From NCBI RefSeq assembly GCF_963921235.1, contig NC_086097.1, positions 102,364,001 to 102,428,000 on the forward strand: 64,000 bases of DNA, written 5' to 3'. The position numbers and the translations under genes were made by a program. Under the pieces are notes generated by a model. That model ran no database searches and was not told the DNA's origin. It saw only the letters and a program-made list of their open reading frames with translations. This DNA comes from Mobula hypostoma. Its lineage: Eukaryota. Shown here piece after piece: positions 1-64,000 of this stretch (position 1 is the first letter of the stretch; every line of letters begins with the position of its first letter).

Positions 1-140
1 AAGAATTTCTTTAGCCAGAGAGTGGTGGATCTGTGGAATTCTTTGTCGCAGGCAGCTGTGGGGGCCAAGTCTGTATGTATATTTAAGGCAGTTTGATAGA
101 TTCTTGATTGGTCAGGGCATGAAGGGATACAGGGAGAAGG
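1..140 (+). mobile_element. CR1 LINE, 3' end of ORF2 (cut by window edge)
   Basis: NFFSQRVVDLWNSL-type sequence shared with other CR1 copies in the window. Confidence 0.8.
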
Positions 141-218
141 TCTAACTCTATATTATTACTTCTGCTGCCAAATTTCACCCAGTCAGTATCTGATTCTTCC
201 TGTCCTTTTCTGCATCTA

Positions 219-1632
219 CAGTTGAAGTCAGAAGTTTACATACACTTAGGTTGAAACTCATTGTTTAACCACACCACAGATTTCATATTAGCAAACTATA
301 GTTTTGGCAAGATGTTGAGGACATCTACTTTGTGTATGACATGAGTAATTTTTCCAACAATTGTTTACAGACAGATTATTTCAGTTTTAATTGACTATAC
401 CACAATTCCAGTGGGTCAGAAGTTTACAAACAAAATCAAAAGAAATCAGCCAAGACTTCAGAAAAAAAATTGTGGACCTCCACAAGTCTGGTTCATCCTT
501 GGGAGCAATTTCCAAACGCCTGAAGGTACCACGTTCATCTGTACAAACAATAGTACGCAAGTATACATACCATGGGACCACGCAGTCGTCATACTGCTCA
601 GGAAGGAGGTGCATTTTGTCTCCTAGAGATGAACGTACTTTGGCGTGAAAAGTGCAAATCAATCCCAGAACAACAGCAAAGGACCTTGTGAAGATGCTGG
701 AGGAAACAGGTGGACAAGTATCTATATACACAGTAAAACGAGTCCTATATCGAAATAAACTGAAAGGCTGCTCAGCAAGGAAGAAGCCACTGCTCCAAAA
801 GTGCCATGAAAAAGCCAGACTACAGTTTGCAAGTGCACATGGGGACAAAGATCTTACTTTTTGGAGAAATGTCCTCTGGTCTGATGAAACAAAAATTGAA
901 CTGTTTGGCCATAATGGCTATCGTTACGTTTGGAGGAAAAAGGGTGAGGCTTGCAAGCCGAAGAACACCATCCCATCCGTGAAGCGTGGGGGTGGCAGCA
1001 TCATGTTGTGGGGGTGCTTTGCTGCAGGTGGGACTGGTGCACTTCACAAAATAGATGGCATCCTGAGGAAGGAAAATTATGTGGATATATTGAAGCAACA
1101 TCTAAAGACATCAGCCAGGAAGTTAAAGCTCGGTTGCAAATGGGTCTTTCAAATGGACAATGACCCCAAGCATACCTCCAAAGTTGTGGCAAAATTGCTT
1201 AAGCACAACAAAGTCAAGGTATTGGAGTGGCCATCACAAAACCCTGACCTCAATCTGATAGAAAATTTGTGGACAGAACTGAAAAAGCGTGTGTGAGCAA
1301 GGAGGCCTACAAACCTGACTCAGTTACACCAGTTCTTGTGAGAAGCTTGTGGAAGGCTACCCAAAGCATTTGACCCAAGTTAAATAATTTAAAGGCAATG
1401 CTACCAAAGTGTATGTAAACTTCTAACCCACTGGGAATGTGATGAAAGAAATAAAAGCTGAAATAAATCATTCCCTCTACTATTATTCTCACATTTCATA
1501 TTCTTAAAATAAAATAGTGATCCTAACTGACCTAAGACAGGGAACTTTTTCTAGGATTAAATGTCAGGCATTGTGAAAAACTGAGTTTAAATATATTTGG
1601 CCAAGGTGTATGTAAACTTCTGACTTCAATTG
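219..1632 (+). mobile_element. Tc1/mariner DNA transposon of the Sleeping Beauty (IR/DR) subfamily, defective
   Basis: TIR ends CAGTTGAAGTCAGAAGTTTACATACAC (219) and GTGTATGTAAACTTCTGACTTCAATTG (1632); TA TSD at 217-218 and 1633-1634; inner direct repeats at ~408-430 and ~1409-1435. Confidence 0.97.
433..1408 (+). pseudogene. Sleeping Beauty-like DD34E transposase pseudogene
   Basis: KSKEISQDFRKKIVDLHKSG... paired-like HTH; catalytic WSDETK, QMDNDPKH and NLIENLW. TGA stops at 646-648 and 1294-1296 (consistent with CGA>TGA decay); start codon and 5' spacer deleted; short deletion near 1335. Confidence 0.93.
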
Positions 1633-2609
1633 TATTTCCATCTCAGATGATAGGCTAGCTACTAACTTTATTCACAAGCTTACTGACTCTCACTGCTATC
1701 TTGACTACTTTTCATTCCCCACTCCCCAGTCTTCTGTCGGGGAAGCCCTCTAGACTCAATATTGAATTCTCCAACTTCAAGTAACCTGCTTGATCAGTCT
1801 GTATCAGTCATCCACCTGGGATATTGCTCAGCTTGCTTTATCTCCCTCTGGGAGTGAAGGTAGATCAGGCAGATGTTTGATCCGCATCTGTTGTGTTCTA
1901 CCACATTCTACTTCTCCATTCGCACTCTACTCCCATTTACTCTGACCAGAGAACCTTGTTTAGTTTATCCACATGGTCACTCAGGTTTTACCATATCATA
2001 AACATTACTTTCCCCCCACCCCACACCCCCTCAGTTCTTTTCTCTCCTTCCCAGAACTGGAAAGGGGTTTTAACCTGATATGTTAGCTCCCTCTTCCAAA
2101 AGATGCAGCCCTGCCTACTGAGAGTTTCCGGTATTATATGGCTTTATTTTATTTCCAGAATCTAGAGTTTGAATTCCATGAAATCCCAGCCAGAAATCCA
2201 AATTTTACTGACTGTTGCCCTGACCTGGGTGTACCCCTAGCAGCATCCTTTTCTCCACTTGCTGCTGGAACAGCAAGAACAGGACATGTGCAATAATCAC
2301 CACTAATGGTGTGGGGCGAGAAAAGTGGCGGCAGGGGTTTAACACTGAACATTTGCAGTTCATCTGGCAATCACAGTTTAGGTACAGCTCAAACAATTTA
2401 CAATCAAAAATACAGTAGTCTGCAAACACAGTAAGTAAAATAGTATTTGTGGAGACTTGTACAGTATTACTCTGGATCTCAGCCACTGAAGTAGCTTTCA
2501 AGAATACTTATTGATATAGTGCAGAAAATGAGACAGCTGATTTATGAAACGCAGGATCTCCTGGTCACTAATTACATTACTACCAATTAGTTACTTTTAA
2601 AGTTTGGGC

Positions 2610-2746
2610 ATAAATATTGACCAGGACACTTTGTCAAATTCCCTTACTCCTTGATGCACTTTTTGTCTATTGGAGAAGGCTGGCACAGTCTTGGGTTAAT
2701 ATCTCACCTAAAAAGGTCACATCTGGCAGGACAGCACTTGCTCAGT
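2610..2746 (-). mobile_element. Decayed DeuSINE (AmnSINE/SacSINE-type Deu domain) remnant
   Basis: ataaatattgaccaggacac...ggttaatatctcacctaaaaaggtcacatctggcaggacagcacttgctcagt resembles the reverse complement of the Deu-domain consensus as recalled. A similar remnant lies at ~20150-20290. Confidence 0.5.
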
Positions 2747-3350
2747 CAGAGAAAAATAGGCTAAATATCTCAAGTTGATGCTGTCTTGCTTACTGTGCAA
2801 TTCTATTTCATGTTATTTCAGATTCCCAGCATCCAAAATATTCTTCTCTTCTACAGTGAAGCTGCATTTCTTAAATTATTCAGATGAATTACAGAGTAAT
2901 GCACAATTATTTTGTAAAATGTTTAAAATTTTGTTCAATACTCTTCACATGACCATTTTATGTCACTGGTTGTTCTTGAAAACTGATGTTGAGATCAAGG
3001 CTGGCAGCAGCTACCTTATTGAATTCACACCCAGCTCTAGTGTGAATGAATGCCTGTAGAAAGGAAGCAAACACTTTGTCTTCCACCTAGTAAGGGCCCT
3101 GTAACAAAAAAAATCAGCTGATTTCCAGCAGTCTTATGAGTATCATTTCCATTTTAACCAGTTTGCAGAATGATTCCTGAATTAAACCGTGTTTGCATTT
3201 TGACAAAAATGGCTAAAGGAGCAGTAGCTTTGCAATACTTTTCAGTCACCCACGTGAATTCAATGTTTATGTTGCATTCGAAAAGATACGATGGGGTGTT
3301 ATGAAGTTTGATGGGTGAGTATTAAACTCTTGCTGTCCTCCCAAAAGCCA

Positions 3351-3677
3351 TCAAGAGTAGGGGCAATTCTTCATTTCAGCTTTAAACGTTCTGATGGCAG
3401 AGTTATTGAGATTCCAGGCCTTGCATACAAGTACCAGAGCCAAAATCACTGACCATGTCCTCACTGGAGAAAGGAAAAAGGCAACCGTTCCATAGGTTTT
3501 CTGCAGGAAGTAGCAGGCATAGACTTGCCATCCAAGAAGTCCCATCATGATGATGTGCATGGAGACAGAACGGATCCATCCAGTGTATTTGATGTGGGAC
3601 CGGAAGAAGGCCCCTCGGCAGCGAAGAAGCAGGCACCAGCACAGGTAGCAGATCAGCGGAATGTTAAAAAATGTCAG
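3351..3677 (-). CDS. TMEM62: TMEM62 last coding exon (equivalent to exon 14), ending at TGA
   Basis: LTFFNIPLICYLCWCLLLRC...WQVYACYFLQKTYGTVAFFLSPVRTW...KNCPYS* matches the human C-terminus LAFFNIPLMAYMCWSLLQRC...WQVYSCYFLYATYGTLAFLFSPLRTW. Acceptor ttttctttttaccag; 327 nt. Confidence 0.95.
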   Translation of the reverse strand: MTFFNIPLICYLCWCLLLRCRGAFFRSHIKYTGWIRSVSMHIIMMGLLGWQVYACYFLQKTYGTVAFFLSPVRTWSVILALVLVCKAWNLNNSAIRTFKAEMKNCPYS

Positions 3678-4002
3678 CTGGTAAAAAGAAAAACAAATTA
3701 ACACTGCATTACAAAGGGAAAGGCCTGTTGACATTTCAGTGGGAGACTCAGAAGTCTATCGTCCAGTTGCAGGCTAATGGGAATAGGTAGACTAATAGTT
3801 CAGCATGGATTAGATGGGCCAAAAGGCCTGTTTGCATTCTCTATCAGTGGGAATAATGTGAAATTGATCCCAGAATGCTACTAGTCCTCTTTGAATGCCT
3901 CCTGACTACCACAATCTCATTTTATTTTTGTTATTTCAATCTCATTTTAGTTGTACAGTTAACAACACCAAATAGAAAAAGCACGTCAAAAGGGCAATGT
4001 TA

Positions 4003-6271
4003 TATAGTCATGGAGATTTCAACATGCAGGTTGATTGAGAAAATCAGGTTGGAAATGGATCTCAAGAGAGTGAGTTTGTTGAATGCTAACGAGACGGCTT
4101 TTTAAGAGCAGTTTGTTGTTGAGTCTACTAGGGGATCAGCTATATTGCATTGGGTGTTATGTAATGAATCAGGGGTGACTAGGGAGCTTAAGGTAAAAGA
4201 ACCCTTAGGAGGCAGTGATCATAATATGATTGAGTTCAGCTTAAAATTTGATAGGGAGAAAGTAAGGTCTGATGTAGCAGTATTTCAATGGAGTAAAGGA
4301 AATTACAATGGTATAAGAAAGGAGTTGGCCAAAGTAAATTGGAAAGAGATGCTGGCAGGGATGACAGCAGAGCAGCAAAGGCGTGAGTTTCTAGGAAAAA
4401 TGAAGAAGGTGGAGAATTGATGTATTCCCAAAACAAAGAAATAATCAAATAGCAAAATAGTACAACCATGGCTGACAAGGGAGTCAAAGCTAATGTAAAA
4501 ACAAAAATTAGTAGGAAGACAGAGGATTGGGAAGCTTTTAAAACCCTACAGAGAGCAAGTAAAAGAATCATTAGGAGGAAAAAGTTGAAATATGAAAGCA
4601 AGCTAGCAAACAACAAAGTGGATGGTAAAAGCTTTTTCAAGTATGTAAAAAATAAAGAAGAGAGTTACGAGTGGATGTAGGACCCCTAGAAAATTATGCC
4701 AGAGAAACAGCAGGGACAAGGAGATAGGAGATGAACTAATTTTACATCACTCTTCACTGTGGAAGACACTAGCAATGTGCCAGATGTTGAAGGGTGTGAG
4801 GGAAGAGAAGAGAGTGCAGTTACTATTAAAAGGGAGAAAGTGCTCAAAAATCTGAAAGACCCAAGGATACGCAAATCACCTGGATCCAAAGAACTGCACC
4901 CTAGGGTTCTGAAAGAGGTAGCGGTAGAGATTGTGGAGGCATTAGTAATGATCTTTCAAAAATCATTGGACTCTGGTATGGTGTCAGAGGACTGGAAAAT
5001 TGCAGATGTCAATCCACTCTTTAAGAAAGGAGGGAGGCAGCAGAAAGGAAATTATAGACCAGTTAGCCTGATCTCAGTGGTTGGGAAGAAGTTGGAGTCA
5101 ATTGTTAAGGATGAGGTTATGGAGTACTTGGTGACACAGCACAAGATAGGATAAAGTCAGCATGGTTTCCCAAGGGGAAACTCTTGCCTGACGAACCTGT
5201 TGGAGTTCTTTGAGGAGATTACACGTAGGATAGATAAAGGGGATGCGGTGTTATGTTGTATATTTGGACTTTCAGAAGGCCTTTGACAAGGTGCTGCTTA
5301 CTAAGTTAAGAACCCATGGTATTACAGGAAAGTTACTGGCATGGCTAGAGCATTGGCTGATGGGTAGGAGGCAGTGAGTGGGAATAAAAGGATCCTTTTC
5401 TGGTTGACTGCAAGTGACTAGTGGTGTTCCACAGGGGTCGGTGTGGGTCACTTCTTTTTATGCTGTATATCAATGATTTAGATGATGGAACAGATGGCTT
5501 TGTTGACAAGTTTACAGATAATACAAAGATTGGTGGAGGGGCAGGCAGTGGTCAGGGAACAGGTAGGCTGCAGAAGGATTGAGATTAGCAGAATGGGCAA
5601 CAAAGTGGCAAATGAAATACAATGTTGGAAAATGCACGGTCATGCACTTTGCTGGTAGAAATAAATGTGCAGACTATTTTCTAAATTAGGAGAAAATCCA
5701 AAGAGCTGGGATGCAAAGGGACTTGGGAGTCCTTTTGCAGAACACCCGAAAGGTTAACTTGCAGGTAGAGTCAGTGGTGAGGAAGGCAAATTCAATATTA
5801 GCATTCCTTTCAAGAGGTCTAGTATACAAGAGCAGGGATGTGTTGCTGAGGCTTTATAAGGCACAGGTGAGGCCTCACCTTGAGTATTGTGAACAGTTTT
5901 GGGCTCCTCATGAGGATGAGGGAAAGACCTAGACAGTTGACAGGATGTTTCCCATGGTGGGGGAGTCTAGGACAAGAGGCTTAGCTTCAGGATAGAGTGG
6001 CGTTCATTTAAAAGACAGATGCAGAGACATTTCTTTAGCCAGAGGGTAGTAAATTTGTGGAAGCTGTTAGCACAGGCAGCTGAGGAGGCCAAGTTGTTGG
6101 GTATATTTAAGGCAGAGCTTGATAAATTCTTCATTGGACTCAGCATCAAAGGTTACAGGGAGAAGGCTGGGAGCGGGGCTGAGGGGGTTGGGGGGAAGGA
6201 TCAGCCATGATTGAATGGTGGAGCAGACTTGATGGGCCAAATGGCCTAATTCTACTCCTATGTCTTATGGT
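4003..6271 (+). mobile_element. CR1 LINE, 5'-truncated (end of APE, RT, 3' UTR), with frameshifts
   Basis: ORFs 4145-4420 (LGGSDHNMIEF), 4759-5154 (GNYRPVSL), 5711-5932 (RPHLEYC), 6019-6210 (FFSQRVVNLW); 3' end ...ctcctatgtcttatggt. Confidence 0.93.
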
Positions 6272-7249
6272 TAATGCTCTGTGACAGCATTTTATTTTAG
6301 CTTGGAGGCTATCTGTTCCCAACGGTATCTAGCTGTCTCTGGCGGGATGTGATACCAGTGGGAGCAGATGTCAGAAAGTGGTGGTAAACTAGTTGTCCTG
6401 CTAGTAAACACTGTGACACGATGCACAGGCCAGACCAAGTCAGGGGCAGGTTTCCATCCTTAAAGAGCATTAATGAACAGTAATAATTCTTATAATAATC
6501 AAAGAGTTTCATGGCATTTTTCTCTTTCAGACGATGGGCACGTGCAGGTAAAACTAATACCCACTTTTTATATGCTACTTTCAGCCATTTTCAGGTATTT
6601 TAAGCTAAATCAATTTTCTCTGATTGTAAAAGTCAAATTTGAAATCATATTCTTTGGCTTAGTGTTTTAAAAATTCATTCTAAAAATTTCCTCGTGGCAC
6701 CCCAGAAGATGCAAGGGAAATTTACAAGAATGGCAATGGCCTGGAGAATTACTGTACTGAGAACATATCAGGGCAGAATTATTATTTTTTGGAATTAAGC
6801 AAACTGAGGAGAAATTTATGAGGTGTGTAACTTCTGAGAGGGTGAACAAGGATGCATTTCCCTTGGAAAAGGTGCAAGTAACTACAATGGTGAATTGGTA
6901 GGTGCATTAGAGAGGAATTGAAAAAGACTTCCTTGCTGAACTCACCATCACCTCGTCACATTTAAAACAAATACCTGGATGAGCATCTGAAAGCTGCAGA
7001 CTACAATGTAACAGACCAGACAGGGGAATGGAAGTACCTAAACAGCTCTATTTTTAATCAGCTTCGTTTCTTTTGCCAATTACTTTTTCAGTTACCCATC
7101 ATCCAGCTAGAGGAAAACATTTCCTCTTTTACTCTACCAAAACCACGATCCATACTCAGAATGTTATTATACACAATTATAAATGTTATTTTAGTATTTA
7201 AATGTAGTGAGTGGCCTTGTTTACAATGTTCAAGAAGTTGTCCATTTAC

Positions 7250-7368
7250 CTGAAGGATTCCAATGAAAAAAGTCAGACTTCCCTCCAAGAAGTGACCGTC
7301 AACTACGATACCAAAGACAAAGCAAGCTCCAAAGTAGCCATCAACTATCTCACCGATGAACCAGGGCC
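7250..7368 (-). CDS. TMEM62: TMEM62 coding exon (equivalent to exon 13)
   Basis: (G)PWFIGEIVDGYFGACFVFGIVVDGHFLEGSLTFFIGILQ. Acceptor ttttgccatcctgcag, donor GTAAAT; 119 nt, phase 1-0. Confidence 0.95.
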
Positions 7369-8191
7369 CTGCAGGATGGCAAAAGTGAGTGCTGGAAGTT
7401 TTACATCAACTGCATTATAAAATATAGTGGAAGGGCTGGAAAGTATTTATTCCCTTTCAAACCATAGCATCACCTCTGCAAACAGAATTTTTGCAAGAAA
7501 TATCATAAGCTATTATTAAGCTAATTAACCCCAAGACCCAGATCATGCTTGATCTGTGATCTAACCTCTATGAATATGGTTCCATCTCTGGTTAAAATAA
7601 GTTTATTAGATTTAAATTTAACAGCTGACCTGGCATTAACTGGCTGTTATTAAAATGAGTTACGTACTTCCACAACGCCATATGTGAAAGTGTTAAGTAC
7701 TAAAAGTCTGTAATTTTTTTTCCTGTATCCCAGATTCCCCAAACAAAATTTCTTCTCTCTTCACCAATCATTTTCCATCAACACTTAGCCTAGATCTAAT
7801 TAACTTTTTTTGATTTTCTGAATCTGCCAGTGAAATTCACATTCTGCCTTAAGGTTTTCACACTTCATACTTCCAGAATTTATGAATAAAGTATGATTTC
7901 AGTTTAAAATACATGATATCACACTTGCTGACGTTGAAGACAGTTTGTCATAACAATTTTCCTTATTTTCTGTTTAATTATCTTTTTCTATTTTCTGCTC
8001 TAATTAACACTATTTGCAATTACACCCTTTTTCATCTTTGGAAAACTTGGAAATATATTGTTATGTACTTAAGTTCCTCATAAATGCAGTGAATAGTTTG
8101 GACCCCTGGCCCTGCCCCTGGATCCTTGGGGTATATATAACATCCATAATCATTCTGTCAAGCACTTCAATCACATTTCAAGTTAATCAAA

Positions 8192-8745
8192 CAACACACA
8201 CAAAATGTTAGTGGAACGCAGCAGGCAGCATCTATAGGAAGAAGTACAGTCGACGTTTCAGGCCGTAACCCTTTGTCAGGACTAACTGAAAGAAGAGATA
8301 GTAAGAGATTTGAAAGTGGGAGGGGGAGAGGGAGATCTGAAATGATAAGGGAAGACAGGAGGGGGAGGGAAGAAGCTAAGAGCTGGAAAGTTGATTGGCA
8401 AAAGGGATACAGAGTTGGAGAAGGGGGCTCCCCCTTCTTGGCTGTGGAGGCGATCCGGGGAGAAGAAACCCACAAGAATACGTATGGGGTGGTGGGTAGA
8501 TGGAAACTGATGGGGGAGGGTGATCTTAGCTTCTTCCCTCTCCCTCCTGTCTTCTTCTATCATTTTGGATCTCCCCCTCCCCCTTTCAAATCTCTTACTA
8601 TCTCTTCTTTCAGTTAGTCCTGACGAAGGGTCTCGGCCCAAAGCGTCAATTGTACATCTTCCTATAGATGCTGCTTGGCCTGCTGCCTTCACCAGCACTT
8701 TTGTGTGTGTTGCTTGAATTTCCAGCATCTGCAGATTTTCTCATG
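8192..8745 (+). mobile_element. Penelope-type terminal-repeat insertion with inverted arms and 3' tail; two decayed hammerhead motifs
   Basis: 15-bp TSD TTCAAGTTAATCAAA (8177-8191 and 8746-8760); inverted arms ~8192-8381 and ~8524-8712; unpaired tail 8713-8745. Confidence 0.8.
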
Positions 8746-9285
8746 TTCAAGTTAATCAAATATCCCTTTACAAATCTATCCTGACTAACAAATACTTTTA
8801 CAGTTTAAGGTCACTCCATATTTAATTATAGACCATTCATTTCATGTTGCTTTCCTTGTTTATCTCCCACTAAAGAAACATCCTCTCAGCATTTTCCCAG
8901 TCCAGCTTCCCTCAAGATCTTAAAATGTCTCTTTTGGACCTGAAAAATTTACCATCTATGGAAACAGAATAATTATAGTCATGGTACCTGCAATGTTCCT
9001 ATACACCTATTTCACTTCAAACATGGGATTTTGTTACTTCTTGGTGTGATTATTTTCTTTGTTATTTTGTGTAAGTTACTTCTGCTAAGTCCATGGTCCT
9101 AGTTCAATATTAGGTTTCTGGAATTATCAACATCACCTTCCTTTACTGTAACTCTTGATTCAATGTCTGTTTCTGTAAATTTTTAAAAAACGTTTAATGG
9201 GCCCGAATTATGCTGATTCCCCTTTTTTTTTTAATTGCAATTTTAATTATATATTTGAATATTATAACCACCATTTTTGAATGGT

Positions 9286-9889
9286 GTCAAAATGGCTGTG
9301 TGCTATGTCTAGTGTGGTAGTGTAGTGGGTGGTGCTTGTCGCTCTCACTTCCAGCTTCCACCACTGGCTAGTAGTCTTGCGAAAAGGAGAGCAGAATGTG
9401 TAAGTCTCTCCCTGCCGGTACGTAGCCTCTCCAACAGCAAGCCTCATGTCGTGCCTCCTCACTGGCGACACATGGAAACTGAACTCCTTTTGGAAGGGGA
9501 GGAGGTCTGGTCCCTGCACACATATCACGCAGGCCCACCGGTGTGTGGACATACGCTGGTGCTTGTGAACCAGATCCCCAACTGTGGGTAAATAGCCGCA
9601 CTGCCTTGTGGGCAGCCTCGGGAAGGCTACGGGAGTAAACCCAAACAGCAAATCTGGAGTGGAGCCCCTAAGGCAGTTGAACGTCTTTTGAACATCCTTC
9701 CGGCAGCTCATGCAGTCAAGCTGGTGCCAAACGTATTGCTTCATAAGCTTCCCTTTGGGCTACACTGGTGAGGCTGAGCAGGGGATCTTGACGACTGGGC
9801 ATCTCAGGATCTCCATACCTTCCACCCAGGCTTGTGGTGATGATGATCATCACACATTGTCCTTTGAGACAGACGGATGCCAACCACCA
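9286..9889 (+). mobile_element. Non-autonomous retroelement with RTE-like 3' end
   Basis: 16-bp TSD ACCATTTTTGAATGGT (9270-9285 and 9890-9905); GC-rich body; ends ...ttgtcctttgagacagacggatgccaaccacca. Confidence 0.7.
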
Positions 9890-10301
9890 ACCATTTTTGA
9901 ATGGTCCAAAGGAAAACATTGTCTCAAAAATCTTTAATCATACAATTTAAAAATTCTCTTTTGTGTTCAAGTCCCCCTGTGTACTCTACCTCAGTCACCT
10001 CCAGTTCTTCAACCCTCAAACCTCTGTGAGTTACTTGAATAATTGGTTAGATTTGGTTTGTTATGTGTCCAGTCACTGAATTAGAGTGGATTGTTTAATT
10101 TAGATGCAAGTCCTTATGATAAATCCCAGGATTACACATACTATAGTTGGGAATCTGGATGCTTGGAAGGAGGAGCTGAGAATCATACAAAGCATTTGGC
10201 ATAATCCAGACAAGGGAAGGAATTTGAGAAATATTGCTCATCATGTAGAATACATGACAATACTGCAGCACTTGTTTAGAAAAGGTTATTAAAGTACTCA
10301 C

Positions 10302-10406
10302 CCACTGCTATGTAGCACGTGAACAGCAAGACGGGATAATACAGTACGTTGGTCTTAGAGAATACATGGAATGAAAAGTTCGCAAGAGTGAAGAAACCAG
10401 GGCTCT
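10302..10406 (-). CDS. TMEM62: TMEM62 coding exon (equivalent to exon 12)
   Basis: (E)SPGFFTLANFSFHVFSKTNVLYYPVLLFTCYIAV(G). Acceptor ttttccccttcag, donor GTGAGT; 105 nt, phase 1-1. Confidence 0.92.
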
Positions 10407-11390
10407 CTGAAGGGGAAAAGTGATTGAAACTATTTTACAAGAAATTAAACTGATCTTAAATTTTGAGAGAACTTCAAGGAAACAAAGCAGAAGAGTCCAC
10501 TGTGCCAATGGTCAAAACTGTTGCATTAGTCAGTAGCTTTGCACAATACCTTTTCAAGCGTATGTCCAATTCTGCTTTAAAGTTTTTTTTTAATTGAATT
10601 GGCTTCCACCATCTCTTGAGTCAATTCAGTCAATGCCAGGACAGCTGACTGCATTAAAATACACTTCTCTTTCTCTCATCCAACTAGGTTGTTACTGGCA
10701 AGGCAGTGTTTATCATGCACCCAAACTCTGACGAGATGCTGCCACAAACTATTTCAATGCTCATGTTGGAGGCTCAGTGGTAATGCTATCAGGAAGGGTG
10801 CTACAGGACTTCTACCCTGTACTGATGGTACACAACTCGCATCCTCATCCTTTTAAGTGGTAGAAATCCCACACCACATCATAAAATCTTTGGTGAATGC
10901 CTCAGTCTCTAATGGGGTGCCTGTGGTGAGATGATAGTAGATGGAGTGCAATGATGGATGCTTTATGAATAAAAGAAATATAAATAGAAAAAGAGTAGGT
11001 CATATTCAGCCTTACTACACCAATGAATAAGATCATGGCCAATCTTTTATTATGGCCTTTTGTCCCTGCACAAACTTTTGATTCACACAACACCTATTAA
11101 TTGATCTTAAAACTACTTAAAGACTATGTCTGCACAGTCCTCTTGCAATTCCAAAATTGTGTAACCATTTGGACGAAGAAGTTTCTATTTCATCTCTACC
11201 CAAAGAGACTGAAACTTTCTTTTTTCCAAACTGACACCTAGTTCAAGATTTGACCAAAAAGATAACGTCCTTTCTGTATCTATTTTGACAAAATGTCTCA
11301 GGATACAGCACTTCAGTCAAATTGCCTCTTACCTTTCTAATCTTTCTGAAGAGAACATGTCCTTACCAGGTCTAGTAAATTAATTAATTG

Positions 11391-11651
11391 ATTTTTTTTT
11401 TGAGATACAGTGTGGAATAGGCCCTTCAAGCCATGCTGCCTAGCAACCCCCTTGCCTAATCACGGGACAGTTTTACAATGACCAACTAATCTACTAATCT
11501 GTGCATCTTTGGAATGTAGGAGGAAACTGGAGCTCCCAAAGAAAACCCTCCTTTGGGAGAAGGGAGAAGGTACAAACTGCTTACAGATAGCAGTGGGAAT
11601 TGACCCTGGATTGCTGGCACTGTAAAGTGTTGTGTTAACCACTGTGCCACC
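11391..11651 (-). mobile_element. tRNA-derived V-SINE/HE1-like SINE with CR1-type tail
   Basis: Minus strand GGTGGCACAGTGGTTAACAC (A box)...GGGTCAATTCCC (B-box-like)...GCTCCAGTTTCCTCCTACATTCCAAAGA (V-domain-like)...GAAGGGCCTATTCCACACTGTATCTC followed by an A-rich tail. A more decayed + copy lies at ~58750-58970. Confidence 0.7.
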
Positions 11652-12984
11652 CTCCTCTGTGCCCCACCCAATGAGGACTAATGCTGTGCAGACAATACTT
11701 TAAATGTAGCCTGACTACATTTTGTCACATTTTCCCTACTTGTACCTGCACTCTGCAATTCATGACTAGTTGGCAGGATGCAACAAGTATTGTGTGACAG
11801 GGATCAGTGCTGAGAATTCCTACTTCTACATTTTATGCAAATGCATATGGTTGCTACATTTGCAGGTTGCACGGGGATAACTAGTTACTCAAGTTTTACA
11901 GAAGACGTAAGGGACATGGATAGTGCATAGGTATAGATTTAGCAAAGTGAAGATAAAGTAGGAACATATGAAATTGTCCATTTTGAGAGGAAACATTTAA
12001 AAAAAAGGCATAGACCTTTACAGCTGTACAGCAATGGAAACAAGCCTTTCGATTCAATTTATTCAGAGCAACCAAGTCACCGAGCTAAGCTGATCCCATT
12101 TGCTTGTGTTTGGATCATGTCTCTCTAAACCTTTCGTACCTATGATCCTATCCCAATATTTTAAATGTTAGAATTGTACCCTCCTCTATCTTCTGCCAGC
12201 TCAGTTAATAATGTTATTGACAGGCAAAATGAATGTGGAAGGAGCGAGATTATGCTTCATTTCTGCAGGACATTGTTAAGACCACATCAGGCTGTACTAG
12301 TCTTCTTACTTAAGGAAGGTTGTTAATGATTTGGAAATAGTTCAAAGATTAACCAGAAGATTAATAGCTGACTTGCATCACTGTAGTTTTGATGAGTGAG
12401 AGATAACTTGATTGGTCCTGACAGGGTGGATATGATTCTCTGGTGGGAGAATTCAGAACTAGGGGCAAGGCAACGTTACCTCTGAGAGTTGTGAATATTT
12501 GTAATTATCTTCCTTGAGTTGGCCACAAGACAATTTATAAATATTTTTCAAGCAGAAGTAAAAAGATGTTTAATACACGAGAGTGAAGGCTTCCTGTGGT
12601 TGTCAGAAATGCAGGAGTAGAGTGGCCTTATCCCACTCCCAGTTTGTACATTCATGTGATTCAGCCATTCACTAAGGGCGATTCTCCTTTGGTTCTGCTG
12701 TTGCTGCTGCTTTTTATTAGTAGAAATTTTTAAACACTTTCTGCCCTCAATCTACGAGGCTCTGGAAGAGGCACCATTTCGCAGAAAGCACAATTTACTA
12801 ACCTGCAATTTAGCTACTCTGTGTGTGACGTTTGATGTTTTCCTTCGCCCACACAGGCAGATAGAAATATATATGTATATAACACACAGACAGCTTGAGA
12901 AATAACCTAGTGATTTGCCAGTGTAACATCACTGACATCTCACAAGATGCAGTTAGGCTTGTTTTATCACAAGGGATTAAGATA

Positions 12985-13052
12985 CAATACTGTGCAAAAG
13001 TCTTCAGTACATATAATTTAGCTAGGGTGCCTAAGACTTTTGCACAGTACTG
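12985..13052. mobile_element. Tc1-derived miniature inverted-repeat element (a third TIR-like copy at ~13421-13440)
   Basis: CAATACTGTGCAAAAGTCTT (12985-13004) is inverted relative to AAGACTTTTGCACAGTACTG (13033-13052); preceded by TA. Confidence 0.6.
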
Positions 13053-13708
13053 TTTTTGTCAACATGGAGCAAAGAATGTTGGGAATGACGAGGGTGGAGC
13101 ACTGTAGGACAAATGGCAGAGAAGGAGTGTCAAGGTTTGGGGCGACGCAGGTACAAACAGACCCAGCCCTGTGAGTCAAGGTAAAGTCATTTGATTCCAA
13201 GGAACTGGTTTATTGATCATTACAGAATGTCTTTCTGGTACTTCCTGCTCCCTCTCCCCTCCCCTTTTCCCAACCATGATTCCCCTCTTCCTGACCCCTT
13301 CCTGTTCTCAATCCACAATAGAGACTCATATCATAATCTGGTTTATCATCACTCACATATGTCATGAAATTTGCTTATTTTTTTCATGGCAGCAGTGCAG
13401 AGCAATACATAAAATTACTACAGCACTGCACAAAAGTCTTGTGCAATATATTTTATATATACGTTTTTTAAAAACCGGCAATGTTAATTTGCCAAGGTGC
13501 AGAATATGGATCACCTGAAAATATACAGTCATAATTTTAATGACTTGTCTATCTAAGTACATAGCTCACTCAAAACCTATTGTCATCAGCCAGAGGAAGC
13601 CACAGGGAGGAGACATCCTCCATTAGACTGCATTGTTTCCTTCAACATCTCTTCCTCTCTCTCAAATCAACAGAGGTTTTAAATATAACCTGATTATTGA
13701 ACAGAATT

Positions 13709-14820
13709 AGAAACACAGAAAATAGGTGCAGGAGTAGGCCATTCGGCCCTTCGAACCTGCACCACCATTCAGTACGACCATGGCTGATCATCCAACTCAG
13801 AACCCTATACCTGCCTTCCCTCCATACCCCCTGATCCCTTTAGCCACAAGGGCCATATCTAATTCCCTCTTAAATATAGCCAATGAACTGGCCTCAACTG
13901 TTTCCTGTGGCAGAGAATTCCACAGATTCACCATACTCTGTGTGAAGAAGTTTTTCCTCATCTCGGTCCGAAAAGGCTTCCCCTTCATCCTCAAACCCCT
14001 TGTTCTGGACTTCCCCAACATCTGGAATAATCTTCCTGCATCTAGCCTGTCCAATCCCTTTAGAATTTTATATGTTTCAATCAGATCCCCCCTCAATCTT
14101 CTAAATTTCAGAGAGTATAAGCCTAGTCGATCCAGTCTTTCATCATATGAAAGTCCTGCCATCCCAGGAGTCAATTTGGTGAACCTTCTTTGTACCCCCT
14201 CTATGGCAAGAATGTCTTTCCTCAGATTAGGAGACCAAAACTGCACACAATACTCCAGGTGCGGTCTCACCAAGGCAGTAGTACCAGGGAGGTACAACTG
14301 CAGTAGTACCTCCCTGCTCCTGTACTTGAATCCTCTTGCTATGAATGCCAGCATACCATTCGCCTTTTTCACCGCCTGCTGTACCTGCATGCCCACTGTC
14401 AATGACTGGTCTTGTTGCACCTCCCCTTTTCCTAATCGGCCACCATTGAGATAATAATCTGTTTTCCTGTTCTTGCCACCAAAGTGGATAACCTCACATT
14501 TATCTACATTAAATTGCATCTGCCATGAATTTGCCCACTCACCTAACCTATCAAGTCACCCTGCATCCTCTTAGCATCCTCCTCACAGCTAACACTGCTG
14601 CCCAGCTTTGTGTCATCTGCAAACTTGGAGATGTTGCATTTAATTCCCTCGTCTAAGTCATTAATATATATTGTAAACAACTGGGGTCCCAGCACTGAGC
14701 CTTGCAGTATCCCACTAGTCACTGCCTGCCATTCTGAAAAGGTCCCTTTTATTCCCACTCTTTGCTTCCTGTCTGCCAACCAATTCTCTATCCACATTAA
14801 TACCATACCCGCAATACCAA
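13709..14820 (-). mobile_element. CR1 LINE, 5'-truncated, relatively young
   Basis: ORFs 14543-14842 (QGSVLGP, KFADDTKL) and 13797-14519 (240 aa C-terminal ORF2); 3' UTR ends near 13709. Confidence 0.93.
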
Positions 14821-14852
14821 TTAGCACCAAACTGTAAAGCACACAAATTTAC

Positions 14853-14937
14853 CTTTAAGCTGTGGCTTCGTCAGGTATCGGAAGACAATGATTACAAGGA
14901 TATTAGCCAGAAGGACCAAAATAAAGATAACTCTGAG
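14853..14937 (-). CDS. TMEM62: TMEM62 coding exon (equivalent to exon 11); transmembrane segment
   Basis: LRVIFILVLLANILVIIVFRYLTKPQLK. Acceptor ttattttttgcag, donor GTAAAT; 85 nt, phase 0-1. Confidence 0.9.
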
Positions 14938-15019
14938 CTGCAAAAAATAAAGTCACACTATTATGAAATATCCAATTCACGGTATTTTGGACTTCAATGC
15001 CACCAACTAATCAATAACC

Positions 15020-15752
15020 TATCAGAAATTGGAAGTGCAAAAGGGACTTGGAGTCTTAGTACAGGATTCCCTAAAAATTAACTTACACGTTGAGTCAATG
15101 GTAAGGAAGGCAAATGGAATGTTCAATATTTCGAGAGAATAGAACATAAAAGGAAGGATGCAATTAATGCTTTATAAGGGATTGGTCAGATCACATCTGG
15201 AGTACTGTAAGCAAGTGTGGGGCCCCATATCTAAGAAAGGATGTGCTGGCATTGGGGAGTGTCCAAAGGAGGTTCATGAGAATGATCCTGGGAATGAAAA
15301 GGTTAATGAATGAGGAGCTCTTTAATGGTTCTTTGCCTGTACTCGCTGGAGATTAAAAGAATAAAGGGGGGTGGAATCTCACTGAAATCTATTGAATACT
15401 GTAAGGCCAAGACAGTGGACAGAGAAGATGTTTCCAATGATGAAAGAGTCTAGGACCGAAGGACGCAGCCTCAGAATAGAAGGATGCCCCTTTTGAACAG
15501 AGGTGAGGAGGTATGTCTTGAACCATAGGGTGGGGAACCTGTGGAATCCATTGCCATAGATGGCTGCATAAGCCAAATCATTGGGGGTATTTAAAGCAGA
15601 GATTGATAAGTTCTTTATTCGTAAAGGCATCAAAGGTTATGGGGAGAAGGCAAGAAAATGAGATTGAGAGGGAAGTTAAATCAGCCATGATCAAACAGTG
15701 AATCAGACTCAATGGACTGGATTTAGAATCCTTCTCCTATGTCTTTTTGTCT
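15020..15752 (+). mobile_element. CR1 LINE 3' fragment
   Basis: Degenerate EVQKGLGVLVQDSLK...HLEYC...NLWNPL and a CR1 3' UTR. Confidence 0.8.
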
Positions 15753-16712
15753 TTGTGAGACCGAGTTGTGGCATGCCTTGGAACCATGATAATTATTTAC
15801 CAATAGTGGCTAGGACATGCCCTGTGCAGCTCTGCACGTCCTTGTGCCACATCTATACAAGCTGGCGCAGCTAACACAAGGCAAATGATGGCCCACTGTC
15901 ACACCACGCACTGCCAAGCCCTGTTCCACTACTTAATGATCAGCAGTTGAGAAGCATTTAAAGAATTCTGAAGAATTGCAAGGACTGGCTGATACCAATG
16001 GTTCAATGCCTTGGAATGCAAACACTGATAACCCGATGAAGGGTGCACATGGGTTCCGCTGCTCATGTGACACTATTGTAACAGGCCGAACAGTAGGGCC
16101 TGGAGTGCATACTCCACTATTGAATCTCCTATTTTTTCATGTACATAACAAAGCTACAATGAATCATAAGACAAAAAACTATGTAAAATAAAAAGAGAAA
16201 ATAATATTTATTCATTTGCACAAAAGAGCTCCCTCAGGATAAAAGCAAGCAGCAGAGTGACAGCGAATCAGAGCAAATTACAAAATGCTGGCAATTTTTC
16301 CCCTTAACCATCCTTTGAATTCTTGATGTCCACACAATCCTTTCTCATTTTAGCAACATTTTCACCTCACGTAATTTAATATTTTTCTCAGCCAGATGGA
16401 CACCATTGATTAATTTTTGCAGCTATGTTTTTATGTCTGAATATGATTTCTGAGATCTTTGAATTATTGAATATCTGCCATTCAATATATGTGTATTCAA
16501 CTTCTCCACTAATCTCAGTCAACTCAATGCTAATTGACTTTGTTTAAGCCTCTAAACTTGCAAGAGGGAGTGCTACTGAATCACATTGCAGGAGGTCCAC
16601 ACATTCTAATTCCTACTGTTTCCCACCTCTTCTCTGCTACCATTCTACAATGGAGACTCTAAGCTGTAAACCAGACTCTTGCTGTCTTTCTACAGTCACC
16701 CGTTATGCTTAC

Positions 16713-16826
16713 CATGATGTAGTGAGAAGACTGGAGGATGAATGAAGCCATAATGTCAAAAGTGAGCAGCTCAACCTCTTCCATTGTAAACTTATGGCCT
16801 ATAATTGTGGTTCGTCCAGCTTTGTC
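16713..16826 (-). CDS. TMEM62: TMEM62 coding exon (equivalent to exon 10)
   Basis: DKAGRTTIIGHKFTMEEVELLTFDIMASFILQSSHYIM vs human DSAGRSKSVHHIFSVQENNHLSFDPLASFILRTDHYIM. Acceptor tttcctgttctcag, donor GTAAGC; 114 nt, phase 0-0. Confidence 0.92.
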
Positions 16827-17569
16827 CTGAGAACAGGAAAAGAAGTGATTCAGTGTGTTTGGAGAACAGCAAGTATGAGTAGCTTACTTCTGTTTAAGGG
16901 AAGCAAGTCTGAAATATACCAATGCCACTGACAAGCAGATACATCTCCGGGTTAAGTGGATTCCAAACTGACAAGCAGATACAAGGTGTGATGAGCTTCT
17001 CCTTGGATCTGACTACAAGTGACTTCCCAAGCCATTGCTGTAACCTAATCAACCACCAAAGGACTTGTTGACACGCCTGTTGCTGAGGGAAGAGTCCAAC
17101 CAGATCATCAAAGCTCCATGGAAAATAGGGAGACAACACTGGCTCTTAAATGACTCAACAATTTTTTAAAGCCAAAATATGATTTAAAATATCGGGAGCA
17201 TATTTTAACAAATTCAGCATCTTGTATATAAAGTTCATATTGAAAAAAATTTTTTTTTCTATTTTTTTTGGCATTTCCTTTGACAGTTTTCTCCCTGTTT
17301 TCTAATGAAGGCATTTATTCTTGAAGGCTTACCGTCCTCAGACACAAGGCACTGTCCTTTTTTCCCCAATAGTCTAAAACAATTCAAGTCTCAGGGACTT
17401 GAGTTAAACCTTCATTGCTCTTTCCTACAGAGCAATCAATGTTAGGATTTGAGATCAATTTCCCTCTCCCTTTTCCCTTAGACCTGCTGTGACTAAGACC
17501 TAACAGAATGTGAATGAGGATGAAATAAATCACCATTTGTTCTCTGAGGCTGGTGCACATTTCCTTTAC

Positions 17570-19200
17570 ACAAGAACAGAAGAAACAGGAGCAATAGGCC
17601 ATTTGGCCTATTAAGCCTGTTCCACCATTCAGTAAGATCATTGCTGATTTAGACGTGGACTCAGCTCCACAGAACTGCCTTTTCCCCATAATCCTTAATG
17701 CCTCCGCTATGCAAAAATCTAACTGTGTCTTAAGTATATTTAATGAGATGGCCTCTAGTGCTTCCTTGGGCTGAGAATTCCACAGATTCATTAGACTCCG
17801 GGAAAAGCAGTTTCACTTCTCTCCATAAAGTTATAGAAAACTACAGCATAGAAACAGGCCTTTTGGCCCATCTAGTCCATGCTCAGCCATTTAAACAGCC
17901 TACTCCTATCATCCTGCACCAGGGCCATAGCCCTGCATACCCCGACCATCCACGTACCTAGCCAAACTTCTCTTAAACATTGAAATCAAAAACTGCACCC
18001 ACCATCTGCACTGGCTGCTTGTTCCACACTCTCACCACCCTCCGAATGAAAAAGTTTCCCCCATGTTTCCCTTAAACATTTCACCCTTCACCCATAATCC
18101 ATGACCTCTGGTTTTAGCAACACGTAATCGTCGTTTCATGTCTCAGCCTGAAACATCAACCATACTCTTTTCCATAGATGCTGCCTGGCCTGCTGAGTTC
18201 CTCCAGCATTTTCTGTGTGTTTCTTGGATTTCCAGCATCTGCAAATTTTCTCTTGTTTGTGATTTGACCTCTAGTTTGTCTCAGTGGAAAAAGCCTGCTT
18301 ACATTTACCCTATCTATACCCCTCATAATTTTGTATACCTCTGTCAAATCTCCCCTCATGTAACAGGGAGTAAAGACTTAACTCACTCAATCTTTCCTTA
18401 TAACACAGGTCCTCCAGACCTGGCAACATCCTTGTAAACTTTCTCTGCACTCTTTCAACCTTACTTGCATCTTTCTTGAAGGTAGATGACTAAAACGGCA
18501 CATAATTCTCCAAATTGGGCCTCACCAAGTTTTATACAACTTCAACATAAGATCCCATCTCCTGTAGTCAATACACTGATTTACGAAGGCCAATGTGCCA
18601 AAAGCTTTCTTTACAACCCTACCTACCCATAACGCCACTTTCAATGAACTATGGACCTGTAATTCCCAGATCCCTTTGTTCTACTGTATTCCTCAATGCC
18701 CTACCATTCACTGTGTAAGACCTACCCTGGTTGGTTCTCCCAAAGCGCAACACCTCACACACTTGTCTGCATTAAATTCCATCTGTCATTTTCCAGCTGA
18801 TCCAAATCCCACTGCAAGACGTAATAGTCTTTGCTGTCCACTACACCCTCAATTTGGTGTCATCCACAAATTTGCTGGTCCAGTTAACCAGATTATCATC
18901 CAGATCATTGATAAAGATGACAAACAACAAACAGCACCGATCCCTGCAGCACTCCACTAGTCACAGGCTTCCACTCAGAAAGGCAACTCTCCACTACCAC
19001 ACTCTGGCTTCTCCTGCAAATCTAATGTCTAATCCAATTTACTACCTTATCTTAAATGCCGAGCGACTGAACCTTGTAAACCAACCTCCCATGCAGGACC
19101 TTGTCAAATGCCTTGCTGAAATCCATGTAGACAATATCCACTACCTTTCCTTCAATAACTTTCCTTATAACTTCCTTGAAAAATTCTAAGATTGGTTAGA
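17570..19200 (-). mobile_element. Two adjacent CR1 3' fragments (junction ~17830); the second is interrupted by a PLE repeat
   Basis: ORFs 17384-17791 (MNLWNSQP) and 18156-18359 (MRGDLTEVYKIMRGIDRV); RT remnant DFSKAFDKV near 19100-19130. Confidence 0.8.
18115..18264 (+). mobile_element. Penelope-type terminal-repeat fragment inserted in CR1
   Basis: Near-TSD TGACCTCT(G/A)GTTT at 18102-18114 and 18265-18277; body ...cctgaaacatcaac...gatgctgcctggcctgctgagttcctccagc...ccagcatctgca. Another fragment lies at 19201-19290. Confidence 0.7.
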
Positions 19201-19540
19201 TCCTGAAGAAGGTCTTGCCCCAAAAGATCGACTATTTCCGTAGATGCTGCCTGACTTGCTAAGTTCCACCAGCATTGCGTGTGTATTGCATGAGCTTTTA
19301 GTTTGATGCCTTTCTTTTCCCCTCAGTTATTCAAAGCTGGTTCTCCCCATCTTTACTGGTCTTGCTTTTAACTGGCATGGAGTACAGTCATAACCTACAT
19401 TAAGATATTATTCAGGAGCAATTTCAGTTAGTTTTCTAAAGACTGGATTAAATGTCCATTTCAGCACTGATTCATTATTCTTACCCACTATCAGAGTTAC
19501 CCTGTCTCTCAAATGATCTGGTGCAATTTGCATGTCTTTA

Positions 19541-19858
19541 ATACAAAATAATCTGCAGATGCTGGGATCAAAGCAACACTCACAACACGCTGGAGGAACT
19601 CAGCAGGTCGGGCAGCATCTGTGGAAACGATGAGTCAACGTTTCGGGCCGGAACCCTTTGTCAGGACTGAAGAGGGAAGGGGCAGAGGCCCTATAAAGAA
19701 GGTGGGGGAGGGTGGGAAGGAGAAGGCTGGTAGGTCCAGTTGAAAAACCAGTAATTTGAAAGACAAAGGAGTGGGGGAGGGGAAGCAGGGAGGCAATAGG
19801 CAGGAAAGGTGAAGAAGGAATAGGGGAAAACACAATGGATAGTAGAAGGAGGCGGAAC
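19541..19858 (-). mobile_element. Penelope-type terminal-repeat insertion with hammerhead-like motif
   Basis: 10-bp TSD CATGTCTTTA (19531-19540 and 19859-19868); minus strand AGTCCTGACAAAGGGTTCCGGCCCGAAACGTTGACT. Confidence 0.75.
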
Positions 19859-21544
19859 CATGTCTTTAGTGATGTTCCATAGCTATTATAGACCATAGAA
19901 CAAAATTAACATCCTTGTATAACGAAAGCTACCTGTCCCCATAGTAGTCTGGGGATTAATTAAAATATAAATCTACCTTTGCCTATGACACCATTCAATT
20001 TACGAATATTCTCTTTTGGCAATAAAGAGCATTTTAAGGCCTTGCTACTAATGTAATTCAGGAAAATGTAAAAGACTACACAGAGTAAGATTTGCAACCC
20101 AGCAACACCTTTGTGACAAGATAATACAATTTTAAATTAGTCGAGAATGCATATTGGTCAGAATATTAAGGAAAACTACACTACTTTTTTCTGGTAGTAG
20201 AGTGGGAATTTTTCATCTACTTGAGGCACAGAGAGTTTCAGATTACTCCTGTTATGACACCAGTGGGTATCTCAGTAAAATTCCACAAATCCATTGGCAA
20301 GATGTGAACAAACATCCGCGCTCTCTCCCAGAACAATGTCCCAAACACTGATGCCCTAACTACAGTCAGAGGGGCCCTGTTGAAGACTGGTAACTTCCAT
20401 TCACTGGTTCATTGGCAAGACCGAGGCGGGGAGCTGTTTGCCCTCTGTTGTTGCTAGGCCCTGGCCCTCATACCACAACGTTGCCTGTTGCACCTGCCCA
20501 GGGCAGGACTCTTAAGTTTTTTTTGTGACTATTTGTTGTATGTATGCTGTACATTCTATGTGCTGTGTATGACTGTTGATAGACGTTTTGCATCGTCACC
20601 CTGGAGGAATGCTGGTCATTTGAATGTATTCATTCATATTTGTGTATAGTTGAATGACCATTAAACTTGAACTTGAACTTTTAGACCATCCTTGAAAAAC
20701 TGGAACACCATCTTCAACTTCTAGGAATGTTCATCCCATGATCACTCAAAATGGAGGATCATCACCTGGAAAGGCAACTCTCAAAGGTCTCTACAACAGG
20801 AACAATGGTAGGGTTCTCAAATGGCAGAAGTAATCGGTTCCAGCCTCATTACAGAGAATGCAAGAAACAGGAACAGAAGTGGAGAAGTCAGCCGTCCAAC
20901 CTGCTTTCTTAAGCTGGATGGGCTGATCCAGTCTTGAACTCAGCACCACTTTCTCACAGTCTCCGCACACGCTTTCACTCCCTTCTCATTATGACTTGAA
21001 CATATTCAACAACTCTGTGCCTCTATAGTTCTTTGGATAGTGAATTGGGAAGATTCATGAACAAGAACACCGCCTCCATCCGAAATGGGTGACTCCCTAT
21101 TCTGAATATGAATCCACAGTTGTAGAGAACTCCATGGAGGAAAGCATCCACCCGCTAAATCTCCTCAGGAGCCTGAATGTTTCAATAGGATCACCTCTCT
21201 TTCTTACACAGTCCAATGGGTACAGCCCAACCTTGCTTCATGCATTAACCCCTATATTCATTTTGCAACCAACAGCAGTTTATCTTGTTAACCATATTAC
21301 TGTCTGTGGGAACCTGCTGGGTGCAAACTGTCTGTCACGCTTCCTGCTTTGCAACACTTAACAGTATGTCTGATATTAAGCGTAACATTCTGCAAGAATC
21401 ACTATTGGGGTTACTGTTGGTTAGTGGTTACATTAATGATCTGGAAATGAGTATTTTCAACACAAACTGCAAGTATATACAAATGATATTGATCAGGATT
21501 ATATGCACTCTCAATGTTACAGACTGTATTGGAGACTAAAGTCA

Positions 21545-23794
21545 TGGCTGGTAAACAAGCAAATGTTCAGGGGATATTTGCGTGGAGTTCTGCATAGGTA
21601 TGTTCCAATGAGAGAAAGAAAGGATGGTAGGGTACAGGAACCGTGGTTTACAAAGGCCGTTATAAATCTAGTTGAGCAGAAAACAAGAGCTTACGAAAGG
21701 TTCAAAGAACTAGGTAATGATAGAGATCTAGAAGATTATAAGGCTAACAAGAAAGGAGCTTGTTCCATGAGAAGGTCTTGACAGACAGAATTAAGGGAAA
21801 CCCCCAAGGCATTGCGAAAAGCAAGAGGATAAGACGTGAGGGAATAGGACCATTCAAGTGTGGCAGTGGAAAATTGTGTATGGAACCGGAGGAGATAGCA
21901 GAGGTACTTAATGAATATTTTGCTTCAGTATTCACTACAGAAAAAGATCTTGGCGATTGTAGGGATGACTTGCAGCGGACTGTAAAGCTTGAGCGTGTAG
22001 ATATTAAGGAAGAGGATGTGCTGGAGCTTTTGCAAAGCGTCAAGTTGGATGAGTCACCGGAAGCAGACGGGATGTACCCCAGGCTACTGTGGGAAGCGAG
22101 GAAGGAGATTACTGAGCCTCTGGCGATGATCAATGGGGATGGGAGAGGCTCCGGTGGATTGGAGGGTTGCAGATGTTGTTCCCTTATTCAAGAAAGGGAG
22201 TAGAGATAGCCCAGGATATTATAGACAAATGAGTCTTACTTCAGTGGTTGATAAGTTGATGGAGAAGACACTGAGAGGCAGGATTTACGAACATTTGGAG
22301 AGGCATTATATGATTATTAGGAATAGTCAGCATGGCTTTGTCAAAGGCAGGTGATGCCTTACGAGCCTGATTGAATTTTTTGAGGATGTACCTAAGCACA
22401 TTGATGAAGGTCGAGCCGTAGATGTAGTGTGTATGGATTTCAGCAAGGCATTTGATAAGGTACCCCATGCAAGGCTTATTGAGAAAGTAAGGAGGCATGG
22501 GATCCAAGGGGACATTGCTTTTTGGATCCAGAATTGGTTTGCCCACAGAAGGCAAAGAGTGGTTGTAGACGGGTCATATTCTGCATGGAGGTCAGTGACC
22601 AGTGGTGTGCCTCAGGGATCTGTTCTGGGACCCTTACTCTTCATGATTTTTATAAATGACCTGGATGAGGAAGTGGAGGGATGGGTTAGTAAGTTTGCTG
22701 ATGACACAAAGGTTGGGGGTATTGTGGATAGTGTGGAGGGCTGTCAAAAGTTTACAGCGGGACATTGATAGGACGCAAAACTGGGCTGAGAAGTGGCAGA
22801 TGGGGTTCAACCCAGATAAGTGTGAAGTGGTTCATTTTGTAGGTCAAATATGATGGCAGAATATAGTAATAATGGTATGACTCTTGGCAGTGTGGAGGAT
22901 CAGAGGGATCTTGGGGTCCGAGTCCATAGGACACTCAAAGCTGCTACGCAGGTTGACTCTGTGGTTAAGAGGGCATACGGTGCATTGGTCTTCATCAACC
23001 ATGGGACTGAGTTTAAGAGCAGAGAGGTAATGTTGTAGCTATATAGGACTCTGGTCAGACCCCACTTGGAGTACTGTGCTCAATTCTGGCTGCCTCACTA
23101 CAGGAAGGACGTGGAAACCATAGAAAGGGTGCAGAGGAGATTTTCAAGGATGTTGCCTGGATTGGGGAGCATGCCTTATGAGAGTAGGTTGAGTGAACTC
23201 GGCCTTTTCTCCTTGGAGCAACAGAAGATGAGAGGTGACCTGATACAGGTGTACAAGATGATGAGAGGCATTGATCGTATGGATAGTCAGAGGCTTTTTC
23301 CCAGGGCTGAAATGGCTAGCATGAGAGGGCACAGTTTCAAGGTGCTTGGAAGTAGGTACAGAGGAGATGTCAGGCTAAGTTTATTTTTTGTTTGTTTGTT
23401 GTTGTTTTTTTTTCACAGAGAGTGGTGAGTGCATGGAATGGGCTGCTGGTGGTGGTGGTGGAGGCGGAAATAGAAACATAGAAAACATACAGCACAATAC
23501 AGGCCCTTCCTCCCACAAAGCTGTGCCGAACATGTCCCTACCTTAGAACTACCTAGGCCTTACCCATAGCCCTCAATTTTTCTAAGCTCCCTGTAGCCAT
23601 CCAGGAGTCTCTTAAAGGACCCTATCATTTCCACCAATGATAGGGTCTTTTAAGAGACTCCTGGATAGGTACATGGAGCTTAGAAAAATAGAAGGCTATG
23701 GGTAACCCTGGTAATTTCTAAGGTAAGGACATGTTTGGCACAGCTTTGTGGGCCGAAGGACCTGTATTGTGCTGTAGGTTTTCTATGTTTCTAT
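21545..23794 (+). mobile_element. CR1 LINE, 5'-truncated, with an antisense 3'-end copy inserted at 23470-23635
   Basis: ORFs 21760-22203, 22427-22768 ([11 protein letters not shown]...PQGSVLGP...KFADDTK), 23066-23428; 3' tail ttctatgtttctatg. Confidence 0.93.
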
Positions 23795-26041
23795 GTTAAC
23801 CTTGGAAATGTGCAGCTCTTTAAATGTAGACAGAGGAAATACTAAATAATCATAAACACCAAGAACAACTAAAAGGCATTGTTGGACTGGCAGTCCATTT
23901 GGTTAGGAATGATAGATTAACTGTACTTGATGCAAGTTAGTATGGGCAGCAGAACTTCATGTGAACTTATCTTTTTGGATGAAGAAGAGTAGGGCTTGTT
24001 TGAATAAAGTTTAGTCCAACTCCAAAGTTGGAAGGATTTGTCAGATCATGGCCACTCTGTACCTCAACTTCACCTTTCTTCATATGCTCTCTCAATAGCC
24101 TTAGCTGACCAATATCTATTGATAAAAAAAGGTGGAAACTAAGTAGATAGAGGGGAGAGAAAAAGAAAGTTGTTATTTCAGAATGAACAAAATTTTTATC
24201 AGAACTGGGGAATATTTTGAAAAATGAAATGTGTTAAGGTGCAGGTCTGGGTGGAGAGATTGGGGCAGAGAGATTAGAGTCCACTTACTGATCTAACCTA
24301 TTCTCTTCATCTCCATTACCAACATTGAGCTTTCCAGTACCTGCTATTTTTATTTCCAGTATTTTAGATTTTAAACACCTCTTGTTCGGTGTCGTACCTT
24401 CAATTCTGCATGAGGATTGGTAATCTTTGAGGGAGAGGGTAACAGCTTCTTTTGTACGAAGCCACTCTTCCTTATTTCGTATCAGTTAGATCTAGATTTA
24501 CAATTCTGTCCTTTTCCTAGATTCTTACAACCAAAGAAATACTTTTCTTATATCCCTTTATCATTTTAAAGATAATAATTCGGGAGTACAGTCTATATAT
24601 ATTGGTCACATGTGCAGTGACTGAGTGTTAGCTGAAAAGATGTTGGAAGTGATGCCCCTTGGGACTGAACATCCTGCTGACACCTGATAATGGGGCAGGG
24701 TCCACTGTTCAGCATAGTGTAACAGGGTGTAAAACAATGACCATTAACTCATTTAAAGATCATGTGACCTGATATTTGCTTTCTTGCTCTTTTCAACAGC
24801 AAACTTATACGTTCACCAACTTTCTGCAAACAGTCTTGCTACAAGCAACTACTTTACAGAACAACTCTGCCAAGTCAGCTGAGTCTCTGGTTGTCTGCAG
24901 TGTTCCCTGCCCTGCTGCACACCTCTAAGGTATAGGCCAGGCACTTTAAAACACCATCAATGTACCACCCTCTGTCTTCACAAAACCTCTCAAACATACT
25001 GGAAGAATGCACTAACCCAACATCAGCTTTGTCTCCCAGGCCAGCCTCCAAAGAATGGAGATGAATTACACAGCCACCTCTGATGGTTGGGCCATGTTAT
25101 TCACACACCCAACACCAGATTCTCCAAACAGATGCTATTCCCAGCTCTGTGACATCAAAAGACGGCCACAGAAACAGTAAAAATGATTAAGGGTGTTTTC
25201 AAAATTTCCTTGAATAAGTGCAACATACTCACCAATTGTGGAAACCTCTGGTTCATGACCACTCAAAATGAAGGAGCATTCAGAATGGCAAATGTCTTTG
25301 TCAGAAGCAGCTAAAAACCCAGTACAATTCATGGATGAGCATCCAACCCACCAAATGAACTACCCACACTCTATCAAGCAGTGTGTCTCAGTCACACATT
25401 GACCTCACCAGCCTCCTCAAAGTCAAAGCAGAAATAAGTCATCCTCGATTATGAGTTCTTATGCTTTTGTTCTACTACATTGTTGCAACAGAGATGAATG
25501 GATGTTCAAGAAATGGCAATTCATTGTTTACTTTAGCAGATTACAACCTGCCAGACTCAATGAGTTTGACAATTTCACATCACATCCATGATCTCCATTT
25601 GCAATCACTCTGCTACCTCCATTTATACTTCCTTTAATCCCACTTCTTGCTTTTGGCCATTTATAGCCCGTCCTTTCCCTTGTGTTGCTTAATGCTGTAT
25701 CCAGTCCTCTCCCAGAACTCAACTTGTTTTTTATTTTTCACTCACTTTTCCTACTTCTAAAAATCCTTGTACTTTCTTTATAAATGCAACACTACTGTAT
25801 ATTCTGCACTGTATTCTTTCATATGTATGGAATGACCAGTCTGAATGGCATGTAAACAAAATCTTTTCATTGTATTTCAGTACACGGGACAAAAATAAAC
25901 CAATACTCACTTTCCACTTCTAATGAAATATTATCTCTACAAATGCTGCCTGACCCACTGAGCATCAGTGTTCTCTCCCATTTCAGAGTTCTTTCTGCTG
26001 TATTTTGCTTTTGGATAGAAGAAAACTATGTATTTTGTTAC

Positions 26042-26201
26042 CTGTGCTTGGACTTCAATGAAATGCATTCCTTTACTGTAATCCTTGGCCTTCCAGGGCA
26101 ATGTATGAAGTGGACCTTCGATATGGACTGCATTGCCTATTAAGACACCATCAATTTTGATGAGAACTGAAGTGACTTGAGCTGGGGAGAAGGCTAGGAC
26201 C
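26042..26201 (-). CDS. TMEM62: TMEM62 coding exon (equivalent to exon 9)
   Basis: Manual translation VLAFSPAQVTSVLIKIDGVLIGNAVHIEGPLHTLPWKAKDYSKGMHFIEVQAQ (not in the ORF track). Acceptor tttcctcatcag, donor GTAACA; 160 nt, phase 2-0. Confidence 0.93.
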
Positions 26202-26654
26202 CTGATGAGGAAATGTAAACCATGTTACCAACAATAATTAGACCACAAAGCTGTATTCAATCTCACAGTTGTTATTGACACATTTACTATCAGCCACCAG
26301 ATCTCCAAATAATCCAACTTCACATGTAGTATAGGAAATTTAATTTAAACACAAGGAGTATAACGCAGCCCGGATTAGTACATGGAAGTATGGTGCCGTA
26401 GCCATTACAGAAACTTGGTTGAGAAAAGGGTGAGACTGGTTGGTAGCTTAAGGTTTAGGGTGCAGATACTTCAGACACGACAAAGGGGAATGTAACAGGT
26501 GGGGGAACCGCATTACTGATTAGGGAAAATGTTACGGCTGCAATGAGGTATCTTGAATGGTTCATCCAGCGAGGACATACAAGTAGAGCTCAGAGAAACA
26601 GATAAGCAGGCAGGCCATGCAAAGACACAAGAAACAACAGGTTTACTGCAGTGA

Positions 26655-26815
26655 GACGAGAAAATCTGCAGATGCTAGACATCCAAGCAACACACACAAA
26701 ATGCTGAAGGAACTCAGCAGGCCAGGCAGCATCTACAGAAAAGAGTAGAAGTTGATGTTTTGGGCTGACACCCTTCATCAGGTGCTGCCTGGCTTGCTGA
26801 GTTCTTCTAGCATCT
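26655..26815 (-). mobile_element. Penelope-type terminal-repeat fragment with short fold-back
   Basis: atctgcagatgctagacatccaagcaacacac...cccttcatcagg followed by inverted tgctgcctggcttgctgagttcttctagcat. Confidence 0.65.
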
Positions 26816-26819
26816 TATA

Positions 26820-28220
26820 TTGTGATATTAACATCCCCAATATTGACTGGCACTTCCTAATTCCTGGGCATGGAAGGGGCAAATTTGTACCGTGTATTAG
26901 GAGGGATTCTTGAAACAATGTGTAGATAGTACAATAGAGATGGGGCCCATACTAAACATTATATTGGGGAATGAGTCAGGCCAGTTTATTGAAGTTTCTG
27001 TTAGGGAGCAATGACTAGTATTTTATGATAGTTACAGGGAGGACAAGCAGGTTACAGGTAAAAATGCTAAATTGGAGAATGACTAATTACTAAAACATTA
27101 GGCAGGAACTGAAAACTTTATTTAACGGTAAATCTGATTCTAATGTGGGAGTCTTTAACAGAAGTTGTAGAGTGAGGACCAGCATATTCCTGTGTAGATG
27201 AAAGGTAAGGATGACAAGGTTCAGGAACCTTGGATGACAAGTGATATTGTAAGTTTAGTCAAAAAGCAAACGGAAATACTGTATATGTAAGATTTAGGAA
27301 ACTGAAATCAAACAAGAGCCATTAGGAGTATAAAGGAAGTAGGAAAGAACTTATTCAAGAGATTAGGAGGTCAAAGGTCCATGAAATGTCCTTAACATGA
27401 GGGATTAAAAGAATCCCAAAGCATTTTATTTGTATATCAGGAGCAAAAGGTAAGTGACGGAAGGCATAGGTCCAGTCAGGGACAAAAGTTGAAATTTGTG
27501 CCTAGAGAAACAGGAAGAGGGTGAGCTCCTTCATGAGTACTTTACACTGCTATTCATTAAGGTGAAGGACATGGGTGATGGAAAGGTCAAGGAGATGTAT
27601 GCTGATACTCTAGAGCACATCAATATTCAGGAAATAGGATGGAAAAGCAGATAAAAACCATGCTTACCTTCATTGGTCAGAATATTGGGTATGAAAGTGG
27701 GCAAGTTAAGTATAAAACTTTGGTCAGGCCACATTTGAACCATTCTGTGGAGTTCTGGTTGCCACATTACAGGAACGATGTGGACATTATGCAGAAGAGG
27801 TTCACCAGGATGTTGCTAGAATGAAAGAGTATCAGCTACAAGAGGAGGTCTGACAAGTTTGTATTGTTTTCTCTGGCAGGCTAAGGGGCAACCTGGTAGA
27901 AGCTTACAAAATTATAAAGAAGTTGGAATGTCAGATGGAAATTTCAAATACTAGCGGGAATAGATTTAAGTTGAAAGGGGGAAACTTTAAAGGAGCTTTG
28001 CAAGGCATTTTTTTGTTATACAAGGGGAGTGGTTAGTGCCTGAAACATGCTGCAGGAAGTGGTGGAAGCTGATAATGTACAATGGCATGTTTTAAAAAGC
28101 AGGCAAGGTACAGAGGCATACAAACCACGTACAGGCAGATGGATTACTTTAAACTGACATGATTGGCTCACACATGCTGGGATGAAGGGCCTGTTCCTGT
28201 GCTATACTGTTGTATGCTCT
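26820..28220 (+). mobile_element. Old, internally deleted CR1 LINE
   Basis: ORF 27639-27824 (KTLVRPHL...FWLPHYR) and a decayed 3' UTR ...gaagggcctgttcctgtgctatactg. Confidence 0.7.
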
Positions 28221-28673
28221 AACAGCAGGGCTTTGAGGATCAGTGAAGAGAGAACCTAACACTGGTGCCAGTAATGAGGAACTCAGTTAAACTGAGACTC
28301 AATCTTCATTTACAGTTTTCCACTGCATACAAAAGTTCACAATGATACAAGATGCCATTCAAAAGACATGGAGCTTTGATGGTCAAAGAGGAAAGCTAGT
28401 CCCATGGCAGGTGAGGTAGTAATCAAACAACACAGATTATAAGTGACAAGCAAATCAGAGGAGATGAGGGAAGTTATTTTATACAGCCATTCAATCAACT
28501 GCGTGGCCCTGAAGTAATCTTCTAGATTAAGTCCAATGATAATTAGTGACTAAGAGTTGCAGCAGAAGTTACTGTGGTATTCTGCTCTATTTCCAAAGTA
28601 TATCTTCCTGTGGTAACCTGCATGACTGTAGAGGTGACAAAGGCTTATTATACCCAGTCGGTCATTTTGTATA

Positions 28674-29399
28674 CAGTGGATTTCAGTTAATTGGGCCATC
28701 ATTTAATCAAGGCAGCTGCCCATCTGGGACAACTCTTACAGAACAAAAACTAATTCAAAGAAATAGCCAGGATGCCCTTCATTATTTGGGACTATGCCCC
28801 TTAATTGGGTCAGGAGGCTGTTGCCGAACAGTGTTCAAATAGTATCATTTGTGCTCAAAAAGCAGTGATTTTTGTCACTGATAGTTGGTGAGAAATAAGC
28901 AATAAGACAATTCAAAACTGTTTTGCTCACTGCAGTTTCAAGCATTGGCTATGAATGAAAATGGAACGCCTTCACTACTCACACTAAGAAGCATTTGAAT
29001 AGATCAATAATCATCTTGAATGTTACAATAAAAATGAAGATTTGGAGAAGGCAATCAGCAACAGCATTGTATGAAGGCAGTCCATTACCTACACTGTGTG
29101 TCTATGCTGACTTTCTTCATATACAGTCAATGAAAAGAACACTGCAGTATAGACTGGATGAATTCCTCCATTGGTATCTATTAGGAACTAATACGTATAA
29201 GACTACTATAGTATTATTAGTAGTGTTTTAATTTGGTCTGTATTTCATTTAAATACACAATTTGTTATTCAGTTAAACAGTAGTTTGTCTCTTTTATACT
29301 TTTTAACAATTATCATGAAATTTCAGCTAATTGGGGCAGCTGCTTAATTGGGTCAAAACATACTGCTCCTGATATGTCCCAAATAACTGGAATTCATTG
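28674..29399 (+). mobile_element. Tigger/pogo-type non-autonomous DNA transposon
   Basis: Imperfect TIRs CAGTGGATTTCAGTTAATTGGG and CCCAAATAACTGGAATTCATTG; TA TSD at 28672-28673 and 29400-29401; transposase remnant ISNKTIQNCFAHCSF. Confidence 0.8.
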
Positions 29400-29503
29400 T
29401 ATATTCACATAAGCCCTCAATGAGATTGTGGCTTTCATATAAACATCAATTACTCCTCATTACACAAAGAACAGAAGAACAGAATTAATCCATGCAAGGG
29501 ATC

Positions 29504-32500
29504 TCAGAATCAGGTTTACTATCACTGGCATTTGTCCTGAAACATAGAAACAAAGAAAATAAGTGCAGGAGAAGGCCATTCGGCCCTTCGAACCTGCACC
29601 ACCATTCAGTATGATCATGGCTGATCATCCAACTCAGAACCCTGTACCTGCCTTCTCTCCATACCCCCTGATCCCTTTAGCCACAAGGGCCATATCTAAC
29701 TCCCTCTTAAATATAGCCAATGAACTGGCCTCAACTGTTTCCTATGGCAGAGAATTCCACAGATTCACCACTCTCTGTGTGAAGAAGTTTTTCCTCATCT
29801 CGGTCATAAAAGGCTTCCCCTTTATCCTCAAACTGTGACCCCTCGTTCTGGACCTCCCCAAAAATTGGGAACAATCTTCCTGCATCGAGCCTGTCCGATC
29901 CCTTTAGAATTTTATACGTTTCAATAAGATCCCCCCTCAATCTTCTAAATTCCAGAGAGTTTAAGCCTAGTCAATCCAGTCTTTCATCATATGAAAGTCC
30001 TGCCATCCCAGGAATCAATCTGATGAACCTTCTTCGAACTCCCTCTATGGCAAGAATGTCTTTCCTCAGATTAGGGGACCAAAACTGCACACAATACTCC
30101 AGGTGTGGTCTCACCAAGGCCTTGTACAACTGCAGTAGTACCTCCCTGTTCCTGTACTTGATTCCTCTTGCTATGATCGCCTTTTTCACCGCCTGCTGTA
30201 CCTGCATGCCCACTTTCAATGACTGGTCTTGTTGCACCTCCCCTTTTCCTAATCGGCCACCATTGAGATAATAAGATTTTCCTGTTTTTGCCACCAAAGT
30301 GGATAACCTCACATTTATCCACATTAAATTGCATCTGCCATGAATTTACCCACTCATCTAACCTATCCAAGTCACCCTGCATCCTCTTAGCATCCTCCTC
30401 ACAGCTAACACTGCCGCCCAGCTTCATGTCATCCGCAAATTTGGAGATGCTGCATTTAATTCCCTCGTCTAAGTCATTAATATATATTGTAAACAACTGG
30501 GGTCCCAGCACTAAGCCTTGCGGTACCCCACTAGTCACTGCCTGCCATTCTGAAAAGGTCCTGTTTATTCCCACTCTTTGCTTCCTGTCTGCCAACCAAT
30601 TCTCTATCCACATCAATACCATACCCCCAATACCATGTGCTTTAAGTTTGTACACTAATCTCCTGTGTGGGACCTTGTCAAAAGCCTTTTGAAAATCCAA
30701 ATATACCACATCCACTGGCTCTCCCCTATCTGCTCTACTAGTTACACCCTCAAAAAATTCTATGAGATTCGTCAGACATTATTTTCCTTTCACAAATCCA
30801 CGCTGACTTTGTCCGATGATTTCACCGCCTTCCAAATGTGCTGTTATCACATCTTTGATAACTGACTCTAGTATTTTCCCCACCACTGATGTTAGGCTAA
30901 CCGGTCTATAATTCCCTGGTTTCTCTCTCCCTCCTTTTTTAAAAAGCGGAGTTACATTAGCCACCCTCCAATCCTCCAGAATCTAAAGAGTTTTGAAAAA
31001 TTAACACTAATGCATCCACTATTTCTTGGGCTACTTCCTTAAGCACTCTGGGATGCCGACCATCTGACCCTGGGGATTTATCTGTTTTTAATCCCTTCAA
31101 TTTACCTAACACCACTTCCCTACTAACATGTATTTCCCTCAGTTCCTCCATCTCACTAGACCCCCCGTCCCCTACTATTTCCAGAAGAATATGTATGTCC
31201 TCCTTAGTGAAGACAGAACCAAAGTAGTTATTCAATTGGTCTGCCATATCCTTGTTCCCCATGATCAATTCACCTGTTTCTGACTGTAAGGGACCTACAT
31301 TTGTCTTAACCAATCTTTTTCTTTTCACATATCTATAAAAGCTTTTACAGTCAGTTTTTATGTTCACTGCCAATTTTCTCTCATAATCTTTTTTCCCTTT
31401 CCTAATTAAGCCCTTTGTCCTCCTCTGCTGGACTCTGAATTTCTCCCAGTCCTCAGGTGAGCCGCTTTTTCTGGCTAATTTGTATGTTTTTTCTTTGGAA
31501 TTGATACTATCCCTAATTTCCCTTGTCAGCCACGGGTGCACTACCTTCCCTGGTTTACTCTTTTGCCAGACTGGGATGAACAACTGTTGTAGTTCATCCA
31601 TGCAATCTTTAAATGCTTGCCATTGCATATCCACCGTCAACCCTTTAAGTATCAATTGCCAGTCTATCTGAAATTTGGTGTTTTGCGGCAGCAGTACAAT
31701 GCAATACATAATAATTTAAAAACTATAAATTATAGTAAGAAATACAAAAACTAAATTAAATTAGTGCAAAAAGAGAGCAAAAAAAAAGACAAATATATAG
31801 TGAAGTAGTGTTCATGGGTTCATTGTCCATTCAGAAATCTGATGGCAGAGAGGAAAAAGCTCTTCTCGAGTTTGCGCCTTTCACTTCTGTACCTCCTCCC
31901 CGATGAGGGTCCTGAATGATGGATGCAACCTTTTTGAGGCATCACCATTTGAAGGTGGCCTTGATGCTGGGGAGGCAAGTACTCACAATGGAGCTGGCTG
32001 AGTTTACAACTTTCTGCAGCTTCTTCCAATCACGTGCAGTGGCCCTGCCAAACCAGATGATTATGCAACCAGTCAAATGCTCTCCATGGTACATCTGTAG
32101 AAATTTGGGAGAGTCTGTGGTGACATACAAAGTCTCCTCAAAATCCTAATGAAATACAGCTGCTGTCGTGCCCTCTTTGTAATCGCATCAATAGATCTTC
32201 ATAGATGTTGACACCCAGGAACTTAAAACTGCTCACTTGTTCCACTGCTGATTCCTTGCTGAGGACTGGTGTGTGTTTCCTTGACTTCCCCTTCCTGAAG
32301 TCCACAATCAATTCCTTGGTCTGACTGAAGTTGAGTGCAAGGTTGTTGCAACACCACTCAACCAGCTGATCTATCTCGCTCCTGTACGCCTCCTTGTCAC
32401 CATCCGAAATTCTGAATTCTGCCAATAATGGTTGTGTTATCAGCAAATTCAGAGACAGCATTTGAGCTGTGCTTAGCCACACAGTCATGGATGTAGAGGG

Positions 32501-34330
32501 TGTAAAGAGTGGGGTGAACACTCGAACAGCTTCTTCCCCTCCACCATCAGACATCTGAATGTACAATGAACCTCACTACATATTTTTTTCTTGAGGTGCG
32601 TCAGTGTTAATTGTCAGCAAGGAGATGTTATTTCTGATCTACACTGACTGTAGTATCCTCATGAGGAAGTTAAGCACCCAGCTGCAGAGGGAGGTATAGA
32701 GGCCCAGGTTTTGAAGCTTGTTGATTAGAACAAAGGGTATGATAGTGTTCAATGCTGAGCTGTAATCAACAAACAGCAGCCTGATGTAGGAATTGCTATT
32801 GTTCAGGTGATCCAAGACTGTATGGAGAGCCAGTGAGATTGCATCCACTGTACACCTATTGTGGTGACAGACAAATTGCAATGGGTCCAGATCCTTCCTT
32901 AGGGAGGAGTTGATTCTGGCAATGACCAACCTCTCAAAGCACTTCATCACAGTAGCTGTGAGTGCCACTGGGCAATAGGCATTGAGGCAGCTTACCCTGC
33001 TGTTTTTGGGCACTGGTATGATTATCATCCTTTTGAAGCAGGTGGGAACCTCTGATTGTAGTAGTGAGGGATTGAAGATGTCCTTGAACACTCCTGCCAG
33101 TTGGTTGGCACAGGTTTTTTGTGTCCTAGCAGGAAAACCTTCAGGGTCTGAACCCTTATGACGGTTCAACCTCTTGAAAGATGTTCTAACATTGGCTTCC
33201 CACAGAGTTGCCAGATGCTGCAGGGATTTGAATGGTGTAGTTTTATTCTCCCTTTTAAAACAAGCTTGAAAGGCAAACTCTGCCAGAGCTGACGTACATC
33301 TGATCCTGTCCCTACAATCAGAATTGCTGTTTTGCTCTTAAAATAGCCTTCTGAGGGTCATACCTGAACTTTGTGTATAGCTCTGGATCACCGGTTTTGA
33401 ATGCCATAGATCCAACTCTCAGCAGACTACAATCTTCTGGTTCATTTATGGCTTTTGTTTTGGGAATGTCCGGTATGTTCTCAGAAGTACACACTGATCT
33501 ATACAGGTCATGATGAAGTCATTCCGATCTAAAGATGAATCCCTGAATATTGTCTCGTCCATTGACGCAGAGCAGTTCTCCAAGTGCCTCTCTGCCTCCC
33601 TTGACTTTACTTTCTTGCTCCTCACCACTGGTCCTTAGTCTCTGCCTGTATGCTGGGAGTAGAAGTTAGCTGTTAGGACTTTCCAAAGTACAGAGAAGTG
33701 ATGGCACTATAAGCGTTTTTGATGGTGGTATAACAGTGGCCAAGTGTGTTGGCTCCTCTGGTTCCTCGGTGATGTGTTGCTCAGAGACTTCTTCAAGCTG
33801 ACTTGGCTGAAAACCCCGCAATGATAGGAAAGGCATCAGTTTCGTGTTTGCTGATTGCGATGCTCAGCTCCTCCAGGGCCTGCCTGACTTGGAAAGAGCA
33901 GGTGGAAAACTGCTCAGCAACTCCAGTGCCTGCCTGACTTTGGCCAAAGGTGGAAAGTACACCACTACTGGGTTGACAGTAGAAAATTCCTTCAGCGGAT
34001 AAAATGGATGACGCTTGACTGCTGGATGTACCAGGTCAGGTGAGCAAGATTGAGGCAGAACTGCCATGACTGTGCCCCATGATGAGCTATTCATGAAGCA
34101 TTTTCCACCTCCTCTGTTTTCAGCAGACTCAACAGGTGACCTGTCTTTTCAGTGGATGGTGAAGACCTCAGACTACAGCACTGCACCCAAATTGGATGGG
34201 AGTGAGCCATGTCTCCATGAAGCGAAGTACACAACCAGTCCCCAATGTTGTGCTGGTACTGCAATCTCACTCTGAGGTCTTCAATTTTATTTTCCAGAGA
34301 CTATACATTTGCCTGCAGGATGACTGGGGG
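29504..34330 (-). mobile_element. Rex1/Babar-clade LINE (degraded), interrupted by CR1
   Basis: ORF 32639-33169 PTCFKRMIIIPVPK...PVALTATVMKCFERLV...LDPLQF; ORF 32138-32566 TKELIVDFRK...FKFLGV; APE remnants up to ~34300; 3' end near 29504 rejoins across the CR1. Confidence 0.8.
29543..31667 (-). mobile_element. CR1 LINE, 5'-truncated, nested in the Rex1-like element
   Basis: 6-bp TSD CTGAAA (29537-29542 and 31668-31673); ORFs 30957-31709, 30779-30964, 30071-30715 ([16 protein letters not shown]), 29971-30324. Sister copy of 13709-14820. Confidence 0.93.
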
Positions 34331-34529
34331 TGGGGGTCTAAGTTCACTGTGTTTCAATCATACCTATACCCCAGCATGCTTTCCCCACTTTTTTTTTCTT
34401 AAAGGGGAAAGGCACTCTCATCTTAAGTCTGCTGCTTGGGTATCAGAGTTTGAGAAACAATTGTATTTTAAGTAGTCTTAAAACTACTAAGTAGTCCCCA
34501 TGGCTGTGACTGGATTTCTGCTGTAGTAT

Positions 34530-34762
34530 GGCCAGTTGGTGGCGCAATGGCATCAGCGCCGGACTCCGGAGCGAAGGCTCCCGAGTTCGAATCCAAGTCA
34601 GGCTTTCCATCCGTGCCCGGTTGAGCGTTGAGCTAGCCACTTAGCCTCGTAAAAAAAAAAGGGTTGAGTCAAGAACGTTCATATCATGACCCAGTTAATT
34701 CGAAAGGAGACCAATCCTGACACTACGCGCCAGACAAGTCTGGTGTGACGCGCTAAAAAAAA
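34530..34762 (+). mobile_element. Young tRNA-derived SINE with internal and terminal A-tracts
   Basis: A box TGGCGCAATGG, B box GTTCGAATCC; internal A10 (~34651-34660); terminal A8; TSD GCTGTAG(T/A)AT at 34520-34529 and 34763-34772. Confidence 0.8.
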
Positions 34763-37565
34763 GCTGTAGAATTACTAAGGGGGAATATTTGATGATTCCC
34801 ATCGAGCTGCATGCAAAGAGTCATCATTTATCAGTGCCATCTTGGAAACCTTCAGCTGGTCCTTACAGTTAGAATTGAAGTGAAGTGTTCCAAGCTTCAG
34901 TATTGTCATTTAGGACCCAAACTGAACCTCATATTTTAAGTATTCACATGTAGTCACTGTCAAATAGACATCATAATCTTCCAAAATAATCCTTCAGTGA
35001 AGTTAGAATTATATTCACACCTTTTTTCAGAACAGTAACATGAAAAAGCCAAATTCTCAGAGCTCGTGAAGAGAATAGCCATAGGGTACAGGACTGTACT
35101 GATCTGTTGGTCAAATAGGAAAACAGGTTCATCCTGAAAACAACACGAACATGCACCTTGGGAGAACTAACAATGGTAGGACAAAGAGAGTAAGTGAGGG
35201 AGTACTGAGGAACACAGGGACCTTGGAGTATAAATTAAGAATTTCTGAAGGTGGCAGAACAGCAAGGTAAATGAAGACAGCATAAGGGATCCTAGACTTC
35301 ATTAGCCAGGGTATAAAATACAAAAGCAAAGAGATTATTAATGAGGCAACAGCTAGGGTACCTTATGGAATTCTGGTCACACTATAAGGAAGTACTTGTT
35401 GCACTGGAGGGAGTGCACAGAAGCTTCACCAGGATGTGGCTGGAATGGAATATTTATGAGGTGGGTTTGTTTTCCTTTGAGTGGAAAAGGCTGAGAGAAG
35501 ACCTGAATCCTTCCTTAGCACCCTGTAGCATCATCTCTTTTGTTAAAGACTTCTGTATTGCATCCGATCACTGAACTATCCTTTGATTCTTCCTTTCTTT
35601 TATCTCTGTATTTACTAGAAACCTGTTCCATTGTCAACATTATTCAGTCCTGAGTATCACCTGTCCAAAACGTTAATTCAGATTCCCTCAGCAGGTACTG
35701 CCTGATCCAGTGGAACAGCATAGTCATGATGGAAATATTCAGAAAATTGCCTACAAATCTCAATACACTGAGTCTGTTCTAATGCTGTCTGAAATCACAG
35801 GTGTGCCAGTGTGATTCTTCACTTACTCTTTAAGTAACTGTTCTGGTATCAGCCATTGCCTCTCAACCAGGGTTCAAGTACCATGCTAACGTCATGAGCC
35901 ACAGCCAAAGCTGCCTTTGCAGTGTTGTGCTTGTGGAGCACCAACATTGAAAAACAGGATATGCCTGGAACAGAATCAGCAGGATATTGCCTGGCGGAGA
36001 GACTGGACAGACTGGGTTTGTAATATTTAGGTCCGATGTGATACCGGCAGCACCTGATGGGGTATACAACACGGAGGGGTATAGAAATAGCAGATAGAAG
36101 AAAATGTTTTACCCTTGGCAGTAGTATATAAAACTTGACGGTCCTTGGTTTAAGGAGATTTTGAGGAGGATTTATTGAAGATTTCTTTTGATCAGAGTGT
36201 GGTTGATATCTGGTACACACTGCTGGCAGGTAATTTCACAACATTTAAGCAGTATTTAGATGAGACTTAATTTGCCAAGGACTACAGTGCGACTCATCAA
36301 CCTGATGAGTGGCTGAGGAGTGGCAAACGGTGTTTAATTCAGGTACTTGTGAAGCATATTTTTAGAAGACAAATCAAGTTAGGACTTTCACAATGAATGG
36401 CAAGGCCCTGAGGAATGTTGTAAAACAGAGGCCTAGGAGTACAACAACACTCTCTTTCAAATTTACTTTCACCATGGCTATGTAAAATGTTTAAGGATGC
36501 CTTACTTGTAGGTAAATTACCACAATCCTTTTATGAAGCATCTATTTCTTTAATTCCTAAAAACGATAAAGACCTTACTGATTGTGCATCATATAGACCT
36601 ATCTTTGTTGAATGTACCGGAATGTGTTATTTCGCTCAACGCCGAGAAGGCGTTTGACAGAGTTGAATGGAAATATTTACTTAATGTGCTTGAAAGATTC
36701 AACTTTAGCCCAAAATTTATTTCTTGGATTGAATTGATATATCATTCAACTTTGGCTTCCGTAGTTACCAGTAATCAGAGACCCCCCTTTTTTAGGCTTT
36801 TCAGAGGGTTGTTCGTTAAGTCCTTTGTTATTTGATATAGCTTTGGAACCCTTGGCAATTGCCTTTCATGATTCACCTAATATATTTGGAATTACTAATG
36901 GGAAGGAGATGCATAAGGTATCATTGTATGGTATGCAGACTTGTTACTATATATCTCTAACCCAGAGAAATCCATCCTGGCAGTTTATCACTACTAGCTC
37001 AGTTTAGTAGTTTTTCTGGTTATAAACTAAATCTTATTAAGAGTGAGCTTTTTCCATTACGTATGCAAGTTTCAATTTATAGACAATTACCATTTGAATT
37101 AATTACTGATTACTTCACTTATTTGGGTGTCAAAATTAGTAAAAAAAATATAAAGATCTATTTAAAGTTAACTTGCTACCCTTAATTGACCATGTTAAAC
37201 AATTGTTTACTAAATGGTCCCCACTGTCCTTATCATTGATTGGTCAAATTAATGTTATTAAAATGACTGTTTTACCTAAATTTCTGTATTTATTTCAAAT
37301 GGTACCAATTTTTATCTCTAAATCCTTTTTTAATATTATTGATTCTAAAATTTCTTCATATATATGGCAGAATAAATATCATAGATTGAGTAAGAAATAT
37401 CTACAGAAATCAAAAAAGGATGGTGGTTTAGCATTGCTGAATTTTAGATTTTATTATTGAGCAATTACTATCTGATATTTAATGTTTTGGATGCAAGATT
37501 GGGATGAAATTCATTGTCCACGATGGGTGAACCTGGAGGGTGAGTCTGTGCAAGGGTTCTCATTA

Positions 37566-40500
37566 AGACCATAAGACAAAGGAGCAGAAGTCGGCCATTC
37601 GGCCCATCGAGTCTGCTCCGCCATTTTATCATGAGCTGATCCATTCTCCCATTTAGTCCCACTCTCCCGCCTTCTCACCATAACTTTTGATGCCCTGGCT
37701 ACTCAGTTACCTATCAATCTCTGCCTTAAATACACCCAATGACTTGGCCTCCACTGCTGCCCGTGGCAACAAATTCCATAGATTCACCACCCTCTGACTA
37801 AAAAAATTTCTTTACATTTCTGTTCTGAATGGGCGCCCTTCAATCCTTAAGTCATGCCCTCTCGTACTAGACTCCCCCATCATGGGAAACAACTTTGCCA
37901 CATCCACTCTGTCCATGCCTTTCAACATTCGAAATGTTTCTATGAGGTCTCCCCTCATTCTTCTAAACTCCAAGGAATACAGTCCAAGAGCGGACAAACG
38001 TTCCTCATATGTTAACCCTCTCATTCTAGTGAATCTTCTCTGCACCCTCTCCAACGTCAGCACATCCTTTCTTAAATAAGGAGACCAAAACTGCCCACGG
38101 TACTCCAAGTGAGGCCTCACCAGCGCCTTATAGAGCCTCAACATCACATCCCTGCTCCTATATTCTATTCCTCCAGAAATGAATGCCAACATTGCATTCG
38201 CCTTCTTCACTACTGACTCAACCTGGAGGTTAACTTTAAGGGTATCCTGTACGAGGACTCCCAAGTCCCGTTGCATCTCAGAATTTTAAATTCTTTCCCT
38301 ATTTAAATAATAGTCTGCCTGTTTATTTTTTCTGCCAAAGTGCATAACCATACACTTTCCAACATTGTACTTCATTTGCCACTTCTCTGCCCATTCTTCC
38401 AATCTATCCAAGTCTCTCTGCAGACTCTCCGTTTCCTCAGCACTACCGGCCCCTCCACCTATCTTCGTATCGTCAGCAAGCTTAGCCACAAAGCCATCTA
38501 TTCCATAATCCAAATCATTGATGTACAATGTAAAAAGAAGTGGCCCCAACATGGACCCCTGTGGAACACCACTGGTAACCGGCAGCCAACCAGAATAGGA
38601 TCCCTTTATTCCCACTCTCTGTTTCCTGCCAATCAGCCAACGCTCTATCCACGTATGTAACTTTCCCGTAATTCCATGGGCTCTTATCTTGTTAAGTAGC
38701 TTCATGTGTGGCACCTTGTCAAAGGCCTTCTGAAAATCCAAATATACAACATCCACTGCATCTCCCTTGTCTAGCCTACTGGTAATTTCCTCAAAAAATT
38801 GTAATAGGTTTGTCAACACACATCAAAGTTGCTGGTGAACGCAGCAGGCCAGGCGGCATCTCTAGGAAGAGGTACAGTCGACGTTTTAGGCCGAGACCCT
38901 TCGTCAGGACTAACTGAAGGAAGAGTTAGTAAGAGATTTGAAAGTGGGAGGGGGAGATCGAAAATGATAGGAGAAGACAGGAGGGGGAGGGATGGAGCCA
39001 AGAGCTGGACAGGTGATTGGCAAAGGGGATATGAAAGGATCATGGGACAGGAGGTCCGGGGAGAAAGACAAGGGGGGGAACCCAGAGGGGGGCAAGGGGT
39101 ATAGTCAGAGGGACAGAGGGAGAAAAAGGAGAGTGAGAGAAAGAATGTGTGTATAAAAATAAATAACGGATGGGGTACGAGGGGGAAAAAATAAATAACG
39201 GATGGGGTACGAGGGGGTTTGTCAGGCAGGATTTTCCTTTAAGGAATCCATGCTGAGTTCTGCCTATCTTGTCATATGCCTCCAGCTACTCTGTAACCTC
39301 ATCCTTGACAATCGACTCCAACAACTTCCCAACCACCGATGTCAAGCTAACAGGTCTATAATTTCCTTTTTACTTCTTTGCCCCCTTCTTAAATAGCGGA
39401 GTGACATTTGCAATCTTCCAGTCCTCTGGAGCCATGCCACAATCTATCGACTTTTGAAAGATCATCGCAAATGCCTCCGCAATCTCCACAGCTACTTCCT
39501 TCAGAACACGCGGGTGCATTCCATCTGGTCCAGGAGATTTATCTACCTTTAGACTATTCAGCTTCCTGAGTACTTTCTCTGTTGTAATTGTGACTGTGCA
39601 CACTTCTCTTCCCTGCCACCCTTGAGTGTCCGATATACTGCTGATGTCTTCCTCAGTGAAGACTGATGCCAAATACTCGTTCAGTTCCTCTGCCATCTCC
39701 TTAACTCCCATTACAATTTCTCCAGCATCATTTTCTATCGGTCCTATATCTACTCTCACCTGTCTTTTACTCTTTATACACTTGAAAAAGATTTTGGTAT
39801 TCTTTTTGATATTATTTGCTAGCTTCCTTTCATAGTTAATCTTTCCCTCTTAATGACCTTCTTGGTTTCCTTTTGTAAGGTTTTAAAAACTTCCCAATCC
39901 TCTGTCTTCCCACTAATTTTTGCCTCCTTGTATGCCCTGTCCTTTGCTTTAACTTTGGCTTTGACTTCTCGTCAACCACGGTTGCATCCTTTTTCCACTC
40001 GAAAATTTCTTCTTTTTTGGAATATACCTGTCTTGCACATTCCTCACTTCTCGCATAAACTCCAGCCACTGCTGCTCTGCTGACTTTCCCACCAGTGTCC
40101 CTTTCCAGTTAACTTTGGCCAGTTCCTCTATCATGCCACTGTAATTTCCTTTACTCCACTGAAATACTGACACATCAGATTTCGGCTTCTCTTTTTCTAA
40201 TTTCACAGTGAACTCAATCATGTTATAATCACTGCCATCTAAGGGTTCCTTCACCTCAATCTCTCTAATCACCTCCGGTTCATTACACAATACCCAATCC
40301 AGTACAGCCGATCCCCCAGTGGGCTCAACAACAAGCTGTTCTAAAAAGCCATCTCGCAGACATTCTACAAATTCTCTCTCTCTTGAGATCCACTGCCGAC
40401 CTGATTTTCCCAATCCACTCGCATGTTAAAATCCCCCACAATTATCATAACACTGCCCTTTTGACAAGCCTTTTCTATTTCCTGTTGTAATTTGTAGTCC

Positions 40501-41607
40501 ACATCCCTGCAGCTGTTTGGAGGCCTATAAATAACTGCCATCAGGGTCCTTTTACCCCTGCTATTTCTTAGCTCAACCCATAAAGATTCTGCACCTTCCA
40601 ATCCTACATCACCTCTTTCTAATGATTTAATATCATTTCTTACCAATAAAGCCACGCCTCCCCCTCTGCCTACCTTCCTATCTTTCCGATACACTGTGTA
40701 TCCTGTACATTCAGCTCCCAGAGACATGCATCCTTTAGCCACGTCTCAGTGATGGCCACAATATCATACCTGCCAATCTGCAGCTGTACGACAAGATCAT
40801 CCACCTTATTCCTTATGCTGCATGCATTTAAGAACAACAACTTAAGACCAGTATTTGGTACTTTTCACTTTGATTTCACTGCAACTTTATTGCACTGCAA
40901 CTCATCCCAATGGCTACAAATTTGCCCCATCACCTGCCTGTCTTTCCTGATATCTTTACTGCTCACTACCTTGGATTTATTTCTGTTTTCCCCTTCCTCC
41001 GCTCTGTCATTCCGGTTCCCATCCCCCTGCCAAATTAGTTTAAACCCTCCCTAACAGTTCTATTAAACCTTCCCTCCAGGATATCGGTCCCCTTCGGGTT
41101 CAGGTGTAACCTGTCCTTTTTGAACAGGTCATACTTCCCCCAGAAGAGATCCCAATTATCCAATAATCTGAAGCCCTGCCCCCTACACTAGACTCTCAGC
41201 CACACATTCATCTGCCTGATCCTACTATTCTTGCCCTCACTAGCACGTGGCACAGCTATCAATCCCGAGATTACTACCCTGGAGGTCCTGCTTCTCAGCT
41301 TCCTTCCTAACTCCCAGAAATCCCTCTTCAGGACCTCCTCCTTTGTCCTATGTATGTCATTGGTACCAACATGTACCAAGACAACTGGCTGCTCACCCTC
41401 CCCCTTCAGGATATTCAGGACCCGATCCGAGACATCCCGTACCCTGGCACCTGGGAGGCAACACACCATGCGGGTATCTCTATCAAGCTCACAGAATCTC
41501 CTGTCCTGTCCATTCCCCTGACTATGGAATCCCCTACGACTACCGCATTTCTCTTCTCCCTCCTTCCCTCCTGCACAACAGCGCCAGGCTCAGTGCCAGA
41601 GACCCGG
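37566..41607 (-). mobile_element. Near full-length CR1 LINE (ORF1 SGNH esterase part plus ORF2 APE-RT), nested in L1
   Basis: TSD TCATTA (37560-37565 and 41608-41613); ORF1 VVVGDSIVRG / VLVHVGTND; ORF2 APE (GGGVALLV, YRPPN, GDFN, SDYN) and RT ([19 protein letters not shown]); several frameshifts. Confidence 0.95.
38816..39215 (-). mobile_element. Penelope-type terminal-repeat insertion interrupting CR1 ORF2
   Basis: 9-bp TSD GGTTTGTCA (38807-38815 and 39216-39224); minus strand AGTCCTGACGAAGGGTCTCGGCCTAAAACGTCGACT. Confidence 0.82.
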
Positions 41608-43705
41608 TCATTAGCTTCTATTTTAGGAGCTTTGCTCCACTTTGCATTAACCAAACTGAATAAACAGATAATTAATCCAATAATTAAACATACAATATGA
41701 ATACGGTTTCAATTTCGCAAATTTTTTGGATTGAACAAATATATTTTCTAGTCCTATTATATCTAATTTGAAAAAATTAGGATTAAATCCCTATCAGAAG
41801 TGCTTAATAGCAGTTTTGTATGATTTAATTACGAAAATATATCTAGGTACATCTGAAAAAATAAAAAATGAATGGGAAAGAGAACTTCAGGTATCTTTAC
41901 CTATAGAGAAATGGGTGAAAATTCTTCAACTAGTTAATATTTCCTCAATGTGTGTTAGACATACACAGATACAATTTAAAATAGTCCACAGGGCTCATAT
42001 ATCTAAGGATAAATCAGCTCATTTTTACCGACGTATAAATCCTGTGTGTGACAGCTGTAACGCTGAGGTGGCCTCTCAGACACATATGTTTTGGTCTTGC
42101 CCTATTTTAGATAAATATTGGAAAGATATTTTTGATATTATTTCAAAAGTTTTGCATATTAATTTAAAATCTCACCTTATTACTGCAATTTTTGGATTAC
42201 CAGTGACAGATGTTGGTCATTTATCCTTTTCAGCTTATGGTCCATGTGCAGGTCAGTGGGACTAGGCAGAAAATGGTTCGGCACGGCCAAGAAAGGCCAA
42301 AAGGCCTATTTCTGTGCTGTAGTTTTCTATAGTTTCTATGGTTTGATTGCATTTGTTACACTAATAGCTAAAAGATCCATCTTACTTAAGTGGAACGATT
42401 CTGATCCTCCTACTACTTTTCAATGGTTTTCTCAAACTATACTATGTTTAAACCTGGAAAAAATTAGGTGTGGTATAGTTGATTTGAAGAAACCTGGAGA
42501 CCATTTATTCAACATTTTCATATGACGTAAGCTGTCCCTTTCAGAAGCTTTTTTTAAAATAATCTTTTGTTTATCTATGGAGGAGCTGAGTTAATGACAA
42601 ATAATGATCTTATCCAAAGGAATAGGACATCCCTGTTTTGTTTTTTTTCCAGTTTAGGGGGTTCTTTATAAAGTTCTTCTTTCATGTTCAATTACTCAGA
42701 GATTGGGAGGCTTGAATTATATATTTTACTCTAATTATGTTTGTATATGTTAACCATTATCAATGCTACACTGATCTCTTTGTATCATTAATATTGTTAT
42801 GTATAGTAATCTGAAACTTAATAAAAAGATTGAAAAAAAAGAACAACAACGTGGTTCCCTAAAAGCGGCCTCACAGGAACACAGGGTGGTAAAGAGGGCT
42901 TTTGGAATACTGGCCTTCATCAGTCAGGATGTCAAGTATAAAAATTGGGATAATATGTTGCAGTTGTGCAAGATGTTGGAATATTGTGCTTAGTTTTGGT
43001 CAGCCTGCCTTAGGAATGCTATTATGCTGGAAAGAGAGCAGAGGAGATTTACGAGGATGTTACTGAGACTTGGGGACTGAGTTATGGAGAGGTTGAGCAG
43101 GCTGGGACTTTATTCATTGGATCGTAAGAGAATGAGGTGATATTATAGGATGCATAAAATCATAAAGGACACAGATAGGGTGAATCATTTAGTCTTTTTC
43201 ACTGAGTTGGGAAATCAAGTAGAGACATAGGTTTAGGGTGGGAAGGGAGAGACTTAATAGGAACTATAGGGCAATATTTTCTTCCCCGCACAGAGGGTAA
43301 TCTATATGGAATGAGTTGTCAGAGGAAGTGGTTGAGGTAGGTGTAGTAACAATATAAGTACATGGTTAGGAAAAGTTTTAAGGGATATGAGCCAAACAGG
43401 ATTTGGTTTTATGAGAAATTACGGATCAGTTGGGCCAAAGGCCATATGTGCATTAGAAGAGACCCCAATTGCCATATCAACTGGGTATATATAAAAAAAC
43501 AAGTACAAGGCTTGACTGCCCACATTGTTATTTTACACAGAAAATAATTGTTGAATGCAAGCTGGAATCTACAGTATGTTAAATAACAGCTAAGCTCAGT
43601 TCCTGTACCTGTCACACAGCTGAAATTAAAATTGTTTCGCTCTAGTCTTACTTAGAGTGAAAAGATAGGCAGAAGCAATATAACTGCAGATAGATTAGCT
43701 CATAC

Positions 43706-43861
43706 CTGATGTGTGTAGAGTGCTTGATCTTTCCCAGCGGTTCATGTACAGGGCTACTATATAGAGTGGATTTTGGATTAGTGATGACAATTACAGGCCA
43801 CTTGTCGAATTTCAGATCCACAAAGCTAAATAGATCATGGTCAAACACCAAAACACGGTAC
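43706..43861 (-). CDS. TMEM62: TMEM62 coding exon (equivalent to exon 8)
   Basis: YRVLVFDHDLFSFVDLKFDKWPVIVITNPKSTLYSSPVHEPLGKIKHSTHI(R). Acceptor tttgctcttggcag, donor GTATGA; 156 nt, phase 2-2. Confidence 0.95.
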
Positions 43862-44839
43862 CTGCCAAGAGCAAACCAACAAGAATGCAGAATTTGGAAG
43901 GTTAGAACTTCGCAGTTAAGCCTAAAGAAACTTTGGTAGAAAAGCAAATTATTTCAGGTATGCTCAGAAGACAAATTTATCTTCCTAGAAGGCATGCCAA
44001 CCTAGCTGAGTAAACAAAACAAGGAAGTTCTTCTCCATTCCTGATTGCTAATGAATTAGTTGGTATCAACTGCCTATAATGGTGGGGTCATCTATTAGGA
44101 AAGGAATTGCTCAAGTTCAACTCATGACCATGTGGCTTAATTTCTTTTTCAGACTTACTGCTACCTTCAATGATGCACTTAGTCTCCCTTAGGCACCTCT
44201 CCTCTGTGTCACTGCTTGTTCCTGGAATCCTTTCCCCTGTGCATACCAGAAGTAGTTTCCCCATCAATAGCCACACCTGTGGTGAAACCTATTATATAAT
44301 CCCTTCTCTACAAGCACCATCTCCAAACTGCACCCTGTCACTTGGCAGGGTTATGCTAAGTATTAGCTGTTTGCTGACGGCAAACCCCCGCTACTAACTA
44401 CCAACTTTGCCACTTACACACCCCAAAACTAAGATCAGGATGATTCAAATATTCTACAACTTTCAAAGTCAACAGAACACTGCACTATCTTCTCTGGCTC
44501 AGTCGCACCACCTTTATTCATTGACGGCACATCAGACTCTAGTGAAAAGTCTTGAATCACACTGAACCCAAAGTCTACTCCTCCCTACTACCAAGGCTGC
44601 TTTCTTTCTCTAACCTCTGCAGCATCCTCCTTTCCTACTCTGCTACTGTACATTCAGCCCTTAGAGCCAAGCTCCTCTGAACTCCTCAATCACAGAATAC
44701 AAAGGGGTGTGTGTTTTCTCTCTACACCCCTACTGATTGGGAACTTATTTAATTTGGTACTTTTTGCTCAATCTTATGCATTAAACAGCCTTCAGAACCA
44801 TACTCCTTAACTCACTTTAAGTTCTACTATCAATTTATA

Positions 44840-45280
44840 AAGTTCAAAGTAAAATTTATTATCAGAGTACATACATGTCACCACGTACAACTCAGGTTCT
44901 TTTTCTTGCAGGCACACTCAGCAAATCTATAGAATAGTAACTGTAAACAGGATCAATGGAAGAGCAAGAGCACAGAAGACAACAAACTGTACAAATGTAA
45001 ATATAAATAAGTAGCAATAAATAACGAGAGCATGATAAAGAGTGCTTAAAGTGAGATCATCTCAATAGGTGAGTGTAGTTATCCTCTTTGTTCAAGAGCA
45101 TGATGGTTGAGAGGTAGGAATTGTTCTTGAACCTGAAGGCGCAAGTACTGAGACACCTGTACCTTCAACCTGATGGCAGCAGTGAAAAAAGAGCATGGCC
45201 TGGGTGGTGAGGATCTTTGACGATGGATACTGCTCTTTTATGACAGTGTTTCATGTAGATATGCTCAATGATTGGGAACA
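44840..45280 (-). mobile_element. Rex1/Babar-type LINE 3' fragment
   Basis: IVKDPHHPGHALFSLLPSG motif; 3' end ...aataaattttactttgaactt on the minus strand. Confidence 0.7.
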
Positions 45281-45669
45281 AAGAACTATTCCACCCTCCA
45301 CTGTGCTCCTGACTATCAGAAGGAGACCTGTTACATCGACCCAAGGACATCAGTGGAACAGGACCTCAGAGTTTCCTTGGAAGACTTTCACAATACATTA
45401 ATGACAAGTAAGCAAAATTTGGGAAATCCCACAATAGTTTAAACCTACTTCCACAATACTGTACTACTGATGACTCACATTCATGTGTCATGAATAGAAT
45501 GACATATTCTCAAAAAATATTGTCAATCACAAGTTAGTCTCTAAATGGAGCATCATGACTTATTGTTCAATAGTACCTCTCAAATCATGCCACACTTTGA
45601 AGGATAAGGATGTCAGCTGAATTAAGTAACTAGAGGTTTTCAAGGTATTGGAGAAAGTGCCAAGAAGGA

Positions 45670-48310
45670 TGAATATTAAGTGAACTTCAACTCTGGTAGA
45701 TGGAATTTAATGCAGACAAGTATGAGGTGCTGCACTTTGGGAGGGCAAACAACGGTAGGACTTACATAGTGAACAGTAAGGCACTGAGGAGTATGGTAGA
45801 AGAGGGATCCAGGGATATAGATCCATAATTCCTTGAAACTGGCATCACAGGTAGATAGGTGGTAAAGAAATTTTTTGGCACATTGGCCTTCATAAATCAA
45901 AGTATTGAGTACAGGAATTGAGATGTTAAGTTGAAGTTGTACAAGACGTTAGTGAGGCCTAATTTGGAGTATAGTGTGTAGTTCTACCTAAAGGAAAGAT
46001 AGCAATAAGTTATCCAAAAGGGTTTCTTAAATCAGCGTGTAGATATTCCAACAAGACAAGGGGCTGTACTGGACTCGGTATTAGGTAATGAGTCTGGTCA
46101 GGTGACTGACCTTTCAGTGGGTGAGTAGTTAGGAACGGTGACCACAATTTCTTAAGTTTTAAGATAGCTATAGATAAGGATAAGTGTGGAGCTTGCAAGA
46201 GTATTAAATTGAAGCAGGGCAAATTACGACAGCAATAATCAGGAACCTGAGAGAGTTAATTGGGAATAGCTGTTTTTGTGCAAGCCCACATTCGACATGT
46301 GGTGGGTGTTTAAAAACAACTGCAGAGAAGACAGGTATGTTCCAGTCAGAAGGGAGAACAAAGATGGCAAAGTAAGAAAACCTTGTGTAATGCTCTGATT
46401 AAGATTTTTACTGCTGTGCTGTAGGAATTTCATTTCAGCAGTTCTGTAAAAGTAGTGTGTTCTGCTTTCAGAATGCTTTGGTTTCAGCTAAAAGATAAGG
46501 GTTTCTGATGTTCAACTTTGTGTCAGCCAATCAGGATGGTGAAACTGGGAGAAAGTTCAGGAGGAGCGGGCTAGAGAGAGATTTGGGACAGACAGTGTGG
46601 CTCATAGGTCTTCTTTTTTGGTGGGAGCTGAGGAGAGAACAGGGGGTGGGGGGGGGGGAGAAAGATAGCTGAGGATGCCGTGGGAAGGAACACCTGTTGC
46701 ACAAGATGCTTTGTGCAGATAAATAATTCCAAGGAGAAAGGGCCAATACTCCCGGGAAAGAGCCTGTTTGTTCAAGATGGTTTTCGAGTGAAGTTTGGGA
46801 GGTGATATGTGCTTTCATGTAGACCGTGGGTCCAGCATGTGAGTATAAGACAACATCAAGATGAGCTCCAATTTTATGTGCACATTTGGACTGGTTCAAC
46901 TGTATTGGGTCCTTTTATTTATTTTCCTTTTCTTTTTCCTACTAACTGTTCAATAAAGCTGAAATTTGCAAATATACTTCCCCGCACAGAGGGTAATCTA
47001 TATGGAATGAGTTGTCAAAGGAAGTGGCTGAAATTTGAAATTTACAACTTTATGCAGTGTACAATTTGTTATTTCTTGCCAACCGACAATTGTGTATGGG
47101 CAATACTTACGCAGCATTCACTCAAATCCAAGCTTCTTTCATCAGAACATCATGACGCACCTGCTTGGTTGAACCCCAGATCATATAGACCCTAGATCCC
47201 TATTGTTTATGAAAGGTTAGCTCCTCACCACTGAGTCCTGTGGCTGTTAGGGGGGCCGGCAACAAGTCAAGTTTCCATAAGAGCCCAGTGAGAGAGTTGT
47301 ACTTTGAGGTAGAGAAAGGTGACGAATTTAGTTAATAAGAAAAAGGAAAATTCTGTAAAGCTTGGGATGCTACAATCAAACAGAAGCCAGGAAAGAACTC
47401 AAGAAAGGAATTAGGAAAGCCAGGAGGATCCATGAAATGTCCTTAGCAAGTAGGATTGAAGAGAACCCGAAGGCATTCTGTACAACAAGAGCAAGAGGAT
47501 AACTAGGGTGAGGGTAGGACTACTCAAGGATGAAAGAGGGAACATTCCCTTGGATGCAGAGGATGTAAGTGAGGTCCTAAATGAGTACATCAGTATTTAA
47601 CAAGGAGAAGGACATGGAGATAGGGTCATCAGTACTGAGTGCATTAATATGTTAGGGCACTTTAAGGGAAAGGGGGATGTAGTGTTGGGTCTTTAGAAAT
47701 AAAATCAAAGTGTTTAAGTCCTCAAGATCTGATGTAATATACCTGAGGCAAATCATGAGATTGCTGGAGCATTGACCTTAAGTCCTCTCTAACCATAGGG
47801 AAGGTCCTGAAGGACTGCCAAGTAGCTAATATTGGTCAATTATTCAAGAAGGGAGCCAGGGTTGATCCTGGAAACTATAGAGACTGGCGAGTCTCACATT
47901 AGTGGAAAAAAGTTACTGAAGAGAATTCTTAGCGATAGGATTTATGAGCATTTGGAAAACCATTGCCTAATTAGAGAGAGCCAAATGGCTTTGTGCAGAG
48001 CAAGTTGTGCCTACTAACTTGATTAAGTTTTTTGACAGGGTGCCAAAGGTGATTGATGAAGGTAGAGCTGTAGAGGTTGCATACGTGGATTTTAGTAAGG
48101 TGTTTGACAAGGTCCTCCGTGGGAGGCTCTTCCAGAAGATTAAGATGCTAGGGATCCATGGTCAATTGGCTGTTTGGCCTCAGAATTGGCCTGCTCATAG
48201 AACACAGAGGGTAGTGGTCCAAGGAACTTTTTCCAGCTGGATTTCTGACATTACCGGTTTTCCGCAGGGATCTGTACTCGGACCTCTGCTGTCTGTGATG
48301 TTTATAAATG
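45670..48310 (+). mobile_element. Cluster of degraded CR1 fragments, interrupted at ~46386-47300 by an unrelated insert
   Basis: ORF 48007-48402 (YVDFSKVFDKV...[10 protein letters not shown]), 47832-48017; APE remnant ~46020-46385. Confidence 0.75.
46386..47300 (+). repeat. Unclassified ~0.9-kb insert in CR1, possibly a solo LTR
   Basis: Interrupts CR1 continuity; starts TGTAA and has AATAAA at 46952-46957. The 3' end and TSD are not resolved. Confidence 0.35.
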
Positions 48311-49030
48311 ACAGCCACTTATTTGAGACAACTCATAAAAACAAAAAAATAGAGAAAATAGCCCAGATTCCCTTTGTTTATTTGGGGCACTATGCCACTT
48401 AATTGCGACAGGAGACTGTTGTTGAACAGTTTCTAACGAGTGTCAGATATGCTGTTGGACACTACACCATGACAAGAGTGAACAGTTTTTAAAATAGTAT
48501 CAGTTGCGTGTGCTTGTGTTCAAAAAGCAGTGATTTTTGTCACTGATAGCTGGTGAGAAATGAGCAGCAAGACAATTCAGAACTGCTTTGCTCACTGTGG
48601 TTTCAAGCATTCAAGCTTAGAGCTGCCAGAAATAGCTGGGAGTGAAATTGAAACAACTTCACTACTTCAACAAGTTAGGAGCTACGAAGAATTTGAAGGT
48701 ATCAACAATCATCTTTAATATTACAATGAAAATGAAGATTTGGAGGATGCGATTATCAATAGCATTGTATGAAGACTAGATTATCTACACTAGATGTCAG
48801 TGCTGATTTTATTCACTTACAGTCAATCAAAAGAATGCGACAGCACCACTAATTATTAGGAATTATACACAGTTTTATAATACCAAAGTAATATTGATAG
48901 TGTTCTAATTTGTTCCTTATTTCATTGAAATACTTAATTTGTTACTCAGTTAAATGGCAGTTTGTCTTTTTTATACAGTACATTTTTAATATTTTCCATG
49001 AAACTTTGGCTAATTGGGGTAGCTGCTTAT
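48311..49030 (+). mobile_element. Second, truncated copy of the Tigger/pogo-type element at 28674
   Basis: Shares aaaaagcagtgatttttgtcactgatag...aagacaattc...ttgctcactg and aatgaaaatgaagatttggag blocks with 28674-29399. Confidence 0.75.
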
Positions 49031-49193
49031 CACCAAGGTCAATTTGGTCTTCCAAAATCAGTTCACTAATACATAGCTGTAATAATATATTGTAAGAGCA
49101 TAAAAATCTCAGCGATGGACTATTGAAGCAGTGAATCAAGTTCAAAGCTTTTCTGAAGTACAGTCTTAAATTAGTTATTTCAGAGACTCTAAC

Positions 49194-49316
49194 CTCCGGT
49201 TGTCCATCCAGTCAGCCAGCTCCAGTTCGAGTGTCCCGTGCTCATGCCTGCTGTGTAGAACAGGCATGAAGCCACCTAGTGTATGGAGATGTCCACAGAG
49301 GTATGCAATGGCAGAA
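49194..49316 (-). CDS. TMEM62: TMEM62 coding exon (equivalent to human exon 7); metallophosphoesterase-like domain with GHLH motif
   Basis: Translates (S)SAIAYLCGHLHTLGGFMPVLHSRHEHGTLELELADWMDNR(R), matching human TMEM62 SSAIAYLCGHLHTLGGLMPVLHTRHFQGTLELEVGDWKDNRR as recalled. Acceptor ctctttcacag, donor GTTAGA; 123 nt, phase 2-2. Confidence 0.95.
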
Positions 49317-49509
49317 CTGTGAAAGAGAGGAAAACTTAATGCAATGAGCTCATACACAGGTATAGTTTGTTCCTCTCCTACCCACCACTCAATCCTTTTA
49401 ACATTTGAATGTTTATAGTGAGAAAAAGGGCATTCAGACCTGGAACCTTGAGGGCACGTCAACTGAATCACGGTGCTCAACCTGTTCACAGTGTACTTCC
49501 CTCAAATAA

Positions 49510-49822
49510 TTAAAAGCATCCGTTAGTCTTGCGAGACCATGGATCTGCATCTGGAAAGTCTTCATTCTCCAGCGCGCAGGCCTGGGCAAGGTTGTATGGA
49601 AGACCAGCAGTTGCCCATGCTGCAAGTCTCCCCTCTCCACGACACTGATATTGTCCAAGGGAAGGGCGTTAGGACCCATACAGCTTGGCACCAGTGTCGT
49701 CGCAGAGCACTGTGTGATTAAGTGCCTTGCTCAAAGACACAACACGCTGCCTCGGCTGGGGCTCGAACTCACAACCTTCAGATCGCTAGTCGAATACCTT
49801 AACCACTTGGCCACGTGCCCAC
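49510..49822 (-). mobile_element. tRNA-derived SINE with RTE-like tail (copy 1)
   Basis: Minus strand GTGGCCAAGTGGTTAAGG (A box), GAGTTCGAGCCC (B box), tail CCATGGTCTCGCAAGACTAACGGATGC followed by TTTAA-type repeats; possible TSD AAATAA. Confidence 0.85.
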
Positions 49823-50827
49823 AAATAACCCTATCAGTAATTGAAGTAGGACAATGTAATTCTGATAATGAGTCACTAACCAAGACCAAGATCCTTCATT
49901 TGGTCTCCCATATGGGAGGTCTCCTTTCAGCCTCCACTGTTGCAGAGAAAACAACCCAAGTTTGTCCAACCTCTCCTTTATCACATGCCCTTGAATCCAG
50001 ACAACTTTCTGGTCATTCTCTTCTGCACCCTCTCTAAAACCTTCACATCCTTCCTGTAATAGGGTGTGAATGCAATACTCCAGATGGAGTCTAAAGAGTG
50101 TTATAAGTTAGTAGCACAAGTTCCCGTCTCTTGAACTCAATACCTCAACAAATAAAGGCAAGCATGCCATATATCTTATTTACCATCCCATCAACTAGTG
50201 TACCACATTCAGGGAACAACGGACTAGGACCCCAAGATCTCTCTGAATATCAGCACTATTAAAGATGCTGCCATTTCTGCCCCTTTATAGTTGACTCTCA
50301 GTGTGCAATAGCTCACTTGACCAGATTAAACTCTGCTGCCAATTCTGCAAATGTTTATTATCCTGCTGTATCCTTTGGCATTTCAAAAAGCTTCTCAGTC
50401 TAACCTCTGGAATCTGCAATTGACTGCCAGCCTCATCATCTCTTTAATGGAGCAAACTGAGAATAGGTGCAGCAGCTTGAATGTCTCTCAGCTCAAAGGA
50501 AATGATTTCTCTTCATTATAAATTCCTTTCAATGAACACCTTAAATGATCACAGACCAATTAAAGTTCTGAATATTAAAAGAAACTGCACAGTGAGCATG
50601 AAGAGTCCATCAGCCTTTTTAAAGAGAAAAGCTGAATTAAATTTCTGCCATGGATCTGCACTTCAAAAAGAAGACAATTAGTTCTAGCAGTCCAAGTAAT
50701 CAAAGTTCTGACATTTCCAAATTGCTTATCCAGTGATTTCTATTCGTATCGAAATATAAGCCAAACACTAGGCGGTTCTCAAACATATTCAACAGTGAAT
50801 CAGAGAAGATCTTTTTTTTTTAAACTT

Positions 50828-51360
50828 AAGCATTCTTCTAGAGTGCATCACAACCTGGTATGCAAGTTGTCCTGTCCAAGACTGGAAGAAGCTGCAGAAG
50901 ATCGTGAACACGGCGCAGCACATCACACAAACCAATCTTCCGTCCTTGGACTCACTTTACGCCGCATGCTGTCAGAGCAGTGCTGCCAAGATAATCAAGG
51001 ACACGACCCACCCAGCCAACACACTTTTTGTCCCTCTTCCCTCGGGAGAAGGCTCAGGAGCTTGAAGACTTGTACAGCCAGATTTGGGAACAGCTTCTTT
51101 CCAACTGTGATAAGGCTACTGAACGGATTCTCACCCGGATCTAGCCCGTACCCTCCAAATATCCGGACCTGCCTCTCGGTTTTTTTGCACTACCTTAGTT
51201 TCCATTTTTCTACTTTCTATTTATGATTTATAATTTAAATTTTTAATATTTACTATTGATTTGTAATCCAGGGAGCAGAAAGTGCAGAATCAAATATCGC
51301 TGTGATGATTGTACGTTTTAGTATCAATTGTTTGGTGACAATAAAGTATAAAGTAAAGTA
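50828..51360 (+). mobile_element. Rex1/Babar-type LINE 3' fragment
   Basis: GRRLRSLKTCTARFGNSFFPTVIRLLN; tail aataaagtataaagtaaagta. Confidence 0.8.
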
Positions 51361-53179
51361 ATGCACCCTGTTCTTCAATATTTATCTGTTTATCCAAGCA
51401 TCTTCAGATGGCCAGCTTTAAGTGCTTACCTGAGAGTTATGCAAATCCTTGTTGCATGACAAAAGTCAGAAATTCTTGAGGAATGAAGCATTGGAATAAC
51501 GGGCTGCTTTATTGCAATGTCTAAACTTTAAATTATGAGTATTGAGAGAAGGAACTGAAGGAATGTGAAGCTATGTCGCAGTACAAGTCAGCACCTTCAG
51601 TACATGAGCAAAGGAGAGATTAGGCAAGAAAAAAAAAATCTGATTCCTGAAACAATAGAGACCATTTGGGCCATTGTGACCAAGTTACATCTTTGAAGGA
51701 GATTAGTTCAATTCCCAGATTAAAATGTGTGGCTTTTTTCTGGAATATCTCTTAGTTTGTACAATTAAGAACTGGAATATTTTAAGGCAGAGGTGTAGCT
51801 TGCCAGCATTTGATTGCAACTCAGAGCAATAGAACTGTGATGAAGCTTGTAAGAAGGCAATGGAACATTGGAGATGATACCAAGTAAACATTATTTTTCA
51901 AGCTCCTTAGAAAGTCACACAATATACGAATGAACAGAAGCAGACAATATGGCCCTTGGATTCGGCTCTGCTATTCAAAGTAAATTTATTACCAAAGTAC
52001 ATACACGTCACCATGTACAACCCTGAAATTTATTTTCTGGTGGGCATTCACAGTAAATACAAAAAAATACAACACAATCAATGAAAAACTGCATACAAAG
52101 GTGGACAAACAACCAATGTGCAAAAGACAACAAGTTGTCCAAATACATAAAGAAAAATCAAAATAATAAAAAATAAATACTGAGAACATGAGTTGTAGTC
52201 CTTGAAAATGAGTCCATAGGTTGTGGAATCAGCTCAGTGTTGGAGTGAGTGAAGTTATCCACACTAGTTCAGGAGTCTAATTGTTGAGGGGTAATAAGTG
52301 TTCCTGAACCTGGTGGTGTGGGTCCTGAGGCTCCTGTACCTTCTTCCTGTTGCAGCAGTGAGAAAAAAAAGCAAAGCATGTCCTGGATGGTGGGGGTCCT
52401 TGATGATGAATGCAGCTTTCCTGTGACAGTGCTCCATTTAGATATGCTCAATAATGGGAAGGGCTTTACCCATGATGGACTGGGCAGTCTTCACTACCTT
52501 TTGTTGGCTTTCCTCTGCAAGGGCATTGATGTTTCCATACCTGGCCATGATACAACCAATCAGTATACTCTCCACCGTACACCTTCAAAAGTTTAAAGAG
52601 GTTTGTCAAAGTTTTAAATGGCATGCCAAATCTTTGCAAACTTCTGAGAAAGTAGGAGCGCTGCTGTGTTTTCTTTGTAATGGTACTTATCTACTAGACC
52701 CAGAACACTTCCTCTGAAATGATAACACTGAGGAATTTAAAGTGGCTGACACTCTCCACCTTTGATTCCCTAATAAGTACTAGATTCAGGGACCTCTGAT
52801 TTCCTCCTCCTGTAATCAATAAACAGCTCTCTGGCTTTGCAAATGTTGATTGAGAGGTTGTTGTTGTGGTACCACTCAGCCAGATTTTCAATCTTCCTCC
52901 TTTACGCTGTTTTGTCACCACCTTTGATTCAGCCAACAACAGTGGTGCTGTCAGCAAAAGGTAATTATGGCATTAACCTCGCAGTCATAAGTAAAAAGTG
53001 AGTAGAACAGGGGGCTAAGCACACAGCCTTGTGGTGCTTCGTGCTGATGCTGACTGTGGAAGAGATGCTGCTGCCAATCTGAACTGACTGGGGTCTGCAA
53101 GTGAGGAAATTGAGGATCCAGTTGCACAAGGAGGTATTAATCATAGGTCTTGCAGCTTACTGATTAGCTTTGAGGGGAT

Positions 53180-53423
53180 CAACACAAACAACAGGAATCC
53201 TGCAGATGCTGGAAATTCAAGCAACACACATCAAAGTTGCTGGTGAACGCAGCAGGCCAGGCAGCATCTCTAGGAAGAGGTACATTCGACATTTCAGGTC
53301 GAGACCCTTCATCAGGTTCGTTGGTTGAGTCCTGATGAAGGGTCTCGGCCTGAAACATCGACTGTACCTCTTCCTAGAGATGCTGCCTGGCCTGCTGCAT
53401 TCACCAGCAACTTTAATGTGTGG
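53180..53423 (-). mobile_element. Penelope-type fold-back mini-element with two hammerhead motifs
   Basis: 14-bp TSD AGCTTTGAGGGGAT (53166-53179 and 53424-53437); ~92-bp inverted arms 53225-53316 and 53331-53422; 14-nt loop; ~45-bp tail 53180-53224. Confidence 0.85.
53328..53363 (+). ncRNA. Minimal type I hammerhead-ribozyme motif (best-preserved copy in the window)
   Basis: AGTC-CTGATGA-AGGGTCTCGGCCT-GAAA-C-ATC-GACT: stem I AGTC/GACT, core CUGAUGA (53332-53338) and GAAA (53352-53355), short stem II, no stem III loop. One mismatch relative to the inferred consensus GAAACGTC. Confidence 0.6.
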
Positions 53424-54617
53424 AGCTTTGAGGGGATGATAGTTTTGAATGCAGAGCTACAGTCAAGAACACCCTGATATATGCATCTTCACTGCCCGGA
53501 TGTTCCAGGATTGAGTGAAGAGCCTATGAAATGGCATCTACTGTTGACCCGTTGTGATGGTAAGCAAAAAGTGCAGATCGAAGTCACCCTTCAGACAGGA
53601 GTTGATATATTTCATCGTCACCCTCTAAAAGCATTTCTCAGTGCTTTACTGTAAGTGCTACTGGACAACTGTCACTGAGGCAGGGTACCACACTCTTCTT
53701 CAAGTTCAATTTATCGTCATTCAACTGTACACATGTAAACCTCCAAACATTCCTCTGGACTAAGATGTACAACACAAAGTAATGTTACCATAAATAATAA
53801 GATGCAGTTATGACACAAGTTAAAAAGTAAACAGTATGTGATGAGACCCGGGTGTTGGCAGGGAGTTCAGTAGTCTTACAGCCTGCGGAAAGCAGCTGTT
53901 TTTCATTCTAACATTTTCTGTCCTAATGCTACAATATCTCCTGACTGATGGTGGAGTGGGGAGAAGGGGGTTAACAGAATTGTTGGATGGATGAGAGGGA
54001 TTATTGACAATACTAAGGGTCCTGGTATCTTGGATGGGTACAAGAGAGTCCTTCTCAGCAATCCTCACAATCCCCTGATGCTTTGCAATTCCTACATCAC
54101 AAGGTGATGCAGCTCTTCAGGACAATCTTGATAGTGCTCCTGTAAAAATTGGTTGGTGGGGGGGAGGGGAGAGGGAGACTCGCTCACCTCAACCTCCTCA
54201 AGAAGCGGAGACACTGCGGTGTGTTTTGACCGACGAGGTGGTGTCGAGGGATCAGATAATATCATCCACTATGTGCACTCCTAGAAACTTGGTGCTCTTA
54301 GCTCTCTCCACAGAGAAGCCATTTATGTGCAGTGAGCACTCTCCTGAAGTCCATAATCATCACTTTAGTCTTATCCACATTGTGACTCAGGTTGTTGTGC
54401 TCACACCATTCCACCACCCGCTCTCCCTTCTCTCTGTACAGCGTCTCGTCACCATTGTCGATGAGGCCAACCACTGTGCATCAGCAGCAAACTCGATGAT
54501 TCAGTTTGAACCTGATCTCGCAGTACAGAAATGTGTCAACAGCAGTGGGCTAGAGATGTTTCTGCCAACACAGACTGGCTGTGGCTGCCGCTGTAGGAGC
54601 CATGCATCTGTTCTCTA

Positions 54618-54836
54618 ATTTGAGAAGATCTGCAGATGCTGGAAATCAAAAGCAACATACACACAAAGTGCTAGAGGAACTCAGCAGATCAGGCAGCATC
54701 TATGGAAAAGAGTAAACAGTTGACATTTTGGGCCAACACCCTTCATCAGGACTCAGCCTTGGCCCAAAACGTCAATTATTTATTCTTTTCCATAGATGCT
54801 GCCTGACCTATTGAGTTCCTCCAGCATTCTGTGTGT
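54618..54836 (-). mobile_element. Older Penelope-type fold-back mini-element
   Basis: Inverted arms ~54660-54737 and ~54758-54836; degenerate TSD TGCAT(C/G)TGTT(C/T)TCTA (54603-54617 and 54837-54851, 13/15 match). Confidence 0.7.
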
Positions 54837-56289
54837 TGCATGTGTTTTCTATCTGCATTGTATTCTGTGTTGCACGTTTATTATGGTAACTAGTGGAGGC
54901 ATAGTAAAAGCAAAGGGAATAAGTAATGTATTCGTACTTCGTTCGAGGCAGTTTGCAACTCAGAACCGATGGATGTCATATCTTTTGTTGACCACTCAAT
55001 TACGCTTAACTTACACTCTGGTACACTCAAGTTTCATTGCTTCAAGACTGTATATTTACTAATTGCTAATAAAGGATTGAACAAAGGATTCAACTTTTAG
55101 AACAACCATTATTGGAGCTGAGGGCATGTGATACGAGTATAACAAATCTGTGGGGTTGCTAGCAGTGGCAATTTGGTTTGGTTAGAATTGACCTTTCTGC
55201 CGATGTCCAATATCCAGTTACAGACAATTTACCCACCAGCTTCTGACTGATGACTGTATTAAACACCAAGATGAAAGTTAGTAAACAGCACGCTGGCATA
55301 TGAGGCACCATTTTCCAGGTGGGATAGGATAGAGTGGAGTGCAGGAATGAAGACATCACCAGTGGACTGATTTGTGTAATAAGCGAACCGGAAAGGGTAC
55401 ACTGAAGCAGGAAGATGGTACCAGTATGACTGAAGCAGGAGGGCATCTCACACCACTGAAGCGAGAGGTTAAAGATATCAGTAAAAGCTCCAGCAATTGA
55501 TTAGCACAGGTCTTCAGTACTCGGCCAGATACTTTCCATTTGTTCACCACCTTGAACGATGCTCTCATGTCAATCTCGGAGACTGAAATCACAAGATCCT
55601 CGGGAGCTGTGTGAGTTTGTGAAGGAGCCTCCATATTTTGCCAGTCAAAGCAAGCATAAAAGATCATGAAAGATTGGGGATAAAAAAAGGTCCAGGTGAT
55701 GATGCAGTCCTAAGATTGGCTCTGTCATAGACACATTACTTAGAACTGTCCAGATCATGGCTGATTCTATATCTCAGTTCTATTTTCCTGAACTATCCTC
55801 ATATGCCTTGATTCTCACAATATCCATAAATCTATCCATGAATAAACTCAATGTCTGAGCCTCCACAGATCTCCAGGATAGAGATTTCCAATGATTCACT
55901 ACTCCAAAGAAATGTCTCCCTATTTCACTCTTTTATGTCCTACCCCTTACTCTGAGATGATCATTTCTACTTTTTAGGATCCTCGGCCAGGGAACACATT
56001 CTTCCTACGTCCATCCATCAAGCCCAGTAAAGACATACTACAGTGAGAATCCCTATCTACACTCTGGAGAATAATGGCTTAACCATCATTCAGCAAATCC
56101 ACCATCCTGGGAAACAGTCTGGTGAAGCTTTGCTGTGCTGTCCCATCACAAGCACATTCTTTTATTTAAGTAAGAGACCAAAATTCTGCAGAATACTATA
56201 GATTGTAGGCTCACCAAGGTCCTGCGTAATTGTCTGCACCATGTAAGATCAGCTAAGCTCCTCTTCAGCTATCCCCCTTCAGTGTGGAT

Positions 56290-56960
56290 TCTGTATGGAG
56301 CAGCCTAGTAAATGCGGACCACTTCCCTCATCTGGGAAATCACTTTTCAACTAAACCAAACAATAATGAAATTTACAACTACCTTGAATGAACCAACACA
56401 GCTTTTGATGTCTTGAAGGAAGTGTCTGGAGGTTAAGACCTCAATTCCTGCTTGGAACTTGGTATCTACAAGGTCACAGTGAACCCTGGTCTACAGAGAC
56501 TTGATCTACCCCGATTTTGCTCTGTGCAAAATCTTCTACAGAATATGCAAACACTGTCAGCATTATCCTCAGGCTAATATCCGTAATTACACTGCACTGG
56601 GCAAGCCAGATCATTTGCATGCCTAACACCAAACTCCTAAAGCACTCAGTAAAAGGAAAAAAATTACCATGCAGAGAAAAAGATTCAAGGATGTGACTTC
56701 AAAACAAAATGCACCAACTCAACTCCAGGGAATTCTCTTACGGAACCCCTGGCCCATAAACACTCAAAAAAGCAATCAGGATGACTGAGAACCTGGAGAG
56801 CACAAAGAATCCCAACATAAACAGCAGAGGAATGGACCACTTCACAATCTACACACATGCCCATTGGCCACTACCTTCTCCACTTGTCTGTGGTCTCTTC
56901 AGCCACCTCATCACCCAAAGAATTGGAGAAGGAGCAAGTCATACTCAATCCAGGACTATC
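56290..56960 (+). mobile_element. Highly degraded RTE-clade LINE 3' fragment inside an old minus-strand CR1 (~55750-57850)
   Basis: HFPHLG...NEI...AF..LK and QANI...LHW...M(P)..KL(L)K...QRKRFKD-like remnants recognised by eye. Confidence 0.5.
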
Positions 56961-58134
56961 TTAAAGATTTTTGCACGAACATATTTATGCTTAAATCTTC
57001 CCACAAGTAAGACAAACATACCGTTTGCTTTGGTAATTGCTTACAGCACCTGCATGTTGGCTTTCTGTGATGTGTGTACAAGCACACCCAGATTTCCTTT
57101 GAACATCAACATTATCCAATCACTTCTATTTAAAAGATCCTGTTTTTTAGTCTGAGAAACCAAAGTGGATGGCTTCACATTTTTCCAAAATGTATTCCAT
57201 CAACCAAATCCTTACTCACTCACTCAATCTGTAGTCCCTTAAGATTTATTTATATCCTCCTCCCTATTTACAATCCCACTTAGTTTTAATTCTTCAGGAA
57301 ACTTGGAAATGTGACACTTAATCTCTTTAACCAAACTGCTGAAATATACTGTGAATAGCCAAAAACTAATCTCTGCTTTTCCTCACCAGTCACAGACTGT
57401 CGATCTTTCTGTCTCTTAACTCATTTTTAATCCATGTCAGTACATTTACCCCGAGTTCCACACGTTTGAACTTTGTTGACCAGACCTTACAGGAAGTCTT
57501 TGGAAGATCCAAATACAGCAAGCTCACCCACAGGTCCCTTTGTATATATTCCACTAGGCACATCACCAGTGTCGCACTCTAATAGGTTAACAAATCTATG
57601 TGATTGGTACAATAGACGACAAGTTCCTTTTCATAAATACACGTTAATTTTACAGACTCCCATTATTTTTTTCTAGGTTACCCTTTATTACATAGTCCTG
57701 CATTTTCTTGACTACTGCTCTCCCTCTCTCTTGTTTAAATAATGAGGCCACATTCACTGCCCTCTAATCTACAGGTACCTTTCCAAAATCTCCAGAATTT
57801 TAAAACAAAATGACTAGTTTTTAAAATTGCTTCTTCTAAACCTTTGCAGATTTCACTGGTTAAAAGAGAAACTGAAGACACAGTGTGGATGCTGAGGGGT
57901 TGACCTAGGTTTTAAAATTTAGCAACGCATGGATAAATAGGTTTAAACAGCAAAATTTAGCTTGCAATGGTATGCACAGAGATTTATCTGAAGTTGGTAG
58001 TGCTGAGGCTTGTGGGGAATATTAACCAGTGCAGATCAATCAATCCAGATGGCCTGTTCTTCCACTCTAAATTTAGCTATTGTAATCAAATGTGACATTG
58101 GAGTTGTACTTTGCTACCCATCATAGGTATATAT

Positions 58135-58443
58135 GTGCGCACGTGGCCAAGGCATTGGACTAGCGACCTGAAGGTCGTGAGTTCGAGCCCCATCCGAGGC
58201 AACGTGTTGTGTCCTTGAGCAAGGCACTTAACCACACATTGCTCTGCGACGACACTGGTACCAAGCTGTATGGGTCCTAATGCCCTTCCCTTGAACAACA
58301 TCGGTGGCGTGGAGAGGGGAGACTTGCAGCATGGGCAACTGCTAGTCTTCCACACAACCTTGCCCAGGCCTGAGGCCTGGAGAGTGAAGACTTCCCAGGC
58401 GCAGATCCATGGTCTCGCAAGACTAACGGATGCCTTTAATTTA
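58135..58443 (+). mobile_element. tRNA-derived SINE with RTE-like tail (copy 2; A box partly deleted)
   Basis: Closely similar to 49510-49822; B box GAGTTCGAGCCC; tail ccatggtctcgcaagactaacggatgcctttaatttaa. Confidence 0.85.
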
Positions 58444-59113
58444 AATCAAATGCAACCACATGATGAAATACCCAATGTAATGCAAGGTTTCTCATTCTGC
58501 ACAATTTGTCCATACAAATAAATGTATTTGTGGAATGCCATCGGTTCAGAGTTGAACAATGAAGGTAATTATTTTAAACTGTTGATACAACATTTGAATA
58601 CCCTAGGAGAGCATTGAAGCTTGAAAGGACCAGTTTGGACATGAATACTTTCTCTCATTCCATATTTAACTTACTTACGTCATTATACATATTATCAAAA
58701 CTTTGAAGAGTGTTAGAAACTGCGTCACTGTACCACTCAAAGGCAGGTATGCGAGTGGTACAGTGACGCAGCAGGAAATGCTATTGCCTCAAAGCTCCAG
58801 GGAATGGGAACCGGGTTCAATCTTGAGGGCTGTTTGCGGAACGATTACGTGTACTGCAAACCTCCCCTCCCCCCACACATGCCTGCTTTCGCCAACGTTT
58901 CCTCCGATATCCTAACAACGTGCTCGAAGGTTAACTGACTATAAACTACCCCTTAGTGTAAGTTGATGGGAATGGCTGAGACAATACATTACACTGGTAC
59001 AGGGAAACAAAGATGAAATGAGACTAATCAGATTACCCGAGATGAGCTGATGTCTTGGACAGCCTCATCAGTGGCGTAGAATGCATGAAATAGATCCGGC
59101 CACATTTTAAATC

Positions 59114-60271
59114 ACAAGACCATAGGAGCAGAATGAGGCCATTTGGTCCATCGAATCTGCTTCACCATTTCATCATGGCTGATCCAATTTTCCTCTCAGC
59201 CGCAATCTCCTGAGTTTGCCCCGTATCCCTTCATGCACTGAATCTACTGACCTCTGCCACAGGCAGCCATGGGGGCCAAGTTTTTATGTATATTTAAGGC
59301 AAAGAATTCCTCAGGTCCACCACTCTCTGGCTCAAGAAACTCCTCCTAATCTCCATTCTAAATGGACACCCCTCTATTCTGAGGCTGCCTCCCCTGGTCT
59401 TAAGACTCTGCCACCAGAGGAAACATCCTCTCCACTTCCACTCTATCAAGACCTCCGCCATCCGATAGGTTTCAATTAGGTCACCCCTCATTCTTCTGAA
59501 TTCTAGTGCACACAGGCCCAGAACCATCAAACGCTCTTCGTATGACAAGCTATTCAATCCTGGAATCATTTTTGTGAACCTCCTTTGAACCCTCTCCAGT
59601 TTCAGCACATCCTAAGATAAGGGGCCCAAAGTGCTCACAGAACTCCAAGTGAGGCCTCACCAGTGCTTTATAAAGTGTCAACATTACATCCTTGCTTTTA
59701 TATTCTAGTCCTCTTGAAAAGAATGACAGCATTGCATTTGCCTTCCTCACCACAGACTCAACCTGCAAATTAACCTTTAAGGAATCCTGCACTAGGACTT
59801 GCTAAATCCCTTTGCATCTGTTTTTTGAATTTTCTCTCCATTTAGAAATGGCCAACCCTTTCATTTCTTCTACCAAAGTGCATGACCATACACTTCCCAA
59901 CACTATGTTCCATCTGACATTTCTTTGCCTACTACTACTACATCGACTCAGGCCCATTCTTCTCATCTGTTTAAGTCTTTCTGTAGCCTCTCTACTTCCT
60001 CAAAACTACCAGCCCCGCCACCTATCTTCATATTGTCTGAAAACTTTGCAACAAAGCCATCAATTCCACCATCCAAGTCATTGACATACAACTAAAAAAA
60101 GAACTGGTCTCAACACAGACCCCTGTGGAACATCACTAGTCACCGGCAGCCAGTCAGAAAAGGCTCCTTTTCTTCCCACTCTTTGGCTCCTGCTTTAACC
60201 ATGCTAGAATCCTTCCTGCAATATCATGGGCTCGTAGATTGTTACGCAGCCTCATGTGTGGCACTTTGTCA
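59114..60271 (-). mobile_element. CR1 LINE 3' fragment
   Basis: ORFs 59550-59792 (RPHLEFC) and 59294-59608 (ERVQRRFTKMIPG...RMRGDLIETY). Confidence 0.88.
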
Positions 60272-61884
60272 GGTTTTCAAATTCCGGACCTTTATTGCAC
60301 TGAGAAACTCCATTGTGATCTGTCATATGCTATCTACATAAAGTTCAGTGATGATTTTTATTTTTACTCTGTAGTGAGAGCTGCTGGGCTTGGAGCTCAC
60401 CAATTTTTCACATGGTGGAGGTCGGGTTTTCTGCATCCTGAGCAGGGTGACCACATTTGATCACAGCGATGCTGATCTACGAGAGCCTTCCTTGATCCCA
60501 TCCTGAATGATAATAGGAAAGGGTTTACCTCTTATTCTCAACCTGGACACACTGCCCCTTTAGCCATTTGTCCTGACCCAGTCCCCAGTCACCTTCTACT
60601 TCTACCAACAACCCCTACTCCTTGGGTTGTATGCAGGCAGAATTGCCTCAGTACATAGAATATTTTGCCCACACTGTTCTGGGGTCATCCAGTTTTTTTT
60701 GGGGGGGGAGAGAGAGAAGGAGTGGGAACCAGTAAAACTGGGGGTTTCAGTGGTTGGGCACCAAAGGCAAATGGAGCCAATTTGAAAGGGAGTGTGGAGG
60801 TAGGGGAAACTGGAGTGGCAAGTCAGAGATTACAAAGGCTGCAGTGAGGTGGAGTTAAAGAAATGATGCCCAGATCGAAGAGGTGTTATCAGAGATATCC
60901 AGGGGCTGGAGTGAGGAAGGGTCAAATGCAGCAGGAATTTCTACTTGCAAAAATAAATAAGCAGTTGCTAAACATCAGTCTAGTGTCAGAATAACCCGTC
61001 AGAATTGACAATGTCCAGGGGCTATTGTAATCGTTAAAGTGGCCAAAGTACATGCTGGTTTCATTACTGTCTTGTGCTCTATTTTATCCATTTGGAAAGA
61101 TGGTCAGAAACAGCCCTAGTCCCTGTTATCTGGGGAAGACGAACAACTCAGCTTTACAGATTATGCTGAACAGTACAACTCCTGAGTCCACCAGATCCTA
61201 CCTGCCACTAAACCTGCCCTTCCTGCAAAGTGTCAGTGACCCAGACATGCAATTGGAACCACAGCACTTTAAATCTGTAGCCTGAACAATGATAACTCAT
61301 ATATGTCTCTGGTGATTGATGCCTGTTTTAAATCAGGTGCATTCCTATGCGACCAGGAGGATACTTGAGTATTAACTTGATTCTGGCAAATGACATGGCT
61401 TTCAGCATCTTTTCAAGTCTAGTGCACAGTTAGGCCAAAGTGATGTTCCACATCAAGTCCGATACAACACACAAAAATCAGCCACCAAAAGTAATACTTT
61501 CCTTCTATCAAACCTGCTAGTTAAATACTTGTTAATATCTACCCCAGTGAGGCAGCCATCAATGTCAATATATTGTTCACACCTACAGAGAAACAGGTGT
61601 AAATGTTGTATTCGCTCTCCTTACACGAAGTATGTAAAAAATGGCATTTGGTCAGCCAAATAATTTCATTAGCACTCCTTCCATTCTCCCCTCAGGCATT
61701 CAAATACTGCACTGACAATTGAAAGTGGCAGCCTTCTCTGTTCAACCCTAACCAGCCATATTTCACAAATACTTTCACATGTCCAAAGTAGTGGGAATGA
61801 GAAATATTTAAAGAAACACCAACGGCATCAAATTTGTTCCACTGGTGTGTTCCACTAGGATATTAGCCCACTGTATTTACAGTA

Positions 61885-63525
61885 CAGGTGTCCCCCGCTT
61901 TTCGAACGTTCCCTTTACGACACCTCGCTGTTAAGAAAGACCTACATTAGCTACCAGTTTTCACTAACAGAAGATGTTTTCACTGTTACGAAAAAAGGCA
62001 ACGCATGCCCCAAGTAGCCAAGCTCCTCCCACGGAACTGCATTCTAGCCAGCATTGCTTAAACACGTGCCTCTGAGCATCTGTGCTTTAAGTCGATTTAC
62101 CTTGAGCATCCGTTTGCAAGGTGAGTTCTAAGGTATCGGAAAAGCCTGAAAGAGCTCGTAAGGGTGTTACACTTAGCATAAAACTAGATATAATTAAGCA
62201 TTTTGATTGTGGTGAACGAAGTAAGGACAAAGTGAGTTTGGCTTGAGGAAGTTGACGAAGATGATGTTGAAGAGGTTCTGACATCCCATGACCAAGAACT
62301 GATAGATGAAGAGCTGATGCAATTGGAAGAGGAAAGGATAACAATTGAAACCGAATGCAGTAGCGAACGGACCGAAAGTGAAGTCATCCAGGAACTGAAC
62401 GTGAAGCAACTGCATGAGATTTTCGCTGCAATGATTGCAGAAAAGTACGACTTTAATTTTGAAAGGGTACATAGGTTTAGGGGATATTTGCAGGATGGTT
62501 TGAGTGCTTACAAAGAACTGTATGACAGAAAAATGCGCAAGGCTAAGCAGTCAAGCATACTGTCGTTTTTCAAGCCTTCCTCATCAGCCACAGCAGACGA
62601 CGAACCTCGACCATCGACATCAAGGCAGGCAGACATAGAAGACAATGATCTACCTGCCCTGATGGAAACAGACGACGATGAGATGACACCCCAGTGTCCC
62701 ACCACCCCAACCCCCAGGCCGCGGAGAATGCAGCGGTAGCCGGGAGGCACCTAGCACATCTTTAAGGAAAAAAGCCAAAATAAACAAGCTAATTAATTAC
62801 ATGCCGCCCGGCACGTAAATGTCAGCCCAGATCAGAGGCGATTGCCGATTGCGTTGGCTCTGATCTGGCCCGACATTTATGTGCTGGGTGGCACGTAATT
62901 AACTAGCTTGTTTATTTCGGCTTTTTTCCTTAAAGATGTGCTGGGTGCGTCCTGGCTACTGCTGCACTACTGCATTCTTCGTGGATCGGTATCGGTTGAC
63001 GGCCTGGAGGTTGGGGACCACTGCACCACCCCAACCTCCGACGACTCAGCCTAACACACCATCATCAGTGTGCTTGGCGCTGTCTTCCCAATTCCGGTAA
63101 GTGATACTACACTGTACATACATTATTTCTACTATATATAGGCTGGGTATTTTTATGTGTTATTTGGTATGATTTGGCAACTTCATAGCTTAAAGGTTAC
63201 TGGAGAGCACTTGCGCCGTGTTTCTGCCGAGAGCGCCTGCGTGAGATTTTCACTACGGTGGACAGTGCAGCAATGATTGTAGAAAAGTATTTCTACTTTA
63301 TATAGGCCGTGTATGTATCATATCATTCCTGCTTTTACTATATGTTACTGTTATTTTAGGTGTTATATGTTATTTGGCATGATTTGGTAGGTTTTTTTTG
63401 GGTCTGCGAACATTCACAAAATTTTCCCATATAAATAAATGGTAATTGCTTCTTCACTTTACGACATTCCGGCTTACGAACCATTTCATAGGAACGCTCT
63501 ACCTTCGGAAGGCGGGGGAAACCTG
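61885..63525 (+). mobile_element. Internally deleted Tigger/pogo DNA transposon
   Basis: TIRs CAGGTGTCCCCCGCTTTTCGAACGT and ACCTTCGGAAGGCGGGGGAAACCTG (21/25 match); TA TSD at 61883-61884 and 63526-63527; N-terminal CENP-B-like RKGVTLSIKLDIIKHFDCGE joined to an acidic C-terminus (ORF 62317-62739); DDE domain missing. Confidence 0.9.
62708..63023. mobile_element. Palindromic hAT-like MITE nested in the Tigger element
   Basis: Right end GGTTGGGGACCACTG (reverse complement CAGTGGTCCCCAACC); 8-bp TSD CACCACCC (62700-62707 and 63024-63031); long internal palindrome ~62729-62966. Confidence 0.6.
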
Positions 63526-63659
63526 TATATTGTTTTCACAAGTGGAGGATTAATCTGTGTTTGACTTGCTAAAAGAAACATTGAGAAGCTGTCCCTCCCT
63601 TCTGGAATTGCTTAATGCACGTGGTCACTTTAATGTGTCATTCTGCATTAGCTCTACCA

Positions 63660-64000
63660 GATTAAAATAACTTTCTAATTTACAAGATCAACTGGCTGAA
63701 GAATGGCAGATGAAGCTTGATTCAGATAAATGTGAGGTATTACACTGTGATATGACAAAGCAGATAAATGGTAGGGCCCTGGAGAGTGCTGCGCAGCAGA
63801 GGTGTGCAGGTATGAAGATAGTGGCAGCACAGTTGGACAGGTTGGTGAAGGCATTTAACAGCTTTCCTTTGTTGGTTAGACTATTGAATACAGGAGTTAG
63901 GATTTCATGTTACAGCTATGCAAGGTATTGGTAAGCCACATCTGGAGAACTATGTACAGTTCTTGTCATCTTGTAATAGGAATGATATCATCAAACTTCA
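63660..64000 (+). mobile_element. Degraded CR1 fragment (cut by window edge)
   Basis: WAEEWQMK...DKCEVLH motif (ORF 63710-63934). Confidence 0.7.

Follow-up and report, generated by a model that had tools for sequence, protein, structure and literature searches.

Probable truncated ends of a Penelope-like element carrying a predicted minimal hammerhead in the ray Mobula hypostoma

Our data indicate that a repeat scattered through a 64,000-nt stretch of the Mobula hypostoma genome (the window; GCF_963921235.1, NC_086097.1, positions 102,364,001-102,428,000, forward strand) probably represents 5'-truncated, abortive insertions of pLTR ends from an ordinary Penelope-like element (PLE) with several subfamilies, most likely of the Neptune clade. 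As part of this joint reading of truncated pLTR ends in a ray genome, the element itself is most likely very abundant and endonuclease-positive. An earlier note had listed at least eight insertions sharing one terminal repeat of Penelope type; the repeat is present at all eight coordinates, and its assignment is supported by the layout of pLTR and tail and by Neptune-like coding remnants. The CUGANGA-hammerhead kind, the PLE element type and the insertion shapes are all already described, the pattern having been published in 2013-2014.

A profile built from 11 arms of the repeat recovered the listed arms in the window at E 1e-37 to 6e-20 (nhmmer) and also matched three stretches outside the profile, namely 2053-2167 (E 2.6e-9), 26769-26819 (E 2.4e-7) and 25932-25962 (E 0.004), the last being a 31-nt scrap. 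The eight loci hold 12 arms, because four of them (8192, 26655, 53180 and 54618) are inverted pairs with arms joined 5' end to 5' end. The pair at 8192..8745 has its 3' ends outward and a target-site duplication (TSD) matching at 15/15 positions (8177-8191/8746-8760); its left arm (-) has the short end and a hammerhead at 8248-8283 with G8>A, and its right arm (+, 8524-8745) has the tail and a hammerhead at 8616-8651 with G12>A and A15.1>G. At 26655..26819 the left arm (-) carries the tail and ends 1 nt before hammerhead position C3, the right arm (26769-26819) is short and lacks the hammerhead, and there is no TSD. The pair at 53180..53423 (TSD 53166-53179/53424-53437, 14/14) consists of a left arm (-) that has the tail and stops 1 nt short of C3, an 11-nt linker and a right arm (+) that begins at stem I (53328) and has the short end. 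At 54618..54836 (TSD 54603-54617/54837-54851, 13/15) the left arm (-) has the tail and ends at stem I, while the right arm (+) begins in stem II and has the short end.

The other four loci show one evident arm each. At 18115..18264 (+; TSD 18102-18114/18265-18277, 12/13) the arm begins inside stem II (about 18140) and has the tail, and the initial 25 nt are probably a collapsed fifth inverted arm; the CUGANGA box is wholly missing here and from the right arm of 54618. The lone decayed arm at 19201..19289 (+) starts 2 nt before C3, has the short 3' end and lacks a TSD. At 19541..19858 (-; TSD 19531-19540/19859-19868, 10/10) a lone arm with tail carries about 190 nt of 3'UTR from another subfamily and a hammerhead at 19633-19668 with G8>A and C17>U. 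The lone arm at 38816..39215 (-; TSD 38807-38815/39216-39224, 9/9), inserted in a CR1-like LINE, has the short 3' end, a hammerhead at 38876-38911 (G12>A), about 300 nt of 3'UTR reaching just short of the ORF stop, and, at the 5' end, 32 bp duplicated in tandem.

These data bear out the earlier claim of 9-15-bp TSDs, two of them imperfect, at six of eight loci. Each of the six scores was reached by at most 1/300 random window pairs; no TSD was found at 19201 and 26655, whose scores were equaled or exceeded in 55% and 86% of random pairs. An empty site for 38816 is seen in 10 contigs of a DNA run (X1), with a joint 38806>39216 at which nine letters fit either side. The earlier description of the copies as TSD-flanked, retrotransposed units stands. 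A MITE reading was rejected, since TSD length is variable and the inverted arms are unequal.

Measured from C3, 3' ends fall into two classes, +86 to +91 (4/9 arms measured) and +123 to +135 (5/9), and a PLE "tail" of 30-45 nt occurs on one arm alone in all four inverted pairs, which is the arrangement of an inverted pLTR with an optional tail at one end. Copy lengths are uneven (about 90-555 bp), 3'UTR content differs among copies, and the 5' ends of arms at the loci spread from +42 to -308 relative to C3. The copies do not share a 5' end together with an internal body detached from the ORF. A partial clustering of 5' ends occurs at -4 to +13 from C3.

The family seems very abundant in the ray genome: 110,915 contigs of one DNA run align to a 511-nt stretch of the repeat, a figure that is not a copy number. 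The repeat is present in a Mobula birostris gene model. A spurious 123-residue UTR frame used as query returned three proteins, two host-type gene models with the repeat and one low-complexity sequence, none of them linked to a PLE ORF. Scans for exact-pattern relatives gave no matches in viral (three scans), prokaryote-genome (three) and metagenome (two) contigs.

The earlier statement that no copy encodes RT holds for the eight listed copies, as judged from the ORF list, but a ninth, missed copy carries probable RT remnants. This old copy (152..2167, +) retains these remnants, an ORF end, UTR, a decayed hammerhead and the tail, and is divided by a DNA transposon at a TA (217..1634, +), which we take to be of Tc1/mariner type from its transposase sequence. 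The transposon has a 27/28-nt terminal inverted repeat including the TA and a transposase remnant at 649-1296. To its left lies a remnant of the RT palm/thumb boundary (152..218, +) in two overlapping frames (...KFHP and ...CPFLHL) separated by a small deletion, matching the Neptune1_Ap row (PMC8557442 supplement) at 5/10 and 5/15 residues by eye. Collinear with this piece, an RT thumb remnant at 1634..1720 (+) is identical to Neptune1_Ap at 13/27 residues by eye and contains a KLTDSHCYL motif that occurs once in the window and in none of 40 shuffles. Together the two remnants agree with Neptune1_Ap at 23/52 residues, a by-eye count that carries no E-value, and they resemble Neptune rows more than Nematis rows, the two groups compared. 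Pfam, PDB, Atlas and protein searches with 40- and 50-residue RT remnants gave no match.

The thumb is fused through a large internal deletion to an ORF C-terminus (1731..1784, +) reading NIEFSNFK-stop, followed at 1785..2167 (+) by a pyrimidine-rich 3'UTR, the decayed hammerhead (about 2053-2088) and the terminal repeat with tail; the repeat was matched, at the E 2.6e-9 given above, by a profile built without this copy. The same ending is found in contigs: 23 contigs of X13 run past 39186, and their consensus (agreement 0.82) reads DFSNFR-stop on the sense strand, evidence that amounts to six codons from one run among the rows listed. These C-terminal residues are weakly like the Neptune1_Ap end, with no GIY-YIG motif among them. 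A repeat never joined to PLE coding sequence would have counted against the earlier note; this one is attached to probable PLE coding sequence both in the window and in contigs. Since most of the endonuclease region is gone from the ninth copy, deletion derivatives exist. The part that would hold the Zn-finger-like linker between RT and EN, a mark of Neptune and Nematis, is likewise deleted there. In X1, summed contig depth at the far UTR end is 45% of that at the terminal module; in X12 and X13 depth drops 5-8-fold upstream of the hammerhead, which may reflect low coverage. X12 and X13 are contigs whose RNA origin is a guess, and they were excluded as expression evidence. No raw read of run X21 aligned, so that this run is uninformative, and runs X19 and X20, with a small share, were left out. 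The six-frame scan of the window used short motifs, so that weak PLE remnants elsewhere could escape it. No full-length element or intact ORF was found in the window; this, a coding remnant lacking an E-value and a ninth copy that is itself a deletion derivative weigh against the truncation model.

We found that alignment A3 reproduces the 36-nt consensus reported earlier, AGTC-CTGAYGA-[sequence]-GAAAC-GTC-GACT, once CpGs are restored. All sequence features of the minimal type I hammerhead, with a palindromic ACGU in place of stem III, are present in it: CUGANGA and GAAA, an extra A after A9, G10.1 opening stem II, helices I and II, and a palindromic 15.2-16.2 that would serve a dimer. Broken boxes would have spoken against the motif, and both boxes are intact in the majority sequence of the contigs (X1, X12 and X13). 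Judged from sequence, the motif is a predicted hammerhead of the known PLE minimal type. Stem II is fully paired (100%) in eight arms while its loop varies. Two-sided changes occur in 0/8 pairs of both stems across these eight arms, a shallow sample, and so the covariation sought by the earlier note is not seen. Its proposed search with hammerhead models likewise gave no Rfam hammerhead match at E<=1; the eight matches at that threshold are all hairpin look-alikes below the gathering score. The lowest-energy fold of the monomer is another hairpin (-14.1 vs -8.7 kcal/mol), and neither single-arm folding nor plain cofold returned a hammerhead dimer, which a nested model cannot represent.

None of the eight arms scored in the window has an intact hammerhead. 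Clear CpG transitions make up 10/12 core differences across these arms, in agreement with the earlier description of CpG-type defects, but the TAAAA variant of 38816 is not plain CpG decay because U predominates at 11.1 (63% in X1). Of the proposed methylation decay of a once-active ribozyme, the CpG decay after insertion stands, while decay by itself is uninformative on past cleavage: it is neutral change after insertion. Such decay of inserted copies would account for the lack of an intact core in any scored arm. CpG-variant shares are 3-5% in X12/X13 vs 10-13% in X1 contigs, a difference that may reflect low X12/X13 coverage. Upstream of the 38816 hammerhead lies an exact match to the branch-point sequence TACTAAC, which we discounted since the critical A is variable in contigs (at 38926, 55% of X1 letters differ).

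We considered whether the resemblance to a hammerhead could have arisen by chance in a SINE/LINE tail or MITE unrelated to PLEs. The Rfam result, the lack of compensatory changes and the alternative hairpin fold would all suit such a reading; nevertheless, every published feature of the minimal PLE hammerhead is present in order, stem II pairs throughout around a variable loop, TSDs of 9 to 15 bp are found and the motif sits downstream of Neptune-like coding remnants, so that we regard chance as very improbable. The earlier note favored a non-autonomous, retrozyme-like PLE derivative mobilized in trans, which would make the copies an independent family with a short RNA reverse-transcribed by PLE proteins. 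This model is somewhat less far-fetched, since the eight listed copies lack an ORF, many measure 90-250 bp and begin at similar points, pLTRs are able to act in trans, and retrozyme monomers related to pLTRs have been reported in vertebrates, one chondrichthyan among them. Metazoan non-LTR retrozymes (PMC7229834; bioRxiv 10.64898/2026.07.22.740005) are also alike in being non-coding, in a type I hammerhead, in kinship with PLE pLTRs and in TSDs >4 bp. They are, however, defined by a fixed monomer repeated head to tail, carry mostly canonical hammerheads and are processed to circles, whereas the 64-kb window holds no head-to-tail tandem of the repeat unit and its hammerheads are minimal. Neither length nor body is shared among the copies, which represent three or more 3'UTR subfamilies (terminal repeats 65-93% identical), the short copies deriving from different ones, and the repeat is continuous with UTR and an ORF end in the window and in contigs. 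A distinct unit moved in trans is therefore unlikely.

For truncated pLTR ends, the preferred reading, the GIY-YIG/RT protein of the element would presumably nick the target, where TSDs of 9-15 bp are observed. cDNA synthesis would start within the element's own RNA, downstream of the hammerhead, at either of two sites separated by about 35-45 nt; the two 3' end classes are observed and the internal-start mechanism is taken from PMC11167929. Copying would then pass through an uncut or religated hammerhead, no arm starting at the GUC/GAC cut site, and would usually halt early. A second, inverted copy would often be joined 5' end to 5' end, leaving the tail on one arm alone. This reading is opposed by the fall in X12/X13 depth upstream of the hammerhead and by the fact that five of nine loci have their 5' ends in an 18-nt zone, from -4 to +13 relative to C3, in the upstream half of the hammerhead. 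The cluster exceeds what smooth truncation predicts if mean length is at least 100 nt (P 0.046 to 0.0004) but not if it is 60 nt (P 0.18), for a zone chosen after inspection of the data and for nine loci.

We tentatively propose that the shortest copies might be run-off cDNAs from a defined RNA 5' end, the transcript starting or being spliced immediately ahead of stem I. RT would start from the tail site in the upstream pLTR. The idea would refine and not replace the truncation reading, and we hold it to be doubtful. Besides the clustered ends, each of the three aligned UTR types has a pyrimidine tract and AG immediately before stem I; the intron of D. virilis Penelope runs from 46 bp past the TSS to the 5' end of helix I; and the RT of PAc, the Poseidon of Anolis carolinensis, initiates within the RNA, 3' of the hammerhead, and can work from unprocessed RNA in vitro. 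Against it, the ends scatter over 18 nt and not at one base, no shared upstream exon is evident, the zone is post hoc with a P value that depends on mean length, and fold-back at AGTC/GACT or at the stem II inverted repeats could give equal clustering.

Truncated pLTR ends have close counterparts among known elements. Inverted pLTRs with abutting 5' ends and a tail on one arm are described in PMC8557442 and, with TSDs of 8-10 bp, in PMC3846280. EN+ PLE insertions (Penelope/Poseidon, Neptune and Nematis; same sources) are like the ray loci: inverted pLTRs occur, one arm bears a tail of 30-40 nt, TSDs span about 8-15 bp, and copies are heavily 5'-truncated and internally deleted. In the ray, by contrast, the copies are mostly pLTR ends alone, none in the window is full-length, and 5' ends gather at the hammerhead. 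According to Cervera and De la Pena (2014; PMC4209133), minimal hammerheads that occur singly or on opposite strands (100-700 bp) are probably truncated PLEs, and they have an extra nucleotide between 9 and 10.1. The ray motif shares with these metazoan hammerheads CUGANGA/GAAA, the extra nucleotide after A9, G10.1-C11.1, a 4-bp helix I, a palindromic 15.2-16.2, the absence of helix III and occurrence mostly as single copies or opposite-strand pairs; its helix II has 4 bp vs 7-8 bp in Schistosoma families and its position 11.1 is often U. The searchable part of that supplement has no shark or skate entry. In PAc (Frangieh et al. 2024, PMC11167929), two RT start sites set the tail downstream of the hammerhead, as in the two 3' end classes here, the template is uncleaved RNA, and the ORF begins at stem II. 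We found no publication on this ray repeat family in the literature searched.

The significance of these findings is modest, adding a ray to the animals with truncated PLE ends that bear minimal hammerheads. Since the family is seemingly very abundant, it makes a good data set for the start and stop positions of PLE cDNA. It is possible, if rather doubtful, that the short insertions bounded by the hammerhead preserve in the genome the template used in vivo, with the ribozyme uncut. If so, thousands of copies would map the RNA 5' end, and insertion in vivo would proceed without hammerhead cleavage, a point relevant to the function of PLE hammerheads. A peak of 5' ends just upstream of an uncut hammerhead would constrain the role of the ribozyme in vivo.

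A profile built from 11 arms, each arm being one copy of the terminal repeat (pLTR) of a Penelope-like element (PLE), recovered all eight repeat loci described in the earlier note (8192, 18115, 19201, 19541, 26655, 38816, 53180, and 54618, named by their starts in the window) with E-values from 1e-37 to 6e-20. The profile also picked up 2053-2167 as a ninth locus (E = 2.6e-9), together with a short right arm of 26655. A 31-nt terminal-repeat scrap at 25932-25962 (E = 0.004) is probably a very old tenth copy. Target-site duplications (TSDs) of 9-15 bp, two of them imperfect, flank six of the eight loci, as had been proposed, and for each of them no more than one in 300 random pairs scored as high; the same comparison gave no TSD at 19201 or 26655. 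Other copies of the host LINE at 38816 present the empty site, with 10 contigs of the DNA run X1 linking 38806 to 39216 and the 9-bp target single.

The window is vertebrate-type DNA, 41.7% GC and rich in repeats, with many remnants that, judged by their translations, are CR1-like, L1-like, Tc1-like, and others. CR1-like remnants prevail and carry the 38816 and 19201 insertions; two young CR1-like LINE 3' ends (13708-14819 and 29545-30635) are 92-96% alike. Long inverted repeats at 62729-62966 (109 nt with a 20-nt gap) and 23470-23794 (88 nt with a 149-nt gap) are MITE-like and unrelated to the PLE terminal repeat; a Tigger-like frame lies at 62236-62739. A SINE-like repeat is present as 307-nt copies in opposite orientation, 90% alike (49508-49814 and 58135-58441). 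A translation of the terminal repeat lies within a Mobula birostris protein prediction (82% identity across 72% of the 46-residue query), which makes a ray the probable host. Pieces of it occur in three predicted proteins (P0001, P0002, and P0004), one annotated as an M. birostris bifunctional coenzyme A synthase, reflecting either exonisation or gene-model error.

Four of the eight loci are inverted pairs with their 3' ends outward (8192, 26655, 53180, and 54618), and 18115 probably holds a collapsed fifth inverted arm. Counted from the hammerhead core position C3, the 3' ends of nine measured arms fall at +86 to +91 (four arms) or at +123 to +135 (five arms), and only one arm is long in every inverted pair. 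Arm 5' ends spread from +42 to -308, identity between arms is 65-93%, and there are at least three UTR types. The middle of the 8192 pair (8410-8523) is UTR-like in patches only, matches none of the other UTRs clearly, and is either the UTR of a further subfamily or a rearranged junction. This arrangement is the PLE signature described in PMC8557442, an inverted 5'-truncated copy with a 30-40-bp tail at one end. Rotifer examples in an excerpt of PMC3846280 have TSDs of 8-10 bp, and in the anole element PAc the tail is the stretch separating two internal RT start sites (PMC11167929, in part). We found no published account of this ray PLE repeat family in cartilaginous fishes in the open-licence literature.

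The CpG-restored consensus of eight arms agrees with the hammerhead proposed earlier: stems I and II are each 4 bp, with CUGAYGA and a single additional A between them; a tetraloop caps stem II, and GAAA and then CGUC follow, CGUC creating the palindrome ACGU. These are exactly the marks by which Cervera and De la Pena (PMC4209133) characterise minimal PLE hammerheads (a nucleotide inserted between 9 and 10.1, G10.1-C11.1, and palindromic 15.2-16.2), which act as dimers and have weak in vitro activity. In X1, the best-matching run, whose organism shares 80% of query words and may differ from the window's species, the majority hammerhead sequence of the contigs is intact. Among the variants listed, G12 makes up 87% of summed contig depth, variants make up 10-13% at the CpG positions C15.2, G16.2, C17, and G1.1, either C or U occupies N7, and position 11.1 is U in 63%. 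Within the window, none of the eight scored arms has an intact predicted core, and CpG transitions clearly account for 10 of the 12 changes in their cores, bearing out the suggested CpG-type decay; this scoring leaves out 18115, 19201, and the right arm of 54618, two of which lack the first box. Three results count against the motif: an Rfam search of the window gave no hammerhead match, none of eight stem pairs showed two-sided covariation across eight arms, and in the monomer fold a competing hairpin is more stable than the hammerhead.

At five of nine loci a 5' end or inversion junction lies between -4 and +13 from C3, and at none is it the hammerhead cut site. An exponential truncation model puts the probability of five in nine within any 18-nt zone at 0.18, 0.046, 0.005, or 0.0004 when the mean length is 60, 100, 200, or 400 nt. 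The clustering could come from run-off where a transcript begins or is spliced, or from fold-back on the ribozyme's own stems. Stem I is preceded by a pyrimidine tract and AG; in Drosophila virilis Penelope, helix I is the intron end (PMC4209133, in part) and the intron begins 46 bp downstream of the transcription start (PMC2377424, in part). Three short copies (53180, 19201, and 54618) have similar bases 5' of stem I (53317-53327, 19190-19200, and 54754-54757), with GGTTG, GGTTAG, and GGCTG ahead of AGTCC or ATCC; this likeness is either chance or a short upstream exon remnant.

Two observations link the repeat to probable coding sequence. Among the loose ends listed, 23 contigs of run X13 continue past 39186 (agreement 0.82), and the 30 letters beyond translate on the sense strand as D-F-S-N-F-R-stop. 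Summed depth at 39102-39173, which does not equal copy number, is 15% of terminal-module depth in X13 and 8% in run X12; in X1 it is still 45%, so long UTR-bearing copies are common. The ninth copy (152-2167) has an ORF end, NIEFSNFK-stop (1758-1784), upstream of a decayed hammerhead and UTR and preceded by KLTDSHCYL (1676-1702); both motifs are unique in the window and absent from all 40 shuffles. This copy is split by a Tc1/mariner-type element (217-1634), so classed from its translation, with 27/28-nt terminal inverted repeats with TA and a 215-codon transposase frame (649-1296); since the element is nested inside it, the PLE copy is the older. Three ninth-copy pieces, among them the frame-shifted ones at 152-218 that carry on the match left of the Tc1-type element, align by eye, in the correct order, with Neptune1_Ap, a PLE protein row in the PMC8557442 supplement (5/10, 5/15, and 13/27 identities). 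Protein-family and sequence searches returned no E-value for this remnant. From these alignments the Neptune clade label is likely, short of proven, because neither a GIY-YIG motif nor an intact ORF was seen in the coding remnants.

The earlier interpretation of Penelope-type, hammerhead-bearing, TSD-flanked units holds, while its separate retrozyme-like family is not supported. Tandem units are the defining trait of non-LTR retrozymes (PMC7229834 and bioRxiv 10.64898/2026.07.22.740005), whereas we found no head-to-tail tandem of the unit within the window. The same preprint describes most PLE insertions as 5'-truncated with one terminal repeat. Minimal hammerheads that occur singly, or on opposite strands at a distance of 100-700 bp, were already put down in 2014 to PLEs that are probably truncated (PMC4209133). 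We rate an independent non-autonomous family as possible but improbable.

What the loci show directly is TSD-bounded insertion, two classes of 3' start, inverted joining, CpG decay, and a hammerhead kept entire over its cut site. Following the literature, a GIY-YIG/RT protein would nick the target and prime synthesis, cDNA would start internally on the RNA, and the template would be uncleaved RNA; PAc insertion in vitro is independent of hammerhead cleavage (PMC11167929, in part). The simplest reading, and one we hold with considerable confidence, is that these loci are abortive cis-products of autonomous PLEs.
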